This document shows, piece after piece, positions 1-64,000 of a DNA stretch of 64,000 nt (position 1 is its first letter; each line of letters opens with the position of its first letter). A program made the position numbers and the translations under genes. The DNA lies in the NCBI GenBank assembly GCA_016223245.1, contig JACRPL010000006.1, positions 21,417 to 85,416 on the forward strand. Reading direction: 5' to 3'. Origin of the DNA: Candidatus Saganbacteria bacterium. GTDB taxonomy: Bacteria > Margulisbacteria > WOR-1 > XYC2-FULL-46-14 > XYC2-FULL-37-10. Under the pieces are notes generated by a model. It saw nothing but the letters and a program-made list of their open reading frames with translations. It ran no database searches and was not told the origin of the DNA.

Positions 1-1382
1 TCCATGGCTTTATATCCATCATCGATCCTATCCTGGTATTTAGAGTCGATATTGGCGATTATCCTATTTTCGACAGCCTCCATTTGCGATTCTTTAGATT
101 TATCTTTTGCTTTATCCAGCGCTTTATTGTCGATTATCCGTGTATTGGACGGGTCTTGCACGTCGTCCTGTATGTCGGCTATTTTTGACGCGCCCCATTT
201 TGAAAGAGCTGCCGCGGCAGAAATTGCCGCAACCGTCAATACTGCGCCAATGCCTGTCCACGAAAAAATTGCTCCGACAATAGCAACTACAAGCGCCGCG
301 ACCTGCAAGAAGCTCCCCATAAAATGGAGGAATTGGTAGCCCGCAGAATTCAATTTGTCGATCTGCTTTTGCATATATCTAGACTGGTTTGTAAGTTTTG
401 CAATGGCGATCAAATTTGTCGATTGGGTATTGAATACCGACATTGTGCGTCCCGCTTCTTTTTCGAACAATTGCTGGTATGCTTTTGCTTTTGAATCCGA
501 GCCTTTGACCTCGTTTGAGGCTTCAAAGATCAGGTTTCCCGCATCAGCTTTGACTTCGCGGGAGGCTAAGATATGCCTTTGGACATTCAAAATATTGGTT
601 AATTTTTTCTTTAATTCGTCGATCGATTTTCTAAGCGATGGGACGTCGATATAGTCGCCGCTGCCGTCGTTTTGGTAAAGGCCCGTATTCAATCCGTTAA
701 AAGCATCCGTTGCCCGGGTGGAAAAATCGCCATTAAGCCCCGCAAGCCCTTTTTGGTTCACGGCCTTGTTCAATTGGGAATAGCTTTCCTGCATTGCCGC
801 GTTGAATTCATCGGTTATTTTTTTCTTTTCTTCCGCTCTCCAATCTTCATCGTCACAGAACGGCAAACTATCATGCCATTCCGAGGCTTCCTCGTCGATC
901 TCCGCATTACGATTATTTAATACTGCCTGGTTGTATGTTTGTATCTTGGACATAATGCTTGAGACGCCCTGGTTATACATCTCATCCCTTAAGCTGATGC
1001 TCTTTAATGCCGTTTCAATCTGCGAAGGCTTCTTTGATTTTTTAGCGTCGCTTATCTGCGCTTTTTGGAAATTAATTTCGAAAAGCATTTCGTTCAATTC
1101 TCTTCTTGTTTCATTGTAAACCGCGAGATTGAGCGATAAATAGTCTCTTGTGTTGTTTAAGTCGTAAAGCGCTCCAAGGTTTTTACCGTCGGCTACTTGG
1201 AAGCTTCCTTTTGAGTTTGTAAAATCGCCGCCTGCAGCATAGATAGCGGACTTTTTAGCGTCATAATATTCTTCAAAGTTTTGGATATAGCCAGAATCGT
1301 CCATGCGGCCGCTTTCACTGTTTTGGAAGTAGTCGTCAACTTTGACCGTATTTTGATTGGATATAGGCGCGCTTGTATTCAT
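1..1382 (-). CDS. Hypothetical protein, C-terminally truncated by the window edge (more than 460 aa visible). A long helical soluble region is followed by a ~36-aa hydrophobic helical hairpin.
   Basis: Reverse-strand translation by hand from ATG at 1380-1382 gives MNTSAPISNQNTVKVDDYFQ... and no stop codon down to position 1. The hairpin reads FLQVAALVVAIVGAIFSWTGIGAVLTVAAISAAAAL. The gene is missing from the ORF track only because it lacks an in-window stop. The plus-strand ORFs listed for 4..1514 are antisense artefacts of it. Confidence 0.5.
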   Translation of the reverse strand, partial: MNTSAPISNQNTVKVDDYFQNSESGRMDDSGYIQNFEEYYDAKKSAIYAAGGDFTNSKGSFQVADGKNLGALYDLNNTRDYLSLNLAVYNETRRELNEMLFEINFQKAQISDAKKSKKPSQIETALKSISLRDEMYNQGVSSIMSKIQTYNQAVLNNRNAEIDEEASEWHDSLPFCDDEDWRAEEKKKITDEFNAAMQESYSQLNKAVNQKGLAGLNGDFSTRATDAFNGLNTGLYQNDGSGDYIDVPSLRKSIDELKKKLTNILNVQRHILASREVKADAGNLIFEASNEVKGSDSKAKAYQQLFEKEAGRTMSVFNTQSTNLIAIAKLTNQSRYMQKQIDKLNSAGYQFLHFMGSFLQVAALVVAIVGAIFSWTGIGAVLTVAAISAAAALSKWGASKIADIQDDVQDPSNTRIIDNKALDKAKDKSKESQMEAVENRIIANIDSKYQDRIDDGYKAM

Positions 1383-1456
1383 TACATATATATAATCGTG
1401 GCAAGATGCGGCAAACTTGCATTAAAAACAGGAAGTAATGCGGGCTTGTGGCGAGT

Positions 1457-2485
1457 TTATTTTGTCGGAACAGCTATTTCCGGCAGCTTGGAATCCTTTA
1501 CATTTTTAAGATAAAATGCGTTAATAACCGCTTCATTGATATAGTATTTTTCTTTGGCTTTTGGCCTCAAGAAGTTCCAAAATGAAGAATTAAGATCTTT
1601 TTTGTCGAAACCGCCTTCTTTAATGAAAGCCGAAAAAATGCCTCTTAAAAATCTATCTTTTATTCTGGCATTATTCAGATCGACACCATCAAACTCGATA
1701 TTGTTTCTCAAGCAATACGATTCGTATGCGGCATGATAGATATAAAACAACAATGTCTTTATATGTTTTGGCGGGTCTTCTTTGGTCTTTTGCCATTCTT
1801 CGTATCTTGAAACTTGCTCTTCTCTTGAAGCTGCCGACGTATAATATGCGCGCCATGCCAAATCAAGATATTTATTATATGTTTCCTTGTCGTTTCGTCC
1901 AAGCCCTGTTACGTCAATATTATCCTCGGAACCATGTAATTTATAATATACGATCTCATCTTTCCTCATGATCTGGAGGAACCCTTCTCTGGTCAACTGG
2001 TACCGTGCATATAATACTTGCTGGTAGAAATCTATTCGGTTTTTCAGGTCTATGTAGCTTATAGAAGCTTTCCCATCGCCAAAAAGCTTTAGGAAATTGT
2101 CTTCCTTGAAATTATCGTCAGATAATCCTGTGTCTTCAAGGATCAATGCCTTCAATTGTTTTAGATCGATATTCCCGTCTTTATCTATTAGCTTGTCCAC
2201 CTTGTCAGCGAATTTCTTTGAAAGCCTAAGAGATGATTCTGATTGTTCGCACATGCGGTTGAATTTTGCCCTTAAAAACCCGCCGGGCGTCCTTTTTTCA
2301 TTGTCGTCCGGTATGGCGACTTTAGCTGCGGCTGAAGTTCCGGCTCCTGGCGCAATATCTCCGCGAATAATTGCGGCATCTACAGGCAATGCTCCGGATG
2401 GGACATCAGATTCCCTCCTTGGAGCTTTTCCGATTCGTTCAGGCGGCCTGCGTGTTATTGGCGCCGCTGGCGCGATTTCTGCCAT
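1457..2485 (-). CDS. Hypothetical protein, 342 aa, with a GC-rich Ala/Pro/Gly-rich N-terminus (MAEIAP...VPSGAL...) paralogous to the small upstream protein.
   Basis: Complete ORF. Its ATG (2485-2483) overlaps the TAA of the upstream 67-aa gene as TAATG, which suggests translational coupling. The N-terminal ~50 codons are conspicuously GC-rich within an AT-rich genome. No recognisable catalytic motif was found. Confidence 0.55.
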   Translation of the reverse strand: MAEIAPAAPITRRPPERIGKAPRRESDVPSGALPVDAAIIRGDIAPGAGTSAAAKVAIPDDNEKRTPGGFLRAKFNRMCEQSESSLRLSKKFADKVDKLIDKDGNIDLKQLKALILEDTGLSDDNFKEDNFLKLFGDGKASISYIDLKNRIDFYQQVLYARYQLTREGFLQIMRKDEIVYYKLHGSEDNIDVTGLGRNDKETYNKYLDLAWRAYYTSAASREEQVSRYEEWQKTKEDPPKHIKTLLFYIYHAAYESYCLRNNIEFDGVDLNNARIKDRFLRGIFSAFIKEGGFDKKDLNSSFWNFLRPKAKEKYYINEAVINAFYLKNVKDSKLPEIAVPTK

Positions 2486-2688
2486 TATTTAACCCCCAGG
2501 TAATTTTCAATATTAGAAGATTCAATCCTGAATTGTGCGAGTTTTTTTTGGAAACTTTCACGGATATCCTTCAATTCAGCTTTTGCTTTTTTGCGGTTAA
2601 TATACGCGGAAAACAATTGATAAGCATTTATCAATGTTAACATAGCTATAAATCCAAGTGAAAATGAAATCCAGTTAATATCAAACAT
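2485..2688 (-). CDS. Small membrane protein, 67 aa, with one N-terminal TM helix and a charged helical tail.
   Basis: An AGGAG-type RBS (reverse complement of 2689-2700, aagaggagaatt) lies directly upstream of the ATG at 2688. The hydrophobic stretch is ISFSLGFIAMLTLINAYQLF. The gene sits between two paralogous genes in the same orientation. Confidence 0.5.
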   Translation of the reverse strand: MFDINWISFSLGFIAMLTLINAYQLFSAYINRKKAKAELKDIRESFQKKLAQFRIESSNIENYLGVK

Positions 2689-2698
2689 AATTCTCCTC

Positions 2699-2935
2699 TT
2701 AGATTACCGTATTTGTTTTCGGCGCAATTGCACCGGGTGTTTGTACAGGCATTGTCGGTACTTCAGCTATATTTTTTTTTGGCAATAATGCTCCTGCTAC
2801 ACCGTTTAGGCTAACTTCCAGCAAACCTCTTGCGCCTGTTAATGCGAGCCTGCCGGATGGGACCCCGCGTGATTTAGCCGAAGCCGCGTCACTAAAACCT
2901 CTCCCCATTCCTCCGTTCGGATCGATCTCTGCCAT
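2699..2935 (-). CDS. Small Ala/Gly/Pro-rich protein, 78 aa, beginning MAEIDPNGG...VPSGRL..., paralogous to the N-terminus of the 342-aa protein.
   Basis: The start is an internal ATG at 2933-2935 of the listed 138-aa ORF, chosen because a GGAGG sequence lies 10 nt upstream (reverse complement of 2946-2950). The first 60 codons of the listed ORF overlap PBP1A and were discarded. There is a 10-nt gap to the next gene. Confidence 0.5.
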   Translation of the reverse strand: MAEIDPNGGMGRGFSDAASAKSRGVPSGRLALTGARGLLEVSLNGVAGALLPKKNIAEVPTMPVQTPGAIAPKTNTVI

Positions 2936-3011
2936 GATAATTTCGCCTCCACAATGTATATCGCATCCAATCGCAATAAACTTGCATGCAATCATGATAT
3001 AATTATACACA

Positions 3012-5084
3012 ATGAACCAGAAGAAAACGCCTAAAAAAAGACCTCGATCCTTGCTTATTGTCATTTTAATTATTGCAGCCGCGATCGTTGGCATATTTGT
3101 CCAAACAATGCTCACGCTTCCAAAAGTCGAAACGCTTGATTATTATATCCCATCGGAATCGACGACTTTATTTTCGTCAGACAGCAATCCGATGGCCCGC
3201 TTCCACAAAGAGGAAAACAGGCGCGTTGTGCAAATGTCTAGTATAAGCCCGTATATTAAGAAAGCCGTGATCTCAATCGAGGATGAGAGGTTTTATTCCC
3301 ATAACGGGGTCGATTTTCAAGGGATACTAAGGGCGGCGGGAAAAAATTTATTATGCGGCAGGATCGTTGAAGGCGGATCAACAATTACCCAGCAGCTTGC
3401 CCGCAACTTGTTCTTGACCCGGCAAAAAAGCATTGTCAGAAAATTCGCAGAGATCATTATTGCCCTGCAGATCGAGCATCGATTCACAAAACAAGAAATA
3501 CTCGAATATTATTTGAACCAGATTTATTTCGGGCATAACGCTTACGGCATCGAATCGGCATCTGACCTTTATTTTGACAAGCATGCAAAAGACCTGACGC
3601 TTGCCGAAGCTTCAATGCTTGCAGGCATTATTGAAGGGCCGGAGCTTTTTTCCCCTTATAAGAATATGAAGCTTGCAAAAGGGAGGCAAAAACTGGTACT
3701 GGCCAAAATGGTCGACCTGGGGCTTACATCTTTAACCGAAGCCCAAAACGCCTTCCAGGAGATACTTCCTATTTATCCTGAAAATTTAAGGAAATTCGGC
3801 AACATGGCGCCGTATTTTGTAGATTACATCCTCCAATTGTTGACCGAAAAATATGGGGAGGAAATGGTCAATAAAGGCGGTTTAAGGGTTTACACGACGC
3901 TTGACCCTAACATGCAGATTGCGGCTGAAGAGGCTGTTAAGCGTTTTGCAGAGGGCGAAGGGCCAAAATACAATTTCTCGCAGGCATCATTGATAGCGAT
4001 CGATCCCCGCTCCGGCCATATAAAAGCGATGGTCGGCGGGGTGGATTTTGTTAAAAGCCAATTTAATCGTGCTGTCCAGGCTAAGCGCCAGCCAGGCTCT
4101 TCATTTAAGCCGTTCATCTATGCTGCGGCGATCGAAAAAGGGATATCTCCCGGCACAGTGATCGAAGATAAGCCGATAAGTTTTAAAGTTTACCGGAACA
4201 AGTGGAACCCTCGCGGAAGCTGGTCGCCAAAAAACTTCGACAAAAAGTTCCACGGGAACGTTACCCTGCAGACCGCTCTTGAAAAGTCGCTAAACATTCC
4301 AGCCATTCAGTTGCTCCAGGATATCGGTGTTTCGGCCGCGATCTCAATTGCGCAAAGGATGGGAATAACAAGCAGGCTTGAGCCTGCCTTATCCCTTGCT
4401 TTGGGCGCATCGGAAGTTACGTTATACGAAATGACATCTGCTTTCGGTGTTTTTGCGAACAACGGCGTCAGATTTGAGCCTGTTGCCATTACAAAGATCG
4501 TCGACCGTAATGGAAACGTGATATTTCAGCACGAGGCTCGAGGGAAAAGAGTGCTTTCTGATAATGTCGCGGCAGTAATGGATGAGATGATGGAAGGCGT
4601 TATCTTGCGCGGTACGGGCGTTGCAGGGAATATCGGAAGGCCTGCGGCGGCAAAAACAGGGACTTCGCAGGATTTCCGCGATGCATGGTTTGTAGGTTTT
4701 ACTCCCCACCTTGTTTGCGGTGTTTGGGTCGGAAACGACAACAATGCCCATATGAAAGGAGTTGCCGAAGTTGCAGTCTGCCCAAGGCTTTGGAGGGAGT
4801 TTATGTCTAAAGCCATGGGAGTATATCCTGCGGTCGATTTCCAGAAACCTCAAGGGCTTGTGGCCGTAAAAATCTGTTTAAGCTCGGGCCTGCTTCCTAA
4901 TTCATCCTGTCCCAAGGATAAGATCGTTTCTGCCAAGTATTTTGAAAAGGATATTCCGATAGCCGAATGTTATATCCACCCGACGGAGAAAGACGCGGTC
5001 GAAGAGAAAGAAGACGAGCCGGAAGGAAGTTCAGATGAGCAATTAAAAGAAACGGAAGGAATACCTACTGATGGCATCAATTAA
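3012..5084 (+). CDS. mrcA: Class A penicillin-binding protein (PBP1A; transglycosylase plus transpeptidase).
   Basis: N-terminal TM anchor. Glycosyltransferase motifs ISIEDERFYSHNGVD and RIVEGGSTITQQLARN. Transpeptidase motifs SSFKPF and KTGT. 690 aa. Confidence 0.9.
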   Translation: MNQKKTPKKRPRSLLIVILIIAAAIVGIFVQTMLTLPKVETLDYYIPSESTTLFSSDSNPMARFHKEENRRVVQMSSISPYIKKAVISIEDERFYSHNGVDFQGILRAAGKNLLCGRIVEGGSTITQQLARNLFLTRQKSIVRKFAEIIIALQIEHRFTKQEILEYYLNQIYFGHNAYGIESASDLYFDKHAKDLTLAEASMLAGIIEGPELFSPYKNMKLAKGRQKLVLAKMVDLGLTSLTEAQNAFQEILPIYPENLRKFGNMAPYFVDYILQLLTEKYGEEMVNKGGLRVYTTLDPNMQIAAEEAVKRFAEGEGPKYNFSQASLIAIDPRSGHIKAMVGGVDFVKSQFNRAVQAKRQPGSSFKPFIYAAAIEKGISPGTVIEDKPISFKVYRNKWNPRGSWSPKNFDKKFHGNVTLQTALEKSLNIPAIQLLQDIGVSAAISIAQRMGITSRLEPALSLALGASEVTLYEMTSAFGVFANNGVRFEPVAITKIVDRNGNVIFQHEARGKRVLSDNVAAVMDEMMEGVILRGTGVAGNIGRPAAAKTGTSQDFRDAWFVGFTPHLVCGVWVGNDNNAHMKGVAEVAVCPRLWREFMSKAMGVYPAVDFQKPQGLVAVKICLSSGLLPNSSCPKDKIVSAKYFEKDIPIAECYIHPTEKDAVEEKEDEPEGSSDEQLKETEGIPTDGIN

Positions 5085-6468
5085 GTTCGGCACCGACGGC
5101 TGGAGGGCGGAGATCGCACGGGATTTTACATTTGAAAACCTTTCAAAAGTAACATATGCATTTATAAGATACCTTGTAAATTCTGGCCTGGCGGATAAAG
5201 GCATTGCCGTCGGGTACGACAACAGGTTCCAATCAGAGGATTTTGCAAGGAAATCAGCGGAGATCTGTTCAAATGCAGGGATCAAAACATTCTTATCGGA
5301 AATATCGCTTCCTTCCCCCGCTCTTTCATATTATGTATATTCGCAAAAACTTTCCGCCGGTATAATGATAACCGCAAGCCACAATCCAAGCGCCTGGAAC
5401 GGTTTTAAGATAAAAGAATCTTTTGGCGGATCTGCAAGGCCGGAAGTGACGCAAGCGATTGAAGCCGAACTTCAATCTTTAAACCTCCAACTTCCAACGT
5501 CCAACATCAAAAGAGAAATTGAGACTTTCGATCCCAAACCCGATTATTTAAAGCACATAGCTTCATTTGTTGATCTCAATAAGATAAAGAGCGCGGGGAT
5601 CACTATGGTCCTTGACCCGATGAACGGCAGCGGATCTTCTTTCTTAAAAGAGCTTTTGCCTGATTTAGTCGAAATAAATAATAATCGCGATCCTCTTTTC
5701 CATGGGGTTGCTCCCGAACCGCTGCCTGTTAATCTCTCCGAATTAAGTTCGATAGTAAAAGACGGAGAAAATAAGAATAAATTAACTGTTGGCATTGCGA
5801 TAGACGGCGATGCCGATAGGATCGCGGCGTACGATCCCGATGGGACTTATATTTCGTCCCATTATGTCTTTTCTTTGATCTTGAAGCATTTGGTCGAGAA
5901 TAAAAAACTAAAGGGAAAGATCGTCAAGACCTTTAATATTTCAAGGCTTGTCGAATTCCAGGCGAAAGAATATGGGCTTGAGATAATAGAGACCCCGATC
6001 GGATTCAAATACATCGCTGACCAATTCTTGAGAGGAGGTGTATTGATCGGCGGCGAGGAAAGCGGAGGCCTTGGCATAATCGGCAATATTCCCGAAAGAG
6101 ACGGATCTCTTAACGCTTTGCTTCTGCTCGAGCTTGTGGCCATAACAAAGAAGACCTTATCGCAAAATCTAAACGAGATCATGAAGAAACATGGTTTCTT
6201 CTATTATGATAGGATCGATCTCCATTTAAGCCGCGAGATATTCGGTCCAATAATGAAAGAATTGGTTGAACTCAAGGAATTTGGAGGACTTTCTGTTTCA
6301 AAAGTTGAGACGTTGGACGGCGTAAAACTCAATTTTGCAGATGAATCGTGGATATTGTTCCGGGCATCAGGGACTGAACCATTGCTTAGGATCTACGCCG
6401 AAGGCAAAACGATGGACAACGTAAAATTGTTGTTATCATACGGTCAGAAGCTATTTACTCGGTCTTGA
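5071..6468 (+). CDS. Phosphomannomutase/phosphoglucomutase family protein.
   Basis: FGTDGWRA N-terminal motif, active-site serine loop TASHNPSAWNG, metal-binding IDGDADR. 465 aa. It could supply mannose-1-P or glucose-1-P to the downstream glycan operon. Confidence 0.85.
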   Translation: MASIKFGTDGWRAEIARDFTFENLSKVTYAFIRYLVNSGLADKGIAVGYDNRFQSEDFARKSAEICSNAGIKTFLSEISLPSPALSYYVYSQKLSAGIMITASHNPSAWNGFKIKESFGGSARPEVTQAIEAELQSLNLQLPTSNIKREIETFDPKPDYLKHIASFVDLNKIKSAGITMVLDPMNGSGSSFLKELLPDLVEINNNRDPLFHGVAPEPLPVNLSELSSIVKDGENKNKLTVGIAIDGDADRIAAYDPDGTYISSHYVFSLILKHLVENKKLKGKIVKTFNISRLVEFQAKEYGLEIIETPIGFKYIADQFLRGGVLIGGEESGGLGIIGNIPERDGSLNALLLLELVAITKKTLSQNLNEIMKKHGFFYYDRIDLHLSREIFGPIMKELVELKEFGGLSVSKVETLDGVKLNFADESWILFRASGTEPLLRIYAEGKTMDNVKLLLSYGQKLFTRS

Positions 6469-7843
6469 TCTTGCTCGACTTTTCCTGAAGGCCCCTCTCA
6501 AAAGCCTCTTTCTTTTCGATCCTGATTATTTCTTCCATTTCCTTTGCCGCAAGGCCGCCCATGCCCATGCTTTTATAAGTCTTCTGGAGCTCCTTATGCA
6601 GGTTCTTGTTGTCGCCCGCAATAAGCGAAGCCTTCCTGAACTGTTCTGCCGCGAGGTTTTTTTCGTTGTTTTTTACAAGAGCTTGGCCAAGGACAATATA
6701 CATGTTCGGGTCGGCCGCCGCTATGCTTGCGGCATTTTTGTATTCTGATATCGCCGACTTGATATCCCCTGAATCCTCCAAGAGCAGGCCTAGGAACAAG
6801 TGCGGGTATGCATTTTGGGGGTTTTGGGCGATCGATCTTTTGTATTCCGCGATTGCTTCTGAAACCTTGCCCTTAAACCGAAGGTCAAGCGCGCGCATAT
6901 TCGAATCTAATATCTCAACTTTTGCCTTTTGCTTCAATTTATAAAACCAATCTTGGAAGGCTCTCTCCTGTTTTTCTTGGCGGACAGCCGCCTCGACATC
7001 GGATTTCCCCTTTATTACCCTAACGCGCGCATCGCTAACTTTAATTATGTGGTAGCCGAAATCCGTTTTGACAGGCCCGCCAACATCGCCGATCTTTAAC
7101 GAATAGGCAAGATCTTCAAAAGGCTTGACCATTGATCCAGTCGAAAAAAATCCCAGGTCCCCTCCCCTGTCTTTTGAGCCTGGGTCTTCAGAGTATTTTT
7201 TGGCAAGAGCAGCGAAATTTTCGCCTTTTTCCGCGCGTGCTTTTATTTCCTCTGCCAATTTCCGTGATTTTTCTTCTGAATTCTGGATGTTAGGCTTGAT
7301 AGTAATCAAAATGTGGCTAGCCTTTATCTCTTTCAAATCGTTTGGGGAAAATGGCGCCTGGTTTCTTATTTCTTGGACCATCTTCTGCACTGCTATTTCA
7401 TCCCTTATCATTTTCCTGAACTTGGAAAAAGACACATTAGACCTTTCCATTGCATTTTTAAGTTCACCGATTGAATTGAATTTTTGCTGTTTTGCTATTT
7501 GGTCGAGAGTTGCATTTAGCTCATCATTTGATATCCTTTGCCGTTTCCTTGCCTCGTCAAGTATTATTGAAAAATCGATCGTTTGCGATAACGCGAGATT
7601 TTGGACAAAAAGGAGGTCGGATGGCTTAAGAGCTTCCGGAAAATTCTGCCTGATCCTTGAAAAGATATCATTGAACCTCATAGGATCGACTTCCTTGCCG
7701 TTGATCTTTATGAACCCGGCATTTTTCCCGCTAGAGATCTGCTTAATACCCGCGTAGCCCAAGCCGTAAAACATCGATCCCACAAATACTACCGCAACAA
7801 TGATCATTATTATTTTTGTTTTTTTCCTTAAAAATGTCAGCAT
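6455..7843 (-). CDS. Membrane-anchored parvulin-type peptidyl-prolyl isomerase (PpiD/SurA-like) with a C-terminal TPR region.
   Basis: N-terminal TM helix, a SurA-N-like helical domain, parvulin signature ...GGDLGFF...FGYHIIKV, and a TPR-like C-terminus. Confidence 0.8.
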   Translation of the reverse strand: MLTFLRKKTKIIMIIVAVVFVGSMFYGLGYAGIKQISSGKNAGFIKINGKEVDPMRFNDIFSRIRQNFPEALKPSDLLFVQNLALSQTIDFSIILDEARKRQRISNDELNATLDQIAKQQKFNSIGELKNAMERSNVSFSKFRKMIRDEIAVQKMVQEIRNQAPFSPNDLKEIKASHILITIKPNIQNSEEKSRKLAEEIKARAEKGENFAALAKKYSEDPGSKDRGGDLGFFSTGSMVKPFEDLAYSLKIGDVGGPVKTDFGYHIIKVSDARVRVIKGKSDVEAAVRQEKQERAFQDWFYKLKQKAKVEILDSNMRALDLRFKGKVSEAIAEYKRSIAQNPQNAYPHLFLGLLLEDSGDIKSAISEYKNAASIAAADPNMYIVLGQALVKNNEKNLAAEQFRKASLIAGDNKNLHKELQKTYKSMGMGGLAAKEMEEIIRIEKKEAFERGLQEKSSKIKTE

Positions 7844-7845
7844 TT

Positions 7846-8739
7846 CTACTCCTTATCTTTTATAAGCCTTGAAACGGAAATATACCCTCCAAGCATCCCG
7901 AGAATAAGTCCGCTTGCAAATACCCCGATATAAATTGATACCAGGACTCCTCCGCTGTAAATAAGCGGCAGGAACGGGAGCGCCGCCTGTATGCGGTAAG
8001 CTATTGTTTCATAAAGCGATTTTAGGACAAATACGCCTATTCCTCCTCCCAAGATGCCGATAATTATTCCCTCGATCACGAACGGCCACCTTACAAAAGA
8101 TTCTGTTGCGCCGACAAGCTTCATGATATAAATGTCTGTCGCCCGGGCAAGGACGGTCAGCCTTATGGTATTAACTACGATTAGAAGCGTTGCGGCGAAC
8201 AATAATACCATAAGCCCGGCGCCCCCGATCCTGACGGCTTCAATCAGGGTCTGTATTTGCTTTATCAGTTTCCCGCTGTACCTTACTTCCTCGATCTCGG
8301 AATATTTCGCAACTTCTTCGGCCACATGAGGCAGAAGATCCGGGGTCCTGACTTTTATAGCGTATGTATTAGGAAGCGGATTGTCGCGCACAAGTTCGTC
8401 AAGGTTCAGCCTTCCGCCGAAATCTTCCTTGAAATTTTTCCAGGCTTCTTCTTTAGAGATATATCTCACTTCTTCGATGCCGGATATTTTTGAAATTGAA
8501 AGCTGGAGGGATGCCGCGTTGTCGCTGCTCAAATTCTTATTGACATAGGCTACCATGTCAAGCCTTGCTCCGACATTTGAAACAATATGCCCAAGGTTAG
8601 CGATAAAGATGAGGAAAAGCCCGAAGATGAAAAGCGATACGGTCACGATGCCTATCGCAACAATGCTCATTAAGCCGGAGCGCTTGATCCCGCGGAAAGC
8701 TTCGACAAAAAAGAATTCCAGATTGTTTAAGAATTTCAT
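7846..8739 (-). CDS. ftsX: Cell division permease FtsX.
   Basis: Four-TM FtsX topology with a large periplasmic loop. Immediately downstream of ftsE with a 4-nt overlap. Confidence 0.9.
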   Translation of the reverse strand: MKFLNNLEFFFVEAFRGIKRSGLMSIVAIGIVTVSLFIFGLFLIFIANLGHIVSNVGARLDMVAYVNKNLSSDNAASLQLSISKISGIEEVRYISKEEAWKNFKEDFGGRLNLDELVRDNPLPNTYAIKVRTPDLLPHVAEEVAKYSEIEEVRYSGKLIKQIQTLIEAVRIGGAGLMVLLFAATLLIVVNTIRLTVLARATDIYIMKLVGATESFVRWPFVIEGIIIGILGGGIGVFVLKSLYETIAYRIQAALPFLPLIYSGGVLVSIYIGVFASGLILGMLGGYISVSRLIKDKE

Positions 8740-9419
8740 GGCTGGTTGTAAACTCCTAATTGCTGGTCGCGGATGACCCTTCCGTTGTCTAGCGCTACGA
8801 CCCTCCGCTTCATGCTGTCGACGATGTTTTTGTTATGGGTCGAGACAAGGACTGTTGTATCGCGCCTGTTGATCTTGTCTAATAGCTCCATGATCTCCCA
8901 AGAAGTCGTAGGGTCAAGATTTCCTGTCGGTTCGTCAGCCAAAAGCAGCGTCGGATTGTTGACTATTGCGCGGGCTATGCAGACCCTTTGTTTCTCTCCG
9001 CCGGAGAGGTGTTCGGGGAACGACGAAGACCTTTTGAACATTTGGACAAGTTCGAGCGCCTGCATTGTGCGGCGCCTTATCTGCGACCTTGGCACGGAAG
9101 TTACCTGCAGTGCAAATGCCACATTCTCGTAAACGGTCCTTCTCTGGAGCAATTTAAAATCCTGGAAAACAACCCCGATATTCCTTCGCAAATAAGGCAC
9201 CTGTTCCGGGGTCAAGTCCGAAACATTGATCCTGTCGACGATAACTTTTCCCGAAGTCGGCCATTCTTCGCGGTAAAGCATTTTCATGAGAGTTGTTTTG
9301 CCTGCCCCTGACGACCCCACAATAAAAACGAATTCTTCCTTGCCGATGTGGAGATTGACGTCGAATAGCGCTTCAACGCCGTTTGGATATATTTTTGATA
9401 CGTTCTTAAGTTCGATCAT
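8736..9419 (-). CDS. ftsE: Cell division ATP-binding protein FtsE.
   Basis: Walker [13 protein letters not shown] signature LSGGEKQR, Walker B LLLADEP. 227 aa. Confidence 0.92.
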
Positions 9420-10666
9420 CTATATAATGGGAACTCCAGGCATAGTTTCTTGACTTCTTCGCGGATCTCTTTTTTCTTGGTTTCGTTTTCTTTATTTTCG
9501 ATAGCGCGATCTATGAATTCGGCTATCTTTTTCATTTGAGGCTCTTTCATACCGCGAGTAGTTATGGCAGGCGTCCCAACCCTGATACCGGATGTTACAA
9601 ACGGTTTTTCGGGATCAAAAGGTATTGTATTTTTGTTTATAGTAATGCCCACTTCGTCCAAGACCTTTTCGGCTTCTTTTCCGGTAACCTTCTTTACCCT
9701 AAGGTCTACAAGCATTAGATGGTTATCGGTACCGCCTGACACAAGCCGGAAGCCGTTTGCCGTAAGCTCTGTTGCCAAAACTTTAGCATTTTTAACGATC
9801 TGTTCCTGGTATTTTTTAAATTCAGGAGTTGAAGCTTCTTTGAAGGCGACAGCTTTTGCCGCAATAATATGCATTAGAGGTCCGCCTTGGTTGCCGGGGA
9901 ATACAGCTTTGTCTATCTTTTGGGCGTAATCGGCTTTGCACATGATCATGCCGCCCCTTGGGCCCCGCAAAGTCTTATGGGTTGTCGTGGTTACAATTTC
10001 TGCAACAGGAACAGGCGATGGATGAAGACCCGCAACAACGAGTCCCGCAATGTGAGCTATATCAACCATCAATAATGCGCCGACTTCTTTTGCGATTTCA
10101 CTGAACTTTTTAAAATCGATTATTCTGGGATAAGCTGTTGCGCCTGTAACGATCATTTTGGGCTTATGTTCGTGCGCTAATTTTCTTAATTCATCGTAAT
10201 CGATGGTTTCTGTTTCTTTATTTACGCCATAGGGAACGAATTTAAAATATGTGCCGGAGATATTAACAGAGCTTCCATGAGTTAAATGGCCGCCGTGAGA
10301 AAGATTTAATCCTAATACAGTATCTCCATAGTTTAAGCAGGCAAAGTATGCTTCCATGTTGGCTTGGGATCCCGAATGAGGCTGGACATTGGCATGATCC
10401 GCCCCAAAAAGTTTTTTCGCTCTCTCTCTCGCCAAGTCTTCCGCAATATCGACATATTGGCATCCGCCGTAATATCGTTTGCCGGGATATCCTTCGGCAT
10501 ACTTGTTTGTCATGACAGACCCTGCGGCTTCCATAACTGCGCGGGAAGTGAAATTTTCGGATGCTATCAATTCGAGATGGGTTTGCTGGCGGTCAAATTC
10601 TAAATCAAAAGCTTTTGCAATCTCCGGGTCGAATTTGCGGATATTTTCCAGGTCGAAATGTTGCAT
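9416..10666 (-). CDS. glyA: Serine hydroxymethyltransferase.
   Basis: PLP-lysine region [14 protein letters not shown] and strong SHMT-wide similarity. The start was moved to the internal Met ([15 protein letters not shown]) to avoid overlap with the upstream small gene. Confidence 0.95.
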
Positions 10667-10679
10667 TGTTATTTCCTTA

Positions 10680-10895
10680 TTATTTACTCGATAAGACAAA
10701 TTCAACTGGAATTTTGCTTATTTTCCCGCCGATGGGGAGATAGTTTAATATTTCAAAACCTAACAAATTCCCTTTTTTATCTTTTTTAAGTATGATCTCC
10801 TTGCCGGTTTCTTCATTTATGGTTTTTTGCGGTTTTTTTAGCCAGATATCCAACGTATTTCCGACTTCATCATACATAATTCTTATTTTTTCCAT
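10680..10895 (-). CDS. DUF2283-family small protein, putative antitoxin partner.
   Basis: 71 aa. [15 protein letters not shown]...[24 protein letters not shown] matches the DUF2283 pattern (YD.E.D.L.I.L ... G.IVG.EIL). It overlaps the upstream gene by 13 nt. Confidence 0.55.
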
Positions 10896-11197
10896 ACTAT
10901 TTCACCCTCTTTGATATTTTTTGTCAAATAAGCCGTAATAATAAATCCTTCGCCATTCAAATGCTTTACTACAACGCAATAATAATAATTCCCTGATTTT
11001 TTGTAATATAAATAAACCGATCTATCTTTTAAGCTCCTCCTGATTTCAACGGGATGTTTTATCGATTCAATAACCTCTTTTTCTTTCCCGTCTATTTCCG
11101 GATGTTTTATTTTTGTTATTAGATTCCAGTGTTGTGAATTTGTTCTTATCAAACAGCCAAGCGCCGAATTAATTTCGAATTTAATTTTTTCCCACAT
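10883..11197 (-). CDS. DUF4258-like small protein, putative toxin partner of DUF2283.
   Basis: 104 aa, Lys/Glu-rich, C-terminal ...GEGFIITAYLTKN resembling the DUF4258 tail. Its genomic pairing with a DUF2283 gene is the main evidence. Confidence 0.45.
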   Translation of the reverse strand: MWEKIKFEINSALGCLIRTNSQHWNLITKIKHPEIDGKEKEVIESIKHPVEIRRSLKDRSVYLYYKKSGNYYYCVVVKHLNGEGFIITAYLTKNIKEGEIVWKK

Positions 11198-11232
11198 TAT
11201 CGTGATTTATTCTAACATAAAATAATTTGTGC

Positions 11233-11270
11233 GTCAAAAAAACAAAGCTCCGATGTTGCGTCGGAGCCTT
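11233..11270 (-). terminator. Rho-independent terminator downstream of the lipoprotein gene.
   Basis: Minus-strand sequence GGCTCCGA-CGCAACA-TCGGAGCT forms a 7-8-bp GC-rich stem, followed by TTTGTTTTTTT. Confidence 0.5.
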
Positions 11271-11298
11271 ACATGACAAGAACAATGCTTATCTGCGG

Positions 11299-12399
11299 CT
11301 ATAAGGTTATAATGAAATACTGCAGCATTTTTTCCATATCGGCAGTTACAAGGCTTTCTTGCGCCTCATTATGGAACGTGGTATAGACAACTGTGCCTTT
11401 AGAAGCGCCTGCTGGCTTGAATTGAACTGCAAGCGGCTTGTCTGACACCGTTCCTGATGCAGAAATTCCGGATGCAATTCTTACTGACTCACTTAAAACG
11501 TTGGCAGAAGAACCGGAAATTGTCGGACTTCCACGAAGAAGCACGGCAGTATCCGTCCCTTCTCCTGAAATAACAACCCAGCCGCCTAAATCATAATAAA
11601 TGCTTATCGTAGATTTGCCTAAAACATTATTTATTAAGTTCGAATCAATAACAGTAGCTTCAACTGTTTTTGATCCCGTGCCGACTTTGGCCGCAGAAAT
11701 AGATTCAGCGGTCGCCGTAGCAGTAGAATCGCTGCCATAAAAGTCGATCGCACTTGGCCATAAGGGTTCTACGAAAGCAGCTGCCCAGTCAGAAGCATAA
11801 AGGGATTTTCCTGCGACCTCCACGAAGTTTTTTAAGTTAGTTTCAGCAGTCGAAGTAAAATTGGAAGTGGAAGCCCCGCAATTAATGAAAATTGCCTCAA
11901 AAGTGCTTATGAAGGCATAATTTGCCAAATCCGAAACTTCTATGGTTGTATAAGTAAAACCTAATTTTGTAATTATATTTTCAATTGTATCATAAGATCC
12001 TTTTATTACGGCAATATCTTTTGGAGCAGTTAAATTGGCTGGAGTAAAAGTGGTTTCAGAAGTAGCAACATTTACCGTTGTGCCGGATTCGAGAGTGACG
12101 GTGAAATCGATTTTCCAAGATCCTGATTCGACCGTCACTATTTTTGTGACAGAGGCTGAAGTTACAGGGACATTTAATGTGTAAGAGCCATCAGATTTTG
12201 TAAAAGTTTCAATAATAGATCCTGTTGTCCAAACTTTGACCCCTCCAAGAGGAGTAGTCCCGTTCGCAGCATAAACGATCCCTTTTACAACGCAGGTTGC
12301 TGTTGTTTCATTAACCTTGGCACATCCCACCGTTAACACAGAAATCCCAAATCCAAAAACCAAGATCCAAATCAAAATCCCAAATCTAAATCTTTTCAT
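11299..12399 (-). CDS. Ser/Thr-rich surface lipoprotein with an N-terminal carboxypeptidase-regulatory-like domain.
   Basis: The start was moved to MKRFRFGILIWILVFGFGISVLTVGC (lipobox LTVGC), which has an AAGGAG RBS 7 nt upstream. CVVKGIVYAANGTTPLGGVKVWTTG...SDGSYTL is CarbPepD_reg-like. Confidence 0.6.
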   Translation of the reverse strand: MKRFRFGILIWILVFGFGISVLTVGCAKVNETTATCVVKGIVYAANGTTPLGGVKVWTTGSIIETFTKSDGSYTLNVPVTSASVTKIVTVESGSWKIDFTVTLESGTTVNVATSETTFTPANLTAPKDIAVIKGSYDTIENIITKLGFTYTTIEVSDLANYAFISTFEAIFINCGASTSNFTSTAETNLKNFVEVAGKSLYASDWAAAFVEPLWPSAIDFYGSDSTATATAESISAAKVGTGSKTVEATVIDSNLINNVLGKSTISIYYDLGGWVVISGEGTDTAVLLRGSPTISGSSANVLSESVRIASGISASGTVSDKPLAVQFKPAGASKGTVVYTTFHNEAQESLVTADMEKMLQYFIITL

Positions 12400-12409
12400 G
12401 TTCTTCTCC

Positions 12410-13057
12410 TTATAAATAATATCTGTAGCCAGCGTCAACCCGAAGCCCTAACCCAGTATTATAGCCTAATCCAACTTGAACAGGCCCCATCTTTGTACCG
12501 CCTACGATGCCAAATCCTATTCCGCTCTTGATAACTCCAGAAAGCCCGGGGACGTTTGTCACATCTTTTGAATAACCAGCGTAAGCAAGCTCAAGTCCGA
12601 CATTGAAATTGCCTATTGGGTAAAGTACTTTTGCGCCGGCATCAATTATGCCGAAACCGCTGCCCATAGCATAACCGATTTCGCCGCCAAGAAAAACAGG
12701 TCCCATCGGCATTAGATAATCTGCCGCAAAAAGCGCCGCTCCTCCTGCTAATCCACCCTTTAGGGTTAAAGATCTTGCGGATTTTTCAACTATTTGCACT
12801 TTTGTGATCTCAAGCTTTAATTGCGAATCGGCAGGAAGTTCCTTCTTTAACTCTTCGATCTTGGCTTGATGCCCCTTAATTGTTTTATTCATGCGTGCGA
12901 TCTGCGTCTTGTTTTTTGTATTCGATAATTTTGATTGGAGCGCGGTGATCTCGCTTTGGAGCTTATCTATCTTTTCTTGAGCAGTCGCGGCGAAAGCCTG
13001 TACAGATAAGAAGCAAATGAACCCGGATAAAACGATCAAAGTAATTGTTTTTTTCAT
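12410..13057 (-). CDS. Outer-membrane protein: signal peptide, coiled-coil and a Gly-rich small beta-barrel-like C-terminus.
   Basis: Signal peptide MKKTITLIVLSGFICFLSVQAFA. Heptad coiled coil at residues 25-90. Gly/aromatic alternating C-terminal half ending ...RVDAGYRYYL. Forms an operon with the downstream lipoprotein. Confidence 0.55.
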   Translation of the reverse strand: MKKTITLIVLSGFICFLSVQAFAATAQEKIDKLQSEITALQSKLSNTKNKTQIARMNKTIKGHQAKIEELKKELPADSQLKLEITKVQIVEKSARSLTLKGGLAGGAALFAADYLMPMGPVFLGGEIGYAMGSGFGIIDAGAKVLYPIGNFNVGLELAYAGYSKDVTNVPGLSGVIKSGIGFGIVGGTKMGPVQVGLGYNTGLGLRVDAGYRYYL

Positions 13058-13138
13058 TAGATAACCACCTCTATTCGTTACAGCTTATAGATATTTTTTT
13101 TACTTGTCAAGCCGGAGTTTCAAAGTTATAATGCCTCC

Positions 13139-13450
13139 ATGCCAAAAAAAGAAAAAAACGAAAATGATATCGAAAATGAGATGGAAGAAGTATTTTCTGA
13201 AGCCTCCGAATCGTGCCAAGCCTGCGGCGGCGTGCTAAAGGCCGAAAAAGTCAACCTTGAGGAGTTTGAAAATGGCAAGCTTTATTTAATGGAAAACGTT
13301 TCCGCATACATTTGCGAAGGATGCGGAGAGATGTGGGTGCCGGAACCGACCCTTATTGAGTTTGAAAAGATGATGGATACGGCAAAAGAATATCAAGACG
13401 GAAAGGCTCCTCTCAAAAAAGCTACCCACAGGGTCAAGCGGCGCAAATAA
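13139..13450 (+). CDS. YgiT-type (MqsA-like) zinc-ribbon protein, standalone.
   Basis: CQACGG...(28 aa)...ICEGCGEMW matches the YgiT finger CxxC...CxxCGE. Acidic N-terminus and basic C-terminus. No HTH domain. Confidence 0.6.
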   Translation: MPKKEKNENDIENEMEEVFSEASESCQACGGVLKAEKVNLEEFENGKLYLMENVSAYICEGCGEMWVPEPTLIEFEKMMDTAKEYQDGKAPLKKATHRVKRRK

Positions 13451-13460
13451 TCGTTAGCTA

Positions 13461-15281
13461 TTAATTAACAGTAAATGGCACTACATCCGTAATGATCTTG
13501 CCGGCTGTTGATTTTTCAGATGAAGCTGTTGCGCTTGTGATCAATTGTTCAACCACGTATGATGTATTGTTGGTCATGTCGTATACGTCAAAATACAGCA
13601 AACTCGACAACGGGTTAAAGTTAAAGCTGTAGATTATTACGCTTGATTTGCTCGATGTCATATCTACCGGGCTAGTTGAAACGCTTGTAAGGTCGTTGCG
13701 AAGTATCTTGCTTTCTCCGCCGTTGTTCGCTAGATAGATCAAATAATCCCCGTAAGCGCGGGCCTTATTGATCGTCCTGTATTTTGAGTGCCTGGAAAAT
13801 GCTTCGATGCTCGGCTCTCCGCTTGAGTTCACTATCCTGTAAATCCTGTCGCCCTTGACGGCCGATGTCCCCGAAGACCAGCTGTCCAATTTTAATATGG
13901 CGTATAATGATCCATTGTCAGCGAGGACCAATTGTTTTGCCCAGCCGAAATTGACCCCCTGAAGGCCGTTGGCTATTTTCCATTCGTTTTTTGTTGTGCC
14001 TGCCAAGTGCGCATTTACTTCAACGCTTATTTTATCGGCAATATTTGAAACCCAAGCGCCATGGACGGATTCGCCGGTACCGGTAATGTTCATCGCTTCA
14101 AATGTTAAACCGCCTAAGGTATCGGTGGTCGTTGAAAAATATTTTTCCCTGATGAAATTGCGTACAGTTTCTTCCGAAACTCCGCTTTCAAGGGACAGAG
14201 GAAGGGATGTGCCTCCCCAGCTATCCTGTTTGAAAAATCTTTTTTGCTCGGTCCCATCCCAGTAGCCATAAAGTATTTGGTTTGATATTGTCCTTGAATC
14301 GTCCCATGCGTTCGAATCATCATATAACGACTTGACCGACGTGATCTTCCCCGTCGTATCAAGCTTGACTTGTATGATGCCGGAATATTTCAAGAAATTG
14401 TCATTTTGGTCTTTTATCTGTAGATTTGTGCCGACCAATATAATGCTGTTATTGCTTGGCACATAATAGTATGACCTAAGCCATCCGGTGTAGCCGTCGT
14501 TATAGAAAATACTTTTGACCGAATTGTTGTAGATCAGGCGCAGCCATTCGATGCTCCAATTCCCGGCATCGGACCCGTGAAAAAGAACGAACCCGTTCGG
14601 GCAAACATAAAAATCCCTGACAGCCATCTGGCTGTTCCCGATCTGCGAAAGTACTCCTGCCGGCGTCTTTTTCTTGAGGACTGTTGTCCCGCCGCCCGAA
14701 CCCTGCGCGGTGCCGAGATAATAAAGGTTCCCGTCATTATCCCATTGTACTTGTTTTACAGGAAGATCACCATTGTTTGAATCCCCGTACCATGTGCCAA
14801 CGCCATTAAGGGTATCATCGACTGATTCAGTCGTGCCGGTTGGATATATCCTAAAGAAAGCTATTTGCCTTCCGCGGGATTCTGATGTTGAAGAGTCTTG
14901 GATCCAAACGCCCCATTGGAAACCGACGTAAAGCGAACCATCCGGGCTTTTTTCAATTACGGAAATTGGAGGGCGGGAACCAGACGGCAGATTCAATATT
15001 GATGAAAACTCTCCCGAAGCGGTTAATTTCAAAAGGTCAGTTACGTTGGCGACCAGCGCTTTAACGTCTTTTGCCAGGGCTAAACCGCTCGTTCCAGTTG
15101 ATGCGGCAGAAACAATCGCTTTAGCTCCTGAAACATCAAAAAGATTTGATACTTTAACGGAAGAAGATTGATCCCCTCCGCCGTATGAACCTTTTTGTTC
15201 GCCACAGCCAGCCACTAGCGTGGCAATGACCAATGACCAAATCCCAATGACCAACAAAGAATAGTAATAATTTTTTTTCAT
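13461..15281 (-). CDS. Large lipoprotein, 606 aa, Ser/Gly/Tyr/Trp-rich and probably beta-rich.
   Basis: MKKNYYYSLLVIGIWSLVIATLVAGCG with lipobox LVAGC. A GGAGG RBS lies upstream. The 5' end shares the AATGACC-repeat cassette with the lptD-like gene. Confidence 0.6.
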   Translation of the reverse strand: MKKNYYYSLLVIGIWSLVIATLVAGCGEQKGSYGGGDQSSSVKVSNLFDVSGAKAIVSAASTGTSGLALAKDVKALVANVTDLLKLTASGEFSSILNLPSGSRPPISVIEKSPDGSLYVGFQWGVWIQDSSTSESRGRQIAFFRIYPTGTTESVDDTLNGVGTWYGDSNNGDLPVKQVQWDNDGNLYYLGTAQGSGGGTTVLKKKTPAGVLSQIGNSQMAVRDFYVCPNGFVLFHGSDAGNWSIEWLRLIYNNSVKSIFYNDGYTGWLRSYYYVPSNNSIILVGTNLQIKDQNDNFLKYSGIIQVKLDTTGKITSVKSLYDDSNAWDDSRTISNQILYGYWDGTEQKRFFKQDSWGGTSLPLSLESGVSEETVRNFIREKYFSTTTDTLGGLTFEAMNITGTGESVHGAWVSNIADKISVEVNAHLAGTTKNEWKIANGLQGVNFGWAKQLVLADNGSLYAILKLDSWSSGTSAVKGDRIYRIVNSSGEPSIEAFSRHSKYRTINKARAYGDYLIYLANNGGESKILRNDLTSVSTSPVDMTSSKSSVIIYSFNFNPLSSLLYFDVYDMTNNTSYVVEQLITSATASSEKSTAGKIITDVVPFTVN

Positions 15282-15361
15282 ATTCTTACCTCCGTTAATA
15301 CATCCGATGGAATAATACTCATAGAATAATACTCATAGTATGTGAAATTGTCAAGGAAGAT

Positions 15362-15390
15362 TTGACTTTTTTTTGCGCGCTTGATAAAAT
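15362..15390 (+). promoter_or_regulatory. Sigma70-like promoter upstream of the htrA remnant.
   Basis: TTGACT, a 17-nt spacer, then TAAAAT. A GAAGGGAGAGG RBS follows before the TTG start at 15436. Confidence 0.3.
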
Positions 15391-15435
15391 AACCAACAAT
15401 TTACAAAAACATCAAGAAGGGAGAGGTGTATATTA

Positions 15436-16056
15436 TTGAAAATCAAAATTAAATTGTTATGCCTTTATTGCTTCATAATGCTAGTCCAAGCCCTTTCGCT
15501 TAATGTGGCGGCCGCTCCCGCAATCCTCGAGGAAAAAGTTCCGGGGCAGAACGGCTGCAATACTATTGCCGATGTCGTTGAAAAAGTTGGCAATGCCGTT
15601 GTAAATATTGACGTCGTTAAAATGCAAAAGACCAGGTTCATCAACCCCTTTTCTGGTTTTGTAAAAGATTTTGGCTTCGGGTTTGATTTCGATCCGCGCT
15701 TCAAGAATTTTTTTGAAGACAAGATCATACCCCAAAAAGGAGAAGTCATCGGCGTTAATGTTGCGATCGTCGCGCAAGCGCAAGGTATAGGCTTTGCTAT
15801 TCCAATTAATTCCGCAAAAGAGGTACTGCAAGACCTTAGGATTCGCCCGCTGCCCAAATGGGGTTTAAACAATACGATGTCATAAAACAAGTGAATGGGG
15901 AAAAGGTCAAAACTTCAGATGAGGTACAAAAGATCGTTTCACAGTTAAAGCCAAACAGTGAAAGAAATAAGTATGGTAATATACAGGGACGGAAAAAATT
16001 ATTCAATTAAGGGGAAATTAGGCGAAAGGCCCGAACAAGTCGACGAAAAGGAGTAA
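15436..16056 (+). pseudogene. Degraded HtrA/DegP-family serine protease remnant: internal deletion of the catalytic core plus frameshifts in the PDZ domain.
   Basis: Frame 1 carries the signal peptide, the protease-domain start ([14 protein letters not shown]) and, joined directly to it, the protease-domain end ([33 protein letters not shown]). The His/Asp/GDSGGP catalytic region is absent. The PDZ segments [27 protein letters not shown] and VIYRDGK...GKLGERPEQ continue in two other frames (15858-16010 and 15973-16056). Confidence 0.55.
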
Positions 16057-16061
16057 ACAAT

Positions 16062-17201
16062 ATGGCAGAATTCAGGCGCGCATACGGATTTGACGAGATA
16101 TCGCTTGCCCCGTCAATTATAACGATCAACCCGGATGATACGGATGTTTCGGTTGAGATCGGCAAAAAGAAGTTCCAGATCCCGATCATCGCTTCCGCGA
16201 TGGACGGAGTTATGAGCCCCAAAACTGCCGTCCTAATGAGCAAGCTTGGAGGATTGGGCGTTCTTAATCTCCAAGGCGTTTGGACGCGCTACGAAAACGC
16301 CGAAAAAGTATTGGAACAAATAGCTTCCGTCAGCCGCGAGGAATATGTCCCGCTAATGCAAAAACTTTATCTTGAACCGGTCAAAAAAGACCTTATCGGA
16401 AAAAGAATTAAGGAGATAAAAGCCGCCGGCGGGATCGCTGCGGTATCATCTATCCCGCAAGATGCCATCGAATTTGGTACTATCGCACGCGATGCAGGCG
16501 TTGATATTTTTGTCGTCCAATCGACCGTCCTTTCGACAAAACACAAATCAAAGACATCCGAGCCTTTGGACCTAAAAAAATTCTGCCATGAGATGAAAGT
16601 GCCGGTGATCGTCGGAAATTGTGTTACATACGAAGTAGCATTAACGCTTATGGGTACAGGTGTTGCGGCAGTTTTAGTCGGGATCGGGCCCGGCGCCGCC
16701 TGCACCTCGCGCGGGGTTTTAGGCGTCGGAGTGCCGATGGCCACGGCTATTGCCGATTGCGCCGCGGCGCGCGACGCTTACTATAAAGAGAACAATATTT
16801 ATATTCCAATCATCGCAGATGGCGGTATGGCAGTGTCGGGCGATATGTGCAAGGCTATAGCTTGCGGTGCGGATGCCGTTATGATCGGGTCACCGATCGC
16901 AAAAGCTTCCGAAGCTCCTGGCTGCGGATTCCATTGGGGCATGGCGACGCCGTCGCCTACACTTCCTCGAGGATCAAGGATAAAAGTCGGAACGATCGGT
17001 TCATTAAAAGAGATATTGCACGGCCCTGCAAAATTCGATGACGGATCGATGAATTTTATTGGAGCCCTTCGGACATCTATGGGAACATTGGGCGCAGTAA
17101 ACATCCGCGAGATGCAGCAAGTTGAGGTTGTGATCGCTCCTTCGATCTTAACCGAAGGAAAAGTTTACCAAAAAGCTCAGTCTCTTGGCATGTACAAATG
17201 A
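16062..17201 (+). CDS. IMP dehydrogenase family protein lacking the CBS subdomain.
   Basis: TIM-barrel IMPDH/GMPR motifs include the catalytic Cys loop VGIGPGAACTSR. At 379 aa there is no room for the CBS pair. AAGGAG RBS. Overlaps guaA by 4 nt. Confidence 0.8.
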   Translation: MAEFRRAYGFDEISLAPSIITINPDDTDVSVEIGKKKFQIPIIASAMDGVMSPKTAVLMSKLGGLGVLNLQGVWTRYENAEKVLEQIASVSREEYVPLMQKLYLEPVKKDLIGKRIKEIKAAGGIAAVSSIPQDAIEFGTIARDAGVDIFVVQSTVLSTKHKSKTSEPLDLKKFCHEMKVPVIVGNCVTYEVALTLMGTGVAAVLVGIGPGAACTSRGVLGVGVPMATAIADCAAARDAYYKENNIYIPIIADGGMAVSGDMCKAIACGADAVMIGSPIAKASEAPGCGFHWGMATPSPTLPRGSRIKVGTIGSLKEILHGPAKFDDGSMNFIGALRTSMGTLGAVNIREMQQVEVVIAPSILTEGKVYQKAQSLGMYK

Positions 17202-18748
17202 GTAAACACGATCTGATCGTTGTCCTCGATTTCGGCGCGCAATACTCGATGCTCATAGCCCGCCGCGTCCGCGAATGCAATGTATACTGCGAAATTCTCC
17301 CTTACAACACAACAGTTGAAGAGCTAAAAAAACGAAATGTTAAGGGTATTATCCTTTCCGGCGGCCCATCTTCCGTTTACGAGAAAAACGCCCCCCATCC
17401 TGATCCAAACATTTTCAAAAGCGGCATACCGATCTTAGGTATATGTTATGGCGTACAGCTAATCGGAAAAGCTTTTGGCGGTGAAGTAAAAGAAGGATCG
17501 ATCAAAGAATACGGGAAAACACAATTAACGATCAATGATGAAGTAAATCTTTTTGCGGGGCTTCCGAACGAGATACAAACTTGGATGAGCCATGGCGATT
17601 CGGTTGTAAAGTTGCCTGATGGTTTTGTAGGCTTAGGACATACGGAGCACACTCAAAATGCGGCGATCGGCGACCATACAAGAAAAATATACGGCGTCCA
17701 ATTCCATCCTGAAGTTGTCCATACGCCGCAAGGCTTCGAAATAATAAAAAATTTCGTATATATTGTATCCGATTGCAAACCGACATGGACTACCGCTAAT
17801 TTCATTGACCAATCCGTAAAAGAGATACAGGCGACACTTGGTAAAGAAAGAATTTTATGCGCGCTGTCGGGCGGCGTTGATTCAACAACGGTTGCGGCTC
17901 TTGTCCACAAAGCCGTTGGCGAACAATTGACTTGCATGTTCATCGATCAAGGGTTTATGCGAAAGAACGAAGCCAAAAAGATCGAAGAGTTATTTACCTC
18001 AAAATTTAAGATCCATTTCATCCACATTAATGCATCAGAACGATTCTATGAGAAATTAAAAGGGATTTCGGACCCAGAAGAAAAACGCCATCGAATTGGC
18101 AACGAATTCATTCGTGTATTCGAAGAAGAAGCAAAAAAACTTGGACATCTACCATATTTGGCGCAAGGAACGCTTTACCCTGATGTTATTGAATCAGCGG
18201 TACCCGGACTTTCTGCTACGACCGCAGTTCGAATTAAAACGCATCATAATGTCGGCGGATTGCCAAAAGATATCAAATTTAAACTAATAGAGCCATTAAA
18301 GAAGCTATTTAAAGATGAAGTTAGAGCGCTTGGCCGCGATCTTGGAGTTCCGGATGAAATAATATCCCGCCAGCCATTCCCTGGCCCTGGCCTTGCGATA
18401 AGGATTATTGGCGAGGTTACAAAAGAAAGAGTTAAGATATTGCAAGATGTTGACGATATAGTCGTTTCTGAGATCAAAGCCGCCGGATATTATAAAAAAG
18501 TTTGGCAATCTTTTGGCGTTTTGCTTCCTATTAGAACAGTTGGGGTTATGGGTGATAAGCGTACTTATTTGAACACAGTTGCTATCCGATCGGTCACATC
18601 TACCGATGCAATGACGGCCGATTGGTCAAAATTGCCATATGAACTTCTTGAAAAGATGTCTAGCAGGATCATTAATGAATGCCCTGAAATTAACCGCGTA
18701 GTTTACGATATTTCCTCAAAACCGCCTTCGACTATCGAGTGGGAATAG
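17198..18748 (+). CDS. guaA: GMP synthase (glutamine-hydrolysing).
   Basis: Class I GATase with the catalytic Cys in GICYGVQ, followed by an ATP pyrophosphatase domain carrying the PP-loop SGGVDS. 516 aa. Confidence 0.95.
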   Translation: MSKHDLIVVLDFGAQYSMLIARRVRECNVYCEILPYNTTVEELKKRNVKGIILSGGPSSVYEKNAPHPDPNIFKSGIPILGICYGVQLIGKAFGGEVKEGSIKEYGKTQLTINDEVNLFAGLPNEIQTWMSHGDSVVKLPDGFVGLGHTEHTQNAAIGDHTRKIYGVQFHPEVVHTPQGFEIIKNFVYIVSDCKPTWTTANFIDQSVKEIQATLGKERILCALSGGVDSTTVAALVHKAVGEQLTCMFIDQGFMRKNEAKKIEELFTSKFKIHFIHINASERFYEKLKGISDPEEKRHRIGNEFIRVFEEEAKKLGHLPYLAQGTLYPDVIESAVPGLSATTAVRIKTHHNVGGLPKDIKFKLIEPLKKLFKDEVRALGRDLGVPDEIISRQPFPGPGLAIRIIGEVTKERVKILQDVDDIVVSEIKAAGYYKKVWQSFGVLLPIRTVGVMGDKRTYLNTVAIRSVTSTDAMTADWSKLPYELLEKMSSRIINECPEINRVVYDISSKPPSTIEWE

Positions 18749-18787
18749 ACTGCAAGTTTTTGCCTAAATAGCTCGATAGTTATTTAG

Positions 18788-21700
18788 ATGGCAGAAGTAT
18801 CACTAGACCCAATAACACATCAAAAGTCACCAAAGCCTGTTGTTTCGGGGCCAACGCCTGCATCGTCACAACCAGGAAGGGTAAAACAACCTCCTGCTCC
18901 AACGACAGCTCCGGCCCATGAATCCGCAAAAACATTAAAAGCTCGTCAAGCTCAACTCGACATTGAATCTGTTTCTGCTGATGAACAGGCTTTTATCACT
19001 TTGCTTGGGATAACAAAAGTGGAATTTCGGGAAATAAAAGCGATATGCAATCTTAAACAAACGGATAGGTTAACTTTTCTGCTTTCGAAAGTTAAGGGGG
19101 CAAAAAGCGGGTCTGCGGCTGTAAAAAAAGCCAAACAAAATATCAAAAAATACGAACAATGTCAAAAATATAAAGAAGCGATCCTTTCCACATTAAAGGT
19201 CCAACAGCCGGAACTATTCAAAACCTTTGAAAGCTATCAAAATAAGATTTTGGCCCGAGCATTTGCGGAAACCTTAGCCCTTTTTAGGGATGAACGAGTA
19301 TTTAAGGAATATTATGAAATATTGAACAAATATCACATAATAGATCCCTTGGCAATTGGCAGAAAAGATATAGGTAAAATGACGATTTACGAAGAGACAA
19401 TCTTTTTTCAGAGAACAGAAACAATGAGAGGATATTCGATCTCAAATATGTATTTTGAAGAAGCCCAGAGATATTTGAACATTCAAGAACAGATCCGGGC
19501 CAAAACAAATAAATATTTCTTGCAAATAATAAAGTCAAATAAATTTGGGAAAAAATTGGCCGCTATCCATAATAGAGAAACAGAAGCTATGGCGCAATTA
19601 TGGCCAAAAGATGATCTTAACCTTGAATTGACTGGACTGACAAATAAAGCCCAAAGCCTAATAAATAAATACCGTAAAATAGCTAAAGAGCTTGAAGCCG
19701 CGATCAAAACGCCGGATATTAAAGACGATGAAATGGCCAAAGCGAAATTGTCGGGGATCATCGATGAATTGCTGGCGGAAATTGGAATTGAATATAAGGC
19801 TGCTTATGTTGAAACCCCCTCAAATCCAGAAAAACAGGCTTTAAAATCATTGCTCCATATCACCGCACAATTGAAGATATTGGATAAAAAGATAATATAT
19901 TATGCCAGATTAAGCAATCCCGCCCTATCGCAGAATGAAAGGGATCTGATCGAACAGGTTAAAGGTCTATCCGAGAAAGGGATATTATTTTCGAAAGCGC
20001 CTACTGAAGCCGGAGCTTTCAAAAAATATACTTTGGCTGCATGGCTTGCGACCTATCCAAAAGAAGTACAACTTATTCTGGAAATATATGTCCGATCAAC
20101 GAAAGATTTCTTAAGGCAGATTAAAGATAATATGCCTTTGATAGGTACGGGAAAGGATAAAAGTGAGGCATTGTATTTTACCTTGCTGGCTTCGGGATTT
20201 TCCGAAAAAGAATTATTGGCGTTCGATGCCATGGCGGCGCTTGAAAGCCTCGCTGATGACGACAAGAAGGTTTTAATAGGAACAAATGAAGGGCAAATAG
20301 GAAATTGTTTAAAAGAGCTTAAGAAAACATATGATCTAATGTTATCCAGCAAGTATATAACATTAAGTCCTAAAGAAAGAGCCGCTATAAATGCTAAATA
20401 TTGTCAATTAACAAGCCTTTTATTTGGGCTTGTCGGCTCTTATCAGCGAGCAAGTTATCTGATGGAAATATCTGTTTATATGCGCAAAACCGGTGTTCAT
20501 ATTCCCGGAAAAACCCATGAGATTGAAAATTCTCCAGAAACACACGATGACCTTATTTATCACCAAGGCTTGTTGAGATTCATTAAGGCTTCTGCCGAAC
20601 AATTTGGCGTTGACCCATGGAATCTTATTGCCACTCATTTAACCGTCAGGAAAATTACCGGCGAGCCGATCGACCAAAAATATGTGGATGAGATATTGAA
20701 ACATTCATCTTTGCAAGGTTTGATCGATTTAGACGGCCAATATAATTTAGACGAGCTTAAAAAGAAATTCATTTCAGCTTTTGTTTATAAAGGGCTGGAA
20801 TCATCTTTAGCCATCCAAACTAATTATGAGGCATCGAAAGCTAAAATATTCGCATGGCTGCAAAAATATGTAGGACAAATAAGATCGGAAATATCAAAGG
20901 ATCCTCGATATGCCGGGCTCAATGAAATGGAAAATAAGCTTAGGATACTGAACCAAATATTCAGGTTTTTGTTGGAAACAAAGGTAGTGTCAAACAACGA
21001 ATTGGATATTTTTATCAAGAAAAATCCTTATGCTGAGCTAAAGATCGGGTTGGAAATGCAAAACTTGAGATCGAAGGAGGTATTCTTTACTATGGGGTAT
21101 GAGAGTCTGCCAAAAGAGGTAAAGGATGCGGTTGAAAAACACGGATTTACCGCTTTTTGCAAGGATTATGCAGCTCTCTTGGATATCTATTGGGTCCCTA
21201 ATGACAAGAAAACTTTATTTTTAGGATACACTTTTTTGGGGAAAGGCCCAATTGTCTTAACATATAAACAATCTAATTTTTTGAACAAAATAATTGACAT
21301 ATTAGTCCACGAATTAAGGCATAAAGCGGATAACGATGACTTTGAAAAATATTGCCTGGCAAACCCTAACTATAAAAAACCTTTTGATGATATCCCTATT
21401 ATGCTGACAGAACGAAATGCTGATATCCTTTCATTGGCTGTTTGTGAAGGCATCAAGCCAAGAACCTTGGCCTTAAAAAAGGAAATAGCAGAAATAAGGC
21501 GAAGAGTTGAAATATCCAATGTTTTGTTGGGGCTAAACCCGGGAGACAGGCAAATTTTAAAGCCGCCTTATAATGGGATAAAGATAGAAATGCAATCATT
21601 GTCGATCGCGCCATCGCAGATACCTTTAGAAGTGAAAGATCTTCATGCAATAAAATCAGTTTTAATTAATATGGGTTATACCGCCAAAGAACAGGGATTT

Positions 21701-21961
21701 TTGATAGATACTTGTGTTGCAGTCATTTCATCCGGTTGGATCGATCTTTCAACCCTAAATGTTCCCGGCCAAAGGAATATATTCATTGATTTTATTGAAA
21801 AATTGGTTGGGGATAAGCGAAGCAAAGGATATTATACAGATGAATTTGAGAGTCACTTAGCTCACTCGAAAAAAACAATAAATAGTAAAGTAAAAACCCC
21901 CATTGTTACATCTCAAGAGCTTAAACGGTTGATCTATAAGACGCTGCCTCTCGCCTTCTGA
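18788..21961 (+). CDS. Large hypothetical protein, 1057 aa, with a Pro/Ala-rich N-terminus, extensive Lys/Glu-rich helical regions and a single HExxH motif. Putative zincin-like domain.
   Basis: A continuous ORF. No signal peptide. HELRH lies within ...IIDILVHELRHKADNDDFEKY at about residue 850. No other recognisable domain. Confidence 0.6.
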   Translation: MAEVSLDPITHQKSPKPVVSGPTPASSQPGRVKQPPAPTTAPAHESAKTLKARQAQLDIESVSADEQAFITLLGITKVEFREIKAICNLKQTDRLTFLLSKVKGAKSGSAAVKKAKQNIKKYEQCQKYKEAILSTLKVQQPELFKTFESYQNKILARAFAETLALFRDERVFKEYYEILNKYHIIDPLAIGRKDIGKMTIYEETIFFQRTETMRGYSISNMYFEEAQRYLNIQEQIRAKTNKYFLQIIKSNKFGKKLAAIHNRETEAMAQLWPKDDLNLELTGLTNKAQSLINKYRKIAKELEAAIKTPDIKDDEMAKAKLSGIIDELLAEIGIEYKAAYVETPSNPEKQALKSLLHITAQLKILDKKIIYYARLSNPALSQNERDLIEQVKGLSEKGILFSKAPTEAGAFKKYTLAAWLATYPKEVQLILEIYVRSTKDFLRQIKDNMPLIGTGKDKSEALYFTLLASGFSEKELLAFDAMAALESLADDDKKVLIGTNEGQIGNCLKELKKTYDLMLSSKYITLSPKERAAINAKYCQLTSLLFGLVGSYQRASYLMEISVYMRKTGVHIPGKTHEIENSPETHDDLIYHQGLLRFIKASAEQFGVDPWNLIATHLTVRKITGEPIDQKYVDEILKHSSLQGLIDLDGQYNLDELKKKFISAFVYKGLESSLAIQTNYEASKAKIFAWLQKYVGQIRSEISKDPRYAGLNEMENKLRILNQIFRFLLETKVVSNNELDIFIKKNPYAELKIGLEMQNLRSKEVFFTMGYESLPKEVKDAVEKHGFTAFCKDYAALLDIYWVPNDKKTLFLGYTFLGKGPIVLTYKQSNFLNKIIDILVHELRHKADNDDFEKYCLANPNYKKPFDDIPIMLTERNADILSLAVCEGIKPRTLALKKEIAEIRRRVEISNVLLGLNPGDRQILKPPYNGIKIEMQSLSIAPSQIPLEVKDLHAIKSVLINMGYTAKEQGFLIDTCVAVISSGWIDLSTLNVPGQRNIFIDFIEKLVGDKRSKGYYTDEFESHLAHSKKTINSKVKTPIVTSQELKRLIYKTLPLAF

Positions 21962-22947
21962 TGCTCTTTCCATGAAGAAGAAAATATATGCGAGCCGTCT
22001 TTACGTGCTACAAAATATATATAATTCGTGTTCGCGGGATAAATAGCCGCCTTAAATGACGCAAGCCCCGGATTGCATATCGGCGTTGGAGTTAGCCCCA
22101 TGTTTTTATAGGTATTATACGGCGATCGGATTTGGAGCTGTTTTAAATATACATGCTTTGTCGGATTTTCTAATATATATTTGATCGTAGGATCTGAAGC
22201 CAACGGCATTTTCATCTTCATTCTATTATAAAAAACAGATGAGATGATTGGCCTCTCTGCATCAAGTCTTGCTTCTTTTTCAATAATTGACGCTAGGATC
22301 AAAGTGTTGTAGAAGGAAAACGTACTGTTCTTTCCATTTTCTTTCCAGTAAAACCAGAGCATTACATTAAAACGTTTAAGCATCATATTGGCAAGGACTT
22401 CGGTTGAAGTTGTTTTTTCTATTATGTAAGTATCCGGGAATAAATAGCCTTCGAAAGAATAGCTATTATTGGCTTTTAGAAAATCATATTTTAGAGCTAG
22501 TGATAAAGATAAAGGCGTGTTGGTAAGCTTTCTGAATTCTTCGAAGTGAAGAAATCCGGTCTTTTGAAGGATGCTTCCCATTTTATAGATCGAAGTCCCT
22601 TCAGGAAATGTAACCTTAATTGGATTGGGCGAGTTAGTGTCGCCGCGCCTTAGTTTTATCAGTGTTGAAACAAGCGTTCCATGAGGATTAAACGTGTATT
22701 CGCCTGATTGTATCTTGTTTTGCATATTGAGCGAGAATGCCGCAAGCTTAAAAAATAAGCTATTTTCAATAACCTTATTGGATGCAAGCATATTCGCTAT
22801 CTCATTTGCGCTTGTCCCCTGGTTTATGGATATCGAGACCAGTAGATCGTTCTTGCCGGTTTGGATAAAGATGGAAAAAAAAGACAGAATAACAAGTATC
22901 AATAATAATATTGGCAAAAGAACGAGTATTTTTTTCATTTCCTGCAT
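21934..22947 (-). CDS. mltG: Endolytic murein transglycosylase MltG (YceG-like).
   Basis: N-terminal TM helix plus a YceG-like domain (...SGEYTF...TFPEGTSIYKMGSIL...). Sits immediately downstream of ruvX. Confidence 0.75.
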   Translation of the reverse strand: MQEMKKILVLLPILLLILVILSFFSIFIQTGKNDLLVSISINQGTSANEIANMLASNKVIENSLFFKLAAFSLNMQNKIQSGEYTFNPHGTLVSTLIKLRRGDTNSPNPIKVTFPEGTSIYKMGSILQKTGFLHFEEFRKLTNTPLSLSLALKYDFLKANNSYSFEGYLFPDTYIIEKTTSTEVLANMMLKRFNVMLWFYWKENGKNSTFSFYNTLILASIIEKEARLDAERPIISSVFYNRMKMKMPLASDPTIKYILENPTKHVYLKQLQIRSPYNTYKNMGLTPTPICNPGLASFKAAIYPANTNYIYFVARKDGSHIFSSSWKEHQKARGSVL

Positions 22948-23330
22948 TCCATATAATTCTGCAAAATAAGCGCCGCGGCCGTCTTATCAATAAACTTGCG
23001 CCTTTTTTTCTCGGAAACACCAGCTTCGTCAAACATCCTATTGGCTTGAGATGAAGTCAACCTTTCATCCCATGTAACAATTGGAATAGTAACCGATTTT
23101 TTCAATTCTTCAATAAATTCCAACACTTTTTGGGCAGAGTGCCCTATCTCGCCTCTCATGGTTTTGGGAAGACCTACTACGATCTCGGATATGTCATCAT
23201 ATTGTTTGATCGTATTTTTAACTTCGTCAATATTTGAGACCACTGCTATTCCTTGAGCGGTTAACCCGAGAGGGTCGCTTATCGCAATGCCTATTCGAAC
23301 TTCACCGTAATCGATACCCATGGTCCTCAT
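22935..23330 (-). CDS. ruvX: Putative pre-16S rRNA nuclease / Holliday-junction resolvase-like YqgF.
   Basis: MGIDYGEVRIGIAISD RNase H-like motif. The start was moved to the internal Met (MRTMGIDYG), which abuts the alaS stop. Confidence 0.85.
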   Translation of the reverse strand: MRTMGIDYGEVRIGIAISDPLGLTAQGIAVVSNIDEVKNTIKQYDDISEIVVGLPKTMRGEIGHSAQKVLEFIEELKKSVTIPIVTWDERLTSSQANRMFDEAGVSEKKRRKFIDKTAAALILQNYMECRK

Positions 23331-25987
23331 ATTAATTCTATTGCCTTCTTCAGAGCTTCCTCGATCCTTGAAATATCGCGCCCACCCGCTTCGGCCTTGT
23401 TCGGCCGCCCGCCGCCGCCGCCGCCGCAAGTTTCGGCTAGTACTTTTGCAAGCTTGCCCGCATGATAGCCTTTTTTCACTAGATCATCCGTTACGATCAC
23501 CAAGAACGATATTTTATCGGATATTGTTGATGCAAGGATTATTATTCCCGATCTAAGCGAATCACGGAGTTTGTCGCCCATAATTCGCATATTATCAACC
23601 GGAACCTCTATTAACGATGCCTTAAGGACGACGATATCTTTTATCTTTTCAGTTTGTGATAGGAGAGAGTCGGCTTCTAATAAGGATTTTTTTGCTTCAA
23701 GATCGTCAATTTCTTTTTGGATGTTCTTGTTCCTCTCTCTTGCCCATTCAAGCCTTCCCTCAAGATGCTCAAGGAATTTGTTTACGCGGATCGAGTCTTT
23801 TTCATCAACTGCTTGGCCCAGGGTGTTTAATTCGGTGGGGTCAACTTCAAAAATGCCTTCATCAAGGAAAGCTCCGCCGCCAAGCAACTGCTTTTTTGCC
23901 TGAAGTATTGCGTGGTGGCGCATAAGATCATCGATCTGAATATGGAGATCTTTTGCCTTGTAAACTATGGCAGCTTTGGACAGATCTCCTGCAATTGCTT
24001 CAATTCTCCTTACTCCCGATTGTAAGGCTTCCTCTTTTATGATCTTGAAAAAAACGATATCTTTAGTATTATCAACATGACAGCCGCCGCAAAGCTCAAG
24101 GCTTAAATCGCCTATCTTTACTACCCTAACTTTGTCGCCATATTTTTCGGAAAATAAAGCCATCGCACCGAGTTTTTTTGCTTCATTGAGGTTTGTTTCA
24201 AATTTTTCGACTTTAATGGCCTTTTTAATATTCTCATTAACGATCCTCTCAACTTCAGCTGTTTCTTGTTTTGTCATCGCACGATTGAAGCTAAAATCGA
24301 AGCGCAAACGGTCAGGGCCAACGTACGATCCCGCTTGTTTTGCCATATCGCCCAAGGTTTTTCTCAAAGCCGCATGAAGCAGATGAGTTCCAGTGTGGTG
24401 GGCCATTATATTTTTTCTTTTACTTTCATCTACCTTGGCATGAACATGGTCCCCGATCTTTAAGCGATCTATATTATCGAGACGATGAAGGATCACTCCG
24501 CCAATTTCGCCGTATGTTCCAATAACAATGCTTTCGTTTATGATCCCGGTATCTCCAATTTGGCCTCCGCCCTCCGGATAAAATGGCGTCTTATCGAGAA
24601 TTACGATGTTCTCGTCAGGAATGATCTCCAATATCTTTGCGTCGGACTCAAGTTTGTCGTAACCCACAAAATTTGTTTTACCGTGTTTTTCTTCGAAAGT
24701 ATTCTTTAATCTTAAGATCGAATCCTCAAGTTTAAAGGCTCCTGCCCTTGCGCGTTCTCTTTGTTCTCCCATTAAATTTTCGAATTCAGCTTTGTTGATC
24801 GAATACCCTCTTTCAATCGCGAACTCTTCGGTTATTTCATATGGGAAGCCAAAAGTATCATGAAGTTTAAAAACATCGATTCCGGCAAGCTTTTTGTCGG
24901 TAGCATGCTTTGCAAATAGTTCTTCCAGTAATTTCATGCCTGATTCAAGTGTATTATTGAAACCGATCTCTTCAGATCTGATAGTCTCTTCGATTATTTT
25001 TGATTGGGTTGCAAGTTCAGGATAAGTTCCCTTTCCTTGTTCGATAACTGTCCTTGATAATTCCGATAAGAAGGGCATTTGCATCTTTAATTTTCTTCCG
25101 TTTAGTATCGCTCGCCTGATAATTCTTCGTAGAACATAGCCTCGCCCTTCATTTGACGGCAATACTGAATCGGAGATCAAATATGTCATCGCGCGCAAAT
25201 GGTCGGCAATTATTTTGCTGGAAGCGCTTCTATCGGGAAGTTTTTCAAAGATCGGAGTGAATAAATCCGTATCGAAATTATCTGTTTTTCCCTGCAGAAC
25301 TCTCGATATCCTCTCAAGCCCCATACCGGTATCAATATTCTTCTTTGGGAGAGGTTTTAACTCTCCGGCCTCGTTGCGATTATATTGAATGAACACAAGA
25401 TTCCATATCTCCAGGAATCTCTCGCAATCACAAGCAGGATTGCAGTCGGGCTTATCGCATTTGACGCCGGAGTCATAATATATTTCAGAACAAGGTCCAC
25501 AAGGACCTGTAGGCCCTGCTGACCAAAAATTGTTTTCCTCATCAAGCCTATAGATCTTTTCTTTGGGTATTCCTATTTTTTTATTCCAAATATCATAGGC
25601 TTCATCATCTTTTTCATAGATCGCGATGACGAGTTTTTCTTTTTCGATCTTGTAGGCTTCGGTTAAAAGCTCCCAAGCGTATGCTATCGCATCTTCTTTG
25701 AAATAATCGCCGAAAGAAAAATTCCCAAGCATCTCAAAGAATGTATGATGCCTGGTCGTCTTCCCGACATGTCCTATGTCGTTCATGCGTATGCATTTTT
25801 GTACGGTTGTAACGCGTTTATATTTTGGGGATTCGGTTCCCAAGAATATCGGCTTGAACGGAAGCATTCCCGCTAAAGTTAATAAAACTGTCGGGTCAGA
25901 CGGGATTAGCGAAGCGGAAGGCTGGCGCTTATGCCCCTTTTTCTCGAAGAATTCTAAGAATTGTTCTCTAATTTCAGAACTTTTCAT
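23327..25987 (-). CDS. alaS: Alanine--tRNA ligase.
   Basis: Class II core motifs, the editing-domain HxxxH...CGGCH zinc motif, and a C-terminal GGGGGGRP glycine motif. 886 aa. Confidence 0.95.
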   Translation of the reverse strand: MKSSEIREQFLEFFEKKGHKRQPSASLIPSDPTVLLTLAGMLPFKPIFLGTESPKYKRVTTVQKCIRMNDIGHVGKTTRHHTFFEMLGNFSFGDYFKEDAIAYAWELLTEAYKIEKEKLVIAIYEKDDEAYDIWNKKIGIPKEKIYRLDEENNFWSAGPTGPCGPCSEIYYDSGVKCDKPDCNPACDCERFLEIWNLVFIQYNRNEAGELKPLPKKNIDTGMGLERISRVLQGKTDNFDTDLFTPIFEKLPDRSASSKIIADHLRAMTYLISDSVLPSNEGRGYVLRRIIRRAILNGRKLKMQMPFLSELSRTVIEQGKGTYPELATQSKIIEETIRSEEIGFNNTLESGMKLLEELFAKHATDKKLAGIDVFKLHDTFGFPYEITEEFAIERGYSINKAEFENLMGEQRERARAGAFKLEDSILRLKNTFEEKHGKTNFVGYDKLESDAKILEIIPDENIVILDKTPFYPEGGGQIGDTGIINESIVIGTYGEIGGVILHRLDNIDRLKIGDHVHAKVDESKRKNIMAHHTGTHLLHAALRKTLGDMAKQAGSYVGPDRLRFDFSFNRAMTKQETAEVERIVNENIKKAIKVEKFETNLNEAKKLGAMALFSEKYGDKVRVVKIGDLSLELCGGCHVDNTKDIVFFKIIKEEALQSGVRRIEAIAGDLSKAAIVYKAKDLHIQIDDLMRHHAILQAKKQLLGGGAFLDEGIFEVDPTELNTLGQAVDEKDSIRVNKFLEHLEGRLEWARERNKNIQKEIDDLEAKKSLLEADSLLSQTEKIKDIVVLKASLIEVPVDNMRIMGDKLRDSLRSGIIILASTISDKISFLVIVTDDLVKKGYHAGKLAKVLAETCGGGGGGRPNKAEAGGRDISRIEEALKKAIELI

Positions 25988-26002
25988 AATTATTTACTTG
26001 AA

Positions 26003-26059
26003 CAAACTAACCTGCGAGTAAACCCTGCCTGCCGGTAGGCACGGCTCGCGGTTAGTTTG
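26003..26059. repeat. GC-rich palindromic repeat element, copy 1, intergenic between tmk and alaS.
   Basis: CAAACTAACC-TGCGAGTAAACCCTGCCTGCCGGTAGGCACGGCTCGC-GGTTAGTTTG: 10-bp terminal inverted repeats around a near-palindromic GC-rich core. It lies 16 bp upstream of the alaS start codon. Confidence 0.6.
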
Positions 26060-26078
26060 AATTTCATAACCACGGCGT

Positions 26079-26690
26079 TTAGCCGCTGGTAGAAAAATAT
26101 TTCTCAATCTCCTCCCTAATTCTATTTTGTACATCTTCAACCGGCATCGTACTATTAATGACCTTAACTCTTTTTTTATCGTTTTGGGCGATCTCCAAAT
26201 ATTTATCCCTGACCCTTTCATGAAAGGCGACGATCTCTTTTTCAAATCGGTCGATATTCCCTCTTTCTTTCGCCCTCTTGAGGCCAACTTCGACCGGAAC
26301 ATCGAGCAGGATAGTAATATCGGGAACTAGTCCGCGGCTCGCTACCCAATTTACATATCTTACCAAATCTTCTGGAAGGCCGCGGCCCCCCAATTGGTAT
26401 GCCAGAGTTGAATCCATATACCTATCGCAGATAATTGTTTTCTTTTTATCTAGCGCCGGTTTAATTATTTTTTCAACATGCTCTACCCTGTCTGCCGCGA
26501 AAAGGAAAATTTCCGACAGTATTTCCGGCTCTTTTTCCAATAAGATCTTTCTTAATTCCATTCCAAGCGATGTTCCGCCTGGTTCTTTGGTTATCACGAC
26601 ATCTTGGCCTTTAGATGCAAGGTATTTTGATAATAATTCGATCTGTGTTGTTTTTCCGCAGCCTTCCCCGCCTTCAAAAGAGATGAACAT
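26079..26690 (-). CDS. tmk: Thymidylate kinase.
   Basis: P-loop FISFEGGEGCGKTT, DRY-type motif and a LID region. 203 aa. Confidence 0.93.
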   Translation of the reverse strand: MFISFEGGEGCGKTTQIELLSKYLASKGQDVVITKEPGGTSLGMELRKILLEKEPEILSEIFLFAADRVEHVEKIIKPALDKKKTIICDRYMDSTLAYQLGGRGLPEDLVRYVNWVASRGLVPDITILLDVPVEVGLKRAKERGNIDRFEKEIVAFHERVRDKYLEIAQNDKKRVKVINSTMPVEDVQNRIREEIEKYFSTSG

Positions 26691-26698
26691 GTTCCCTC

Positions 26699-28258
26699 CT
26701 AGTTTATGCCGAAGTTGAAATTAAATTCATTCCTCATTACACGATATGCAAAAGTTATATTGAAGCAATGGATCCCGATGCGGACAAGATAATCGAATTC
26801 TCGGGGACTTAAATCCGGTAAATTATATAAAACGTTGATACCGTATTTGCTTCCATCATTTCCTGCCATAAATCCCGCATTTATTTGGTTTGAAGCTGTA
26901 AAGCGATACATTTCATAAGTAAACGGGCTTGTTCCTCTATTTAGGATGAAAGTCCTAAATCCCACACCGGTTGATAAGAATGGGGACCATGTCTTGTACA
27001 ATTCAAGGCCGCCAACGGTTTTTAGCCAACGGGTCCCGTTGCCGCCTTGCCTGCCGGCAGGCAGGTAGAAAGAATGGTCGTTATCCAAAATAACCTTTAT
27101 TATGCCGATTTGAAGGTCGAGAAGCGATGCCGAAACGCCAAGTTTTGCGTTTGAATAAGTTTGTGATGCCCCAGATGATTCTTCGGAAATAAACCCGAGA
27201 GAGAGAGATCCTGACATATCAAATTTATCATATGCCCATTTTTTAAGCGACAAAGATAAAAGCGGGAACTGGCTTACCCTTTCATAATTTATCCTTTCAT
27301 TTAATGCCATTTTGGACGAAAGCTCGAATTGTTTAACAGTATCAATGTTAAATAATTTTAGGGCGAACGGCCCATCGCTCTTTACTTCATTGCCAAAAAG
27401 ATAATTATGGGCAAATATGACAGAGATCGGGTCTTTCGAATCCCCGGATATTTTGAAATTTCCGCTGTTTTGGGCGTCTTTAATATAATTAAGGTCTAAT
27501 CCGGCCCCAAGATATTTCTTCGCAGCATAGTTTACCGCGATATTTCCGCTCAAGCTCCTGCTTACATGCCAAGGCAAGCTTTGGGAAATATAAGCTCCAT
27601 CAAGATCGTTTGATCCAAAAACCGGATAAGGCATTTGGTGGGCCAAACCTTTTTCTTCGGCTTTAAGGTCGTATATATAGACTGGTACCGGTGTCGTAGC
27701 TACGCCGTCCAGCCAAAACCTGGCCCAATAACAAATAAGCCATCCGTCCTTGGGATATAAAATAATATTATCGGCCTGAAAATGATAATGCGGTGTAAAT
27801 AGATCGCAAGTCGTGAATTCCGCATTTTTTAGGTCAATTTTGTCCTCGTCCATCTTAACTAGGTCTCCAGTCAGCGTAACATTTTTGTAGAGCAATTTTA
27901 CTTTATTTGCAGCACCGATCCTTGTGTTTAGATTGAAATCTAATACATCTCCCGAAAAATAAAGGCCTTGATATAGAAGTTTGAAGCCCGCATCCGTTTT
28001 AATATTCTTGTCCGCCGTAAAATATAAGAATTTTTCGCCAGATGCCTTGAGGTCTTTATATGTTACCTCGACTGATCCTATCGCTTCGACATATTTCCCG
28101 TCATCGGAATAATTGAGCGTTTGGGCGTTGATCGAGAGATCCTTGTCTTGGGCAAAGACTTGCGTTGATAATATAATAAGCAAAATGACCAATGACCAAT
28201 GACCAATGACCAACAAGGAATAGATTATAGAATAAATACATTGTTGGGATTTGGTCAT
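26699..28258 (-). CDS. LptD/OstA-like outer-membrane LPS-assembly protein.
   Basis: Signal peptide, then an OstA-like N-terminal domain (...LNYSDDGKYVEAIGSVEVTYKDLKASGEKFLYF...) and a beta-rich C-terminus. 519 aa is short for LptD. Confidence 0.55.
   Translation of the reverse strand: MTKSQQCIYSIIYSLLVIGHWSLVILLIILSTQVFAQDKDLSINAQTLNYSDDGKYVEAIGSVEVTYKDLKASGEKFLYFTADKNIKTDAGFKLLYQGLYFSGDVLDFNLNTRIGAANKVKLLYKNVTLTGDLVKMDEDKIDLKNAEFTTCDLFTPHYHFQADNIILYPKDGWLICYWARFWLDGVATTPVPVYIYDLKAEEKGLAHQMPYPVFGSNDLDGAYISQSLPWHVSRSLSGNIAVNYAAKKYLGAGLDLNYIKDAQNSGNFKISGDSKDPISVIFAHNYLFGNEVKSDGPFALKLFNIDTVKQFELSSKMALNERINYERVSQFPLLSLSLKKWAYDKFDMSGSLSLGFISEESSGASQTYSNAKLGVSASLLDLQIGIIKVILDNDHSFYLPAGRQGGNGTRWLKTVGGLELYKTWSPFLSTGVGFRTFILNRGTSPFTYEMYRFTASNQINAGFMAGNDGSKYGINVLYNLPDLSPREFDYLVRIGIHCFNITFAYRVMRNEFNFNFGIN
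27048..27063. repeat. Core palindrome TGCCTGCCGGCAGGCA, copy 3, in-frame within the lptD-like gene.
   Basis: A perfect 16-bp palindrome identical to the core of the element in mutS. It encodes LPAGR in ...FYLPAGRQGGNG.... Confidence 0.5.
28184..28211. repeat. AATGACC heptanucleotide tandem repeat, four copies, encoding the Trp-rich signal-peptide core of the lptD-like gene.
   Basis: Read directly from the sequence: aatgacc x4. On the minus strand it translates to LVIGHWSLVI. Its inverted copy TTGGTCATTGG lies at 28251-28261, spanning the start codon. Confidence 0.7.
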
Positions 28259-28270
28259 TGGGATTTACTG

Positions 28271-29647
28271 CTAGCCAACTTCTTCATAGCGGCTTTCTTT
28301 ATTGCAGAATTTGGCAATGTCTTTGCGGAAGACCAATTCGACAGTGCCGACAGGGCCGTTCCTTTGTTTCGCGATAATAATTTCGGCTATATTCCCGCGT
28401 TCTGATTGTGGATTGTAATAATCGTCCCTATGGATGAACATTACAAGGTCAGCCGTTTGTTCAATTTCTCCCGATTCCCTAAGGTCCGATAGCCTTGGTA
28501 TCCTATCGTTTCGCTGTTCAACCGCCCTTGAAAGTTGCGACAGTGCAATTACGGGAAGATCAAGTTCGCGTGCAAGGGTCTTAAGCGACCGTGAGATTTC
28601 CGAAATTTCCTGCACCCTGTTTTCGATCCTGCCCCTGCCAGACATAAGCTGCAAGTAATCGATCATGACCATTCCAAGCCCTTTTTCAAGTTTGAGCCTT
28701 CTGCATTTTGCCCTTATTTCCATTGCGGTGATCGAAGCCGAATCGTCAATGTATATCTGGGCTTCGGAGAGTTTTGACAAGGCGCGCGTCAACTTCTTCC
28801 AACCGGTATCAGGGAGTGTTGCTGTTTTAAGCTTTATTGCGTCGATCTCCGCCTCTGAACACAGCATTCTTTGGGCAAGCTGGTCTTTGCTCATTTCAAG
28901 CGAGAAGATCGCGACAGGTATCTTGAATTTTATTGCCATATTTTGGGCCATGTTCAATGCAAATGCGGTTTTTCCAACCGACGGCCTTGCCGCGATAATT
29001 ATTAGGTCGGAATTCTGGAACCCGGCTGTCAGATTGTCAAGATCGGTATAGCCTGTTGGAATGCCTGTAATGTGCTCTTTTTTCCCGTATAGCCTGTCGA
29101 TCCTGTCTAAAACTTTTGTCAAAATCGAATCTAACTTGTGGAATCCTTCTTTTGTCCGTTTTAATGCGATATCGAAGATCGTTTTTTCTGCATGGTCCAA
29201 TATACTGTCAACATTGTCCGGTTCATCGAACGCTTCCGATACAATATACGTTCCGGCATCGATCAATCGCCTCAATGTCGCTTTTTCTTCAACGATCCGC
29301 GCGTAATATTCGATATTTGCGGCTGTCGGGACGGAATTAATAAGGTCCGCAATATAACCGGATCCTCCAGAAGAGTCAAGCTTGTTGCTTTTCCGAAGGC
29401 TTTCGCCCACAGTGACAAGGTCTACAGGTTCGCCTCGGTCAAACAGGTCGAGGATCGTTTCGTAAATATATTTGTGCGCATCGCGGTAAAAGCTGTCCGC
29501 GTGCAGGATCTCGATTGCTTTTACAATCGCGGCCTTGTCAATCAATAACGATCCAATTACTGATTGTTCTGCTTGCAGGTTTTGCGGTGGAATTCTTTCT
29601 TCGGCCATGAGATGTAAATTATAACATATGTTGACATTGATTTCCAA
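28271..29647 (-). CDS. dnaB: Replicative DNA helicase DnaB.
   Basis: N-terminal DnaB domain and a RecA-like domain with Walker A ARPSVGKT and Walker B MVMIDYLQLM. 458 aa. Confidence 0.95.
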   Translation of the reverse strand: MEINVNICYNLHLMAEERIPPQNLQAEQSVIGSLLIDKAAIVKAIEILHADSFYRDAHKYIYETILDLFDRGEPVDLVTVGESLRKSNKLDSSGGSGYIADLINSVPTAANIEYYARIVEEKATLRRLIDAGTYIVSEAFDEPDNVDSILDHAEKTIFDIALKRTKEGFHKLDSILTKVLDRIDRLYGKKEHITGIPTGYTDLDNLTAGFQNSDLIIIAARPSVGKTAFALNMAQNMAIKFKIPVAIFSLEMSKDQLAQRMLCSEAEIDAIKLKTATLPDTGWKKLTRALSKLSEAQIYIDDSASITAMEIRAKCRRLKLEKGLGMVMIDYLQLMSGRGRIENRVQEISEISRSLKTLARELDLPVIALSQLSRAVEQRNDRIPRLSDLRESGEIEQTADLVMFIHRDDYYNPQSERGNIAEIIIAKQRNGPVGTVELVFRKDIAKFCNKESRYEEVG

Positions 29648-29719
29648 GCGTACTAGAATTATGCCAAATGGAATGAATTATTCGGCTTTTAATACGGCAA
29701 TTTCCGGAAAAATATTGGG

Positions 29720-32194
29720 TCAGGCATTTATTACAGGAACATTCGATCGATGATCAAATCCCAGGTCATTTTCAACCATCTCAAGCGTTGTATATATCTC
29801 TTTAGCCCTTGAAATCACGTCATTCGGGAGCCCCGCTAACCGCGCAACTTGGATCCCATACGATCTATCTGCAGAGCCCTCGACTATCTTATGTAAAAAT
29901 GTTATTTGATCGCCTTCTTCTTTTATCTGGATATTCAGATTTTTCATGCCTTTATGTTTTTCCGCAAGCTGAGTGATCTCATGGTAGTGAGTCGCGAATA
30001 AAGTTTTTGCTTTGATGTTGTTATTGATGAATTCGGCAACAGCCGCAGCGATAGACATCCCGTCAAAAGTCGCCGTCCCTCTGCCTATTTCATCAAGTAT
30101 TATCAAACTATTTTCAGTCGCATTGTTCAGGATATTCGCGGTTTCGGTCATCTCGAGCATAAATGTTGATTGTCCTGAATATATATCATCCATAGCCCCA
30201 ATTCTTGTGAAGATTTTGTCTATTAACGGCAATATTGCATTATCGGCCGGGACAAACGAACCCATTTGTGCCAAAAGGCATATTAACGCGGTCTGTCTCA
30301 TGTAAGTAGATTTACCTGCCATGTTAGGGCCAGTGATCAGCAGGAAACTACTTTCATTGTTCATCAAGATATCGTTTTTTACAAAATTATGGTTTCCAAG
30401 CATTTTTTCGACTACCGGATGCCGTGATCCGGTTATCAGGATATCAGTGGATCCGGATATCAGGGGGCGGCAATAATTGTTTTCTTGCGCGACTTGTGCC
30501 AATGAGATCAAGACATCGAGTTGGGATAATATCTCCGCAATATATTGTAATTCTTTTGTAAATCCTGCGGCTTTTTCACGTACATCGCAGAAAATCTTAT
30601 ATTCCAGTTCTTTGATCCTTTCATCGGCATTTAGGATCAGAGATTCCTTTTCTTTTAAGTCAGGCGTTATATATCTTTCGCAATTAGTAAGTGTTTGTTT
30701 TCTAATATAATTTGCAGGCACTTGAGACAGGTTTGCCGTTGTGACCTCGATATAATATCCGAAAACTTTATTAAAACCTACTTTGAGGGATTTGATACCG
30801 CTTGCTATCCTTTCTTTGTTCTCAAGTTCGGCGATCCAGCTTTTTCCGCCATAAGCTATCTTTCTCAATTCATCCAGCTCATTATCATAAGAATCGTTTA
30901 TTATCCCGCCTTCTTTAATAGTGAACGGAGGATCAATCTTTATGGCTTTATTTATTAATTCCTTGAGTTCAAGAAGTTCCGGAAGATCATTGACATGTTT
31001 TAGCATTTTCGATTTGCATTTTGAAGTTAACGTTTTAAAGAATGGGATCTCTTTTAACGATTCATTTAGAGAAACAATATCTTTTGCGTTTCCCTGCTCT
31101 GTTGCAATTTTTGATGTTAGTCTTTCAATATCATAGAGATTCTTAAGTCTTTGTGTTAGCTCTGCTTTTAAAATTGTATCTCCTATAAGTTCATCAATTG
31201 CATCGAAACGGGCATTTATTTTATCTATTTCCATTAAAGGCATAAGAAGCCAATTTCTAAGAAGCCTGCTTCCCATATTTGTTTCGCATCTATCAAGCAC
31301 CCAGAGTAAGGCCCCTTTTAAGGATTTATCTTTAATAGATTGAACGAGTTCAAGGTTTCTTCTTGTTTGGGCGTCTATAAGCATATATTGGCCGATCGCA
31401 TAAGGCGTAATTTTGTTAATGTGGCCCAGAGCAGTTTTCTGGTTGTCTTCAAGATAATCCAAGGCAGCTGCAGCGGCGGATAAACCAACTGAATAGTTCT
31501 CAATTCCGAATGAGGCAAGAGATTTTATTTTGAAGAATTTTGAAAGTTTTTCTTCTGCTTCGGATTGGTCGTATTTGTCTTTGTAGCTTTCAATCCTAAT
31601 AGACGGAACCTGCGAGTGAACCCTGCCTGCCGGCAGGCACGGCTCGCGGTTCCTTTTCTCATCAATCATGTCGGAAAGAAGTATCTCCGATGGTTTTATC
31701 CTATTTATTTCATCGAGGAGATCTTTTAAAGTATCGATTTCTGTAACTTTAAATTCACCAGTCGAAGCATCCGTATAAGCTAGACCAAACTTGCCTTTCT
31801 CAAAAGATACGACAAGAAGATAATTGTTTGTCTTATCGGTTAGCATTGAAGTACCAATAATTGTCCCAGGGGTATATATCTTTATTACATCTCTTTTAAC
31901 CAGCCCTTTAGCAAGCTTTGGGTCTTCGACTTGTTCGCAGATAGCAACTTTGTATCCTTTTTCGACAAGTTTTCCAATATAATTTTCGGCCGCATGGAAT
32001 GGTATCCCGCACATCGGCATTCTGTTCTCGGAAATTCCCCTGCCAGTTAATGTGAGGCCAAGTTCGCGCGATCCAAGCTCTGCATCATCGTAGAACATTT
32101 CATAGAAGTCGCCCAAGCGGAAAAAAAGGATTGCATCCTTGTGCTGTGATTTTATTTCCCGATATTGTTTTATCATCGGGGTTTGGTCTGTCAT
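29720..32194 (-). CDS. mutS: DNA mismatch repair protein MutS.
   Basis: Mismatch-binding N-terminus (GDFYEMF), Walker A GPNMAGKST, ABC signature ...STFM.E..E, and a C-terminal HTH. 824 aa. Carries a 16-aa in-frame insertion from the palindromic repeat. Confidence 0.95.
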   Translation of the reverse strand: MTDQTPMIKQYREIKSQHKDAILFFRLGDFYEMFYDDAELGSRELGLTLTGRGISENRMPMCGIPFHAAENYIGKLVEKGYKVAICEQVEDPKLAKGLVKRDVIKIYTPGTIIGTSMLTDKTNNYLLVVSFEKGKFGLAYTDASTGEFKVTEIDTLKDLLDEINRIKPSEILLSDMIDEKRNREPCLPAGRVHSQVPSIRIESYKDKYDQSEAEEKLSKFFKIKSLASFGIENYSVGLSAAAAALDYLEDNQKTALGHINKITPYAIGQYMLIDAQTRRNLELVQSIKDKSLKGALLWVLDRCETNMGSRLLRNWLLMPLMEIDKINARFDAIDELIGDTILKAELTQRLKNLYDIERLTSKIATEQGNAKDIVSLNESLKEIPFFKTLTSKCKSKMLKHVNDLPELLELKELINKAIKIDPPFTIKEGGIINDSYDNELDELRKIAYGGKSWIAELENKERIASGIKSLKVGFNKVFGYYIEVTTANLSQVPANYIRKQTLTNCERYITPDLKEKESLILNADERIKELEYKIFCDVREKAAGFTKELQYIAEILSQLDVLISLAQVAQENNYCRPLISGSTDILITGSRHPVVEKMLGNHNFVKNDILMNNESSFLLITGPNMAGKSTYMRQTALICLLAQMGSFVPADNAILPLIDKIFTRIGAMDDIYSGQSTFMLEMTETANILNNATENSLIILDEIGRGTATFDGMSIAAAVAEFINNNIKAKTLFATHYHEITQLAEKHKGMKNLNIQIKEEGDQITFLHKIVEGSADRSYGIQVARLAGLPNDVISRAKEIYTTLEMVENDLGFDHRSNVPVINA
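31605..31653. repeat. GC-rich palindromic repeat element, copy 2, in-frame inside mutS.
   Basis: GGAACC-TGCGAGTGAACCCTGCCTGCCGGCAGGCACGGCTCGC-GGTTCC. It encodes NREPCLPAGRVHSQVP within MutS. About 90% identical to copy 1. Confidence 0.6.
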
Positions 32195-32313
32195 TGTACT
32201 TCATCCTTTAAAGTGGATTTACCTTTATAAGTTCTAAATATATAGTGATAGTGCATGATTTTTTTAACCGCGGCGTTCAGCCGCAGGTACTACAAGTCTT
32301 CAAAAGCGCCGGC

Positions 32314-34272
32314 CTAAGACTTTCGTATTGTGACGCCCAGTTTCTCTTCCAAAGCTGAAATCACTGCAACAAATCTCTCATTCACAGCTTCGTCTGTTAA
32401 AGTTGAATTCTTATCGCGAAAAGACAGCCTATAAGCCTGGCTGTTTTTGTACTGGTCAAAAAGCTTAACTTCCTCAAGAAATGGACCGGCTGTTTCTTTG
32501 ATCGAAGTGACGATTTGATCGTATGTAATCCCCTCCGGCACAAACATTGCCAAATCACGGTCAATTTTAGGGAATTTAGAAAGAGCAGTGTGATCTTTCA
32601 TCGCTTTTAAACTGAGAAGAGCTTGAATTTCAACTTCAAATAAATAAACATCTCTGTTCAAATCATATGTTTTCTTTTTCACAGGATGAATAAGCCCCAA
32701 TTTGGCAACATACATGCCTGCTGCAGACAAAGATGCTGATTGCACAGGGTGATACCATTGATCAATTAATCCCTCCTCAATAATATTAAAAGTATACTCT
32801 TTAGAGAATTGATTGATCAGCGTTTCAATGATGCCCTTTATTTCACGAAAACCGGCTTTGGGCGCGAAAATAGACCCTGCAAGAACCAGCCTTTCATGCA
32901 CTTTATTTCCAAATACCTTGCCAACTTCAAAAATTCCAAGTTCGTCAACTTGATGCCTTAAGTTATAGGAAACAACCCTTAATATACTAGGCAGCATGCT
33001 GGTTCTCATTACCGACTCGGATATAGTCATAGGATTAGTGATCTTAATTGCGTTCTTCTCGGCATCGGACGGATCGACCAAACTGAAGGTCTGGACCTCA
33101 TACAACCCTGTCCCTATAAGGATATTTTTGATATTTGAAACTTTGGAGTACACCGTTTCTGTGATCTCTGTTTTTCCGATCTTTGGGCTTGTGACTGGAA
33201 TATTGTGATACCCAAAAATTCTGGCGATCTCTTCAATAAGGTCTATTTCCCTCTCAATATCGGCATAACGCCAGGTTGGGACCTCCACGATAATTTTAGA
33301 TTTGCTGTTTTTGAGAAGTTTAAAGCCAAGCCCTTTAAGTATTTTAATAGCTGTCCCTTGAGGAACAGGAACGCCGAGTATTGCATTAAGCCGCTCAAAC
33401 CTAAGTGCGATCCTTCTTTTCTTAATGTCTTGTTTTTTCTTATCAATTTGCCCCCTCAAAACAACTCCGCTGGCCAATTCCGCGACCATTGAAGCCGCGG
33501 CATCTAAAGCGGTTTCAACCATATTCCAATCTGTAGTTTTTTCAAACCGGGCAGAGGATTCTGTCCTAAGCTTTAGGGATTTGGAAGTTTTAGAAATATT
33601 TATCGGATCAAAATATGCGGATTCCAGGACAACAGTTTTTGTTTTTGCCGAAACCTCCGTGTTTGCCCCTCCCATCACCCCTGCAACCGCAATGGCCCTG
33701 TTTGCATCCGCTATTACAAGACTGTCCTTGTCCAATTTGAAATCCGCGCCGTCAAGCGTCTTAATTTTTTCTTGGGGAGCAGCCCGCCTGACAATGATCT
33801 TTTGTCCTTGTATCTTATCGTGGTCAAAAGCGTGCATCGGCTGGCCAAGCTCAAGCAGAAGATAATTTGTAATATCCACAATGTTATTGATAGGCCTTAA
33901 TCCGCATGTGCTAAGCCGTTTCTTAAGCCAATCGGGTGAGTCTTTAACTTTAATGTTTTCAATGACTCTCGCCATATAACGAGGGCAAAGCTTCGGTTCT
34001 CTTATTTCAACACTGACAACGGGAGAAGTTTTCTTTTCCGATTCATAACGTTTTAATCTTTTCATTTTCAGTTTTGAGCTTGTTATCGAAGAAACTTCTC
34101 TTGCAATACCGAGAATTGAACTGCAATCGCCGCGGTTTGGCAGGATATCTACATCCAATGAGTCGTTTAACGACAATGTTTCAAGCCCCGACATAGTAAG
34201 CTTTTGGGCAAGATCTGATGCCGGAATTTTTACATCAACATATTCCTTTAGCCAATCGATCGGTACTCTCAT
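32314..34272 (-). CDS. pheT: Phenylalanine--tRNA ligase beta subunit, short form without the N-terminal tRNA-binding (Myf) domain.
   Basis: B3/B4 region LPNRGDCSSILGIAREV, B5 domains and a C-terminal anticodon-binding-like region. 652 aa. Its start is coupled to the pheS stop. Confidence 0.9.
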   Translation of the reverse strand: MRVPIDWLKEYVDVKIPASDLAQKLTMSGLETLSLNDSLDVDILPNRGDCSSILGIAREVSSITSSKLKMKRLKRYESEKKTSPVVSVEIREPKLCPRYMARVIENIKVKDSPDWLKKRLSTCGLRPINNIVDITNYLLLELGQPMHAFDHDKIQGQKIIVRRAAPQEKIKTLDGADFKLDKDSLVIADANRAIAVAGVMGGANTEVSAKTKTVVLESAYFDPINISKTSKSLKLRTESSARFEKTTDWNMVETALDAAASMVAELASGVVLRGQIDKKKQDIKKRRIALRFERLNAILGVPVPQGTAIKILKGLGFKLLKNSKSKIIVEVPTWRYADIEREIDLIEEIARIFGYHNIPVTSPKIGKTEITETVYSKVSNIKNILIGTGLYEVQTFSLVDPSDAEKNAIKITNPMTISESVMRTSMLPSILRVVSYNLRHQVDELGIFEVGKVFGNKVHERLVLAGSIFAPKAGFREIKGIIETLINQFSKEYTFNIIEEGLIDQWYHPVQSASLSAAGMYVAKLGLIHPVKKKTYDLNRDVYLFEVEIQALLSLKAMKDHTALSKFPKIDRDLAMFVPEGITYDQIVTSIKETAGPFLEEVKLFDQYKNSQAYRLSFRDKNSTLTDEAVNERFVAVISALEEKLGVTIRKS

Positions 34273-35288
34273 TAAAATTGCCTCAAAAATCTTATATCAT
34301 TTTCGAAGAAAAGACGGATATCGCCAATCCCATGCTTAAGCATTGCGATACGCTCGATGCCGACCCCGAACGCAAAGCCCGAATATTTTTCAGGGTCGTA
34401 ATTAACGTTTTTTAAGACATTGGGATCAATAATCCCCGCCCCCAGGATCTCAAGCCAGCCGGACTGTTTGCAAACGCCGCACCCATCGCCTTCGCACATT
34501 ACGCATTCGACATCAACCTCACATGACGGCTCCGTAAACGGGAAATAGCTCGGACGGAACCTGACTTTTTTATCACGGCCAAATACTGCATGCAAAAACA
34601 AAGTCAAAACGCCTTTCAGGTCCGAGAACTTAATATCGGTATCAACAAGTAGTCCTTCCAACTGGTGGAAGACCGGTGAGTGAGTGACATCCGCATCGCG
34701 CCTGTAAACACGGCCGGGGGCAATGACTGCAAGCGGCGGTTTCTGTTTTTTCATTACTCTTATTTGGACTGGAGACGTATGCGTCCTCAAAAGAAGCCCA
34801 TCCTCAAGCCAAAGCGTTGACCACATATCGCGGGACGGGTGGTACGGCGGGATATTGAGCGCTTCAAAGTTAAAATATTCCGTTTCGATGTCCGGCCCTT
34901 CAGCGACAGAAAACCCAAGCCTTTCGAAAATTGAGACCATTTCATCCATGACTTGTGTTATGGGGTGTTTTTTCCCTCGAGGAAACGATTTTCCGGGAAG
35001 TGTAATATCTAATTGTCCGGATTTGACCAAATTAAATAATTCCTGGCCTTCAAATTTTGATTTTTTATCTTGAAATGCTTGTTCTATGTCTTTTTTTGCG
35101 TCATTTACAGCTTTACCGTATGCAGGTTTTTCGGATGGATCTAGACTTGCCAGGTTTTTCATGAGATCCGTAAAAAGTCCGTTCTTTCCAAGATACTTGA
35201 TCCGGATCTCGTCTAATTTCTGAAGAGTATCGGCCGCTTCAAACGCGATCTTTGCTTCTTCGTGTATCTTATTTATCTTTTCAGGCAT
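34272..35288 (-). CDS. pheS: Phenylalanine--tRNA ligase alpha subunit.
   Basis: Class II motifs 2 and 3 (...FRPSYFPFTEPS..., GFAFGVGIERIAML). 338 aa. Confidence 0.95.
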   Translation of the reverse strand: MPEKINKIHEEAKIAFEAADTLQKLDEIRIKYLGKNGLFTDLMKNLASLDPSEKPAYGKAVNDAKKDIEQAFQDKKSKFEGQELFNLVKSGQLDITLPGKSFPRGKKHPITQVMDEMVSIFERLGFSVAEGPDIETEYFNFEALNIPPYHPSRDMWSTLWLEDGLLLRTHTSPVQIRVMKKQKPPLAVIAPGRVYRRDADVTHSPVFHQLEGLLVDTDIKFSDLKGVLTLFLHAVFGRDKKVRFRPSYFPFTEPSCEVDVECVMCEGDGCGVCKQSGWLEILGAGIIDPNVLKNVNYDPEKYSGFAFGVGIERIAMLKHGIGDIRLFFENDIRFLRQF

Positions 35289-36045
35289 TCTTCATCCTTT
35301 GCCTTAATGATTCGTAAATAAGGACGGTGCCTGCCATCGCCGCATTCAGCGATTCGGCATTGCCCAGAATCGGGATCTTAACTTTTTCATCGCACATATC
35401 AATGATTTCTTCCGGCAATCCGGATGATTCGTTACCGATAATAATTGCTATCGGCCCTTTCAAATCCGCATCCCAATGCGCGTCCTTCGAATCCAAGCTG
35501 GTTCCAACTAACCGGAATTTTTTGTTTTTTAGGAAAGCCAATTCGCTTTTGATATCGGAAGATCGCACAACAGGCACCCTAAAAAACGATCCCATCGTCC
35601 CGCGGACCACTTTAGGATTAAAAGGATCAACTGTTCCTTTTGAAACAATAATCCCCGCGGCATTTGCGGCGTCAACTGCCCTGATAAGAGTTCCTAAGTT
35701 CCCGGGATCTTGTATCCCGACCAAGACAAGTATCACTGGATCCTTTTTTGTAATTATATCAGATAATTTCCATTTTTTTATTTTTGCGGCGGCGATGATG
35801 CCGGGCGGCGTTTCGACGGTTGATATTGTTTTCATCGCTTCACTTGAAACTTTGATCGTTTTGATCTTGCGTTTGGCGGCATCTTGCAATATTTCGAATT
35901 CGGCGGAGTATAAAATGAATTTAGCCATGTCTAACCCTTCTTTGATCGATTTTTCTCCTTCCACCACAAAGAAACCTTCCTCTTCCCGCGTTCTTCTATT
36001 TTGGTTGAGGGCTAATATCAACTTGGCTTCCCGCGATAATTTCAT
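35281..36045 (-). CDS. TrmH/SpoU-family RNA 2'-O-methyltransferase.
   Basis: SPOUT motifs LVLVGIQDPGNLGTLIRA and IIIGNESSGL, plus a C-terminal NAESLNAAMA. Confidence 0.8.
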   Translation of the reverse strand: MKLSREAKLILALNQNRRTREEEGFFVVEGEKSIKEGLDMAKFILYSAEFEILQDAAKRKIKTIKVSSEAMKTISTVETPPGIIAAAKIKKWKLSDIITKKDPVILVLVGIQDPGNLGTLIRAVDAANAAGIIVSKGTVDPFNPKVVRGTMGSFFRVPVVRSSDIKSELAFLKNKKFRLVGTSLDSKDAHWDADLKGPIAIIIGNESSGLPEEIIDMCDEKVKIPILGNAESLNAAMAGTVLIYESLRQRMKNA

Positions 36046-36083
36046 GCTTGATTATAACACGGGCTGCCTGCAATCGAATAGCC

Positions 36084-36111
36084 TTGATTTTGCGGCATAA
36101 AGCCATATAAT
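36084..36111 (+). promoter_or_regulatory. Sigma70-like promoter for the secreted BNR protein gene.
   Basis: TTGATT, a 16-nt spacer, then TATAAT, about 45 nt upstream of the AGGAAA RBS and the ATG at 36157. Confidence 0.3.
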
Positions 36112-36156
36112 TAGATAGAAGGCATCAGAACATCAGGATAACAGGAAAAAAGAGAA

Positions 36157-38607
36157 ATGAAAACCGCAAGACAGATTTTATATATTATCTTTATCATCGC
36201 TTTTATGGCTGCGGCTTCAAATGCAATTATTTTTTTGGACCCGCAGCAGAATATCTATCATCTCGACGGAAAGGCCTATCAAACATCAAATGACCTGGGC
36301 CAAAGTTTTACAAAATATAAAAGCCCTGTTTCAAGCGAGGCGAAATATGATCTTGTTTCCGGCCAAAATCTTTACTTGTTCGTAAACAATGATAACAAAT
36401 TGTGGGTCCGCGAAAGTTTGGACCTTGGCCAAAGCTTTTCCCCTGCAAAACTGATAATAAACGATTTTAATCCTGACAATTACTCTGTTTTAATAAATAA
36501 CGGCATTTGGCATCTATTTTCCGCGGAGAAAAAGCGATTATATTACTCATTATCTTCAAATAATGGTCAAAGCTTTTCGCGGCCTGTGCTTATGGCGGAT
36601 TTTTATGTCGATTCGTATGAGATATTTCCCCAAAAAGACAAGATAACGATTTTTGCTAATTCAGGAAAAAATATCTACAAGATCGACGCAATAAACCAGA
36701 CAATTTCAAACCCGATCGAACTTCATGTTTCGGATAACACGATCTCAAGCCTCATAGGGTTTGACCATTCCTTCCTTCCGGAAAATCCCGTTCTTATATG
36801 GGCCGAAATTTTACCAAGCGGCCAAACTGAAATAAAATACCTGCCTGAAAATAAAAAAGAACCTATTTCATTGTATCAATCATCTTATAAAATGACAGGG
36901 ACGGAAGCCAAGCAATCTTATGGGGTTTTTCTCTTGTTTTTTTCTGAATATTTGCCGGATGGGCCGGTCCCGCATCTTATCAGGTTCGACAAATATGGAG
37001 GCTTGGTCCATAGGGCAGAAAAATTATTTGAATCAAGGCCTCCCGCGGAAAAATATTTGGGCTCCTACCCTTTAGGCAATAAGCTTATTTCATTCTTTGA
37101 AAAAAACGGCGATTTGGCGGCCAGCAATATTATCAAATTTACGCCGCAGCTTAAAATCGAAATTCCGAAAGATGCCTTTGTGACAAATCAAAACACCGTC
37201 CATTTCAAGCTTAGTGTTTCAAATGGCGATCCAAGCCAGCTGATCTACGGCTTAAAAATATGCTCGGACCCAAGTTTTCGCGATGATAAGACTTTTGATA
37301 TAAATAATATTTCTTCAGAAACGGATGTTTTATTGCCTTTGCCGGATGGGAATTATGCAATCAAGGCATATGCTACAGACGGCATCTCATACGTAAAATC
37401 TTCCAATGTTTTCGGGCTAACCCTGGACCGGATCCCCCCAAAGATCAAAATATTAAACGATGCCGAAGAGCTTTTTTTAACAGGTTCTGACACGATAGAG
37501 ATTAGGGGCTTGGTTTTAAGCGGGGAAGCGCTTTTTGTTAACGGAAAAAAAGTTGATGTCGGGAAGAATGGCCAGTTTTCATCAATGATCAATCTTTTCC
37601 CAGGAAAAAACAATATTTTGGTCCTTGCAACTGACGAGGCTTCGAACGCATCTTCCGAAAGCCTCTCTATAACTTACAGCGACGATATCCCTCAATTACA
37701 TATAATTTCCCCAAGGGCCGATGATTTCTATAAAAAAGATTCGACTCTTATTATTCGGGCGCAAGTAAAGGACAAGACAAACGATATCATTGCTGGGGCT
37801 GTATCTAATGTATTTATCGACAAGGAAAAGACGGGCGAAAGTCTTGATTTTGATCCCGAAAATTCAACTGTTTCGGGTTTTTTTAGCCTTCCTCCGGAGA
37901 TTGCCGATGGCGAACATTCGATCAAATTGACGCTTGTCGATTCTGCCGGGAACTTAGGGGTCGGGATTTCAAAGTTTAAGATCGACAATACAAAACCTGC
38001 CGTCAATAAAAAATTGTTCCGCGCAAGCGGAAAAAGCGTCAATTTGAGATTTTTCGAGGACGGTTCGGGCATCGACAGCTCCGGGTCATACCTTAAGCTT
38101 TTCCGGGGAAGTTTGGAGGTTGAAGGATATACAAAATACGATAAAAGTTCCGCTGCTTTTGTCCCGACAAACCCGATGCCTGACGGCAACTATTTATTGG
38201 AATATTCTCTTCGCGACATGGTCGGGAATTTTACAAGTAAGGAAAGCGCGCAAATATTAATTTCCTCTTTTGCCGCCCAATCTGTACTAGGAAGCGCTTC
38301 CGGCGATTTATCTATCCTAAGCCTCGAGAACGGCCCAAATCCTTTCAGCCCGGGCAATAATGAGACAACAACGATCAAATATTTAATGTCAGCTTCCGCA
38401 AATCTGGAATTGTATATTTATAACATGCTTGGCGACCTGATCTATAAGAAAAATTACGGCAATATGCCGGCAAGCGGTATTTTCACTTGGGACGGCAGTG
38501 ACCAGTACGGAAAAAAGGCCCTGGGCGGTATTTTTCCGTATGTGATAGCTGCTTCCGATCCAAACGGCAAGAAATATATTAAAAGGGGAAAGATCGCGGT
38601 CTTTTAA
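36157..38607 (+). CDS. Secreted multidomain protein with BNR/Asp-box-like repeats, Ig-like domains and a T9SS-type C-terminal sorting domain.
   Basis: Signal peptide. Three S.DLGQSF-type repeats. A C-terminus GPNPFSPGNNETTTIKY...LELYIYNMLGDLIYKK...GIFTWDG...G.FPYVI matching the Por-secretion-tail / FlgD-Ig-like pattern. Confidence 0.65.
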   Translation: MKTARQILYIIFIIAFMAAASNAIIFLDPQQNIYHLDGKAYQTSNDLGQSFTKYKSPVSSEAKYDLVSGQNLYLFVNNDNKLWVRESLDLGQSFSPAKLIINDFNPDNYSVLINNGIWHLFSAEKKRLYYSLSSNNGQSFSRPVLMADFYVDSYEIFPQKDKITIFANSGKNIYKIDAINQTISNPIELHVSDNTISSLIGFDHSFLPENPVLIWAEILPSGQTEIKYLPENKKEPISLYQSSYKMTGTEAKQSYGVFLLFFSEYLPDGPVPHLIRFDKYGGLVHRAEKLFESRPPAEKYLGSYPLGNKLISFFEKNGDLAASNIIKFTPQLKIEIPKDAFVTNQNTVHFKLSVSNGDPSQLIYGLKICSDPSFRDDKTFDINNISSETDVLLPLPDGNYAIKAYATDGISYVKSSNVFGLTLDRIPPKIKILNDAEELFLTGSDTIEIRGLVLSGEALFVNGKKVDVGKNGQFSSMINLFPGKNNILVLATDEASNASSESLSITYSDDIPQLHIISPRADDFYKKDSTLIIRAQVKDKTNDIIAGAVSNVFIDKEKTGESLDFDPENSTVSGFFSLPPEIADGEHSIKLTLVDSAGNLGVGISKFKIDNTKPAVNKKLFRASGKSVNLRFFEDGSGIDSSGSYLKLFRGSLEVEGYTKYDKSSAAFVPTNPMPDGNYLLEYSLRDMVGNFTSKESAQILISSFAAQSVLGSASGDLSILSLENGPNPFSPGNNETTTIKYLMSASANLELYIYNMLGDLIYKKNYGNMPASGIFTWDGSDQYGKKALGGIFPYVIAASDPNGKKYIKRGKIAVF

Positions 38608-39938
38608 TAAGCCCCATGGGCAGTAATAACGACAGGGATCGTTTTTATTAAAATCTTAAAATCCATCCACAATGACCAGTTCTCGATGTAGTAGATATCG
38701 AGCCTTACCATATCCTCAAATGGCAAGAGCGATCGGCCTGATACTTGCCAAAGCCCTGTTATCCCGGGCTTTGTCCTCAATCTTTTTTTGTGCCATGGAG
38801 AATAATTTATAACCTCCGACGGGAGCGGCGGCCTGGGCCCCACTAGGCTCATATGGCCCAACAGCACATTGAACAATTGAGGCAATTCATCGATCGAAAG
38901 CCTCCTTATTATCACTCCGATGCGGGTTATCCTCGGGTCCTTCTTGATCTTAAAGATATGCCCCTCGACTTCGGACATGCCCTTGATCTTGTCTAACATT
39001 TCTTCGGCATTAATGACCATTGACCTGAATTTGAACATTGGGAAAAGGCAACCGTCTTGTCCTACGCGATTCTGCGAAAAAAATACCGGCCCCCTTGAAT
39101 TGATCTTGATCAGTAAGGCAACTATTATGAATAATGGCAATAATATAAAAAGCAGTACGCCGGAAACAATAATATCTACTAGCCGCTTAATGAACGCATT
39201 AAAGCCCGCCAAACCTATTTCGGAAACGGTTATTAGGGGCACTCCCCCTACTTCGTCGATATTTATCCGCGAAGCCATGATCTCAAGGATGCCTGGTACG
39301 ATCTTGAATTTTACCCGAAGGGTTTCGCAATCGGTAATCAGGTCGAGTATTTTCTTGTAAGGCATGGAGCTATCCGCAAAAATCACCTCATCGGCGGAAT
39401 TTTGCCTAATTGATTCTTTAAGCTTTGATGTATCCGTAATAAATCCGACTGGAAGCCCTCCTAAGGCCTTGACATGTTTGAGCCTTTGCGCAATCGTTTG
39501 TCCCATTTCGCCATGACCTACAATTAAGACTCGTTTGATCCCGATCCCGAATGAGTGCAATAGATTCCTTATAAAAGCGGATATTAATCTGTGTGAAAGC
39601 AGCAATAAAAATGAGAACAGCCATGCATACGCGATAAGAAGCCTTGAGAACCAAAATCCACGATATATGAACAGCATTCCGAATATGACAAATGATGCGA
39701 CGGTAACTGATAGCAGGAGCAAAGCGGCTTCGTCAATAATATCCGATGATTTTTTTTCATATAATCCGACCAGTTTGAAGATTGCAAGCCATAATATCGT
39801 GATAAAAAGAAGCGTTCCAGAAAATTTTTGGAAAACAGGCGCAAGACCGTGGGTCACAAATACCATTACATGGAACCTGACAAAATATGCCATCAGGAAC
39901 GAAACATTGATCAAAGCCGCATCAATTAAGACTTTCAT
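38604..39938 (-). CDS. Polyprenyl-phosphate glycosylphosphotransferase (WbaP/bacterial sugar transferase family), the initiating enzyme.
   Basis: N-terminal TM helices, a central CoA-binding-like domain and the C-terminal sugar-transferase signature ...RPGITGLWQVSGR. 444 aa. Confidence 0.85.
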   Translation of the reverse strand: MKVLIDAALINVSFLMAYFVRFHVMVFVTHGLAPVFQKFSGTLLFITILWLAIFKLVGLYEKKSSDIIDEAALLLLSVTVASFVIFGMLFIYRGFWFSRLLIAYAWLFSFLLLLSHRLISAFIRNLLHSFGIGIKRVLIVGHGEMGQTIAQRLKHVKALGGLPVGFITDTSKLKESIRQNSADEVIFADSSMPYKKILDLITDCETLRVKFKIVPGILEIMASRINIDEVGGVPLITVSEIGLAGFNAFIKRLVDIIVSGVLLFILLPLFIIVALLIKINSRGPVFFSQNRVGQDGCLFPMFKFRSMVINAEEMLDKIKGMSEVEGHIFKIKKDPRITRIGVIIRRLSIDELPQLFNVLLGHMSLVGPRPPLPSEVINYSPWHKKRLRTKPGITGLWQVSGRSLLPFEDMVRLDIYYIENWSLWMDFKILIKTIPVVITAHGAY

Positions 39939-42271
39939 TTTTTAATCAATGACTTGACAAAGTCAAGCTCTTCCCGAGCCCTGGCTGTCTCGCCCCTCTT
40001 CCCGTAAATCTCTGCGAGGCCTTTATGGACATCGGCATTGTTCGGATCGGTTGTCAGCATCTCTTGGAATAATTTGAATGCGGGATCCAGTTCATTGCTC
40101 TTAAGGTGGCTAAAAGCTAATTTAAGCTTCGGCTCGGATAATGTTGGATTGATCCGGTATGCTTCAGCATAAGCTTTTTTTGCATCGTCAAATTTGCCTT
40201 GTTTTTCGGCAATCGCCGCATATGTCAAATAAGCTTCAGCGTAATACGGGTCTATCTTCAATGCGATCGCCGTGTTAATAAGTGTTTTCTCGATATTATT
40301 TTGCATCAAGTGTATCCTCGATGAAATATAATAGTTATCGGCATTAAGCGGATCGACTCTCATGCCGTAGGCAAAAGCATCCAGCGCTTCCTGCAATTTC
40401 TTCTGTTGGTCTTCTTGCGACGCCGGAGATGAAAGCGCATTGTTCAAAAGAGCTATCCCGTAATGCGTAACTGTTCCGCCTTCGTACGGGAAAATATCGA
40501 TAGCGCGATTGAAATATGGGACAGCTTCAGAAAATCTTCTCATATCAAGCAGTGTTTTGCCCATTTTGAATTCCTTGTCAGCTTTAAATTGTTGAACAGA
40601 AATAAGGCATAAATAAGCAGCAATAACTACAATTATTCCAGCCGGAATCCATGGGATATCGTCAAATTGCACTATTTTCTCGTTCTCATGCGCTTGATTA
40701 GAGCTAATATTCATTATAACAGCCCAAAAGACCCAAAATAGCGAAGTAATGGCTATTACCCCAAAACTGAATTGATTTTGGATAATGTACGAAGCAAGGC
40801 TTGCAAATACAACAACAATCAATACCTTGCGGTCATCATCAACGGATTTAAGCTTCAGTAAACCGAACCTGTACAATGATAAAAGTATAAATAAATATAC
40901 AAAGAACGATATCAAGCCTTTTGTTACCGGCACATCAAAGGTTTCATTGTGGCTCCTATCCTGTTTTACATGGAAAGCCTCTTTGAACCTGAACAAATCG
41001 GTTTCATACCTTGGAAATACCATCTTTAATACTTCAGGGCCAACCCCAAAAACAGGATTGTCGGAAATTATCCCAAGCGCGCTTTTCCATGTTTCTCCGC
41101 GCGACCCGGCAGCTCCCCCAAGCTCAACCGGCGTTTCTTTTTCCTTCGTTTTTATCTCGCTTTGCTCTTCGACCCCTTTTACTTTTATCTCGCCTGCAAA
41201 CCGCGCAAATGGCGAAAAATCGGGGTTTAAAGCGGTTGCGATCGAAATTACGCTTATAGCTATCAAGACAGCGGACAAAAGCTTCCAATTATCGACCAAT
41301 CTTTTTCTTGGGGCTAAGGCCAAGATCAAGACAAGGCCTACGCCTAAGCCGATATAGCCTCCCCTGCTTTGCGTATAGAAATTGCAGATATAAACAAGGA
41401 CGATGCTTATGCCAATAAGGGCTTTCATTGCCATGTCCGGCAATTTTTCAAAAGTTTGCGCAAACATTATTCCGCAGATAGCCGTTGGAATAAAGAAAAA
41501 ATACCAAATTAAGGGATTTTGGCCGTCCTGCGTGTAAATCATTATAATAAAAATAAGAGGGACCGCAAGATAATAGATGATCGGGAGTAATATATTATCA
41601 AGCCAGGCGCTCCCCTCTCGCCTTTTCAGGTCATCGAAGATTTTCTTTTTTTTTGTCAATATAATGGGGCGTTCGCTTTGGGCCTGCGGCACAAGCAGGA
41701 AAAAAAACAGTATAAAAAAAGCCATATCCATATATGCGGATAGGAAGTTCGGCTGGCCTATTGTTGCGATTACCCTCTGCCATGTCACGACCCCCCCCCA
41801 GACATATGGATCGTTCCCCATCCTCTGGATTATACCGTAAACTGCCATCGCAGTTGCAGTAGGCGCGACGATGGCGATGAGTTGTTTTAATTTAGCAAAT
41901 CCATGAAAATAATTTGTTGCAATAAAAAACATCATTGCATAACAATACCATGTAGTTAGCCCTTCATATCGGCCGTAAAAGCCAAAAAAACTGATAATCA
42001 CATTTATCGATGTGACCGTTGCGGCTGTCACACAGAGAAGATATGTTAAGATCGGCCAATCAAGGCGCGTGCGGGAAAAAACATGGTTTCCGCGGATCAA
42101 TATCTTGATGATCCAAATTGTCGCGATAAGAAGTATAAAAAGGCGGAGCATCGCAGATTTGGTGCCTGAAAACACAATACCGATCCTCCTGTCAAAAATA
42201 ATAGGCAATAGGATCATCAAGCCTAAGAACATCCATTCTATGGCTTTATCAAAGTATTTTATTTTCATCAA
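39935..42271 (-). CDS. O-antigen ligase/polymerase-like (Wzy_C) polytopic membrane protein fused to C-terminal TPR repeats.
   Basis: More than 10 predicted TM helices across 600 aa, then TPR repeats (...AEAYLTYAAIAEKQGKFDDAKKAYAEAYRINP...). 778 aa. Confidence 0.6.
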   Translation of the reverse strand: MMKIKYFDKAIEWMFLGLMILLPIIFDRRIGIVFSGTKSAMLRLFILLIATIWIIKILIRGNHVFSRTRLDWPILTYLLCVTAATVTSINVIISFFGFYGRYEGLTTWYCYAMMFFIATNYFHGFAKLKQLIAIVAPTATAMAVYGIIQRMGNDPYVWGGVVTWQRVIATIGQPNFLSAYMDMAFFILFFFLLVPQAQSERPIILTKKKKIFDDLKRREGSAWLDNILLPIIYYLAVPLIFIIMIYTQDGQNPLIWYFFFIPTAICGIMFAQTFEKLPDMAMKALIGISIVLVYICNFYTQSRGGYIGLGVGLVLILALAPRKRLVDNWKLLSAVLIAISVISIATALNPDFSPFARFAGEIKVKGVEEQSEIKTKEKETPVELGGAAGSRGETWKSALGIISDNPVFGVGPEVLKMVFPRYETDLFRFKEAFHVKQDRSHNETFDVPVTKGLISFFVYLFILLSLYRFGLLKLKSVDDDRKVLIVVVFASLASYIIQNQFSFGVIAITSLFWVFWAVIMNISSNQAHENEKIVQFDDIPWIPAGIIVVIAAYLCLISVQQFKADKEFKMGKTLLDMRRFSEAVPYFNRAIDIFPYEGGTVTHYGIALLNNALSSPASQEDQQKKLQEALDAFAYGMRVDPLNADNYYISSRIHLMQNNIEKTLINTAIALKIDPYYAEAYLTYAAIAEKQGKFDDAKKAYAEAYRINPTLSEPKLKLAFSHLKSNELDPAFKLFQEMLTTDPNNADVHKGLAEIYGKRGETARAREELDFVKSLIKK

Positions 42272-43190
42272 AAAATCTCCTTATTTTATCTTTAAATATC
42301 TCTTTATCGAATTTTTCGGCATGAGCTCTTAAAGTTTTCTTGTCGAAATCCATTTTATCAAACTTTTCAATTGCTTTCATTAGGCTTTCTGCAGATTGTT
42401 GGCCGAAGAATATTCCTGTTATTTCATCGACCACAGTTTCTAGCGCGCCGCCTTTAGCATATGCTATCGTAGGCCTTCCTGATGCCGCAGCTTCAAGAGG
42501 CGTCATTCCAAAATCTTCCTCGCCAGTAAGGATCAGCGCGCGGCATTCGGATAAAAGCTTCTTCAACTTTTGATCGCTGACCTTTCCTAAGAACGTAATA
42601 TTGGCGCTTGCATTCCGTTTTAATTGAGCTAATGAAGGACCCTCACCTGCTATAATTAAAGGCAGGCCTAACCTTGATACCGCTTCGACCGCGAGATCTA
42701 TCCGCTTATAACCGACAAGCCTTGAAACTATAAGAAAATAGTCCCCATCAATTGCCGATACTGCATATTGTTTTGTATCGATCGGCGGGTAGATCACTAT
42801 TGAATCGCGACTATATATTTGCTTTATCCTTTGGGAAACTATTTTTGAGATCGCGATAAAATGGTCCACATTTTTACTGTTATATAGATCCCAACATTTA
42901 ATGGGCGATAAGACGAACGGCAGTATCCAATTGATAAGGCCGGGGAAATTTTCTTTTTTTATATAATCGGAGTATCGCCAAACAAATCGCATTGGGTTAT
43001 AACAATAGCAGACGTGGACGGCGCCCTTCCGTTTTCTTATCCCTTTTGCGAACGCGGAACTTGAAGATAGTACCACATCATATCCCGATAAATTAAAACT
43101 TAGGAAAGCTAACGGATAAAGCGCGAAAAAGATCCTGAAGTTCTTAAAAATGAAGGGGATCCTTTGCATAAAGGATGTCCTAATAGCCAT
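42249..43190 (-). CDS. Glycosyltransferase, GT-B fold (GT4/group 1).
   Basis: C-terminal ...EDFGMTPLEAAASGRPTIAYAKGGALETV... E-x7-E donor-binding motif. Confidence 0.75.
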   Translation of the reverse strand: MAIRTSFMQRIPFIFKNFRIFFALYPLAFLSFNLSGYDVVLSSSSAFAKGIRKRKGAVHVCYCYNPMRFVWRYSDYIKKENFPGLINWILPFVLSPIKCWDLYNSKNVDHFIAISKIVSQRIKQIYSRDSIVIYPPIDTKQYAVSAIDGDYFLIVSRLVGYKRIDLAVEAVSRLGLPLIIAGEGPSLAQLKRNASANITFLGKVSDQKLKKLLSECRALILTGEEDFGMTPLEAAASGRPTIAYAKGGALETVVDEITGIFFGQQSAESLMKAIEKFDKMDFDKKTLRAHAEKFDKEIFKDKIRRFFDENKIL

Positions 43191-43324
43191 CTTTTTGAAG
43201 CTTTCGGGGAAATTGAATGGATTAAAGATCGAAGTATATATCGGGGCTTCAGGGAAAATTTTATGGAAAGCTTCTACGCATCTTTCGGCTCCGCCAAATT
43301 GGTGGAGGTAATCGTGGACAATGG

Positions 43325-44302
43325 CTATTTTAATTTTTTTAAACGATTGAGATCGGCTTCGACCATTAATTCAACCAATTCATGGAATTTGATCTTTGGT
43401 TCCCAGGATAATTTTCTCCGAGCGAAGCTGTAGTCCCCGCATAAAATGTTCACTTCCGCCGGCCTGTACAATAGATCGTCCACAACAACATATTTCTTGT
43501 AATCCAGGCCGGCTATTGAAAATGCCAATTGGGCAAACTCTAGGATTGAGTGGGTTTCGTTCGTAGCGATGACAAAATCATCCGGTTTGTCCTGGCTTAA
43601 TATTTTCCACATCGCTTCGACATAATCGCCCGCAAAGCCCCAGTCCCTTTTTGCTTCAAGGTTTCCTAGCCGCAATTCTTTTTCAAGCCCAAGCTTTATC
43701 CTTGCAGCGGCATTAGTTATTTTTCTTGTGACGAATTCAAATCCCCTTCTTGGCGATTCATGGTTAAACAAAATTCCGCTGCAGGCAAAAAGGCCGTAAG
43801 CTTCCCTATAATTTCTTGTCAGGTCAAAGCCCGCTACCTTGGATATGCCGTAGGGCGATCTTGGGTGGAAAGGCGTATTTTCATTTTGAGGCGTTTCCGC
43901 GGCGGCGCCAAACATTTCAGATGATCCCGCGAAGTAAAACTTACACTTGGGCGCACGCTCTTTTATAGCGGACAACATATAATGGGTGCCGTTCAAATTG
44001 GTGTTGATCGTAGAAAATTCATCCTCGAACGAGTAGCTGACAAAACTCTGGGCGGCAAGATGATAGCACTCGTCGGGCATAACTTTTTCTATCACCTTAA
44101 AAAGGCTGGCATAATTTTCCAGGGATGCGGGATGAAGGATGAGTTTGCCGTAAAAATCCCTTAATCGCCACATCCTGTGTTCAATATCCTCCAGGGCAAC
44201 GCGCCTAATTATCCCATGCACTTCATACCCTTTCTTTAGAAGGAATTCCGACAAATATGATCCGTCTTGCCCAGTGATCCCTGTAATTAACGCTTTTTTC
44301 AT
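43325..44302 (-). CDS. gmd: GDP-mannose 4,6-dehydratase.
   Basis: MKKALITGITGQDGSYLSEFLLKKGYEVHGIIRR and a YGISK catalytic motif. The start was set at the internal Met, giving an ATGA overlap with the upstream gene. Confidence 0.92.
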   Translation of the reverse strand: MKKALITGITGQDGSYLSEFLLKKGYEVHGIIRRVALEDIEHRMWRLRDFYGKLILHPASLENYASLFKVIEKVMPDECYHLAAQSFVSYSFEDEFSTINTNLNGTHYMLSAIKERAPKCKFYFAGSSEMFGAAAETPQNENTPFHPRSPYGISKVAGFDLTRNYREAYGLFACSGILFNHESPRRGFEFVTRKITNAAARIKLGLEKELRLGNLEAKRDWGFAGDYVEAMWKILSQDKPDDFVIATNETHSILEFAQLAFSIAGLDYKKYVVVDDLLYRPAEVNILCGDYSFARRKLSWEPKIKFHELVELMVEADLNRLKKLK

Positions 44303-45171
44303 GGTTTGATATGCTCCTTTTCGATCAAGTAAGCTTTGAGCCCTTCTTTCCAATCCGGCATGTCGTCAATCCCCAGTTCTTTAAGCTTCAGATGCGCCAA
44401 CACTGAATTCTTTGGTCTTCTGGCTTTTGTTTTATATTTGTTTGCGTTTGTCTTTTGCACAATTATGTTCATTTTCAGAAATTTAAATATCTGGTCGGCA
44501 TATTCCCACCAAGAACAAGAACCGGCATTCGTAATATGATACAGGCCAAAATGGTGAGTTTTAATTATTTGGTATATCTTTTTCGCTAAATCGCGAGTAT
44601 ATGTTGGGGTCAAAACTTCATCGGTCACAACTTTAATCTCTTGGGCGTTTTTTGCGCGTTTTATCATATTCTCGACAAAATTTCCTCCGCCTTTACCCAA
44701 ACATCCTGCCGCGCCATAAAGACCGGAAGTTCTGACAATGAAATGTTTTTCCCATAAATATTTAATAAATTGTTCACCAGCTAGTTTTGATATGCCGTAC
44801 GCGGATCTTGGGGTTGGGACAGTATCTTCGGTATATGGAGATGTTTTATCGCCATCAAATACATAATCAGTTGAAATATGGACAAGTTTTGCATTGATGT
44901 CGCGGCATGCGATCGCAAGGTTCTTGGCCCCATGAGCGTTCACTTTATAGGCTTCAACATCATTTTCTTCGCAAGCGTCAACCCTATGATATGCGGCTGT
45001 ATTTATTACAATATCAGGTTTTGATCCGCTCAATACCGATTTGCAGAGAGATTCATTTGTTATATCAATATCATTTAAGGTCAACGGTGCTTGCGACGAT
45101 TTGTCTATGATCTTACATAAATCAGTCCCTAATTGTCCATCTGCACCAATTATAGCGATCTTCACGATCAA
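44299..45171 (-). CDS. RmlD-family NAD(P)-dependent sugar-nucleotide 4-ketoreductase, likely GDP-4-keto-6-deoxymannose reductase.
   Basis: IGADGQLG Rossmann motif, YGISK active-site motif, 290 aa (RmlD size class). Coupled to gmd. Confidence 0.75.
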   Translation of the reverse strand: MIVKIAIIGADGQLGTDLCKIIDKSSQAPLTLNDIDITNESLCKSVLSGSKPDIVINTAAYHRVDACEENDVEAYKVNAHGAKNLAIACRDINAKLVHISTDYVFDGDKTSPYTEDTVPTPRSAYGISKLAGEQFIKYLWEKHFIVRTSGLYGAAGCLGKGGGNFVENMIKRAKNAQEIKVVTDEVLTPTYTRDLAKKIYQIIKTHHFGLYHITNAGSCSWWEYADQIFKFLKMNIIVQKTNANKYKTKARRPKNSVLAHLKLKELGIDDMPDWKEGLKAYLIEKEHIKP

Positions 45172-46196
45172 AATACCTTTCCGATGACTTTGAGCTTTGA
45201 TTCCATCTCGACTAGAAGCCTCATCCAGTCGATGTTATAATAGATCAGGTTTTCAAAATCAATATATTTGCCTGATCTCAATAAGCTGAATATTTCCAAG
45301 ACCGCTTCTTCAATAGAATGTTTTGCTTCAAAGCCAAGCACATCCCTTATCTTTTCGCTGTTCAACCTATAGCTTCGCGATTCCTTCGAGCCAAAAAGCA
45401 CCTCGATATCGACTTTTGTAAACTTCTTCAATATTTCAGCTACCCAATGCCCAAGTTCCAATATCCTATAGTTTTTGTGGTTGAGATTGAATATTTGGCC
45501 GGAAACTTTACCGCTTGGAGCTTTGATTCCCTCAATATGCGCCAATGCGATGTCTTTAACATGTATAAGAGGCCGCCAATTGTCCCCCGCACAATAAACA
45601 AATATCTTGTTTTTAGCAAAAGCATCCTTTGTCATTGTGTTGACAACAAGATCCCATCGCATTCTTGGAGAGAAACCAAAAACCGTTGCTTGCCTGAATA
45701 TGACAGGATGGAAGTTGTCCGAAACAAGGGATCGCAATCCATTTTCGGCGTCTAATTTCGATTGGGCATACTCCGATTGAGGATTCGGCGCATAAGTTTC
45801 ATCCGCGATCGTGTCAACATGGAATCCGATTATAGCGGCCGAACTTGCAAAAGTAAAACGATCAACGCCTTTTTTCTTGCATGCTTCCGCAACTCTCATT
45901 GTGCCCTCAAAATTTATTTCATGGTTAGCTTTAGGGTCGAATTCAGCGGTTGGATCGTTGCTTAATGAGCCAAGATGGGCAACAGCCTTGACATTGCTCA
46001 AGGCGTCTTCTGGAAACTGCCTGACATCGCCTTGTACTATTTCGATCTTATCCTTAACATCTTCCAAAGATCGGTCGCCAAAATACATCTTATCGAATAC
46101 TCTGACTTTTTCGCCTTTGTTTAGCAGTTCCCTAACGAGGACTGCTCCGATATATCCAGCCCCGCCGGTAATTAAAACTATATTTTTTGACATCAA
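45168..46196 (-). CDS. NAD-dependent epimerase/dehydratase (extended SDR).
   Basis: LITGGAGYIGAVLVREL and a YAQSK catalytic motif. 342 aa. Confidence 0.75.
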   Translation of the reverse strand: MMSKNIVLITGGAGYIGAVLVRELLNKGEKVRVFDKMYFGDRSLEDVKDKIEIVQGDVRQFPEDALSNVKAVAHLGSLSNDPTAEFDPKANHEINFEGTMRVAEACKKKGVDRFTFASSAAIIGFHVDTIADETYAPNPQSEYAQSKLDAENGLRSLVSDNFHPVIFRQATVFGFSPRMRWDLVVNTMTKDAFAKNKIFVYCAGDNWRPLIHVKDIALAHIEGIKAPSGKVSGQIFNLNHKNYRILELGHWVAEILKKFTKVDIEVLFGSKESRSYRLNSEKIRDVLGFEAKHSIEEAVLEIFSLLRSGKYIDFENLIYYNIDWMRLLVEMESKLKVIGKVF

Positions 46197-46220
46197 ATGA
46201 CCTCTTATACCAATTTTATC

Positions 46221-46814
46221 TTAAAACAACTTGCCTTTCAACATATAGCCGATCAGTGAAACATACTCCCAAACAACATACTGTGTATCTTCATGCCTGG
46301 TCCACCATTTATTCGGGTTGAATTCGCTTTTTTCTACAGGTGAAGCCATGACTTTTATGCCTTCTTTCTTGAAGAACTTCCGTGCGACTAGCCGAGACCT
46401 TCTAATATGGGTTGGAGATGTAACTAATATCACTTTTTTTGCGTCAATTTTCTTTAATATGAGCAGTGAAAACTTGATATCTTCAAACGTTGATCTTGAT
46501 CTGTCTTGCAATAAGACATCTTTTGCTGGGACGCCAAGGGATGTTGCCTGGTTCCTCATGTTTTCGGCATAAGTCAAATGCCATATTGCCGGCCCCCCGC
46601 TCATTAGGATCTTTGGCGCAAATCCTTTTTTATACAGATCAACGCCGTGAGCCGCCCTTTCACCGTTGCTGTCGCCCGCAAGCACAAGGATCACGTCGGA
46701 TTTTTCAAGTTTATCTCGGACATAAAGGAATTTTGCCATTCCGTTTAGAATGACAGGATGGAAAACAATTGCCGCAGTCATTAATATAAGGAAAACGATC
46801 AAACTTTTTTTCAT
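46221..46814 (-). CDS. DUF218 (SanA/YdcF/ElyC) family envelope protein.
   Basis: Signal/TM N-terminus and a DUF218-like core (...ILVLAGDSNGERAAHGVDLYKKGFAPKILMSGG...). Confidence 0.6.
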   Translation of the reverse strand: MKKSLIVFLILMTAAIVFHPVILNGMAKFLYVRDKLEKSDVILVLAGDSNGERAAHGVDLYKKGFAPKILMSGGPAIWHLTYAENMRNQATSLGVPAKDVLLQDRSRSTFEDIKFSLLILKKIDAKKVILVTSPTHIRRSRLVARKFFKKEGIKVMASPVEKSEFNPNKWWTRHEDTQYVVWEYVSLIGYMLKGKLF

Positions 46815-46825
46815 TTTAACCTCTT

Positions 46826-47218
46826 TCAGCTAAATGAGAATTTCTTATGGCCCAAATAACTTATAATAACATTTAGAAATATGAGCGGCACTTGTGCAAT
46901 GATAGGATTTATCCTCAAAAATTCAACAATAAGCGGCAGTAAGGCCAAGTTAACAACTATTGAGAATCCATAAACAAAATAAAACCTCATATATTCCTTA
47001 AGATACTTTCCTTTAGTTTTGAAAACGAATATTTTATAGCTTATGTAAGCGTTAGTGATACTGGCAATATTGCTTATAATGAAAAGAATAAGATAGTGCA
47101 TCTTTTCGGAGAATAGCCGGTACAGCAAAATAAATGCCAAATATCCAAATATCGTATTCCAGATCCCTGCCAAGAGGTAATTGATCTTTTCTTTATGGGT
47201 ATGGAAAAAAAGCCTCAT
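46826..47218 (-). CDS. GtrA-family small membrane protein, putative flippase for a lipid-linked sugar.
   Basis: 130 aa, four TM helices, GtrA-like. Directly upstream of a DPM1-like GT2. Confidence 0.6.
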   Translation of the reverse strand: MRLFFHTHKEKINYLLAGIWNTIFGYLAFILLYRLFSEKMHYLILFIISNIASITNAYISYKIFVFKTKGKYLKEYMRFYFVYGFSIVVNLALLPLIVEFLRINPIIAQVPLIFLNVIISYLGHKKFSFS

Positions 47219-47219
47219 C

Positions 47220-48152
47220 CTAGAAATTTATTCTTTCTTTTTCAATGACCAGAGGCCTTTTTAAGACTTGCGTATGAATGGAACCTATATATTCTCCGAT
47301 GATGCCGATGAAAAACAATTGTACGGCTGAAAAGAAAAAGACCCCGATGACCAATGGCGCAATCCCTACATTGAAATTATCCCAAAAGATGATCTTATAG
47401 ATAAAATATCCAATTGCCACAAGAATGCTGATTATTGAAACAAGGAAGCCGAGCATTGTCGCAAGCCTTAGAGGAACCCTTGAATGGTTTGTGATCCCAA
47501 GCATCGCCATGTCGTAAAGAGTGTAAAAATTATTTTTTGTGATGCCATGATCACGTTTCGGCTGGATATATTCAATTATAGCGATTTCAAAGCCTAAATC
47601 ACTAATGAGCCCTCTAAAATATGGATATGGGTCATTAAGCGAGCGTAAAATATCCATTACTTTTTTATCGTACAATCCGAATCCGGTAAAATTCCGTATC
47701 TGCTTAACTTCCGACAAGCTTTCGATAATCTTATAAAATAATTGTCTAATGCTGAACATAAACTTGGATTCTTTGCTTGCCTTCTTGACGCCAATTACCA
47801 CTTTAAACCCATCTTCCCATTTTTTTGCAAAATCCTTTATCATTTCTGGCGGGTCTTGAAGATCTGCAACAATTGAAATCACAGCATCTCCATGAGCCTG
47901 CAGAAGCGCATGGTAAGGCGATCTTATATGTCCGAAGTTGCGCGTATTTACGATGATCTTAACATTCTTGTCGGTTTTTGCGATATCTTTGAGAATTGCG
48001 ACCGTTCTATCACTAGAAGCATTGTCGATAAATATATGTTCGTATCGGTAATCTTTTAAATCGGATTGGAAAATATTTTTTACGGCAGAATATATCGCCT
48101 CGATATTTTTTTCTTCGTTGAAACACGCAGTGACTACGCTGATTAATTTCAC
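47220..48152 (-). CDS. GT2 polyprenyl-phosphate glycosyltransferase (DPM1/GtrB-like).
   Basis: MKLISVVTACFNEEKNI...DADLQDPPEMI with DxD-type motifs, plus a C-terminal membrane anchor. Confidence 0.85.
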   Translation of the reverse strand: MKLISVVTACFNEEKNIEAIYSAVKNIFQSDLKDYRYEHIFIDNASSDRTVAILKDIAKTDKNVKIIVNTRNFGHIRSPYHALLQAHGDAVISIVADLQDPPEMIKDFAKKWEDGFKVVIGVKKASKESKFMFSIRQLFYKIIESLSEVKQIRNFTGFGLYDKKVMDILRSLNDPYPYFRGLISDLGFEIAIIEYIQPKRDHGITKNNFYTLYDMAMLGITNHSRVPLRLATMLGFLVSIISILVAIGYFIYKIIFWDNFNVGIAPLVIGVFFFSAVQLFFIGIIGEYIGSIHTQVLKRPLVIEKERINF

Positions 48153-49213
48153 AATATAGCCTCCAATGCTTTTATGGCTTCAATTTTCGCAAGATCGTTA
48201 ACTTGTATCATCTTATGGTTTTCTTGCATCATTACAAGCGACAATCCTTCGCCTGTTCTTTTCTTATCCTTTTTCATGGCAGAGACTATTGCATTATGGT
48301 CGATCTTTAAGTCATTTAGATCGATCTTGACCACTGGAAGTAGAGCATTTTTAGATAAATCCTCCGATAACGTCATTGACATTAGGCCTCGATCGATAGC
48401 TACATGATTAGCTAACATTATACCAAGAACAACAGCTTGCCCATGAGGTATCTTATAATCTGTTGCGGTTTCCAATGCATGTCCGAAACAATGCCCAAAG
48501 TTCAGGATGTTCCTGCGGCCTTTATCAAATTCATCAGTTTCAATATATATTTTTTTTATTAATAGAGCCTCTCTGGTCATTTTACCGATTGTTATCAAAT
48601 CGCGTTCAAGTAACGGGCTCATTTTGGATTTGAGTTCAATTGTTTTACCGGTACCGCCGATCAAGAAGAGTTTAACCAACTCCCCGATCCCGCTTAAATA
48701 ATCGATATCAGTTAGTGTTGCCAAAAATTCAGGAATTATATATATCTCGGATGGGGGGTAAAAAGTTCCCAAAAGATTTTTGAATCCTTTATAGTTCAAT
48801 GAAGTTTTTGCCCCAATACAACTGTCGCATTGAGATAGCATGGTTGTAGGGAAAAAGATCCAATTAATTCCCCGATATATGATTGAAGCCGCAAATCCGG
48901 CAATATCCTGAAGAATACCCCCGCCTATAACAGCTAAAACAGTGTTTTTCTTTGAAGAGCGTTCAATTAAACTATCGACCAATATTTGAACGCCCTCAAA
49001 TGTTTTTTTATCTTCGCCTACTTCAAAAATAACCGCTTTTGAAGCGTCGATCTTTGAAAGCATGCTTTTATTATGTCGTTCCCAAACTTTTTTATCTATT
49101 ATGAAAAATGCTTCGTTCAATTCTGATATCTTGTCCAGTAGGTCTTTTGGAAATAAAAAATCTACGGTATAATCATTTAGTTTTGACTTGATCGAGAGAC
49201 CATCTATTGGCAT
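48149..49213 (-). CDS. 3-dehydroquinate synthase-like (sugar-phosphate cyclase superfamily) enzyme.
   Basis: GGG..D NAD motif (VIGGGILQD) and metal-binding His motifs (...NFGHCFGHALE...HGQAV). 354 aa. Confidence 0.8.
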   Translation of the reverse strand: MPIDGLSIKSKLNDYTVDFLFPKDLLDKISELNEAFFIIDKKVWERHNKSMLSKIDASKAVIFEVGEDKKTFEGVQILVDSLIERSSKKNTVLAVIGGGILQDIAGFAASIIYRGINWIFFPTTMLSQCDSCIGAKTSLNYKGFKNLLGTFYPPSEIYIIPEFLATLTDIDYLSGIGELVKLFLIGGTGKTIELKSKMSPLLERDLITIGKMTREALLIKKIYIETDEFDKGRRNILNFGHCFGHALETATDYKIPHGQAVVLGIMLANHVAIDRGLMSMTLSEDLSKNALLPVVKIDLNDLKIDHNAIVSAMKKDKKRTGEGLSLVMMQENHKMIQVNDLAKIEAIKALEAIL

Positions 49214-49863
49214 GTATAACCGCCGTCAATAATGATATTTTGGCCTGTAATATAAGTGTTTTTGTCCGAACAAAGAAAACAGACCAAATGTGCGATTTCA
49301 TCGATATTTGCTAAGCGACCAAGAGGGATCAGCTTTTTTATTGAAGCTATCTGTTCTTCGGAATTGTTTTGCCTGGTTAACGAAGTTTCAACAAATCCCG
49401 GAGATACGGAATTTACTAAAATACCCCTTTCCCCAAGTTCGATCGCAAGCGTTCTTGTCAATGCATTAAGTCCAGCCTTTGTCGCGGCATATACCCCTCT
49501 TCCGGGCTTTGAAACCTCACTCCAAATTGAACTAATATTAACGATGCGTCCTTTTCCCATCATAGGCACGATGCCCCTGATCAATCGTATTGGTGATGAC
49601 AAGTTTATTTTTATAGTCTCGTCGAGATCCTTATCGTCAATTTCAGAAATATTGCCGATTGGATTTATTCCCGCATTATTTACAAGAACATCAATTGATC
49701 CGGTTAATAAGGATATATAGTTAGCAACCGAAGAATTATCCGCAAGGTCCAATTCTTTTCGAGTCGGCGCAAGCACTGCAAAACCTTCTTTTTTTAAAAG
49801 ATCGGCAATTGCTTTGCCAATACCTCGCGACCCTCCGGTTACAAGCGCTTTTTTTCCGGTCAT
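49204..49863 (-). CDS. Short-chain dehydrogenase/reductase.
   Basis: TGGSRGIGKAIA glycine motif, NNAG, and a Y...K catalytic motif (YAATKAG). Confidence 0.8.
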   Translation of the reverse strand: MTGKKALVTGGSRGIGKAIADLLKKEGFAVLAPTRKELDLADNSSVANYISLLTGSIDVLVNNAGINPIGNISEIDDKDLDETIKINLSSPIRLIRGIVPMMGKGRIVNISSIWSEVSKPGRGVYAATKAGLNALTRTLAIELGERGILVNSVSPGFVETSLTRQNNSEEQIASIKKLIPLGRLANIDEIAHLVCFLCSDKNTYITGQNIIIDGGYTCQ

Positions 49864-50678
49864 TCGATGCTTCCTCCCGCGTCTTTAATTAATTTGTCGT
49901 ACCTGGATTGAAGCATTTCGATCCTAATTTTATCCTCTTCAAAGATCATGCCATAGAAATCGCGTTTGTTTTTCAACCACATAAGCTCGAAACCCACAGC
50001 CTTAAGTATCCCCTTATCCGCATTATCGTTTAAGGCTTCAGGGCATTTAAATATGACTTTGCGTGTTTCATATCTATCGAGCGCTCCGGTAGGTAGCTTT
50101 TTGAAAAATGGAAGTGACGCAGCTGAAACGCCTCCGCCAATAACACATTCAAGTTTTTTTTGTTTTGATTTAAGAAGCAATTCTTTTGCAACGTCGAATA
50201 TTTTATCTGAATTAATATCTTCACGGGTTAAACCCATAGACCCAGTCATATCAACTCGTCCTAATACTATGCCATCAAGTTCGGAAATGTTTGGAAGCTT
50301 GAGCATTTCGTCAAAATTATTGGAGCCTGTAATTGTTTCAATATTAATTAATAAAGAAACCCCATCTCTTTCATCTTTTGGGAATGCCAATTTTGCAGCT
50401 TGCAAATATTTCTTTAATGCATATTGCGATTCGATCATTGGAGCGACTATGCGAGCCACTCCTATCGATCTTGAGTCATACATATCTTTTATCGCTTCGC
50501 ACCCGCCTATTTTAATCGTAAGATCAAGGCCTGCTTTTGATATAACTTCTTTTAAACGCAAAGCTTCTTCGAGCCTGGTACCCTCTGCCTCAAATTCAGC
50601 CTTTATTCCAATGACGTGATGGTTTTCCTTAAGGTCCAAAAGGACCGAAACCATTTTTTTCTCTAAATTATTCATCAT
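49860..50678 (-). CDS. HpcH/HpaI-family aldolase or citrate-lyase-beta-like protein.
   Basis: TIM-barrel pyruvate-aldolase-like motifs (...GIVLGRVDMTGSMG...). 272 aa. Confidence 0.7.
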   Translation of the reverse strand: MMNNLEKKMVSVLLDLKENHHVIGIKAEFEAEGTRLEEALRLKEVISKAGLDLTIKIGGCEAIKDMYDSRSIGVARIVAPMIESQYALKKYLQAAKLAFPKDERDGVSLLINIETITGSNNFDEMLKLPNISELDGIVLGRVDMTGSMGLTREDINSDKIFDVAKELLLKSKQKKLECVIGGGVSAASLPFFKKLPTGALDRYETRKVIFKCPEALNDNADKGILKAVGFELMWLKNKRDFYGMIFEEDKIRIEMLQSRYDKLIKDAGGSIE

Positions 50679-52488
50679 TATCCTCCAATTCTTTTATCAA
50701 CATATTGCTTTTGAACTCTTCTCTTGGAAGGAACGGGAACATATCTTCCAATGGTTTTGATCTCATTTTACCGTTCTTTAGTTTAACAGAAGATAGCTTT
50801 GGTTCAAACCTGTAAGTAGGATCAAGAATGACCTCGATAACAGCTGGTCCGCGCTTATTAAGGATCGCCGCAATGTCATTCTTAAGTGATTTTTGATTTT
50901 TTATGGTAACAGCACTTATCCCGTAAGCTTTTGCAATTTTCGTAATATCCGGAAAAGTAACTCCGGTTTCCGGACAACAAGCAACTCGCCTCCCTTCAAA
51001 GAAAGAATCTTGAGTTTGTTTTATCGAGCAATAGCCCTGATTATTAAGAACAAATATCTTTATCGGAAGCTTAAGGCCTGCAACTGTTTGCAATTCCTGC
51101 ATATTCATTTGCAGACTGCCGTCGCCTGCAATACAGATAACCTCTTTTTTGTTTGCCGCAATACAAGCACCGATAGCAGCCGGCAAGTCGTATCCCATCG
51201 AGGCGCATCCCGAATTCCAGAACATCCTTTGATTTGGTTTAACAATTCCTGCTTGAAAAACCGATACACATGCCGTGCCATTTCCCGCCACAACAATTGC
51301 ATTAGATCTAAGCTGATTTGTTAGAACATCGATAAAATAATATGGGTTGATTGATTTCTTAAGTTTTTTATATTCCGGTAGTACAGTAGGATATTTCTTC
51401 TTGCGCTCTGTACACCAGATTAGCCATTCTTTGGGGATCGATATGTTTTTCCAGGCAATCGTTGTGTATAATGCCTCTAAGAAATATTTAGCATCGCAAT
51501 TTATTGCAATATCAGGTTTCAACGTAGGTTTATTAAGTTCTGTTGGATCAATATCTATTACTATCTTTTTTGCTTCTCTTGCGACAGTTTCCCAGTTATA
51601 ACTAACCTGCCTGATATTGTTCCTGGTCCCGATATATAATACCAGATCGGAGTTTTGGAGTGCAAAGTTTCCGGCTCTTGTTCCCACTGTTCCAATTCTT
51701 CCGATAAACAATGGATGATCCGAAGGAATTTGATCAAATCCATTAAAAGTTGAAAGGACAGGAATTCTTAGCTTTTCGATGACCTTTTTGAATATTTTTA
51801 GTGAGCCTGACAATCTTATCCCATGTCCTGCGACTATTACTGGTCTTTTAGCGTTTTTCAGCAATTCAATTGTTTTTGCAATCTTAGAATTTATTTCATC
51901 ATTGGCAAACTTGATCTCGTCTTCTTTTTTATCGTAGCCTGTCAAATTGTTCTCATCAACCATTGAAGACTGGACGTCAAGCGGCACATCTAACCAAACA
52001 GGCCCAGGACGGCCTGACATCGCCAAATAGAGAGCTTTTTCTAAATAGTACCTGATCTTATATGGATCTTCGACATATACTGCATATTTTGTAACCGGTT
52101 TTACAATGTCTACGATATTGATCTCCTGATCTCCTAATTGCCTTAATTTCTGATCAGGATAAGATTCAATTGTCGTTTCCCTCTTAACCTGCCCCGAAAT
52201 ATATATTACTGGAATTGAATCAAGCCATTGGCCTATCACGCCGGTCATGGTATTTGTTCCACCAGGTCCAGATGTTATGATAACGCAGCCGATCTTTCCG
52301 GAGACCCTAAAATATCCTTCTGCTCCGATCGCGGATGCTTGCTCATGATGGTTGCAAATATATCTGATTTTCTTGCTTTTGCCCACGGAATCATTTAAAT
52401 GCATAGCTCCGCCGCCTGAGATCATAAAAACGTCTTTTATCCCGTATTCTTCAAGCTTTTTTACTATGTAATCCGAAACTTTGATCAT
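50668..52488 (-). CDS. Thiamine-diphosphate-dependent enzyme of the acetolactate-synthase-large-subunit family (YerE-like).
   Basis: Three-domain ALS architecture. ThDP motif GDGSLQMNMQELQTV...NN. 606 aa. Confidence 0.85.
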   Translation of the reverse strand: MIKVSDYIVKKLEEYGIKDVFMISGGGAMHLNDSVGKSKKIRYICNHHEQASAIGAEGYFRVSGKIGCVIITSGPGGTNTMTGVIGQWLDSIPVIYISGQVKRETTIESYPDQKLRQLGDQEINIVDIVKPVTKYAVYVEDPYKIRYYLEKALYLAMSGRPGPVWLDVPLDVQSSMVDENNLTGYDKKEDEIKFANDEINSKIAKTIELLKNAKRPVIVAGHGIRLSGSLKIFKKVIEKLRIPVLSTFNGFDQIPSDHPLFIGRIGTVGTRAGNFALQNSDLVLYIGTRNNIRQVSYNWETVAREAKKIVIDIDPTELNKPTLKPDIAINCDAKYFLEALYTTIAWKNISIPKEWLIWCTERKKKYPTVLPEYKKLKKSINPYYFIDVLTNQLRSNAIVVAGNGTACVSVFQAGIVKPNQRMFWNSGCASMGYDLPAAIGACIAANKKEVICIAGDGSLQMNMQELQTVAGLKLPIKIFVLNNQGYCSIKQTQDSFFEGRRVACCPETGVTFPDITKIAKAYGISAVTIKNQKSLKNDIAAILNKRGPAVIEVILDPTYRFEPKLSSVKLKNGKMRSKPLEDMFPFLPREEFKSNMLIKELEDNDE

Positions 52489-53237
52489 ATTGATATAGTT
52501 ATCCCGTCTGTGGCGGCTATTGTATTCTTAAAGATATTTCTTACTTGTTTCTGTGCAGTTTTTCTTTCTTTAAGCGTTTGATATACTTCGGCGTCAAAAT
52601 GTGTAAGAACCAACTTCTTTGATTTTGAAACCTTTGCAATTTCTGCTGCTGTCGCGGGAGTTAAGTGCGGCCATTCGGAGTGGTCCATACCAAGCTTAAA
52701 TGCACATTCGGAGATGATAAGGTCTGATCTTTGAGCCAGCCTGATCGCATTATCGCAATACCCAGTATCGGTGATGTAACTTATTACTTTGCCCGAAAAA
52801 TTAAGCCTGTATCCATATGACGGGACAACATGCAATAATATCTTGTAGTCCTCTAAAAACGATATTTCTTTTGATCGTTTCTTTAAATCAACAATTTTAA
52901 CTTTTGTTTTAAGCAGATCAAGTGGCGCGGTATATGGCTTATTGATAAATTCATGAGCGGTCTTAACATAATTACCAGGCAGACAAAGCGAAATCCCCTG
53001 CTTAAAATTAAATTTTGCCAAAACATGAAGACCTATAACATGATCGAGATGGAAGTGGCTTATAAAAAGAAAGATCGGTTTTTTTGATCTAATATATTTA
53101 TCCAGTTTATAAATACCATTGCCAGCATCCAAAATAACGTATTCGTTAGGCGTTTCAATTAAAAGGCTTACGGTATTACCGCAATCGGTGTCATACCAAC
53201 CGTTCGTTCCCAGAAATGTGATCTTTATCTTTTGCAT
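52485..53237 (-). CDS. MBL-fold metallo-hydrolase.
   Basis: HFHLDHVIGL metal-binding motif. 250 aa. Confidence 0.75.
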   Translation of the reverse strand: MQKIKITFLGTNGWYDTDCGNTVSLLIETPNEYVILDAGNGIYKLDKYIRSKKPIFLFISHFHLDHVIGLHVLAKFNFKQGISLCLPGNYVKTAHEFINKPYTAPLDLLKTKVKIVDLKKRSKEISFLEDYKILLHVVPSYGYRLNFSGKVISYITDTGYCDNAIRLAQRSDLIISECAFKLGMDHSEWPHLTPATAAEIAKVSKSKKLVLTHFDAEVYQTLKERKTAQKQVRNIFKNTIAATDGITISI

Positions 53238-53248
53238 ATTAATCCCTT

Positions 53249-54127
53249 CTATTTATCAAAAAGCAATAGTTCTTTATCGATCTTACTCTTATTTTCAACA
53301 TACCAATCATATAATTTACGGATAGATTCTTCAATAGGCGTGAGCTTGAGGCCTTCAATCTCTGTTTTTAATCGTGAATTGTCGCCGCTGTATTCGGTCT
53401 CTTGACCTTCCTGTTGAATTTTTATCGGAAGGTCTTTTTTCGAGACTTTAAGCACGATCTTTGCAATTTCTTTTAGTTCGATAGATCTATCGGGTGCAAT
53501 ATTGTATGCTTTGTGCTTATTTGTACAAACAATGAAATGCTCAATAACTAAACATAAGTCATCAATACTAATATAATCGAATTTTCTGTTTTGCTTTATT
53601 GTGATAGGAAGATCGAATATTGTCTTGCATATCGCATTTGAGATGAATCTAATCGCATAATCCTCATATTTCCCAAAAACTCCAAAAGGCCTAAGTTCGA
53701 CAATGTTATCGGTTTTTTCTAAATACTTTGCGCAGAGATATTTTGAAAAGCCACCTTCATCATCTGGAACATTTACATCGAAATACTCTTCTTTCATTTT
53801 CGGCAGATAATGATCTATGCCATATACCAGGCCGGAGCTCAAAAAAATCATTTTCTTGAACTTTTTTTCGTTTCTTGCTATGTTGAAGAACATTCTTGTA
53901 TTTTGCTCTAATTGTTTTGAGGGATCTTTCGCGTTTCTATGTCCGGGGCGGACGGCGGAATGGACCATGATATCAATATTATTATTCTTAAAATAATTTT
54001 CTACAGCTATCGAATCAATTAAGTCTAGCTCAGCGCGTGTGGGTGATAAAATATCGTATTTTTCACCAAAATATTCGATCAAGTTCTTTCCCACAAAACC
54101 CGATCCGCCTGTAATAAGCAGTTTCAT
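53249..54127 (-). CDS. NAD(P)-dependent sugar-nucleotide reductase or epimerase, of the CDP-abequose/paratose synthase size class.
   Basis: MKLLITGGSGFVGKNL and a Y..AK catalytic motif. 292 aa. Immediately downstream of rfbH, as in enterobacterial ddh clusters. Confidence 0.75.
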   Translation of the reverse strand: MKLLITGGSGFVGKNLIEYFGEKYDILSPTRAELDLIDSIAVENYFKNNNIDIMVHSAVRPGHRNAKDPSKQLEQNTRMFFNIARNEKKFKKMIFLSSGLVYGIDHYLPKMKEEYFDVNVPDDEGGFSKYLCAKYLEKTDNIVELRPFGVFGKYEDYAIRFISNAICKTIFDLPITIKQNRKFDYISIDDLCLVIEHFIVCTNKHKAYNIAPDRSIELKEIAKIVLKVSKKDLPIKIQQEGQETEYSGDNSRLKTEIEGLKLTPIEESIRKLYDWYVENKSKIDKELLLFDK

Positions 54128-55467
54128 CGTTTTACTGCTTTTCTGATCTCATCCAACATGAAATCGATCATTTCTTTTGTCATTCCAGGATATACTCCAA
54201 CCCAAAAAGTATTATTCATGATAAGATCGGTATTTTTCAGATCGCCGACCACTCGATATCCTTTTTTATTCTTGCGCATTTCATCAAAACACGGATGCTT
54301 GGTCATATTCCCGGCAAAAAGCATCCTGGTTTGAATCCCTTTTGACTCGAGATGATGGACTATCTCATTTCTCGTAATACATGCGTCATCTTTTACGGTC
54401 AAAAGAAAACCAAACCAGCTGGGGAGAGAATTCCTTTCGGCTTTGGGAAGGATGAAAATATCATCAAGCTTTGACAGTCCATCACGAAGCATTTTCCAAT
54501 TTGCCCGCCGTGCTTTAATGAACGAGGGAAGTTTTTCCAACTGCGCGCATCCTATTGCCGCTTGCATATCAGTAACTTTTAGATTGTATCCGAAATGTGA
54601 ATATATATATTTATGGTCATATCCATACGGAAGTTCGCCTAATTGCCATTTGAAACGCTTTTTACAGGAATTATCTTGTCCGGATGGGCACCAGCAGTCC
54701 CTGCCCCAATCGCGGAATGAATTGACGATCTTATTTAGCATGGGATCATTTGTGTAAACTGCTCCGCCTTCGCCCATAGTTATTTGGTGCGCCGGGAAAA
54801 AGCTTGAAGTCGCTATATCCCCGAAAGTCCCGGTATAAGCCCATTTGCCATGAAGCTTATATTTAGAACCCAAAGAATCGCAATTATCTTCGATCGACCA
54901 AATTTTATGTTTGGAACAAAATTCTTTAACTTTCTGGATATTAAAAGGATTTCCAAGCGTATGGGCTATAATTACTGCTTTCGTTTTTTTCGACAACGCC
55001 GCTTCAAGCTGTACGCAATCAATGTTGTAGCTTGGGAGAGCGACATCAACAAATACAGGAACGGCGCCATATTGGATGATCGGTGAGATCGTTGTCGGAA
55101 ATCCTGCTGCTACCGTAATTACTTCATCGCCTTTCTTGATCCTTCTATCCCCGAGCTTTGGCGATGTGAGCGCCATAAAGGCCAATAAATTTGCGGATGA
55201 CCCCGAATTAACAAGAGAACAATATTTTACCCCGATAAATTTTGCGAAGCCTTGTTCGAATTTTTCCGCATATCTTCCCGTCGTTAGCCAAAAATCCAAA
55301 GATGAATCTATCAGATTTGAGATCTCTTTTTCATCATAAACTCGCCCGGCGTAAGGAATTTTGTCTCCAGCGGAATATTTGTGTTTCTTTTTCGATCTGT
55401 AAAAATCAATAGCCGCATTAATTGTTTTTTTTCTTAATTCCGCTTCATTTCCCATAATATCCCTCAA
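54124..55467 (-). CDS. rfbH: CDP-6-deoxy-D-xylo-4-hexulose 3-dehydrase (RfbH/DdhC, E1).
   Basis: DegT/DnrJ/EryC1 fold, at 447 aa with the RfbH-type size and N-terminal extension. Preceded by rfbF and rfbG. Confidence 0.85.
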   Translation of the reverse strand: MRDIMGNEAELRKKTINAAIDFYRSKKKHKYSAGDKIPYAGRVYDEKEISNLIDSSLDFWLTTGRYAEKFEQGFAKFIGVKYCSLVNSGSSANLLAFMALTSPKLGDRRIKKGDEVITVAAGFPTTISPIIQYGAVPVFVDVALPSYNIDCVQLEAALSKKTKAVIIAHTLGNPFNIQKVKEFCSKHKIWSIEDNCDSLGSKYKLHGKWAYTGTFGDIATSSFFPAHQITMGEGGAVYTNDPMLNKIVNSFRDWGRDCWCPSGQDNSCKKRFKWQLGELPYGYDHKYIYSHFGYNLKVTDMQAAIGCAQLEKLPSFIKARRANWKMLRDGLSKLDDIFILPKAERNSLPSWFGFLLTVKDDACITRNEIVHHLESKGIQTRMLFAGNMTKHPCFDEMRKNKKGYRVVGDLKNTDLIMNNTFWVGVYPGMTKEMIDFMLDEIRKAVKR

Positions 55468-56509
55468 TTTGCTTTAAACAAACCTCTCTGATATCTTTTC
55501 CGGCTGCATATGCTTTTGTGAAATCAATGACCATATCAAGCGCTTTTTCAAGGCCTAATTTTGGCCTCCATTTGAGCCTTGATCTGGATTTTGAGGCGTC
55601 AAGCATAAGATAATGCGCTTCATGGGGATGCTTGCCTTTTGCCATTTCATAACAAGCTCCATTTCCCCACTTTTTGCATAATTCTTTTGTAAGCCAAATA
55701 ACCGGCTTCGCGTCTTTTTTTTTGGGTCCAAAATTCCAAGCTTCGGCAAATTTGCCGGGTTTTTCGTACAATTTTCGCGCCAGCAGCAAATATCCGGTCA
55801 AAGGTTCCAATACATGCTGCCATGGCCTTACAGCTTTCGGGTTTCTTATAAGTATTTTCTCGCTTTTTGAAATTGCCCTAATAAAATCCGGAACAAGCCT
55901 GTCGCTTGCCCAATCTCCTCCGCCTATCACATTTCCGGCCCTTGCTGTTGCAATATTTAATCCGAAGGAATCCCTGTAAGACGCAGTAACTATCTCTGAA
56001 CAAGCTTTACTGCTTGAATATGGATCATATCCGCCTAGCGGGTCATTTTCTCTAAATCCCCTTGACCCTTGCCCCGATTTCCGCATCGGGGCTTGCCCCT
56101 TGTTCTCATATACTTTATCGGTCGTAATATTTATTGCTGCCTTAACGCTATTGCATGCTCTGACCGCCTCTAATAAATTCACAGTACCAAAAATATTTAT
56201 TTCATAAGTTTCGACCGGGATAACGTAAGAATCTCGGACTATGGGCTGTGCCGCCATATGGATGACTATTTCCGGTTGAGCCTTTTTAATTTCAGCTTTT
56301 ATCCGATCTTTATCCCTGATATCGGCAATGATAGATCTTACGGATTTATCTAAATTGCAAAGATCGTACAAGCATGGTTCAGTCGACGGATTTAAAGCGT
56401 AGCCCGTAATATTTGCGCCGAAATGATCTAACATCAGGCAAAGCCATGAGCCCTTAAAACCGGTATGACCTGTTATGAAGACTCTCTTATCTTTCCAAAA
56501 ATTTGTCAT
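55445..56509 (-). CDS. rfbG: CDP-glucose 4,6-dehydratase.
   Basis: MTNFWKDKRVFITGHTGFKGSWL and a YSSSKA catalytic motif. 354 aa. Confidence 0.9.
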   Translation of the reverse strand: MTNFWKDKRVFITGHTGFKGSWLCLMLDHFGANITGYALNPSTEPCLYDLCNLDKSVRSIIADIRDKDRIKAEIKKAQPEIVIHMAAQPIVRDSYVIPVETYEINIFGTVNLLEAVRACNSVKAAINITTDKVYENKGQAPMRKSGQGSRGFRENDPLGGYDPYSSSKACSEIVTASYRDSFGLNIATARAGNVIGGGDWASDRLVPDFIRAISKSEKILIRNPKAVRPWQHVLEPLTGYLLLARKLYEKPGKFAEAWNFGPKKKDAKPVIWLTKELCKKWGNGACYEMAKGKHPHEAHYLMLDASKSRSRLKWRPKLGLEKALDMVIDFTKAYAAGKDIREVCLKQIEGYYGK

Positions 56510-56515
56510 TTGACA

Positions 56516-57295
56516 TTAACCCCACACTTTCCAGGGAGCTTTGCCCGAATCCCATAAACTTTCGAGTATTTTCTTTTCCCTCAATGTGTCCATCGGCTGC
56601 CAGAAACCCGTATGTTTATAAGACATAAGCTGTCCATCTTTTGTGATATTCCGAACAGTATCCTCCTCAAAAGGTATGATCTCGTCCTTTATATAATCCA
56701 GGACTTTGGGTTCCAGGACAAAAAATCCGCCATTGATCCACGAAGTATTGCCTTCCGCTTTCTCCTGGAATTTGTAAACCCGATTATCGTCTTTTATGTT
56801 CAATGCTCCAAACCGCCCAATAGGCCTTACGGCGGTCACGGTTGCAAGCTTGCCGTGGGTTTTATGGAAATTTACCAATGCTTTGATATCAATATCCCCA
56901 ACGCCATCTCCATAGGTAAGCATAAAAGCCTTATTGTCCAAATATTTTCCGGCCCTTTTTATCCTTCCCGCGGTCGAAGTCTCGATCCCGGTATCAACAA
57001 GCGTCACTCGCCATGGTTCTGCCGTATTAGTTTGGATAATTGTTTTTTGGGAGCCTGAACTGAAATCGAAAGTAACGTCGGATTCATGCAAAAAGTAATT
57101 GGCAAAATATTCTTTTATCTGATAGCCCTTGTAACCCAAACATACGACGAAATCGTTGAACCCAAAATGGGAATAAAGCTTCATGATATGCCAAAGGATA
57201 GGCTTGTCGCCTATTTCAAGCATTGGTTTTGGCTTCAATGACGATTCTTCGCCAATTCTTGTCCCTAAACCTCCCGCAAGGATCATTACCTTCAT
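56516..57295 (-). CDS. rfbF: Glucose-1-phosphate cytidylyltransferase.
   Basis: MKVMILAGGLGTRIGEESSLKPKPMLEIGDKPILWHIM... is near-canonical RfbF. 259 aa. Confidence 0.9.
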   Translation of the reverse strand: MKVMILAGGLGTRIGEESSLKPKPMLEIGDKPILWHIMKLYSHFGFNDFVVCLGYKGYQIKEYFANYFLHESDVTFDFSSGSQKTIIQTNTAEPWRVTLVDTGIETSTAGRIKRAGKYLDNKAFMLTYGDGVGDIDIKALVNFHKTHGKLATVTAVRPIGRFGALNIKDDNRVYKFQEKAEGNTSWINGGFFVLEPKVLDYIKDEIIPFEEDTVRNITKDGQLMSYKHTGFWQPMDTLREKKILESLWDSGKAPWKVWG

Positions 57296-57319
57296 ATTGT
57301 TTCCTCCATTATAGATATT

Positions 57320-58816
57320 TTATCCGATTTTTTCATACAAAGATACTGTTATCCTATATGAGCCCTTCTTGTGCCTATTTATCGGCAATTTTGAAACTAA
57401 AGTGCTTTCGTAGGGGACGAATTTCCGGATCATTTTCAGCCGATAATTATTACCTAGGCTAAGTTTTATGCTTTCAATATATCCTTTCGGGAAAACCCGC
57501 TCATCGACAATATTTGTTATGAGCCAGATCCTTTTGGCTATCAATTCGGAAGGCTTTAGGAGCGCATGTCCATTTACAAGCGAAACCATTTCGTAATCAC
57601 CCGGAAGATAATACTTTAAGATATTATATGTAATATGCCTATTTGTTGCGGCAATTAGATCGCCTTTTAAATGTTCTTTTTCTATTATTTGAGAGACTTC
57701 CCTCCATGGCTCGATCTGGTTTGAATTATGGTATTCATTAAATGTGAAATAATTGGCGATCGAAATACTTTGAAATAAAAGGATCAGCCCAAATAAAATA
57801 TAGAAAATGACCGGATTTTTTATACGCGACAGGGAAATCCCAAGCAAGGCAATATAAAATGGCAATGTAAAGATGAGGTATTTTGGCATTGTCGACGGTA
57901 AAATAGATGCTATAACTATAGGCATTACAAGAAATATCATCATGTACACGTTTTTTTCATCTTTCGATCCAATGAATTGAAATATCAACAAGGATCCAAT
58001 AATTATTAACGATGGAATTACAATAATGTTCCAAGGTGCGACCGTCTCACCCAAGGCAAGCACAAAGAAGATCAATGGCAATTTTAATGTTGGGGGGAAC
58101 GTGGAAAACGCCATATCCGGGGTCCCGGAAATAACGGCCATGGCCGCATGAATGATGATCTTAAAATAAAGAGGGAAAATTAGAATTGAAACAATAAGCA
58201 AAAAGCCAAGCGCTAAACGAGAGTTGGCATCTTTTTTTCTTAGGTAAATGATCGCGCAAAGTACAAATTGGCTAAATATCATCAATGCCGAATAAATTTG
58301 GGTCAAACCTAACAGCAAAGTGCATAAAATGAAAACAATTGAGGCTTTAATTGTCACTTGCTTGTACAACAACCTAAAGAGCGACCAGGCCGATAAAATA
58401 GATAACAATAGCATTAGCCCATACAACCTAATTTCGTGAGAATGCATAATGGCCAATGGTGAAAAAGCTAAAAGGCCGGCACAAACTAAGGCGGCCCTAT
58501 CGCTTATTGTATCTTTTACGAAAAGGTACATAGCTATCATAGAAAATATGCCAATGATAACTGAAAGCATGCGCAACCCGTATTCAGTAGGTCCGAAAAC
58601 TTTTATCCATAAAAACAATATCGCAAAATATGCCGGAAGATGGGATTCGATTGCCAATGCCTTGATATCAAAATGGCCGGATACGGAATAAATACTATGC
58701 GCTTCATCACCCCAAAGGCTTCGGAATATCGGGTCATAGATCCTGATAAAAGAGCCCAATAACAGGATAAATAAGAAGATCATGAATATTCTGTTTGCTT
58801 TAATCGCCGAAAACAT
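57320..58816 (-). CDS. GT-C fold membrane glycosyltransferase (GT39/ArnT/PMT-like).
   Basis: Polytopic, with a DE motif in the first periplasmic loop (SLWGDEAHS). 498 aa. Confidence 0.6.
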   Translation of the reverse strand: MFSAIKANRIFMIFLFILLLGSFIRIYDPIFRSLWGDEAHSIYSVSGHFDIKALAIESHLPAYFAILFLWIKVFGPTEYGLRMLSVIIGIFSMIAMYLFVKDTISDRAALVCAGLLAFSPLAIMHSHEIRLYGLMLLLSILSAWSLFRLLYKQVTIKASIVFILCTLLLGLTQIYSALMIFSQFVLCAIIYLRKKDANSRLALGFLLIVSILIFPLYFKIIIHAAMAVISGTPDMAFSTFPPTLKLPLIFFVLALGETVAPWNIIVIPSLIIIGSLLIFQFIGSKDEKNVYMMIFLVMPIVIASILPSTMPKYLIFTLPFYIALLGISLSRIKNPVIFYILFGLILLFQSISIANYFTFNEYHNSNQIEPWREVSQIIEKEHLKGDLIAATNRHITYNILKYYLPGDYEMVSLVNGHALLKPSELIAKRIWLITNIVDERVFPKGYIESIKLSLGNNYRLKMIRKFVPYESTLVSKLPINRHKKGSYRITVSLYEKIG

Positions 58817-60071
58817 TATATTTTAACTCCTTCAATGTTTTAATGCCTTCTTCCAAGACCTTCCGGTCGCCATAGATTTGCTCGGATGACTTGATCGACA
58901 TCCTATCGCCTTTCAACCTAAGCTCTTTTTCGATCGGCGCGAATTTCTTTATTTTATAGATCCCCAGTGCTATCCCGCTTGCCCAATTTGAAATAATGAC
59001 CAAAGTGAATATTAATATTGCTGGCTTTAGATAATGGTCGATTTTTTTTGTTCTAATTAAATATAAGAGAAAAAGCCAAATAAAGCCCAAGAAATAGAAC
59101 ATTTGGAACATATGGTATCTCGATAATAACGCGAACTTGATCCCAAAATTAACCCTCCCAATAGATGTAATGAAAGCCGTCAAAATAGAATAGAACATCA
59201 TTGAATACGGTATGATCGTTTCTTTATGGCCATATTTATACGTTTTGAACACTAATACAGCACCGATAACAAAGAAAATAAAGCCCCAAATTCCAGCGAT
59301 CAGAAGCAATATCGGCAATAAATGACCTACTTTGTAAGTAGGAATAAAATTAGCCCCGAAATAAACGAAAAAGTATTCGATGATTTTAATAGTATTTGTG
59401 AGCGGTAAGGCCGTATTGTTTTTGGTCAGGACATTCTCGGAAAAATAGAGCATATATGTTAATATGCACGCTGAAAAGAACATAAGCATGTTTTGAATGT
59501 TTTTCTTTGGAGAAAATATTATGCCGGGAAGACATGCGATCCAGCCCAAAAGGCCGGTCAAAAAAGAGAAGGAAGCTATGACCAATGAAATTATCATGAT
59601 CAAGAGCGACCTCAAATTTGATCCTGTATTGTACGAATTGATAATAGCTAAAAAAACAAAAACGAGGCATAGGAGGTATGCCGAAAAACTGAATAATATA
59701 TTTTCATGATGTATCGGGGAGTATTGGGCCAATAACGCAAAAAAGAAAAGTATTCTCGCACTTTTATTGCTAATATTCTTTGAAAATGAATTATATATAA
59801 GAAGCATTAACATTGAAAACAATAGAAGAGATGCAAAAGTCTCGTATTTTAAATTCCACTGGCTTATATGGGCCAAAAAGACGGTTATCAAATTTGGGAA
59901 AAATACCCGGTGCTCACTTACCCTTGCCCAAAGATTTTGAATATTTGGTTGTTTTATTATATGGATAAAAGACCATTGGTCGGCGATCGGAATATTAGGC
60001 GTGAAAGTCAGGACATAGATCGATAATAATATAAAAACAATAAAAAATATAGTTTTTTGTATAGAGCTCAT
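58800..60071 (-). CDS. Polytopic membrane protein, possibly a second GT-C-type transferase or a polymerase.
   Basis: 423 aa with 10 or more hydrophobic segments. No soluble domain. Confidence 0.5.
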   Translation of the reverse strand: MSSIQKTIFFIVFILLSIYVLTFTPNIPIADQWSFIHIIKQPNIQNLWARVSEHRVFFPNLITVFLAHISQWNLKYETFASLLLFSMLMLLIYNSFSKNISNKSARILFFFALLAQYSPIHHENILFSFSAYLLCLVFVFLAIINSYNTGSNLRSLLIMIISLVIASFSFLTGLLGWIACLPGIIFSPKKNIQNMLMFFSACILTYMLYFSENVLTKNNTALPLTNTIKIIEYFFVYFGANFIPTYKVGHLLPILLLIAGIWGFIFFVIGAVLVFKTYKYGHKETIIPYSMMFYSILTAFITSIGRVNFGIKFALLSRYHMFQMFYFLGFIWLFLLYLIRTKKIDHYLKPAILIFTLVIISNWASGIALGIYKIKKFAPIEKELRLKGDRMSIKSSEQIYGDRKVLEEGIKTLKELKYNVFGD

Positions 60072-60940
60072 TTCATTGAACCCTTCCCAAGCTTACCGGA
60101 TGCAAAATCATATATTGCAAGCATTGTAGTTCTAATACTGCCGAATTGCCTATTTTTTAAAGACTCTATCAGCGAATAGATCGGGAAAATTACCAGATTT
60201 AGCACCAACGGTATTAATTGACCTGTCTTTTTGAAGAACAAAAGATTATTTCTCGTGCGAAAATAAGTGTAAAAGGGAGACAATTTCCCCCCCATTGATG
60301 CCGCAAATTTGTGATAGATCACCGCTTTCGGCACAATCAACAATTGATACCCCGCCCTTCTTGCCCGAATGCTAATATCCACATCCTCATAATTATTGAA
60401 ATAATCGGCATCGAGCATGCCTATTTTCCCCAATACTTCTCTTTTGATAAGCATTGAACAACCGGAGATCCATTCTGTTTCGCCGGATCCCGAAAGGTCG
60501 TGCGCCGGTTTTCTTATGATAGGTAAAAACTTTCCGCCAGAAAACCAAACCTTTGTTTTATCGGAATATTGCATTATCCTCGGGGATAATATGCCGGCGG
60601 AACGATTTTCTTGTCCTGCCGAAATAAGATGCGACAGAAAATTAGGTTCAACAGTTGTGTCATTGTTTAACAGAAGAACATAGTCGGCGCCATGGGATAA
60701 CGCAAGCCTTATCCCAACGTTGCTCCCTTCGGCGAAACCAAGATTTTTGCCGTTTTCAATCAAAGTTATTCCCGGAAATTCATTTTTAATATGAATTTGC
60801 GAGCTATCTTTGGATCCGTTATCGGCTAAAATGATCTCAAAGTTGCCATAATCTGTGTTCATTAGCGAAGCGAGACATTCCTTTGTATCAAAATATTGGT
60901 TCCAATTGAGTATAACTATCGAAACTTTAGGTTTATTCAT
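60068..60940 (-). CDS. GT2 glycosyltransferase.
   Basis: KVSIVILNWNQYFDTKECLASL...ILADNGSKD and a DxD motif. The start was set at the internal MNKPKVS to avoid overlap. Confidence 0.8.
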   Translation of the reverse strand: MNKPKVSIVILNWNQYFDTKECLASLMNTDYGNFEIILADNGSKDSSQIHIKNEFPGITLIENGKNLGFAEGSNVGIRLALSHGADYVLLLNNDTTVEPNFLSHLISAGQENRSAGILSPRIMQYSDKTKVWFSGGKFLPIIRKPAHDLSGSGETEWISGCSMLIKREVLGKIGMLDADYFNNYEDVDISIRARRAGYQLLIVPKAVIYHKFAASMGGKLSPFYTYFRTRNNLLFFKKTGQLIPLVLNLVIFPIYSLIESLKNRQFGSIRTTMLAIYDFASGKLGKGSMK

Positions 60941-61857
60941 TTTTTTTCTTTCCCAAGTAATTTGCGGATCCCCTCCACTAATCCAATTTTTGGCTTCCAT
61001 CCAGGCAGCCTCTTTCCTTTATTCCAAGGGATCATTACCTCTCTATCCCGGTATGTTCGCCCACCCCACATGACATTGGCATTTCGACCGGACAATTTGG
61101 AATAAATATCAACAATTCTTCTAAGCTCAAGGGGTTTGCCCGACGAAACAGAAAAGTTCTCAATTCTCTTGCCCTTTGATCTAGCAATCCTTGAAGCCGC
61201 CTTAAGATAAGCGTCGATCACATCGTCTATATATACAAGGTCGATCAATTGGCGGCCAGGGGACATTGTGATCGACCGTCCGGATATTGAAGAATCATGG
61301 AGAAGTTTAAATAATTTTGCCCGCTTATCTTCCGGCCCATAAGTGTCGAAAAGCTTTAAAGTAATGACTTTGAGCTCTGTTGAGCTTGCATAATACTCAA
61401 TAATATCTTCAAACGCCTGTTTGGTCGCGGCATAAAGATTGACGGGGCTGTAGTGTTTGTTTTGAAAGTGCTGCCATGAGGTACCCGTATTTACCAAGTA
61501 ATTGCATTGGTTGACTCTCATGGCCTCGAGCAACTGTGTCCCAAATAGAACATTTGATCCGATCAATGGATTAATATCTGTTGATGAATGTTCTGATATG
61601 AACAGGGAAGCGAGATGAAAAACGATATCAGGCTTTGCCCGCCTTAATATCGAGAGTAATCCTTCTGTCGAACCGTCATGTTCAAAGATCTTGACGATCG
61701 GATATTTCTTGGCCAGCAATAACTTATCTGCTCCGGGCCTTACAACCACGCTTATCGTTATCTTTTTTTGCAGCAAGCGTTCCAACAAATGAGAACCGAT
61801 AAACCCTGCAGCTCCGGTAATGAGTATATTATTAAATTTGGAATTAGATCTTTTCAT
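60937..61857 (-). CDS. NAD-dependent epimerase or 4-ketoreductase (extended SDR).
   Basis: ILITGAAGFIGSHLLERL and a YAATKQAFE catalytic motif. The start was set at the internal MKRSNSKF. Confidence 0.75.
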   Translation of the reverse strand: MKRSNSKFNNILITGAAGFIGSHLLERLLQKKITISVVVRPGADKLLLAKKYPIVKIFEHDGSTEGLLSILRRAKPDIVFHLASLFISEHSSTDINPLIGSNVLFGTQLLEAMRVNQCNYLVNTGTSWQHFQNKHYSPVNLYAATKQAFEDIIEYYASSTELKVITLKLFDTYGPEDKRAKLFKLLHDSSISGRSITMSPGRQLIDLVYIDDVIDAYLKAASRIARSKGKRIENFSVSSGKPLELRRIVDIYSKLSGRNANVMWGGRTYRDREVMIPWNKGKRLPGWKPKIGLVEGIRKLLGKEKK

Positions 61858-62422
61858 ATATAAATGGGCTCTTATAATCCTTGAGGTTTTGCAGCTTAGC
61901 ATCGCGCTCGGACACGATCGGTTTATTGTTTGGCCAGGGGACCCCCGCGCTGGACCAATGTATACCCCCATCATTTGCGGGTGAATGCTTAAAACTTGTC
62001 TTATAGAGCAGGATTGCCTCGCTGCTTAAAACATAAAACCCATGGGCCACTCCAGCGGGGAGGTAGAGCAAATGGCTTACTTTTGCGCTAAGTTCAAAAG
62101 TTTCATGCTGGCCGAATGTTTCCGATCCGATCCTTAGGTCAACGATCGCATCAAATACCTCGCCGAACAAACAACAAACGATCTTGGAATAAGCCGCCGG
62201 CGGTGTCTGGAAATGCATTCCCCTTAAAACGCCTTTGCTTGATTTTGAATAAAAATCCTCCGCAAAACATGTTGGCAGCTTATGCGTTAGAAACTGTTCT
62301 TCCTCGAAGAACTTGACCAAACTTCCGCGCGCGTCGAGATGTATTATTGGTTCAATTTCATAACATCCCGCAATTTTAGTTTTTTTTATTTTCATTGGTT
62401 TCTCCTCCATATGTATCGCCAA
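61844..62422 (-). CDS. RmlC-like cupin sugar-nucleotide 3,5(5)-epimerase.
   Basis: dTDP-4-dehydrorhamnose-3,5-epimerase fold motifs (...KGVLRGMHFQ...YSKIV.C..G...D...D.R..S.TFG...). 192 aa. Confidence 0.75.
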   Translation of the reverse strand: MAIHMEEKPMKIKKTKIAGCYEIEPIIHLDARGSLVKFFEEEQFLTHKLPTCFAEDFYSKSSKGVLRGMHFQTPPAAYSKIVCCLFGEVFDAIVDLRIGSETFGQHETFELSAKVSHLLYLPAGVAHGFYVLSSEAILLYKTSFKHSPANDGGIHWSSAGVPWPNNKPIVSERDAKLQNLKDYKSPFIYEKI

Positions 62423-63744
62423 TGCGCAATTGTTTCGCGGAATTTATTTGCGATCTTTTTTAAGAGCCTTTTCTTTTTAATGGACCTTATCCTGGAATCA
62501 AGATACAAATAATCCACTCCTTTGATCTTTTGAGATCTGGGAGAACGGTCAACTTCATGATCTTTGATCAAGCTTAGCCCGTGTTCCTTGCAATATAAAA
62601 AAAGCTCGCTTCCGGGATGCGGGGTAAAATAGGACGGCGAATCGTAGTCGGGATCGATCTTTTCGATAATTGAGATCGTTTGTTCCACCTCTTCTTTTGT
62701 CTCGGTCGGCAGGCCGAACATATAATTGGCAAATATTTCAACGCCATTTTTCCTGCAAATTTCGGCCGCGCGCAAATTTTGTTCGACCGTTGTCCCTTTT
62801 TTGATAAAATCCAAGATCCTCTGGCTGCCGCTCTCAAAACCGATTATAAGGCATGCCAGTCCCGATTTTTTCATCTCATAGATCAGCTCTTCGTTGTTGC
62901 TTATTATATCTGCGCGGCTCTGGCAAACAAATTTCTTTTTGATGCCCAATCTATTATACTCCTCACAAAACCTCATGACCCATTTTTTGTCATAGGTAAA
63001 TAGGTCGTCGTGGACCATAAAGCTGTTGAATTTATACCGGCTATACAGATGATCCAATTCGTCAATGACATTTTCAACGCTTCTCATCCTGACCCTGTCG
63101 CCAAATACACGCCGTTCGGCCGGCTGGCAAAAAGTGCAATTAAACGGGCATCCCCGCCCGACATTGAGCGTAACGAAAGGTGCTTTTAAAGACTTGATGA
63201 ACGGGTGGAACAGTTCGGCGCTTACATCAAACAGGTCCCTATCGATCCACGACAGCGTGTCAAGCGAGGTTGCCTCGCCCTGATAGACCCTGTCAGGCAT
63301 TCCGCCGCTTTTAATTATATCCAATATTCTAGAAAATATTACTTCCCCTTCACCAACAACGATTATATCGATATCATTGTTGCTTTTCATCTGTTCAAGC
63401 ATTATCGTCGGGTGGACCCCTCCAACAACAGTTATTGCCTTTGGATTGGTCTGCTTTGTTATTTTTATCGCTTCGAGCGCCGGTAAAAGATCGATGCTCA
63501 TGATCGAGAAACCGACGACTTCAGAGCCTTGTTCCTTCAATATTTCGGAATAATGTTCCCAATCTCTCAATTTACGAAGATCAATGCCTTTAACATCGTA
63601 ACCTTTTTGTTTTGCATAACTGCTGATGGAACAAAGACCGTGATTTATATAATTAACAACGGGATCGCTTCCACGGCCATAGCTATTAAATCCCCGCATT
63701 CCGATGCCCGGATAAACAAGTGTGGCTTTTAATGAGCTATTCAT
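62392..63744 (-). CDS. B12-binding radical SAM protein (class B rSAM, candidate C-methyltransferase or rearrangement enzyme).
   Basis: N-terminal cobalamin-binding Rossmann domain (...VVGFSIMS...ITVVGGVHPT) followed by the CxxxCxxC motif GRGCPFNCTFC. Confidence 0.85.
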   Translation of the reverse strand: MNSSLKATLVYPGIGMRGFNSYGRGSDPVVNYINHGLCSISSYAKQKGYDVKGIDLRKLRDWEHYSEILKEQGSEVVGFSIMSIDLLPALEAIKITKQTNPKAITVVGGVHPTIMLEQMKSNNDIDIIVVGEGEVIFSRILDIIKSGGMPDRVYQGEATSLDTLSWIDRDLFDVSAELFHPFIKSLKAPFVTLNVGRGCPFNCTFCQPAERRVFGDRVRMRSVENVIDELDHLYSRYKFNSFMVHDDLFTYDKKWVMRFCEEYNRLGIKKKFVCQSRADIISNNEELIYEMKKSGLACLIIGFESGSQRILDFIKKGTTVEQNLRAAEICRKNGVEIFANYMFGLPTETKEEVEQTISIIEKIDPDYDSPSYFTPHPGSELFLYCKEHGLSLIKDHEVDRSPRSQKIKGVDYLYLDSRIRSIKKKRLLKKIANKFRETIAHWRYIWRRNQ

Positions 63745-64000
63745 AATCTATCTCAATTTCCCTATTTAATAGTTCATTCCTGAAATTCCTGAATTTTTCA
63801 AAATAAAAGGTTTTTCTTTTCCGGCTCAAGCCGAAACAAAAGAAAATAAATAAATAGAATATAAGCGCCAAAAAAGCTTTTAGCGCGATCATAAACGGAT
63901 CACTGCCGATCCCGGCGTATTCCATGATGAAAATGGCGCCGGCGGTAATAGCAGAGAGACAAGCCGGCAAGATAATTGTCGAAACAATATATGCGCTAAA
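63737..64000 (-). CDS. Partial membrane protein; the gene continues beyond the window.
   Basis: A hydrophobic ORF, probably in frame through the window end. Confidence 0.35.
   Translation of the reverse strand, partial: FSAYIVSTIILPACLSAITAGAIFIMEYAGIGSDPFMIALKAFLALIFYLFIFFCFGLSRKRKTFYFEKFRNFRNELLNREIEIDYE

Follow-up and report, generated by a model that had tools for sequence, protein, structure and literature searches.

A conserved ten-gene cassette, predicted to make an acyl-branched 3,6-dideoxyhexose, in a surface-glycan locus of Candidatus Saganbacteria

What is made by a long run of glycan genes in a Candidatus Saganbacteria genome, and do the uncommon enzymes encoded in it belong together? 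We addressed this in a window of 64,000 nucleotides (GCA_016223245.1 JACRPL010000006.1:21417-85416), which is the whole stretch of DNA analysed. Our best explanation, to which as a whole we would give a probability of roughly 45%, is that the genes form the downstream 25 kb of a Wzx-type surface-glycan locus that spans 30 kb or more, and that a cassette at 57295-46826 makes and exports a 4-C-acyl-branched 3,6-dideoxyhexose.

Extent and organisation of the locus

As the first-pass annotation had stated, every gene from 63744 to 38604 lies on the minus strand, the ORF listing of the window giving an unbroken chain of 24 ORFs. When start codons are set to agree with the independent gene calls available for an identical Logan contig, neighbouring genes overlap at 16 of the 23 junctions (eight ATGA, one GTGA and seven longer overlaps) and the widest gap is 27 nt, so the minimal spacing and frequent ATGA overlaps claimed earlier are borne out. 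A 134-nt gap at 43191-43324 is only apparent: the GT1 frame stays open across it, with KIAIVHDYLHQFGGAE as a typical GT4 N-terminus, and the sole in-frame start candidate is an ATT at 43334 that overlaps the gmd stop. The unit does not, however, begin at 63744, as had been proposed. The Wzx frame stays open as far as the window extends, with a stop that overlaps the ATG of the radical SAM gene; on the identical contig the Wzx gene call carries Polysacc_synt/Polysacc_synt_3, and at least five more co-directional genes, Glf and GT2 genes among them, lie upstream. The next gene past 38604 (36157-38607, plus strand) is convergent with the unit, which is flanked by housekeeping or convergent genes. 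Read from the sequence, these features support one co-directional, translationally coupled glycan locus.

Pfam and NCBIfam profile searches, compared with family cutoffs, reproduced each of the earlier domain calls (Table 1), including the initiating phosphoglycosyl transferase, the Wzy_C-TPR protein, the GT1 and GT2 enzymes, the GDP-mannose branch (gmd and RmlD-like) and the CDP-3,6-dideoxyhexose branch. The unit encodes five extended-type SDRs (Pfam Epimerase matches), one FabG-like SDR and one RmlD, as well as two GT2 enzymes and one GT2 of the polyprenyl-phosphate type.

Table 1. Genes of the locus within the window, with cassette position and profile evidence
Coordinates	Strand	Assignment	Cassette gene	Evidence
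63745..64000	-	Wzx-type flippase, C-terminal end		runs off window; 515 aa on identical Logan contig
62392..63744	-	B12-binding radical SAM enzyme, without specific subfamily		PF02310, PF04055
61844..62395	-	RmlC-like cupin 3,5-epimerase		PF00908 174 bits
60937..61857	-	extended SDR, 306 aa, NDP-sugar epimerase/reductase type		PF01370 121 bits; start from Logan gene call
60068..60940	-	GT2 glycosyltransferase, rhamnosyltransferase-like		PF00535; TIGR01556 97 bits, below cutoff
58800..60071	-	orphan polytopic membrane protein		without Pfam family
57320..58816	-	GT-C glycosyltransferase, PMT_2/ArnT-like, polyprenyl-phosphate-linked sugar user		PF13231 34.9 bits (cutoff 26.1)
56516..57295	-	RfbF, glucose-1-phosphate cytidylyltransferase	1	TIGR02623 408 bits (cutoff 300)
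55445..56509	-	RfbG, CDP-glucose 4,6-dehydratase	2	TIGR02622 458 bits (cutoff 278)
54124..55455	-	RfbH/E1, CDP-6-deoxy-4-keto-hexose 3-dehydrase	3	NF011936 736 bits (cutoff 423)
53249..54127	-	extended SDR, 292 aa, YerF position	4	PF01370
52485..53237	-	MBL-fold hydrolase, RNase Z/phosphodiesterase-like		PF12706, PF00753
50668..52488	-	YerE/JanthE-like ThDP-dependent carboligase	5	three TPP domains
49860..50675	-	divergent HpcH/HpaI-type class II pyruvate aldolase	6	PF03328 31.4 bits (cutoff 25)
49204..49863	-	FabG-like classical SDR, 219 aa	7	PF13561 187 bits
48149..49213	-	AroB-related enzyme, TIGR04425 'putative sugar phosphate phospholyase (cyclizing)'	8	DHQS N and C domains
47220..48152	-	GT2 polyprenyl-phosphate glycosyltransferase, PgfS/ArnC-like	9	PF00535
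46826..47218	-	GtrA-family small membrane protein	10	PF04138 68 bits
46221..46814	-	DUF218/ElyC-like envelope protein		PF02698 86 bits
45168..46193	-	extended SDR, 341 aa, NDP-sugar epimerase/dehydratase type		PF01370 126 bits
44299..45165	-	RmlD-type 4-ketoreductase		TIGR01214 301 bits (cutoff 224)
43325..44302	-	Gmd, GDP-mannose 4,6-dehydratase		PF16363 394 bits
42249..43334	-	GT4/GT1 glycosyltransferase, full length only with ATT 43334 start		PF00534, PF13439
39935..42268	-	Wzy_C (O-antigen ligase/polymerase-type) membrane domain fused to TPR repeats		PF04932 65.6 bits; several TPR families
38604..39938	-	initiating polyprenyl-phosphate phosphoglycosyl transferase, Bac_transf, WbaP/PglC type; last gene		PF02397 230 bits, PF13727

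A conserved cassette and locus-specific extras

Only ten of the 24 genes, in the order RfbF-RfbG-RfbH-SDR-ThDP-HpcH-FabG-AroB-GT2-GtrA, are conserved together elsewhere. Relatives of the AroB-like marker occur in 484 species-representative genomes from many phyla, and the cassette gene order is repeated in Margulisiibacteriota, delta-proteobacteria, Nitrospirota, Thermoleophilia, Paenibacillus and others. We compared the neighbourhoods of 80 related loci and called complete the 47 having at least 8 kb on both sides. Among the complete loci FabG is present in 46, ThDP in 43, HpcH in 40, RfbH in 32, and RfbF and RfbG in 31 each; the GT2 (about 60% identity) follows the AroB-related gene in 25, the 292-aa SDR adjoins the ThDP gene in 25 and a 353-aa SDR takes its exact place in 11 more, and GtrA or a second GtrA-type family is found in 18. 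The cassette is accompanied by GtrA-type proteins and by GT-C enzymes, of the PMT_2 type here and of GT87 in other loci. There are also partial versions: two Nitrospirota loci have HpcH-FabG-AroB but lack a ThDP gene within 10 kb, three loci have ThDP-FabG-AroB without any aldolase, and L065, L039 and L055 contain either ThDP-HpcH-FabG-AroB or HpcH-FabG-AroB alone and have no RfbF/G/H over the same distance. The first-pass annotation had regarded five enzymes as rarely seen in such loci. Of these, the MBL hydrolase and the B12-radical SAM enzyme are not conserved cassette parts (3-4 of 80 loci); the ThDP, HpcH and DHQS-like enzymes are parts of one widespread syntenic arrangement. Judged by conserved gene order, the unusual enzymes are one ten-gene module rather than independent oddities, and the module most likely builds a rare carbon-branched sugar via a partly unexplained route.

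The B12-radical SAM enzyme, the MBL hydrolase, the Gmd/RmlD-like pair, the Wzy_C-TPR protein, the DUF218 protein and the RmlC-like protein with its adjoining SDR are locus-specific extras; all of these except the Wzy_C-TPR protein would supply other sugars or modifications. Relatives of the radical SAM enzyme (27-29% identity) occur in only 4 of the 80 loci and its NCBIfam matches are all far under cutoff; we take it to be a tailoring enzyme, perhaps with a C-methylation-type role. The MBL gene is an unconserved insertion within the cassette, with homologues in only 3 of the 80 loci and all NCBIfam matches under cutoff, and no DUF218 protein was found among the related loci examined. The RmlC-like protein reaches 144.8 bits with TIGR01221, below the cutoff of 155.75. 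The orphan membrane protein had no Pfam match at E<=0.1 and nine homologues among 5.8 billion proteins; a homologue with 32% identity adjoins the cassette in a Margulisiibacteriota genome. The best Foldseek matches of its AF2 model (pLDDT 85) are weak but all to GT-C enzymes (E 0.03-0.5; ArnT TM 0.50), and it is probably a divergent GT-C-fold glycosyltransferase.

A predicted route and its alternatives

By family assignment, RfbF, RfbG and RfbH (E1) would convert glucose-1-phosphate to CDP-4-keto-3,6-dideoxyglucose. RfbH has His in place of the PLP-binding Lys (FFPAHQITMGEGG) and retains the CxCx7C motif; the E3 reductase needed by E1 is encoded neither in the window nor in any of the 80 related loci. 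The ThDP enzyme had been called YerE-like, and its best solved relatives are the ketone-accepting carboligases JanthE (8rph, the YerE-like enzyme of Janthinobacterium sp. HH01; PMC12188165) with 425 bits and PpYerE (5ahk) with 286, followed by AHAS with about 271; the JanthE alignment runs end to end (residues 2-596), C-terminal tail included. Homology suggests that, after decarboxylating an alpha-keto acid, it attaches the acyl anion to the CDP-keto sugar at C4. The candidate source of that acid, the HpcH-like protein, has diverged very far from characterised aldolases (12% identity, TM 0.55). The top Foldseek matches of its model (AF2 pLDDT 94.8) are HpaI, SbnG, RipC and malyl-CoA lyase, and its E114 and D143, both invariant, align with the metal ligands of YfaU/HpaI. 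Where HpcH is missing, five loci have a NeuB-family synthase in its slot and Geobacter sp. AOG1 has an HMGL/DmpG-type aldolase there; 4-hydroxy-2-oxo acids are products common to the three families. Since the slot is elsewhere NeuB-like or HMGL-like, the HpcH-like protein would make a 3-deoxy-2-ulosonate donor from pyruvate and an aldose, probably phosphorylated, e.g. erythrose-4-phosphate. It is this ulosonate-making slot, together with the YerE-like carboligase, that brings the cassette into line with what has been published for acyl-branched 3,6-dideoxyhexoses (yersiniose, erwiniose, caryophyllose). The caryophyllose branch is 1,3,4,5-tetrahydroxyhexyl (PMC5706390), whose carbon skeleton corresponds to pyruvate joined to a tetrose that is deoxygenated at its terminus.

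How such a terminus might arise brings us to the AroB-related and FabG-like pair, whose genes adjoin in 46 of the 47 complete loci and in 79 of all 80. The AroB-related enzyme scores 398.9 bits with TIGR04425 (cutoff 400) and 249.9 with aroB TIGR01357 (cutoff 305), and among solved structures it is nearest to DHQS, then to DOIS and a cyclase; we found no mention of a TIGR04425 member, biochemical or otherwise, in the searchable literature. The positions that we take to be equivalent to the DHQS metal, phosphate and carboxylate ligands are invariant across 21 family members. Retention of what we take to be all the DHQS catalytic and ligand residues, including the Arg and Lys for the DAHP carboxylate, suggests that the substrate is a DAHP-like 3-deoxy-2-ulosonate phosphate, and the three aldolase-free loci fit the use of primary DAHP. 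DHQS-type chemistry on such a substrate normally ends in spontaneous carbocycle formation, so for a non-cyclising outcome the reductase must trap an open-chain diketone. We infer that the AroB-related enzyme removes the terminal phosphate by DHQS-type NAD+/metal chemistry and that the FabG-like enzyme reduces the ketone left behind, CH2-O-phosphate becoming CH3 overall; the pair would thereby deoxygenate the phosphorylated end of the donor chain to give a 3,omega-dideoxy-2-ulosonate, e.g. 4,5,6-trihydroxy-2-oxoheptanoate, and hence a caryophyllose-type branch. Alternatively, the pair might act on the aldose ahead of the aldol step. From its gene position, the 292-aa SDR may, like YerF, reduce the carbonyl of the side chain, yielding a caryophyllose-type sugar, but it could equally be an abequose/paratose-type 4-reductase. 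The sugar is then probably loaded on polyprenyl phosphate by the cassette GT2 (PgfS NF047588 189 bits, ArnC 108 bits, both below cutoff), flipped, presumably by the GtrA-family protein, and attached outside the membrane by the PMT_2 GT-C enzyme, perhaps also by the orphan; the acceptor might be a glycan made by the remaining transferases on the Bac_transf-primed carrier. PgfS/ArnC-type enzymes normally take UDP-sugars, not CDP-sugars.

The main rival to this route keeps the aldolase, which would make a DAHP-like 2-keto-3-deoxy acid phosphate, but has the AroB-related enzyme truly cyclise. Either the phosphorylated acyl branch, already on the CDP-sugar, would close a cyclohexane on the branch carbonyl, or a dehydroquinate-like ketone would be made; with the ring ketone reduced by the FabG-like enzyme, the product would be a sugar with a cyclitol-type substituent. 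The solved relatives, the invariant catalytic positions and the name 'phospholyase (cyclizing)' given by NCBI curators all favour ring closure and, to our knowledge, the characterised phosphate-eliminating AroB relatives (DHQS, DOIS, EEVS, DDGS) all make carbocycles. In addition, YerE-like enzymes accept cyclic ketones (PMC12247030). However, a free acid cyclised before ligation leaves no alpha-keto acid for a decarboxylating ThDP enzyme, whereas cyclisation after ligation leaves the carboxylate-binding Arg/Lys without a partner and the YerF-position SDR without a ketone. No glycan with such a branch is reported in the literature examined, and the two Nitrospirota loci with no nearby ThDP gene suggest that the HpcH-FabG-AroB trio makes a free metabolite. 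Overall, we consider true cyclisation unlikely.

Less probable still is that two modules merely travel together, RfbF/G/H and the 292-aa SDR making an ordinary abequose/paratose-type CDP-3,6-dideoxyhexose, and ThDP-HpcH-FabG-AroB a separate non-sugar or cyclitol substituent attached otherwise. This would agree with the size of the SDR, presumably that of the extended SDR family of CDP-abequose/paratose synthases, and with the partial cassettes lacking RfbF/G/H; moreover, JanthE, which among characterised enzymes is the closest relative, has no assigned physiological substrates (PMC12188165). Yet the RfbH-SDR-ThDP adjacency is conserved, the SDR is swapped for a different one at the exact ThDP-adjoining position, much like the YerE/YerF pair, and the YerE-like enzymes with a proposed physiological role all act on CDP-4-keto-3,6-dideoxyglucose. 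A polyprenyl-phosphate GT2 right after the AroB-related gene also argues for a nucleotide sugar as the end product of the cassette. Finally, the genes might constitute several separately transcribed, functionally unrelated operons sharing one strand by chance. Sigma-70-like hexamers do occur within genes, at chance frequency (promoter-like and terminator-like motif counts across the window are uninformative), and joint conservation stops at the cassette. Considering the tight and overlapping junctions, the nature of the flanks and the fact that the annotated genes all serve glycan assembly, we find this highly improbable. Returning to the acyl-branched reading, the structurally novel glycan predicted earlier is plausible; the acyl-branched 3,6-dideoxyhexoses are a known class of sugars.

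Comparison with known systems

Pathways to acyl-branched sugars comprise those for yersiniose (YerE/YerF), erwiniose (ErwE/F/I/J), caryophyllose (MMAR_2331/2332) and gastriose (MyGE) (Steitz et al. 2022; PMC9306805). The donors of ErwE, MMAR_2332 and MyGE are aldolase-derived gamma-hydroxy alpha-keto acids, C4-C8 (PMC9306805), and caryophyllose requires MMAR_2331, an aldolase/citrate-lyase-family gene (PMC9306805, PMC5706390). Like the cassette, these pathways combine CDP-glucose genes leading to CDP-4-keto-3,6-dideoxyglucose with an acetolactate-synthase-like ThDP carboligase, a donor pyruvate aldolase and an adjoining NAD(P)H reductase. As a scheme, a YerE-like enzyme, a pyruvate aldolase and a reductase acting on that keto sugar have thus already been published (PMC9306805, PMC12247030). 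In contrast, the AroB-related (TIGR04425) and FabG-like pair, invariant in this locus and at least 79 more from species-representative genomes, is the part without description in the papers examined. The cassette differs further in its aldolase, which is a very divergent HpcH-type rather than BphI-type enzyme, and in closing with a polyprenyl-phosphate GT2 and GtrA and having no E3 gene. JanthE, the closest solved relative of the carboligase, accepts long 2-oxo acids and ketones (PMC12188165); its ThDP motif is CDG, in place of the canonical GDG present in the window protein.

The AroB-related enzyme shares both Pfam domains with AroB/DHQS and other sugar phosphate cyclases (DOIS, EEVS) and, as we read the alignment, keeps the metal-ligand, phosphate-binding and carboxylate-binding Arg/Lys residues. 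Nonetheless, it falls below the aroB equivalog cutoff, belongs to a separate family with its own changes (GGGILQD, DSCIGAK, GHCFGH) and is encoded next to a ThDP carboligase gene in glycan loci rather than in clusters for aromatic amino acids or aminocyclitols. With respect to export, the locus resembles three-component extracytoplasmic glycosylation systems (GtrA/GtrB/GtrC, ArnC/ArnE-F/ArnT, PgfS-type) in having a polyprenyl-phosphate GT2, a GtrA-family protein and a GT-C enzyme together. It departs from them in that the donor would need to be a CDP-activated branched sugar, in that the cassette GT2 lies well under the PgfS and ArnC equivalog cutoffs, and in that a second, orphan GT-C-like protein adjoins the PMT_2 enzyme.

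Organisation and limits of the gene cluster

The 24 genes that the first-pass annotation had read as one glycan operon form an unbroken chain in our ORF listing, all on the minus strand, from 63744 to 38604. The tight spacing that it had described is there too: with start codons chosen to match those called independently on an identical public contig (Logan SRR12113407_306938), overlaps occur at 16 of the 23 junctions (ATGA at eight, GTGA at one, longer at seven) and the widest gap is 27 nt. As for the limits of the unit, its end at 38604 stands, being set by a convergent plus-strand gene that overlaps the last stop codon of the operon by 4 nt. The proposed start at 63744 had to be given up, since the start of the rSAM gene overlaps the stop of a gene for a Wzx-type flippase (515 aa on the Logan contig), of which only the C-terminus lies in the window. 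Upstream of rSAM on the Logan contig, which reaches past the window edge, Wzx is co-directional with genes for a GT2 (343 aa) and the UDP-galactopyranose mutase Glf (371 aa); further upstream, in the same direction, come a GT2 (224 aa), a HAD/PNK3P-type phosphatase (171 aa) and one partial gene. The product of the convergent gene (816 aa) combines Ig-like domains and a glucodextranase-B-like domain with CHU_C, a type IX secretion signal domain, at its C-terminus.

An apparent 134-nt gap between gmd and GT1 would make GT1 a truncated pseudogene, a possibility that we rejected, as the frame is open there and encodes the missing GT4 N-terminus (KIAIVHDYLHQFGGAE). The gap is an artefact, because only ATG, GTG and TTG starts were allowed, none of which occurs in the GT1 frame upstream of 43190. 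The sole in-frame start candidate is an ATT at 43334, overlapping the gmd stop; a rare start codon would explain this, as would a sequencing error.

Promoter-like motifs in the window occur at chance level. Between 50000 and 64000 there are 26 terminator-like hairpins, against 13.6 +/- 4.5 in shuffles, an excess that is probably a composition effect; all of them are weak and lie within coding sequence. Consequently, it is the spacing of the genes that suggests a single transcript for the 24. The GC content is 0.36-0.39 across much of the locus and 0.42-0.47 in the flanks. The remainder of the window is housekeeping (PBP1a, PGM/PMM, SurA, FtsEX, SHMT, IMPDH, GuaA, AlaRS, DnaB, MutS and PheST), and scans of the 64 kb gave neither tRNA genes nor Rfam matches. 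Proteins identical to those encoded here are listed at NCBI under Candidatus Saganbacteria bacterium, an uncultured organism. Several long ORFs without Pfam match are also present, one of which (1057 aa) lies in the lowest-GC part of the window (~0.37).

Coordinates of the features discussed (window positions unless another contig or locus is named)
Feature	Contig or locus	Positions	Strand
C-terminus of Wzx-type flippase	window	63745-64000	-
Genes upstream of rSAM	Logan contig (L002)	1-5491	
Orphan polytopic membrane protein	window	58800-60071	-
PMT_2-type GT-C	window	57320-58816	-
292-aa SDR	window	53249-54127	-
MBL hydrolase	window	52485-53237	-
ThDP enzyme	window	50668-52488	-
HpcH-like protein	window	49860-50675	-
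FabG-like SDR	window	49204-49863	-
AroB-related enzyme	window	48149-49213	-
Cassette GT2	window	47220-48152	-
GT1	window	42249-43334	-
Convergent 816-aa gene	window	36157-38607	+
1057-aa ORF without Pfam match	window	18788-21961	+
Other long ORFs without Pfam match	window	1457-2485; 11299-12438; 12410-13057; 13461-15281; 26699-28258	
NeuB-family or HMGL-like replacements of the HpcH-like gene	related loci	L021 7899-8990; L023 8093-9211; L032 8210-9301; L041 8249-9337; L049 2928-4016; L037 7588-9183	
MBL homologues near cassette	related loci	L010 898-1635; L029 1453-2193; L031 3220-3966	
Orphan homologue	related locus (L006)	1549-2724	
Transketolase C-terminal-half protein	related locus (L081)	8718-9653	

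A cassette of ten genes across genomes

Scanned with an alignment of the AroB-related family, 484 of 185,579 species genomes (one per species) gave relatives of this marker. The best 80 of the 484 come from Spirochaetes, delta-proteobacteria (including Geobacter and Anaeromyxobacter), Margulisiibacteriota, Melainabacteria, Elusimicrobia, Chloroflexi, Nitrospirota, Nitrosospira, Sulfuriferula, Rickettsiales, Actinomycetota, Effusibacillus and Paenibacillus. We compared the 24 window proteins with these 80 loci by tblastn and clustered all ORFs, taking gene counts from the 47 loci that have at least 8 kb on either side of the marker. Exactly ten window genes travel together. The FabG-like SDR accompanies the marker in 46 of the 47 loci, and no part of the cassette varies less than the AroB-related/FabG-like pair; the ThDP enzyme (43/47) and the HpcH-like protein (40/47) come next, followed by RfbH (32/47), RfbF and RfbG (31/47 each), a polyprenyl-P-type GT2 (25/47) and a GtrA-type protein (18/47). 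The 292-aa SDR occurs in 25 loci and a different SDR takes the same position in 11 more, so that two extended-SDR families appear interchangeable; the SDR adjoins the ThDP gene in the window and in 36/47 loci. The commonest gene order, RfbF-RfbG-RfbH-SDR-ThDP-HpcH-FabG-AroB-GT2-GtrA, is that of the window (57295 to 46826). In one related locus, the usual position of the ALS-like ThDP enzyme is occupied by a transketolase C-terminal-half protein and only a short ThDP-like fragment is left.

The other genes of the unit are far less widely shared. With at least 60% coverage and at least 40% identity, PMT_2 GT-C, Wzy_C-TPR, Bac_transf, GT1, DUF218 and RmlD have no clear counterpart in the 80 loci, and Gmd has one in only two. 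Relatives of the RmlC-like protein were found in 5/80 loci and those of the B12-rSAM, merely 27-29% identical, in 4/80. The MBL hydrolase, which is RNase Z/phosphodiesterase-like and in the Logan annotation is also given as Anti-Pycsar_Apyc1, is encoded inside the cassette between the SDR and ThDP genes; its homologues (47-49% identity) lie near the cassette in 3/80 loci only.

Enzymes of the cassette and of glycan assembly

Each domain call of the first-pass annotation was reproduced by Pfam and NCBIfam. RfbF (408 bits), RfbG (458), RfbH (736) and RmlD (301) score above their NCBIfam equivalog cutoffs, and Gmd reaches 394 bits in Pfam. RfbH has a His at the PLP-lysine position and a CxCx7C motif, which we take to be hallmarks of E1. 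No ORF for an E3 (AscD/RfbI-type 2Fe-2S flavin reductase/FNR) was found in the window or the 80 related loci, so C3 deoxygenation must draw on an electron donor encoded outside these regions.

The closest solved relatives of the ThDP enzyme are 8rph (425 bits over residues 2-596, with a shared C-terminal tail) and 5ahk (286 bits), whereas every acetolactate synthase (AHAS) scores ~271 bits or less and no NCBIfam acetolactate synthase model reaches its cutoff. In other words, the enzyme is nearer to ketone-accepting carboligases than to AHAS, as in a YerE-type cluster. 5ahk is presumably the Pseudomonas protegens YerE structure (PpYerE), reportedly described by Hampel et al. in 2018. The other relative, 8rph, is JanthE, a YerE-like ketone-accepting carboligase without assigned physiological substrates (PMC12188165).

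The HpcH-like protein is 72-85% identical to its top 120 homologues (median identity across phyla, 66%), and a search of 50%-representative proteins gave 304 clusters at E<=1e-30. Its Pfam score (PF03328, 31.4 bits) exceeds the gathering cutoff of 25, and its AF2 model (pLDDT 94.8) is a TIM barrel with HpaI, a class II pyruvate aldolase, as its closest match (E 3e-8, TM 0.55, 12% identity), followed by SbnG, RipC, malyl-CoA lyase and the pyruvate kinase barrel. The invariant E114 and D143 align with the acidic metal ligands of YfaU/HpaI. These features place it among HpcH/HpaI class II aldolases, yet it is remote from the characterised ones. A search of a plasmid collection for a link to Mycobacterium marinum MMAR_2331 gave no match. 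A combination of a ThDP decarboxylase and a PEP-mutase-like barrel could also point to phosphonate biosynthesis; we rejected this because the ThDP enzyme has all three domains of the ALS/YerE type and the barrel resembles HpaI-type aldolases rather than PEP mutase.

Loci without the HpcH-like gene offer the strongest functional evidence on the aldolase slot. In five of them a NeuB-family synthase (PF03102, 136 bits) is encoded between the ThDP enzyme and FabG-AroB, in Geobacter sp. AOG1 an HMGL/DmpG-type aldolase occupies the slot, and in three loci the slot is empty. HpaI-, NeuB- and DmpG-type enzymes all condense pyruvate or PEP with an aldehyde to a 4-hydroxy-2-oxo acid (3-deoxy-2-ulosonate). 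Since they share this activity and replace one another at one slot, non-orthologous displacement defines the step. The HpcH-like protein is thus predicted, from sequence and model, to supply a functionalised 2-oxo acid donor, as in a YerE-type cluster.

The AroB-related enzyme scores 398.9 bits over its full length with TIGR04425 (AroB-related putative sugar phosphate phospholyase), just short of the cutoff of 400; NCBI names close homologues as members of this family. With TIGR01357 (aroB) it scores 249.9 bits, below the equivalog cutoff of 305; the DHQS-like protein of the first-pass annotation is not an ordinary AroB. K136, N140, E178, K181, K220, R234, N238, H241, H245, H257 and K317/K318 do not vary among 21 diverse members and align with DHQS motifs, which places the family in the DHQS-like sugar phosphate cyclase superfamily; we take them to be the metal ligands, the phosphate-binding/NAD+ catalytic residues and the DAHP-carboxylate Arg/Lys pair of DHQS. 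A C7-cyclitol or aminocyclitol synthase (EEVS/DOIS) was rejected, given 162 bits for DHQS versus 96 for DOIS and 92 for ValA-type cyclase, and the retention of the DAHP carboxylate-binding residues.

The polyprenyl-P GT2 (PF00535; best NCBIfam models PgfS/ArnC), GtrA (PF04138) and a GT-C (PF13231) are encoded together, so that by gene content a three-component system would be complete; other loci have GT87 or GtrA-like genes alongside the cassette. The orphan membrane protein lacks a Pfam match even at E 0.1, and among 5.8 billion proteins there are only nine homologues, one of which, 32% identical, is encoded beside the cassette in a Margulisiibacteriota genome. Its AF2 model (pLDDT 85) matches solely GT-C enzymes (STT3, DPY19, AglB, PMT and ArnT), and weakly (TM <=0.50, E 0.03-0.5). 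It is probably a divergent GT-C enzyme, encoded next to the PMT_2-type one; a role as Wzy polymerase is unsupported, the structural matches, though weak, being all GT-C. Of the Wzx/Wzy-type assembly genes, Bac_transf lies in the window and Wzx just beyond its edge. The Wzy_C domain protein fits both a polymerase and a ligase role, and neither the window nor the Logan contig showed a Wzz-type gene.

A possible route to a branched dideoxyhexose

A unifying scheme for acyl-branched sugars has been proposed and partly demonstrated by Steitz et al. 2022, in which a pyruvate aldolase yields a hydroxylated C4-C8 2-oxo acid, a YerE-like ThDP enzyme (ErwE, MMAR_2332, MyGE) adds it to CDP-4-keto-3,6-dideoxyglucose and a YerF-like reductase then acts on the branch carbonyl, the products being erwiniose, caryophyllose and gastriose (PMC9306805). 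Caryophyllose, the branch of which is a 1,3,4,5-tetrahydroxyhexyl (PMC5706390), requires MMAR_2331, an aldolase/citrate-lyase-family gene (PMC9306805, PMC5706390). An in silico survey (Krug et al. 2024, Angew e202403535), as cited in a 2025 review (PMC12247030), lists more than 200 YerE-like clusters.

Based on these data, we consider it likely (probability roughly 0.7) that the cassette makes a YerE-type acyl-branched dideoxyhexose. By homology, RfbF/G/H would provide CDP-4-keto-3,6-dideoxyglucose, and the ThDP enzyme would move a decarboxylated acyl chain onto its C4. The aldolase might join pyruvate to a phosphorylated aldose such as erythrose-4-phosphate, giving a DAHP-like acid, and aldolase-free loci could draw on DAHP itself. 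Before transfer, the AroB-related enzyme may eliminate the terminal phosphate via transient NAD+ oxidation and the FabG-like protein reduce the resulting methyl ketone, so that the phosphorylated terminus would become a methyl group. The SDR next to the ThDP enzyme could then reduce the branch carbonyl, after which the GT2 would load the sugar on polyprenyl phosphate, GtrA flip it and GT-C enzymes attach it outside the membrane. The deoxygenation step is attractive because pyruvate and a tetrose deoxygenated at its terminus together make up the carbon skeleton of the caryophyllose branch; the literature searched offers no explanation for the source of that terminus. The full reading, with this role for the AroB-related/FabG-like pair, we put forward tentatively, at somewhat under even odds.

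It is also conceivable that the AroB-related enzyme closes a ring, either on a phosphorylated, aldolase-derived side chain or by supplying a free dehydroquinate-like ring, to give a nucleotide sugar with a cyclitol-type C-branch. All characterised phosphate-eliminating AroB relatives are known to form carbocycles, and DHQS-type intermediates cyclise readily; therefore, the enzyme may build such a ring. Nevertheless, we regard this as unlikely, since a free acid, once cyclised, can no longer serve as the 2-oxo acid donor, whereas if the ring closed on the sugar, neither the conserved carboxylate-binding residues nor the SDR in the YerF position would have a role. Two independent modules, an ordinary 3,6-dideoxyhexose pathway and a separate ThDP/aldolase/AroB product, would fit the few loci without RfbF/G/H nearby but are quite improbable given the conserved RfbH-SDR-ThDP adjacency. 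Finally, unrelated transcription units that merely share a strand are, in view of the spacing, highly improbable.

Among the components of bacterial envelopes, long-chain sugars with carbon branches, caryophyllose for instance, are rare and immunologically active. In this locus, a small reductase and an AroB-like enzyme from an uncharacterised family are coupled to a YerE-type branching pathway, and relatives of the marker range from Firmicutes to Nitrospirota, Geobacter, Melainabacteria and Saganbacteria. If the deoxygenation role is true, NCBIfam TIGR04425 would be assigned a function, the published scheme would be completed, a natural donor type would be predicted for JanthE-like carboligases, which are under development as biocatalysts, and acyl-branched sugars would be far commoner than the few species where they were chemically found. 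If instead the ring is formed, its product class would occur in the envelopes of hundreds of species from many phyla; to our knowledge, no monosaccharide class with a cyclitol-type C-branch on a nucleotide sugar has been described.

The first-pass annotation had seen unusual C-C bond chemistry in the locus. The enzymes are indeed present; instead of separate rarities, however, they belong together in a single conserved module, which is widespread and of a pathway type already published. The question left by the cassette is narrower and sharper, namely what the AroB-related enzyme and its reductase partner do. In the literature searched, which excluded the survey of more than 200 YerE-like clusters, no TIGR04425, AroB-related or dehydroquinate synthase gene is reported in branched-sugar or LOS clusters, and the searched papers on acyl-branched sugars do not mention the pair. 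The YerE-type branching pathway is already known, and the cassette fits the scheme of Steitz et al. gene for gene; what would be new is its linkage to the invariant AroB-related/FabG-like pair, which the window cassette has and the published scheme, as described in the literature searched, does not.

Follow-up and report, generated by a model that had tools for sequence, protein, structure and literature searches.

A conserved bacterial operon that probably makes an acyl-branched CDP-3,6-dideoxyhexose, with an optional module related to 3-dehydroquinate synthase

YerE-like enzymes place acyl branches on CDP-4-keto-3,6-dideoxyglucose, and in the gene clusters for acyl-branched sugars an aldolase, a YerE-like enzyme and a reductase accompany the genes for that nucleotide sugar, as described in the available portions of Steitz et al. 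2022 (PMC9306805). The known pathways given there are those for yersiniose (YerE/YerF), erwiniose (ErwE/F/I/J), caryophyllose (MMAR_2331/2332) and gastriose (MyGE/MygI/MygF); their aldolases are of BphI/HMGL type, as is ErwI, or of aldolase/citrate-lyase type, as is MMAR_2331. The DNA analysed here, called the window, is a stretch of 64,000 nucleotides from a Candidatus Saganbacteria bacterium. Like those clusters, it encodes genes for CDP-4-keto-3,6-dideoxyglucose, a YerE-like carboligase and a pyruvate aldolase, with an NAD(P)H reductase (assigned by position) and a glycosyltransferase in the same operon. Unlike them, it adds a DHQS-superfamily enzyme and a dedicated FabG-like SDR, neither of which appears in those portions of the published descriptions (PMC9306805); its aldolase comes from an HpcH-fold family that is highly conserved and very divergent; and its sugar is apparently delivered by a GtrB, GtrA and GT-C set. 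In contrast to the complete Steitz scheme, no E3/FNR-like reductase gene was found in the 64-kb window. The block fits the published scheme for acyl-branched sugars, which runs from aldolase through ThDP carboligase to reductase.

An earlier note on this DNA had singled out four genes, for a DHQS-like enzyme, an SDR, an HpcH/HpaI aldolase and an MBL hydrolase. All four are present on the minus strand where it placed them, and their Pfam domains bear out the enzyme identities it proposed; the interval holds five genes, however, and the largest, for a 606-aa ThDP enzyme, had been overlooked. Neighbouring genes in the interval overlap at start and stop by 4-11 nt, an indication of one operon. Most likely they are the side-chain half of a conserved minus-strand operon spanning about 46.8-58.8 kb, a co-directional run that opens with the PMT_2 GT-C gene (Table 1). 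Because the DUF218/ElyC-like gene adjoins the cassette in the window alone, homologs being absent from all 68 other genome loci, its membership is doubtful.

Table 1. Genes of the operon and its flank, with positions in the window and supporting profile matches
Feature	Position	Strand	Evidence
GT-C membrane glycosyltransferase (PMT_2 / ArnT-like)	57320..58816	-	PF13231, 34.9 bits
RfbF-like glucose-1-phosphate cytidylyltransferase	56516..57295	-	NTP_transferase domain
RfbG-like CDP-glucose 4,6-dehydratase	55445..56509	-	extended-SDR / GDP_Man_Dehyd domains
RfbH (E1), CDP-6-deoxy-4-keto-hexose 3-dehydrase	54124..55467	-	NF011936, 735.8 bits vs cut-off 423
Extended-SDR, 292 aa, candidate YerF-like reductase	53249..54127	-	PF01370, 75 bits
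MBL-fold hydrolase (RNase Z / PhnP-like phosphodiesterase type)	52485..53237	-	PF12706, 52.7 bits
ThDP enzyme, 606 aa, YerE/JanthE type (predicted)	50668..52488	-	TPP_enzyme_N/M/C domains
Divergent HpcH/HpaI-fold class II (pyruvate) aldolase, 271 aa	49860..50675	-	PF03328, 31.4 bits, cut-off 25
FabG-like classical SDR, 219 aa	49204..49863	-	adh_short_C2, 187 bits
DHQS-superfamily enzyme, TIGR04425-like	48149..49213	-	PF01761, 110.6 bits; PF24621, 95.3 bits
GT2 polyprenyl-phosphate glycosyltransferase (GtrB / ArnC / PgfS-like)	47220..48152	-	PF00535, 87 bits
GtrA-family small membrane protein, putative polyprenyl-P-sugar flippase	46826..47218	-	PF04138, 68 bits
DUF218 / ElyC-like protein	46221..46814	-	PF02698, 86 bits

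Two sets of loci were compared with the window: one from 68 other genomes in more than ten phyla, anchored on the DHQS-like gene, and one from 80 metagenome contigs, anchored on the aldolase. The conserved unit in the 149 related loci, from more than ten phyla, consists of RfbF-RfbG-RfbH, the reductase, the ThDP enzyme, the aldolase, the SDR and the DHQS-like gene; a GtrB-like GT2 and GtrA often come next. Among the cultured carriers are Geobacter sp. AOG1, Selenomonas artemidis, Sulfuriferula multivorans and Effusibacillus consociatus. Around the DHQS-like gene, the SDR was found in 65 of 68 loci, the ThDP enzyme in 58, RfbG in 43, the aldolase in 41, RfbF in 38 (at 47-70% identity), RfbH and the 292-aa reductase in 36 each, the GT2 in 32 (following the DHQS-like gene in 28-32 loci) and a GtrA homolog in 21. 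Around the metagenome aldolases, the ThDP enzyme occurs in 49/53 loci and RfbH in 16/22. An FNR-like gene of 240 aa follows RfbH in 10 related loci. The window's linkage of the ThDP gene with RfbF, RfbG and RfbH in one operon likewise recurs in related loci. The assertion that the dideoxyhexose route fails to explain the flagged block is contradicted by these counts and by the YerE/JanthE likeness of the ThDP enzyme; since RfbF-RfbG-RfbH share the conserved unit, the block is an extension of the CDP-3,6-dideoxyhexose route and does not stand apart from it.

The ThDP enzyme carries domains PF02776, PF00205 and PF02775. Its best solved relative is JanthE of Janthinobacterium sp. HH01 (PDB 8RPH/8RPI/8RPJ), with 425 bits for 8RPH compared with 286 for PpYerE (5AHK) and at most 272 for acetolactate synthases, and the alignment to 8RPH is full length (residues 2-596), C-terminal extension included. 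In that alignment the window enzyme has the canonical GDG cofactor motif, whereas JanthE has CDG. Its closest solved relatives mark it as a YerE/JanthE-type enzyme, predicted to be a ketone-accepting carboligase. The physiological substrates of JanthE are not known (PMC12188165), and the likeness therefore defines no product. The gene for the 292-aa extended SDR, a protein with no specific NCBIfam match and no close solved homolog, immediately precedes the ThDP gene in most loci; from its position we infer a YerF-like reductase of the branch ketone, although it could instead be a plain 4-ketoreductase yielding an ordinary dideoxyhexose.

For the aldolase, the best reading is still the one first put forward, a predicted condensation of pyruvate with an aldehyde that extends a sugar. 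The protein passes the PF03328 gathering score, and its AF2 model (pLDDT 95), a PEP/pyruvate TIM barrel, has its best Foldseek matches among HpaI aldolases (3qz6, 7et9 and 4b5w; E about 1e-8), at a TM of about 0.55 and just 12-14% identity. Homologs number more than 7000, and among the 120 matches listed identity is 72-85%. All of 36 homologs share E113, D142 and R69, residues within the Pfam-aligned region; in HpaI we take Glu149 and Asp175 to be metal ligands and Arg70 to be catalytic. At 17 loci the HpcH-like gene is replaced, by an HMGL-type aldolase in 12 and a NeuB-type synthase in five. The sole reaction common to the three types is that of an aldehyde with pyruvate or PEP to give a 4-hydroxy-2-oxo-acid, and the replacements support 2-oxo-acid formation as the role of this step. 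HMGL-type aldolases normally take small unphosphorylated aldehydes.

Taken together, the operon probably, by a modest balance of likelihood, makes a CDP-activated C4-acyl-branched 3,6-dideoxyhexose that is delivered through a polyprenyl-phosphate carrier. Homology and synteny show RfbF, RfbG and RfbH to be the predicted source of CDP-4-keto-3,6-dideoxy-D-glucose, with an aldolase and a ThDP enzyme of YerE/JanthE type as their invariant partners. By analogy with erwiniose, caryophyllose and gastriose, the aldolase would convert pyruvate and an aldehyde to a 4-hydroxy-2-oxo-acid donor; the ThDP enzyme would decarboxylate this donor and join the resulting acyl anion to the nucleotide sugar at its C4 ketone, and the 292-aa SDR would reduce the branch ketone. 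The GT2, the GtrA-family protein and the GT-C transferase, all within the operon, form a Gtr/Arn-type component set, the GT2 scoring 188.7 bits with NF047588 PgfS (under the cut-off of that model) and 107.6 bits with ArnC. Analogy suggests that the GtrB-like GT2 would load the sugar onto undecaprenyl phosphate, that GtrA would flip it, and that the PMT_2 GT-C protein, a candidate periplasmic transferase for polyprenyl-P-linked sugar, would transfer it. Unlike in Gtr and Arn systems, the donor here would be a CDP-linked branched dideoxyhexose, not UDP-Glc or UDP-Ara4FN.

Like AroB, and like EEVS, DDGS and DOIS, the DHQS-like protein has the two-domain fold of the superfamily (N-terminal Rossmann-like and C-terminal helical domains, both found), a GGGxxxD NAD site with accompanying His motifs, a Glu/His/His metal site and phosphate-binding residues; the segment IGGGILQDIAGF aligns with DHQS 'GGGVIGD'. 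Unlike aroB, its gene sits in glycan cassettes and not in shikimate operons. To judge by profile scores, TIGR04425, a 'hypothetical equivalog' family named 'AroB-related putative sugar phosphate phospholyase (cyclizing)', is clearly the best fit: the window protein scores 398.9 bits, 1.1 bits under the cut-off of 400, with related loci of group A at 391-398 and of groups B and C at 448-473. Against the aroB equivalog (TIGR01357) it reaches 249.9 bits, and five relatives 239-272, versus a cut-off of 305; it is not a plain AroB paralog, an identity that the earlier note had set against its own reading. The NCBI label of the protein is '3-dehydroquinate synthase'.

Thirteen DHQS active-site positions (A. 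nidulans numbering) were checked; all are identical in the window protein and kept in at least 58/60 family members. They comprise E194, H271 and H287, which we take to be metal ligands, and R130, D146, K152, N162, K197, K250, R264, N268, H275 and K356, presumably binders of phosphate or substrate, with K250 and R264 the presumed carboxylate-binding pair. EEVS, DDGS and EVS cyclases, and DOIS, are not known to have the carboxylate-binding residues of DHQS. With all 13 residues kept, the protein looks DAHP-type and not EEVS- or DOIS-like. The family also has six substitutions of its own at positions invariant among five DHQS structures, such as a change from S to C at residue 132, next to the Asp146 equivalent (130), and an F in place of K within the DEKE motif. 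An EEVS, DOIS or DDGS identity, the parallel first drawn for this protein, is not supported, since true DHQS structures are its best PDB relatives (100-162 bits, versus 96 for DOIS 2d2x, 92 for ValA 4p53 and 70 for DDGS 5tpr) and the equivalents of K250 and R264 are retained.

The 219-aa SDR, whose best PDB matches are FabG, is present or absent together with the DHQS-like gene and directly adjoins it in groups A and B; we propose that it is a ketoreductase acting on the product of the DHQS-like enzyme. The pair is an optional add-on module: it occurs in about 60% of cassettes, and about 40% of cassettes with aldolase and ThDP enzyme do without it. Aldolase and ThDP sequences show no detectable difference between cassettes with and without the pair. 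A plausible user of 2-oxo-acids adjoins the pair in every context: the ThDP enzyme in groups A and C, and in group B a D-2-hydroxyacid dehydrogenase, a CMP-ulosonate-type cytidylyltransferase or both. Where cassettes are split (L009, L023 and L037), the aldolase remains with SDR-DHQS. Homologs of CMP-ulosonate synthetase (CTP_transf_3) were found in no loci outside the divergent group B, which makes a free KDO- or sialic-type form of the C8/C9 ulosonic sugar once suggested for this locus unlikely.

What the pair contributes is a matter of several competing readings. DHQS chemistry would begin with an NAD+- and metal-dependent transient oxidation, followed by beta-elimination of the terminal phosphate, and would act on a DAHP-like phosphorylated 3-deoxy-2-ulosonic acid supplied by the aldolase. 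Our preferred reading, held tentatively and at somewhat less than even confidence, is that the pair is an eliminase plus ketoreductase that deoxygenates the chain end and leaves the 2-oxo-acid intact for use by the ThDP enzyme; the outcome would be a caryophyllose-like, methyl-terminated polyol branch. We know of no precedent for a non-cyclising enzyme in the DHQS superfamily. The main alternative, doubtful but the nearest competitor, is that the chain is cyclised into a cyclohexane ring. As the active-site residues of DHQS are all conserved, full cyclisation is the default expectation; in the DHQS mechanism the ring closes largely spontaneously, and once it has closed no 2-oxo-acid would remain for the ThDP enzyme. 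These points count against the preferred reading.

Cyclisation could also follow coupling. We think it possible, though rather doubtful, that the TIGR04425 enzyme runs a complete DHQS-type reaction on an aldolase-derived, phosphate-terminated chain, most plausibly after the ThDP step. In its explicit form, which we judge slightly less likely still, the ThDP enzyme would first join a DAHP-like 2-oxo-acid that bears a phosphate to the CDP-keto-sugar; closure of the branch onto the 1'-ketone by the DHQS-like enzyme would follow, and the SDR would reduce the ring ketone, giving a 3,6-dideoxyhexose with a polyhydroxycyclohexyl group at C4. The coupled branch would be a DAHP analogue in which sugar C4 stands in for the carboxylate; the complete catalytic set and the 'cyclizing' activity predicted by the NCBIfam curators agree with this. 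Since the aldolase and ThDP enzyme show no detectable change in the cassettes without the pair, tailoring before coupling fits no better than tailoring after it. Yet the K250 and R264 equivalents are invariant even though this substrate would have no carboxylate, and they are just as invariant in those group-B loci where a ThDP enzyme is missing; the 292-aa reductase, a usual neighbour of the ThDP gene, would be a rival for the 1'-ketone; and we know of no natural sugar with a C4-linked polyhydroxycyclohexyl group. If the reading were true, many cultured and uncultured bacteria would carry a 12-carbon surface sugar with a polyhydroxycyclohexane ring C-C-bonded to C4 of a 3,6-dideoxyhexose, the pathway would be the first nucleotide-sugar pathway with a sugar-phosphate cyclase, and carbocycle-bearing units of a new class would be added to the known glycans.

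The independent cyclitol suggested by the earlier note fares less well and now seems quite unlikely. Under it, the aldolase would make a DAHP-like acid that the DHQS-like enzyme and SDR convert to a quinate-like acid, a separate glycan component, while RfbFGH and the 292-aa reductase would make an ordinary 3,6-dideoxyhexose. The DAHP-type active site, the tight sub-block of aldolase, SDR and DHQS-like gene, and the possible 4-ketoreductase role of the 292-aa SDR all suit this scheme, but it leaves the YerE/JanthE-like ThDP enzyme, which accompanies the aldolase more constantly than any other partner, without a role, has no enzyme in the cassette that could activate a cyclitol acid or attach it, and does not explain the specific tie to the rare RfbH pathway.

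More improbable again is direct action of the aldolase on the nucleotide sugar, with addition of pyruvate to the C4 ketone to give a shewanellose-like 3-carboxy-2-oxopropyl branch, the tethered 2-oxo-acid then being processed by the ThDP and DHQS-like enzymes and the SDR. In its favour is Novosphingobium humi, where the order is PMT_2 - RfbF - RfbG - HpcH-like - GT2 and no ThDP enzyme, RfbH or DHQS-like gene lies within 14 kb, so that the aldolase might act directly on the keto-sugar. This is one species with a homolog 45% identical to the window aldolase, however, and the addition would consume the very ketone that defines YerE-type acceptor chemistry. C3 is deoxygenated by RfbH, which would make DHQS-type chemistry on the sugar itself impossible, and we know of no NeuB-type or HMGL-type enzyme that adds to ketones. 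That the DHQS-like protein is a housekeeping AroB paralog for aromatic amino acids, in a glycan locus by chance, is very improbable despite its full catalytic set and NCBI name, given its sub-threshold aroB score and its fit to TIGR04425, the start/stop overlaps with neighbouring glycan genes, and the recurrence of the gene in the same cassette across more than ten phyla, a Saccharibacteria MAG included.

The flagged genes had been taken for a block of four. The DHQS-like, SDR, aldolase and ThDP genes co-occur far more consistently than the MBL gene, which is present in roughly 10% of cassettes and was counted in 1/68 genome loci and 8/80 metagenome loci; the hydrolase is an occasional accessory, not a conserved member. 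Its protein gives partial matches to RNase Z and PhnP profiles, and among PDB entries it best matches 6kns, a putative metal-dependent hydrolase. For six of the eight metagenome loci that have it, the gene is next to the ThDP and reductase genes, at a distance of 1.6-3.5 kb on the upstream side of the aldolase.

The block lies within a long run of genes, all read from the minus strand, in which adjacent starts and stops overlap by 4-11 nt (see the table). The same gene order is found on a Logan contig, and the window's DHQS-like protein is 100% identical to a Saganbacteria protein at NCBI. The four genes that the earlier note had listed at 48149-53237, for a DHQS-like protein, an SDR, an HpcH/HpaI aldolase and an MBL-fold hydrolase, are real and correctly placed, and the GGGxxxD and His-rich metal site motifs are present; that inventory left out the largest gene of the interval, which encodes a ThDP enzyme. 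The wider neighbourhood, with an initiating sugar transferase, a Wzy_C-TPR protein, GT1 and GT2 enzymes, GDP-mannose dehydratase and RmlC/RmlD-like genes, is a surface-glycan locus.

Genes of the operon in the window, with the number of loci in which each has a relative (genome loci anchored on the DHQS-like gene, by tblastn; assessable metagenome loci anchored on the aldolase gene)
Feature	Position	Strand	Profile match	DHQS-anchored genome loci	Aldolase-anchored metagenome loci
PMT_2 GT-C transferase	57320-58816	-			
RfbF-like cytidylyltransferase	56516-57295	-		38/68	
RfbG-like CDP-glucose 4,6-dehydratase	55445-56509	-		43/68	
RfbH	54124-55467	-	NF011936, 736 bits	36/68	16/22
292-aa extended SDR	53249-54127	-		36/68	
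MBL-fold hydrolase	52485-53237	-		1/68 (window's own contig not counted)	
606-aa ThDP enzyme	50668-52488	-		58/68	49/53
HpcH-like protein	49860-50675	-		41/68	
FabG-like SDR	49204-49863	-		65/68	32/51
DHQS-like protein	48149-49213	-			27/45
GtrB/ArnC-like GT2	47220-48152	-		32/68	
GtrA	46826-47218	-		21/68	
DUF218	46221-46814	-			

Co-occurrence was counted from two anchors. We fetched 69 genome loci, each encoding a relative of the DHQS-like protein, from Margulisbacteria, Elusimicrobia, Desulfobacterota/Geobacter, Nitrospirota, Chloroflexi, Actinobacteria, Firmicutes, Negativicutes, Helicobacter, Planctomycetes, Alpha- and Betaproteobacteria, Saccharibacteria and others, and searched them by tblastn with the window's proteins, counts being out of 68. 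The reciprocal test took the aldolase as anchor in 80 metagenome contigs, where only loci with enough flanking sequence were assessable. Genes are usually arranged as RfbF-RfbG-RfbH-(FNR-like)-reductase-ThDP-aldolase-SDR-DHQS-GT2-GtrA. An MBL gene occurs in eight of the aldolase-anchored loci, and in six of these it lies 1.6-3.5 kb upstream of the aldolase gene, beside the ThDP and reductase genes. Counts from both anchors thus identify the aldolase and the ThDP enzyme as the invariant core, linked to CDP-3,6-dideoxyhexose genes, with the FabG-like SDR and DHQS-like protein as a strict pair in about 60% of cassettes and the MBL protein as an occasional accessory. The repeated company of RfbF, RfbG and RfbH with the ThDP enzyme contradicts the view in the earlier note that the dideoxyhexose route does not explain the block.

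Searches returned thousands of DHQS-like homologs and more than 7000 homologs of the aldolase, whose large family is strongly conserved (120 listed at 72-85% identity); hosts include Margulisbacteria, Elusimicrobia, Geobacter relatives, Chloroflexi, Actinobacteria, Firmicutes, Negativicutes, Helicobacter, Planctomycetes and Saccharibacteria. Only a few organisms are known to make sugars branched by ThDP-dependent acyl transfer; the cassette is widespread, and supplies both gene context and cultured carriers for identifying the sugar. Negativicutes-type cassettes (loci L045, L049 and L053, e.g. L053:9490-9951) recurrently carry a gene for a 153-aa glyoxalase/VOC-superfamily protein beside the ThDP gene; in L045 and L053 it separates the ThDP gene from the DHQS-like gene, and in L049 it lies downstream of the SDR gene.

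In the PDB, the ThDP enzyme matches 8RPH best (425 bits, aligned end to end) and then 5AHK (286 bits), the latter of which we take to be the YerE of Pseudomonas protegens; all acetolactate synthases score lower. 8RPH is the YerE-like enzyme JanthE, whose physiological substrates are unknown (PMC12188165), and PpYerE and JanthE are the two solved YerE-like structures (review PMC12247030). Enzymes of this kind transfer an acyl anion from a 2-oxo-acid to the C4 ketone of CDP-4-keto-3,6-dideoxy-D-glucose (PMC9306805; PMC12247030). For erwiniose, caryophyllose and gastriose, Steitz et al. 2022 (PMC9306805) describe a clustered aldolase of BphI/HMGL type (ErwI) or aldolase/citrate-lyase type (MMAR_2331) that makes a 4-hydroxy-2-oxo-acid, a ThDP-dependent coupling, and a reductase that completes the branch. 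Clustered aldolase, ThDP enzyme and reductase are likewise all present in the window's operon. A bioinformatic survey is cited as listing more than 200 YerE-like clusters, and YerE-like enzymes are sought as biocatalysts for chiral tertiary alcohols. In one Elusimicrobiota locus (L012:3568-8064), two ThDP-enzyme paralogs flank the reductase gene and a NeuB-type synthase replaces the aldolase.

From its position beside the ThDP gene, we infer that the 292-aa SDR is a YerF-like reductase; family profiles and the PDB gave it no specific family match and no close solved homolog. No E3-type reductase for RfbH is encoded within the window; ten related loci have a 240-aa FNR-like gene after RfbH, in the E3 slot. 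The PDB search found no specific functional match for either the FabG-like SDR or the MBL protein, the latter resembling RNase Z and PhnP-type phosphodiesterases. The GtrB-like GT2, GtrA and PMT_2 GT-C proteins suggest that undecaprenyl phosphate would receive the sugar, which would then be flipped and transferred outside the cytoplasm.

The aldolase has a weak HpcH Pfam match (31 bits) and only marginal PDB matches by sequence (E 0.08), and its fold was therefore compared through an AF2 model (pLDDT 95) and Foldseek. In the PDB its closest folds are those of HpcH/HpaI class II pyruvate aldolases (12-14% identity, TM about 0.55), with SbnG, CitE/RipC, malyl-CoA lyase and the barrel of pyruvate kinase behind them, and the modelled protein is a remote member of the HpcH/HpaI fold. 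Where the HpcH-like gene is missing, its slot is filled in twelve loci by a 534-aa protein whose HMGL domain resembles 4-hydroxy-2-oxovalerate aldolase, and in five by a NeuB-family synthase. Enzymes of the NeuB type run in the synthetic direction only, and to our knowledge the one reaction common to the HpcH-like, HMGL and NeuB families is the joining of an aldehyde with pyruvate or PEP into a 4-hydroxy-2-oxo-acid. That three unrelated families with this single reaction in common fill the slot is good evidence for a 2-oxo-acid-forming step there. The C-terminal ~270 residues of the 534-aa aldolase have no Pfam match (loci L015, L019 and L041-L053, e.g. L015:11077-12705).

A plasmid database search with the aldolase matched only Novosphingobium and Ilyobacter. 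On the Novosphingobium humi megaplasmid NZ_CP103869.1 (L071:10359-18820), a 45%-identical HpcH-like gene directly follows RfbF-RfbG; PMT_2 lies upstream, a GtrB-like GT2 lies downstream, and genes for a ThDP enzyme, RfbH or a DHQS-like protein are absent within 14 kb. This aldolase may add pyruvate directly to a CDP-4-keto-6-deoxy sugar, giving a shewanellose-like branch. The 37%-identical family member on pILYOP01 of Ilyobacter polytropus (L072:14001-14774) has genes for aconitase, isocitrate/isopropylmalate dehydrogenase, PrpF and a 2-hydroxyacid dehydrogenase as neighbours, a context that places the family also in organic-acid metabolism.

The DHQS-like protein scores 398.9 bits against TIGR04425 (cut-off 400), a hypothetical equivalog named 'AroB-related putative sugar phosphate phospholyase (cyclizing)', and 249.9 against aroB (cut-off 305); TIGR04425 is its best-fitting family, and it is not the plain AroB paralog named as a refuter in the earlier note. 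Relatives from other locus groups score 391-473 bits against TIGR04425, and none reaches the aroB cut-off. Another refuter named there, a glycerol-1-phosphate dehydrogenase, is rejected, with 20.9 bits against a cut-off of 413. A phosphonate pathway (PEP mutase, Ppd, Fe-ADH) was also rejected: the TIM-barrel protein matches HpaI aldolases over PEP mutase, the ThDP enzyme is of the full three-domain ALS/YerE type, and the DHQS-like protein is not an Fe-ADH. Three candidate-phylum MAGs, of Saccharibacteria (L063), Wirthbacteria (L021) and Gastranaerophilales (L013), hold parts of the cassette, the DHQS-like gene among them; if these reduced genomes have no aromatic amino-acid synthesis, as expected, a housekeeping AroB role is disfavoured.

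Among solved structures the protein is closest to true DHQSs (162 bits at most, against 96 for DOIS, 92 for the EEVS ValA and 70 for DDGS), and it does not look EEVS- or DOIS-like. Aligned with DHQS structures, essentially all 60 family members share invariant counterparts of R130, D146, K152, N162, E194, K197, K250, R264, N268, H271, H275, H287 and K356, residues whose active-site roles we take from the Aspergillus nidulans DHQS structure. Only six positions invariant in five DHQS structures are replaced across the family, among them an S-to-C change at 132, next to residue 130 (the Asp146 equivalent), and a K-to-F change in 'DEKE'. Conservation of the active-site set implies that the expected substrate would be DAHP-like, a 3-deoxy-2-ulosonate with terminal phosphate and carboxylate, and would not be sedoheptulose-7-P or glucose-6-P.

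For the DHQS-like/SDR pair, the reading we favour, held tentatively and at somewhat under even chances, is terminal deoxygenation, in which phosphate elimination and ketoreduction proceed without ring closure and the 2-oxo-acid is kept, much as a dehydratase and a reductase are paired in 6-deoxyhexose synthesis. The pair always lies beside an enzyme plausibly using a 2-oxo-acid, which in locus groups A and C of the DHQS-like gene is the ThDP enzyme, and where cassettes are split the aldolase remains with SDR-DHQS; both patterns argue that the 2-oxo-acid is kept. Deoxygenation would yield a methyl-terminated polyol branch, a known type exemplified by caryophyllose. It would also be the first non-cyclising, phosphate-eliminating 'deoxygenase' in the DHQS superfamily.

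We consider it rather unlikely that the DHQS-like enzyme instead makes a carbocycle on the branch, for which speak the conserved full DHQS catalytic set and the fact that ring closure in DHQS is largely spontaneous. A cyclised free acid is unusable as a ThDP donor, so cyclisation would have to follow coupling or feed a separate product. Aldolase and ThDP sequences from loci with and without DHQS/SDR are interleaved, with no discriminating columns and every DHQS-less sequence having its nearest neighbour in a DHQS-containing locus; this fits tailoring after coupling, of which it is a weak indication, coming from nine reliable DHQS-less loci whose missing genes could lie elsewhere in those genomes. 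A carbocycle built onto a nucleotide sugar would be a new feat for a sugar-phosphate cyclase. For caryose, a carbocyclic LPS sugar, biosynthesis is stated as unknown (PMC9092360). An independent cyclitol, the separate product that such cyclisation would feed, is quite improbable, and the remaining probability belongs to other outcomes. Deoxygenation and carbocycle formation would each be new enzymology and would give a function to TIGR04425, a curated family. The general aldolase-ThDP-reductase scheme is already published; the literature searched links no DHQS-family enzyme with branched sugars, YerE-type pathways or O-antigens, and the presence of one in the scheme is without precedent there.

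A divergent branch, group B (36-38% identity, TIGR04425 448-473 bits; Rhodospirillales, Magnetospirillum and others), occupies loci L057, L058, L062, L068, L069 and L070 (e.g. L070:6761-12006). Its conserved set comprises CTP_transf_3 (a CMP-ulosonate-type cytidylyltransferase), a GFO/IDH/MocA oxidoreductase, SDR, DHQS-like protein and D-2-hydroxyacid dehydrogenase, in some loci joined by SIS_2 and HAD genes; it includes no ThDP enzyme and may direct synthesis of a modified ulosonic acid activated with CMP. The D-2-hydroxyacid dehydrogenase in six loci and the cytidylyltransferase in three are suggestive of a 2-oxo-acid product of the pair, though the contexts are heterogeneous. HAD-family phosphatase genes lie directly upstream of NeuB-SDR-DHQS in L034 (2361-3017) and of SDR-DHQS in L057 (7577-8248), consistent with a phosphorylated ulosonic-acid intermediate.

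Elsewhere in the window, a 423-aa ORF without Pfam match lies between the PMT_2 gene and a GT2 gene (58800-60071); of the 68 other genome loci, just one (L003, 32% identity) holds a relative. The same gene run encodes, at its upstream end, a B12-binding radical-SAM enzyme beside an RmlC-like 3,5-epimerase and an epimerase/dehydratase (62392-63744, 61844-62422, 60937-61974); these genes could specify a second unusual sugar modification, e.g. C-methylation. A 778-aa fusion joins a Wzy_C (O-antigen ligase/polymerase) membrane domain to a long C-terminal TPR array (39935-42271). An 816-aa protein (36157-38607, plus strand) combines Big_13 and glucodextranase-B domains with, at its C-terminus, a CHU_C domain for type IX secretion sorting, which is unexpected outside Bacteroidota-like lineages.

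What the first reader, a model, noticed from the sequence alone, without database searches (positions are those of the whole stretch)
50668..57295. rfbF-rfbG-rfbH plus an acetolactate-synthase-like ThDP enzyme: predicted C-branched 3,6-dideoxyhexose (yersiniose-like).
In Yersinia pseudotuberculosis the yersiniose A pathway uses DdhA, DdhB and DdhC. The ThDP flavoenzyme YerE then adds a pyruvate-derived two-carbon branch to the 4-keto group of CDP-3,6-dideoxy-4-ketoglucose, and YerF reduces it. Here a 606-aa ALS-family ThDP protein (ThDP motif GDGSLQMNMQELQTV...NN) lies 2 genes downstream of rfbH in the same operon, with SDR reductases adjacent. No E3 (DdhD/AscD ferredoxin-reductase-type [2Fe-2S] protein) is recognisable inside the window.
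Basis: partly seen in the sequence, partly recalled or inferred. Interest (0 to 1): 0.7.

Follow-up and report, generated by a model that had tools for sequence, protein, structure and literature searches.

The report
Gene cluster for a branched-chain CDP-sugar
This stretch of a Saganbacteria genome encodes enzymes for an unusual carbon-branched deoxysugar for the cell surface.

Summary
rfbF, rfbG and rfbH (E1, with catalytic His and all four Fe-S cysteines) are followed by an SDR, an MBL-fold protein and a 606-aa ThDP enzyme, in one tightly packed minus-strand array. No E3 is in the window.

The ThDP enzyme is not an acetolactate synthase. It falls below every NCBIfam ALS cut-off, and its best solved relatives are the ketone-accepting YerE-like enzymes JanthE and PpYerE. 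It groups with them in an NJ tree (99-100% bootstrap).

The "yersiniose-like, pyruvate-derived C2 branch" reading is probably too simple.

In 45 well-flanked related loci from many phyla:
- 43 carry a keto-acid-forming enzyme, either HpcH-like or NeuB-like, never both.
- 37 carry rfb genes.
- The DHQS-like enzyme and a HAD phosphatase never co-occur.

Best reading: a CDP-3,6-dideoxyhexose with a longer C-4 side chain built from an in-cluster 2-keto-3-deoxy acid, then delivered via polyprenyl phosphate. This is a new variant of a known kind. The product structure and the DHQS-like step remain unknown.

The parts
57320..58816 (-). GT-C-type membrane glycosyltransferase (PMT_2 family, 498 aa). 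Candidate periplasmic transferase that moves the lipid-linked sugar to its final acceptor.
   Evidence: Pfam PF13231, 34.9 bits against a cut-off of 26.1. It lies directly upstream of rfbF with a 24-nt gap. A PMT_2 gene also follows the ThDP gene in L003. The role is inferred.
56516..57295 (-). rfbF/ddhA, glucose-1-phosphate cytidylyltransferase (259 aa).
   Evidence: TIGR02623 equivalog, 408 bits against a cut-off of 300. 59% identical to the equivalent gene in the JanthE locus.
55445..56509 (-). rfbG/ddhB, CDP-glucose 4,6-dehydratase (354 aa).
   Evidence: TIGR02622 equivalog, 458 bits against a cut-off of 278.
54124..55467 (-). rfbH/ddhC (E1), CDP-6-deoxy-L-threo-D-glycero-4-hexulose 3-dehydrase. 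The likely ATG start is at 55455 (443 aa).
   Evidence: NF011936, 736 bits against a cut-off of 423. E 1.6e-155 to the Yersinia E1 structure 3BCX, with His220 and Cys193/251/253/261 aligned and conserved.
53249..54127 (-). 292-aa extended SDR with GxxGxxG and YxxxK motifs. Candidate reductase of the branch carbonyl (YerF-like role).
   Evidence: Pfam Epimerase, 7.8e-21. It lies directly upstream of the ThDP gene in most related loci (50 of 84). It is mutually exclusive with a 357-aa SDR (0 loci with both; Fisher p 3e-8). The role is inferred from position only.
52485..53237 (-). 250-aa metallo-beta-lactamase-fold hydrolase (RNase Z / phosphodiesterase-like). An accessory gene.
   Evidence: Pfam Lactamase_B_2, 5.5e-14. 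Weak RNase Z and phosphodiesterase NCBIfam hits, all below cut-off. Present in only 7 of 84 related loci.
50668..52488 (-). 606-aa ThDP-dependent carboligase of the YerE-like / JanthE-like clade. Proposed C-4 branching enzyme.
   Evidence: Three ThDP domains. Below all ALS cut-offs. Best PDB hits are 8RPH JanthE (4e-126) and 5AHK PpYerE (6e-84). Shares JanthE's C-terminal tail (PKL...PLED..P..PR), which AHAS lacks. Tree. 82% of well-flanked homologous loci carry rfb genes.
49860..50678 (-). 271/272-aa divergent HpcH/HpaI-type (class II pyruvate aldolase-like) protein. Proposed maker of the 2-keto-3-deoxy acid donor.
   Evidence: Pfam PF03328, 31.4 bits against a cut-off of 25. AF2 model pLDDT 91.7. 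Best folds are HpcH/HpaI aldolases 3QZ6, 7ET9, 4B5W and 2VWS, TM about 0.58 at 12-14% identity. E114 and D143 align with the Glu and Asp in the YfaU/HpaI motifs; I recall these as the metal ligands. 73-85% identical across phyla. Present in 59 of 84 loci and never together with NeuB-like.
49204..49863 (-). 219-aa classical SDR, always paired with the DHQS-like gene.
   Evidence: Pfam adh_short_C2, 4e-55. No NCBIfam model reaches its cut-off. Co-occurs with the DHQS-like gene (37 and 35 of 84 loci).
48149..49213 (-). 354-aa 3-dehydroquinate-synthase-like NAD/metal enzyme (sugar-phosphate phospholyase type).
   Evidence: TIGR04425, 398.9 bits against a cut-off of 400. aroB TIGR01357, 249.9 against 305. 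Best PDB hit is DHQS 5HVN, 1.7e-46, with the catalytic motifs aligned. 13 DHQS motif residues are at least 34/35 conserved in the family. Never co-occurs with the HAD265 phosphatase.
47220..48152 (-). 310-aa GT2 polyprenyl-phosphate glycosyltransferase (GtrB/ArnC/PgfS-like) with two C-terminal transmembrane helices.
   Evidence: Pfam Glycos_transf_2. Best NCBIfam hits are PgfS and ArnC, both below cut-off. 56-75% identical homologs lie about 4 kb downstream of the ThDP gene in 30 of 45 well-flanked loci. The hydrophobic C-terminus is read.
46826..47218 (-). 130-aa GtrA-family membrane protein (putative flippase partner).
   Evidence: Pfam PF04138, 68.3 bits against a cut-off of 26.1. A GtrA-type gene is present in 14 of 45 well-flanked loci.

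Best explanation
The finding is the upstream half of a 12-gene module (46826-58816, minus strand). I propose that this module makes a CDP-activated, C-4 carbon-branched 3,6-dideoxyhexose and delivers it to the cell surface.

Acceptor arm (assignments shown by family membership):
1. RfbF activates glucose-1-phosphate with CTP.
2. RfbG makes CDP-4-keto-6-deoxyglucose.
3. E1 (RfbH) removes the 3-OH, giving CDP-4-keto-3,6-dideoxyglucose. No cluster-encoded E3 is present, so the electrons must come from a reductase encoded elsewhere (inferred).

Donor arm (inferred from comparative genomics):
1. The HpcH-like aldolase condenses pyruvate with a phosphorylated aldehyde, giving a 2-keto-3-deoxy acid phosphate (DAHP-like).
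2. The DHQS-like enzyme and the 219-aa SDR then remove the phosphate by NAD-dependent elimination and reduction. Other lineages use a HAD phosphatase at this point.

Branching (inferred from homology to YerE-like enzymes and from context):
1. The ThDP enzyme decarboxylates the keto acid and adds the acyl anion to the C-4 ketone.
2. The 292-aa SDR reduces the new side-chain carbonyl.

The product would be an erwiniose/caryophyllose-type sugar with a side chain longer than the C2 of yersiniose.

Delivery (inferred): the GtrB-like GT2 transfers the sugar to polyprenyl phosphate, GtrA helps flip it, and a GT-C enzyme (PMT_2) attaches it to an extracytoplasmic acceptor.
For: Family assignments:
- RfbF, RfbG and RfbH all score above their equivalog cut-offs.
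- E1 keeps its catalytic His and the four Fe-S cysteines.

The ThDP enzyme is YerE-like:
- PDB ranking puts JanthE and PpYerE first.
- It shares JanthE's C-terminal tail.
- The NJ tree gives 99-100% support for grouping with JanthE and PpYerE.
- It fails all ALS cut-offs.
- JanthE's own locus reads rfbF-rfbG-rfbH-JanthE-SDR-acetaldehyde dehydrogenase-DmpG-type aldolase. This is the published architecture for acyl-branched sugars (PMC9306805).

Context in 45 related loci with at least 7 kb on both sides:
- 37 carry rfb genes.
- 43 carry HpcH-like or NeuB-like.
- 39 carry SDR292 or SDR357.
- 30 carry the GtrB-like GT2.
- 36 carry a phosphate-handling enzyme.

Mutual exclusions across 84 loci:
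- HpcH-like against NeuB-like: 59 / 15 / 0 with both (Fisher p 2e-10).
- DHQS-like against HAD265: 35 / 17 / 0 with both (p 4e-5).
- SDR292 against SDR357: 50 / 16 / 0 with both (p 3e-8).

These exclusions suggest interchangeable parts for three roles: making the keto acid, removing a phosphate, and reducing the branch.

Further support:
- Two loci pair NeuB-like with DHQS-like + SDR219. NeuB-family enzymes are known to condense PEP with an aldose, so the DHQS-like enzyme most likely acts on the condensation product.
- The HpcH-like model has an HpcH/HpaI fold, and the Glu and Asp of the aldolase motifs are conserved.
- The DHQS-like enzyme keeps all 13 DHQS motif residues checked. From recalled DHQS structural work these include metal, phosphate and carboxylate contacts, which fits a DAHP-like substrate.
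Against: - No biochemistry or glycan structure exists for any member of this cassette.
- If the DHQS-like enzyme performs the full DHQS reaction on a DAHP-like acid, it destroys the 2-oxo acid that the ThDP enzyme needs. The proposed non-cyclising role has no precedent that I know of.
- JanthE accepts pyruvate as well as longer donors (PMC12188165), so a C2 branch is not excluded.
- The window enzyme is only 37% identical to JanthE and 32% to PpYerE, about the same as to plant AHAS at 33%. The clade assignment therefore rests on the HMMER ranking and an NJ tree with few references.
- The HpcH-like protein is only 12-14% identical to any characterised aldolase.
- GtrB/ArnC-type enzymes are known with UDP-sugars, and use of a CDP-sugar is assumed here.
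- Eight of 45 well-flanked loci have no rfb gene within 10 kb.
- Loci were chosen by similarity to the ThDP enzyme and share ancestry, so the Fisher p-values overstate independence.
Confidence: 0.55

Rival explanations
1. Yersiniose-type pathway. The ThDP enzyme uses pyruvate to add an acetyl group at C-4, and an SDR reduces it to 1-hydroxyethyl. The aldolase, DHQS-like enzyme and SDR219 would serve another product, or would extend the acetyl branch afterwards.
For: The rfbFGH + ThDP + SDR core is exactly the YerE/YerF logic (PMC9306805). The nearest characterised enzyme, JanthE, accepts pyruvate among other donors (PMC12188165). Two of 45 well-flanked loci have the ThDP gene without any keto-acid-forming gene.
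Against: 43 of 45 well-flanked loci carry HpcH-like or NeuB-like next to the ThDP gene, never both. The aldolase gene overlaps the ThDP gene. In published precedents, clusters with an aldolase make longer branches, and ErwE rejects pyruvate (PMC9306805). NeuB-type enzymes use PEP as the nucleophile, so in those loci the condensation cannot be an extension of an acetyl branch.
Confidence: 0.12
2. Carbocycle-forming variant. The DHQS-like enzyme really cyclises. It would act either on the phosphorylated side chain after ThDP ligation or on a DAHP-like intermediate. The final sugar would then carry a cyclitol-type ring at C-4, or a carbocyclic sugar of the caryose or bradyrhizose kind would result.
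For: All 13 DHQS motif residues checked are conserved in 34-35 of 35 family members. The closest NCBIfam model is named a cyclising phospholyase (TIGR04425). As far as I recall, every characterised member of this superfamily cyclises, and the DHQS enol intermediate cyclises readily. NeuB-like + DHQS-like + SDR in L005 and L029 mimics DAHP synthase / DHQ synthase / dehydrogenase.
Against: Cyclisation of a free DAHP-like acid removes the 2-oxo group needed by the ThDP enzyme. The DHQS-like enzyme is replaced by a simple HAD phosphatase in 17 loci whose ThDP enzymes are orthologous. This suggests the essential job is phosphate removal, not ring formation. No C-4 cyclitol-bearing sugar is known to me.
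Confidence: 0.2
3. The ThDP protein is an ordinary acetolactate/acetohydroxyacid synthase, or another primary-metabolism ThDP enzyme, that merely lies beside sugar genes.
For: The best NCBIfam model by score is TIGR00118, biosynthetic ALS large subunit (404.5 bits). Many database records name homologs 'acetolactate synthase large subunit'.
Against: The score is below the cut-off of every ALS model. There is no small regulatory subunit and no ilv context in the window. The tree separates it from IlvB, IlvI and plant AHAS. The C-terminal tail is shared with JanthE and absent from AHAS. Gene context is conserved with rfb genes across phyla.
Confidence: 0.02
4. The ThDP / aldolase / DHQS-like / SDR cassette makes a free small molecule (for example a cyclitol or a keto-acid derivative). 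That molecule would be attached to the glycan by other chemistry, and the CDP-dideoxyhexose would be a separate, unbranched sugar reduced by the 292-aa SDR (a paratose or abequose-type product).
For: The 292-aa SDR directly follows rfbH, where CDP-paratose or CDP-abequose synthases sit in Salmonella-type clusters (recalled). Eight of 45 loci have the cassette with no rfb gene within 10 kb.
Against: The 292-aa SDR tracks the ThDP gene, not rfbH. It stays directly upstream of the ThDP gene even where rfbH is absent or distant. No conserved transferase for a non-sugar moiety accompanies the cassette. The ThDP enzyme's closest characterised relatives accept ketones (PMC12247030).
Confidence: 0.06

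Closest known systems
Yersiniose A pathway of Yersinia pseudotuberculosis (DdhA-D, YerE, YerF)
   Same: A CDP-glucose route to CDP-4-keto-3,6-dideoxyglucose (RfbF, RfbG, E1), followed by an ALS-family ThDP enzyme and an NAD(P)H reductase.
   Different: No E3 (DdhD/AscD) is encoded here. An aldolase-like gene, a DHQS-like gene and a second SDR are coupled to the ThDP gene, which points to a donor other than pyruvate. Sequence comparison with YerE itself could not be made.
Erwiniose, caryophyllose and gastriose clusters (ErwE/ErwI/ErwJ; MMAR_2331/2332; MyGE/MygI). This is the 'unifying scheme' of Steitz et al. 2022 (PMC9306805).
   Same: An aldolase-made 2-keto acid serves as ThDP donor, CDP-4-keto-3,6-dideoxyglucose as acceptor, and a reductase follows. 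MMAR_2331 is likewise described as aldolase/citrate-lyase family.
   Different: The aldolase here is a very divergent, highly conserved HpcH-like family. It comes with a DHQS-like enzyme and an SDR, which the papers I could read do not mention. The sugar appears to be exported via polyprenyl phosphate rather than by a direct Leloir transferase. Homology to MMAR_2331 was not tested because no sequence was available.
JanthE from Janthinobacterium sp. HH01 (PDB 8RPH)
   Same: It is the closest solved relative: E 4e-126, 37% identity, aligned over residues 2-596 including the C-terminal tail. Its native locus is also rfbF-rfbG-rfbH-ThDP plus an aldolase.
   Different: JanthE has a CDG motif, whereas this enzyme has the canonical GDG ThDP motif. 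JanthE's locus uses a DmpG/BphI-type aldolase with an acetaldehyde dehydrogenase, and has no DHQS-like or GtrB-like gene. Its physiological substrates are reported as unknown (PMC12188165).
Three-component Gtr/Arn-type periplasmic glycosylation (GtrA, GtrB, GtrC; ArnC, ArnT)
   Same: A GT2 with C-terminal transmembrane helices resembling GtrB, ArnC and PgfS, a GtrA-family protein, and a GT-C (PMT_2) enzyme in the same array.
   Different: The donor would be a CDP-linked branched dideoxyhexose rather than UDP-glucose or UDP-Ara4FN. The acceptor is unknown. No model reaches an equivalog cut-off.
3-Dehydroquinate synthase and the sugar-phosphate cyclases (AroB, DOIS, EEVS; NCBIfam TIGR04425)
   Same: The same fold family, with all DHQS motif residues checked conserved.
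   Different: It scores below the aroB cut-off and 1 bit below the TIGR04425 cut-off. It is embedded in a nucleotide-sugar cluster and is interchangeable with a HAD phosphatase in related loci. Its substrate and whether it cyclises are unknown.

Membership tests
CDP-3,6-dideoxyhexose (Ddh/Rfb) pathway | Glucose-1-phosphate cytidylyltransferase (RfbF/DdhA) | tested here: met
   TIGR02623 equivalog, 408 bits against a cut-off of 300.
CDP-3,6-dideoxyhexose (Ddh/Rfb) pathway | CDP-glucose 4,6-dehydratase (RfbG/DdhB) | tested here: met
   TIGR02622 equivalog, 458 bits against a cut-off of 278.
CDP-3,6-dideoxyhexose (Ddh/Rfb) pathway | E1 3-dehydrase with the active-site His that replaces the PLP lysine, and the [2Fe-2S] cysteines | tested here: met
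   NF011936, 736 bits against a cut-off of 423. His220 and Cys193/251/253/261 of Yersinia E1 (3BCX) are all conserved in the alignment.
CDP-3,6-dideoxyhexose (Ddh/Rfb) pathway | Dedicated E3 reductase (DdhD/AscD: ferredoxin domain plus FNR domain) encoded alongside | tested here: not met
   No such ORF in the 64-kb window. None was found by motif scan within 10 kb of the ThDP gene in 84 related loci. Nine related loci have an FNR-only reductase after rfbH. The rest of the genome could not be searched.
Acetolactate / acetohydroxyacid synthase large subunit | Score above a curated ALS family cut-off | tested here: not met
   TIGR00118, 404.5 against 538. All other ALS models score 285-361 against cut-offs of 738-1084.
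Acetolactate / acetohydroxyacid synthase large subunit | Adjacent small regulatory subunit (IlvN/IlvH) or ilv operon context | tested here: not met
   The neighbours are an MBL-fold protein and an HpcH-like protein. No ilv genes were found among the scanned window ORFs.
Acetolactate / acetohydroxyacid synthase large subunit | Phylogenetic grouping with IlvB, IlvI and plant AHAS | tested here: not met
   In the NJ tree, the window family + JanthE + PpYerE get 99% bootstrap, and the AHAS group is separate at 92.5%.
YerE-like ketone-accepting ThDP carboligases | Three ThDP-enzyme domains and the GDG...NN cofactor motif | tested here: met
   PF02776, PF00205 and PF02775 are all above cut-off. The motif was read.
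YerE-like ketone-accepting ThDP carboligases | Closer to characterised YerE-like enzymes than to other ThDP enzymes | tested here: met
   JanthE 425 bits and PpYerE 286 bits, against the best AHAS at 272 bits. Tree. Caveats: the margin over AHAS is small for PpYerE, and YpYerE, ErwE and MMAR_2332 were not available.
YerE-like ketone-accepting ThDP carboligases | Encoded with the genes that make the CDP-4-keto-deoxyhexose acceptor | tested here: met
   Same array as rfbFGH in the window. 37 of 45 well-flanked homologous loci have rfb genes. JanthE's locus does as well.
YerE-like ketone-accepting ThDP carboligases | Carboligation of a 2-oxo acid onto a ketone (a CDP-4-ketosugar) | not testable with these tools
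   This needs an enzyme assay.
HpcH/HpaI class II pyruvate aldolases | Family profile match and TIM-barrel fold | tested here: met
   PF03328, 31.4 bits against a cut-off of 25. AF2 model pLDDT 91.7. The top Foldseek hits are HpcH/HpaI aldolases, E 1e-8, TM about 0.58.
HpcH/HpaI class II pyruvate aldolases | Metal-binding Glu and Asp, and the catalytic Arg | tested here: inconclusive
   E114 and D143 are invariant in 21 homologs. They align with the Glu and Asp in the YfaU/HpaI motifs '..vqvEs..' and '..iGpaDls..', which I recall as the metal ligands. The equivalent of the catalytic Arg could not be assigned at 12-14% identity.
3-Dehydroquinate synthase / TIGR04425 sugar-phosphate phospholyases | Score above the family cut-off | tested here: inconclusive
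   TIGR04425, 398.9 against 400. Four orthologs score 391.6-403.5. aroB TIGR01357 scores 249.9 against 305, so aroB membership is not met.
3-Dehydroquinate synthase / TIGR04425 sugar-phosphate phospholyases | Conserved active-site motif residues of DHQS | tested here: met
   The motifs align with Francisella DHQS 5HVN.
Gtr/Arn-type polyprenyl-phosphate glycosylation systems | GtrB/ArnC-like GT2, GtrA-family protein and GT-C transferase encoded together | tested here: met
   PF00535 with best NCBIfam hits PgfS and ArnC. PF04138 scores 68.3 against 26.1, and PF13231 scores 34.9 against 26.1. All lie in one array. The function itself is not tested.

The most novel reading that the evidence does not exclude
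The DHQS-like enzyme performs a true phosphate-elimination and aldol cyclisation on the side chain. The cassette would then make a nucleotide-activated deoxyhexose carrying a carbocyclic (cyclitol-like) substituent at C-4. That class of bacterial surface sugar has not been described, and the cassette occurs in many, mostly uncultured, phyla.
Probability: 0.2. Interest if true: 0.8.

Novelty: new variant of a known kind. Interest (0 to 1): 0.55.

Why it matters
C-branched deoxysugars are rare determinants of bacterial surface antigens. Their ThDP branching enzymes are also sought as biocatalysts for making chiral tertiary alcohols.

This window shows that one such pathway is a modular cassette. 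Its parts are acceptor synthesis, keto-acid donor synthesis, branching plus reduction, and lipid-linked export. Homologs of the ThDP enzyme and of the aldolase number in the thousands. The cassette occurs in Margulisbacteria, Elusimicrobia, Bacteroidota, Nitrospirota, Desulfobacterota, Spirochaetota, candidate-phyla-radiation bacteria and some cultured Firmicutes.

The interchangeable parts give directly testable predictions about the donor substrate:
- HpcH-like or NeuB-like for making the keto acid.
- DHQS-like + SDR or a HAD phosphatase for removing a phosphate.

They also point to a possible new role for a dehydroquinate-synthase-type enzyme in nucleotide-sugar tailoring.

JanthE's physiological substrate is reported as unknown. 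Its native erwiniose-type context, seen here, suggests what that substrate may be.

Tried and rejected
- **E3 search.** I looked for an E3 by motif (C-x4-C-x2-C...C with RxYS and GxGxxP) in the window and in 84 loci, and found none. The motif filter would miss non-canonical reductases. An FNR-only 237-aa reductase turned up later through ORF clustering, but it has no homolog in the window.
- **Reference sequences.** I tried to obtain YpYerE, ErwE and MMAR_2332 from the supplement of PMC9306805, but no supplement is held. The 2024 in-silico survey of more than 200 YerE-like clusters (doi 10.1002/anie.202403535) is not held either. I therefore could not check whether this exact cassette is already catalogued there.
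- **Literature searches.** Searches linking YerE with dehydroquinate synthase, and the search on bradyrhizose biosynthesis, gave nothing relevant. Two queries failed on term syntax.
- **Phylogeny.** A first bootstrap run with Biopython's BLOSUM calculator timed out. I replaced it with a Kimura-distance NJ tree.
- **Promoter and terminator scan** of 44-64 kb. Promoter-like sites were at the chance level, and all terminator-like sites lay inside genes, so it was not informative.
- **ALS reading.** Considered and rejected, as set out among the rival explanations.
- **292-aa SDR as a CDP-paratose or abequose synthase.** Considered less likely, because this SDR tracks the ThDP gene rather than rfbH.

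Full report
**1. What is in the sequence**

The region is part of a 20-kb array of co-directional minus-strand genes running from 63744 to 43325. The genes overlap or are separated by at most about 25 nt.

| Coordinates | Assignment | Evidence |
|---|---|---|
| 56516-57295 | glucose-1-phosphate cytidylyltransferase | TIGR02623, 408 bits vs cut-off 300 |
| 55445-56509 | CDP-glucose 4,6-dehydratase | TIGR02622, 458 vs 278 |
| 54124-55467 | E1 / RfbH | NF011936, 736 vs 423 |
| 53249-54127 | 292-aa extended SDR | Pfam Epimerase |
| 52485-53237 | 250-aa MBL-fold protein | Pfam Lactamase_B_2 |
| 50668-52488 | 606-aa protein with three ThDP-enzyme domains | Pfam; motif GDGSLQMNMQELQTV...NN read |

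The exact ThDP protein is on record from a Candidatus Saganbacteria assembly.

**2. E1 and E3**

Aligned with Yersinia E1 (PDB 3BCX, E 1.6e-155), the window protein keeps His220. It also keeps Cys193, Cys251, Cys253 and Cys261. From established work on E1, these are the residues that define the PMP/[2Fe-2S] 3-dehydrase.

No E3 is present in the window:
- No ORF combines a plant-type ferredoxin motif with FNR motifs.
- None of the 40 ORFs scanned with Pfam has Fer2 or FNR domains.

The same motif scan found no E3 within 10 kb of the ThDP gene in any of 84 related loci. Nine related loci do carry a 237-aa FNR-only reductase directly after rfbH (NAD_binding_1 / FAD_binding_8). The window has no homolog of it.

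The electron donor for E1 is therefore unknown. I recall, but did not check here, that the E1 homolog SpnQ works with general ferredoxin or flavodoxin reductase systems.

**3. The ThDP enzyme**

It is not an acetolactate synthase by the curated tests:
- Every ALS model scores below its cut-off (best TIGR00118, 404.5 against 538).
- No small regulatory subunit lies next to it.

Its best solved relatives are 8RPH (E 4e-126) and 5AHK (6e-84), ahead of plant AHAS at about 1e-79. 8RPH is JanthE, a YerE-like ketone-accepting carboligase from Janthinobacterium (PMC12188165, PMC12247030). I recall 5AHK as PpYerE. The review PMC12247030 confirms that a PpYerE structure exists, but the PDB code was not checked here.

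The alignment with JanthE runs over residues 2-596. It includes a C-terminal tail (PKL...PLED..P..PR) at which the AHAS alignment stops.

| Reference | Identity to window enzyme |
|---|---|
| JanthE | 36.9% |
| PpYerE | 31.6% |
| plant AHAS | 33.0% |
| E. coli IlvB | 30.4% |

The NJ tree used 24 sequences, 597 columns and 200 bootstraps, with Gcl as outgroup:
- Window family: 97%.
- Window family + JanthE: 100%.
- Window family + JanthE + PpYerE: 99%.
- IlvB / IlvI / plant AHAS as a separate group: 92.5%.

Limits of this tree: there are few references. The three PDB sequences were rebuilt from the HMMER alignments. YerE of Yersinia, ErwE and MMAR_2332 could not be obtained.

**4.

Downstream of the ThDP gene, and overlapping it, lie five more genes:
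- **A 271-aa HpcH/HpaI-like protein (49860-50678).** Pfam gives 31.4 bits against a cut-off of 25. The AF2 model has pLDDT 91.7. The best structural matches are HpcH/HpaI class II aldolases, with TM about 0.58 at 12-14% identity. E114 and D143 align with the Glu and Asp in the YfaU/HpaI motifs; I recall these as the metal ligands.
- **A 219-aa classical SDR (49204-49863).**
- **A 354-aa dehydroquinate-synthase-like enzyme (48149-49213).** It scores 398.9 on TIGR04425 against a cut-off of 400, and 249.9 on aroB against 305. The DHQS motifs are aligned and conserved.
- **A GtrB/ArnC/PgfS-like GT2 with a hydrophobic C-terminus (47220-48152).**
- **A GtrA-family protein (46826-47218)**.

Directly upstream of rfbF lies a PMT_2-type GT-C enzyme (57320-58816).

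**5. Comparative genomics**

Homologs of the ThDP enzyme at 50-68% identity occur in very many lineages, mostly MAGs. I fetched 80 loci from species-representative genomes and three more from encoding contigs. I searched them with the window proteins. I then clustered all their ORFs without reference to the window.

Counts among the 45 loci with at least 7 kb on both sides:

| Feature | Loci of 45 |
|---|---|
| rfbF, rfbG or rfbH | 37 |
| rfbH | 31 |
| HpcH-like or NeuB-like | 43 |
| 292-aa or 357-aa extended SDR | 39 |
| GtrB-like GT2 | 30 |
| DHQS-like, HAD or MBL enzyme | 36 |
| DHQS-like | 22 |

The usual gene order is SDR292, ThDP, HpcH-like, SDR219, DHQS-like, GT2.

Three pairs of gene families are mutually exclusive over all 84 loci:

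| Pair | Counts (first / second / both) | Fisher p |
|---|---|---|
| HpcH-like vs NeuB-like | 59 / 15 / 0 | 2e-10 |
| DHQS-like vs 265-aa HAD-IIA phosphatase | 35 / 17 / 0 | 4e-5 |
| SDR292 vs SDR357 | 50 / 16 / 0 | 3e-8 |

Additional patterns:
- HAD265 accompanies HpcH-like in 16 of its 17 loci.
- A second HAD (223 aa) accompanies NeuB-like in 8 of its 10 loci.
- Two loci pair NeuB-like with DHQS-like + SDR219.
- Family identities were checked with Pfam and NCBIfam.

The p-values ignore shared ancestry and should be read as descriptive only.

JanthE's native locus reads rfbF, rfbG, rfbH, JanthE, SDR, acetaldehyde dehydrogenase, DmpG/HMGL-type aldolase, SDR, GT. Its rfb proteins are 53-59% identical to those of the window. 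That is the erwiniose-type architecture described by Steitz et al. (PMC9306805).

**6. Interpretation**

Published work shows that YerE adds a pyruvate-derived C2 unit to CDP-4-keto-3,6-dideoxyglucose. It also shows that related enzymes encoded next to aldolases (ErwE, MMAR_2332, MyGE) use longer, hydroxylated 2-keto acids. ErwE rejects pyruvate (PMC9306805). More than 200 YerE-like clusters have been predicted, mostly with unknown products (PMC12247030).

The window cluster fits this class. A keto-acid-forming enzyme is almost always present and comes in interchangeable forms. This argues that the donor is made in the cluster, so the branch is longer than C2.

NeuB-family enzymes are known to condense PEP with an aldose. 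Their substitution for the aldolase implies that the condensation precedes ThDP ligation.

The alternation of the DHQS-like + SDR219 pair with a HAD phosphatase suggests the condensation product is phosphorylated. In that case the two options are alternative ways of removing the phosphate. The fully conserved DHQS motifs fit a DAHP-like substrate.

My preferred reading is that elimination followed by reduction gives a terminal-deoxy 2-keto-3-deoxy acid, and so a caryophyllose-like side chain. This step is inferred and has a real chemical objection: a complete DHQS reaction would consume the 2-oxo group. The alternative, a true cyclisation that yields a carbocyclic substituent, is kept as a rival at about 0.2.

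The SDR292 role (reduction of the branch carbonyl) and the export route (GT2 to polyprenyl phosphate, GtrA, GT-C) are inferred from conserved position and family membership only.

**7. Verdict**

This is a new variant of a known kind. The architecture of rfbFGH + YerE-like enzyme + aldolase + reductase is known. I did not find the divergent HpcH-like / DHQS-like / SDR donor module, or the Gtr-type export coupling, described in the literature I could search. I could not read the 2024 survey that may list such clusters.

No product structure can be assigned from sequence alone.

Noticed in passing
window 62392-63744 (-): A B12-binding radical SAM enzyme (450 aa) heads the 20-kb gene array. No homolog lies near the ThDP gene in any of the 45 well-flanked related loci. 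It may be a window-specific tailoring step, for example C-methylation.
   Followed up: partly
window 58800-60071 (-): A 423-aa polytopic membrane protein with no Pfam match lies between a GT2 and the PMT_2 GT-C gene. It could be a polymerase, ligase or second GT-C-like enzyme.
   Followed up: no
window 13461-15281 (-), 11299-12438 (-), 12410-13057 (-), 26699-28258 (-), 1457-2485 (-): Five sizeable ORFs (606, 379, 215, 519 and 342 aa) have no Pfam match at E 1e-5. The 606-aa ORF has the same length as the ThDP enzyme but shows no ThDP domains.
   Followed up: no
window 49860-50678 (-) and homologs P0122-P0240: The HpcH-like protein is 73-85% identical across distant phyla. That is more conserved than its ThDP neighbour (50-68%). 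It is so conserved that a spurious 145-aa antisense ORF appears 'conserved' in 27 loci.
   Followed up: partly
L040 4170-4880; L024 5268-5963: A 237-aa FNR-type reductase without a ferredoxin domain sits directly after rfbH in 9 related loci. It is a plausible stand-in for E3. The window has none.
   Followed up: partly
L090 (Janthinobacterium sp. HH01, AMWD01000002.1 4131597-4153429): JanthE's physiological substrate is reported as unknown. The gene lies in an rfbF-rfbG-rfbH-JanthE-SDR-acetaldehyde dehydrogenase-DmpG aldolase cluster. This is the same layout as the published erwiniose cluster.
   Followed up: partly
L005 6546-13609; L029: Two loci combine a NeuB-like synthase with the DHQS-like enzyme and SDR219. 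This trio formally mirrors DAHP synthase, DHQ synthase and a dehydrogenase, but sits inside a CDP-sugar cluster.
   Followed up: no
window 43325-46196 (-) and 61844-62422 (-): The same array also encodes GDP-mannose 4,6-dehydratase, an RmlD-type reductase, a further SDR and an RmlC-like epimerase. At least one more deoxysugar is probably made for the same glycan.
   Followed up: no
L026, L029, L072 (record titles): Some MAG records carrying the cassette are titled Rickettsia typhi, Rhizobium sp. Q54 and Akkermansia muciniphila. These labels look doubtful for such contigs and were not relied on.
   Followed up: no
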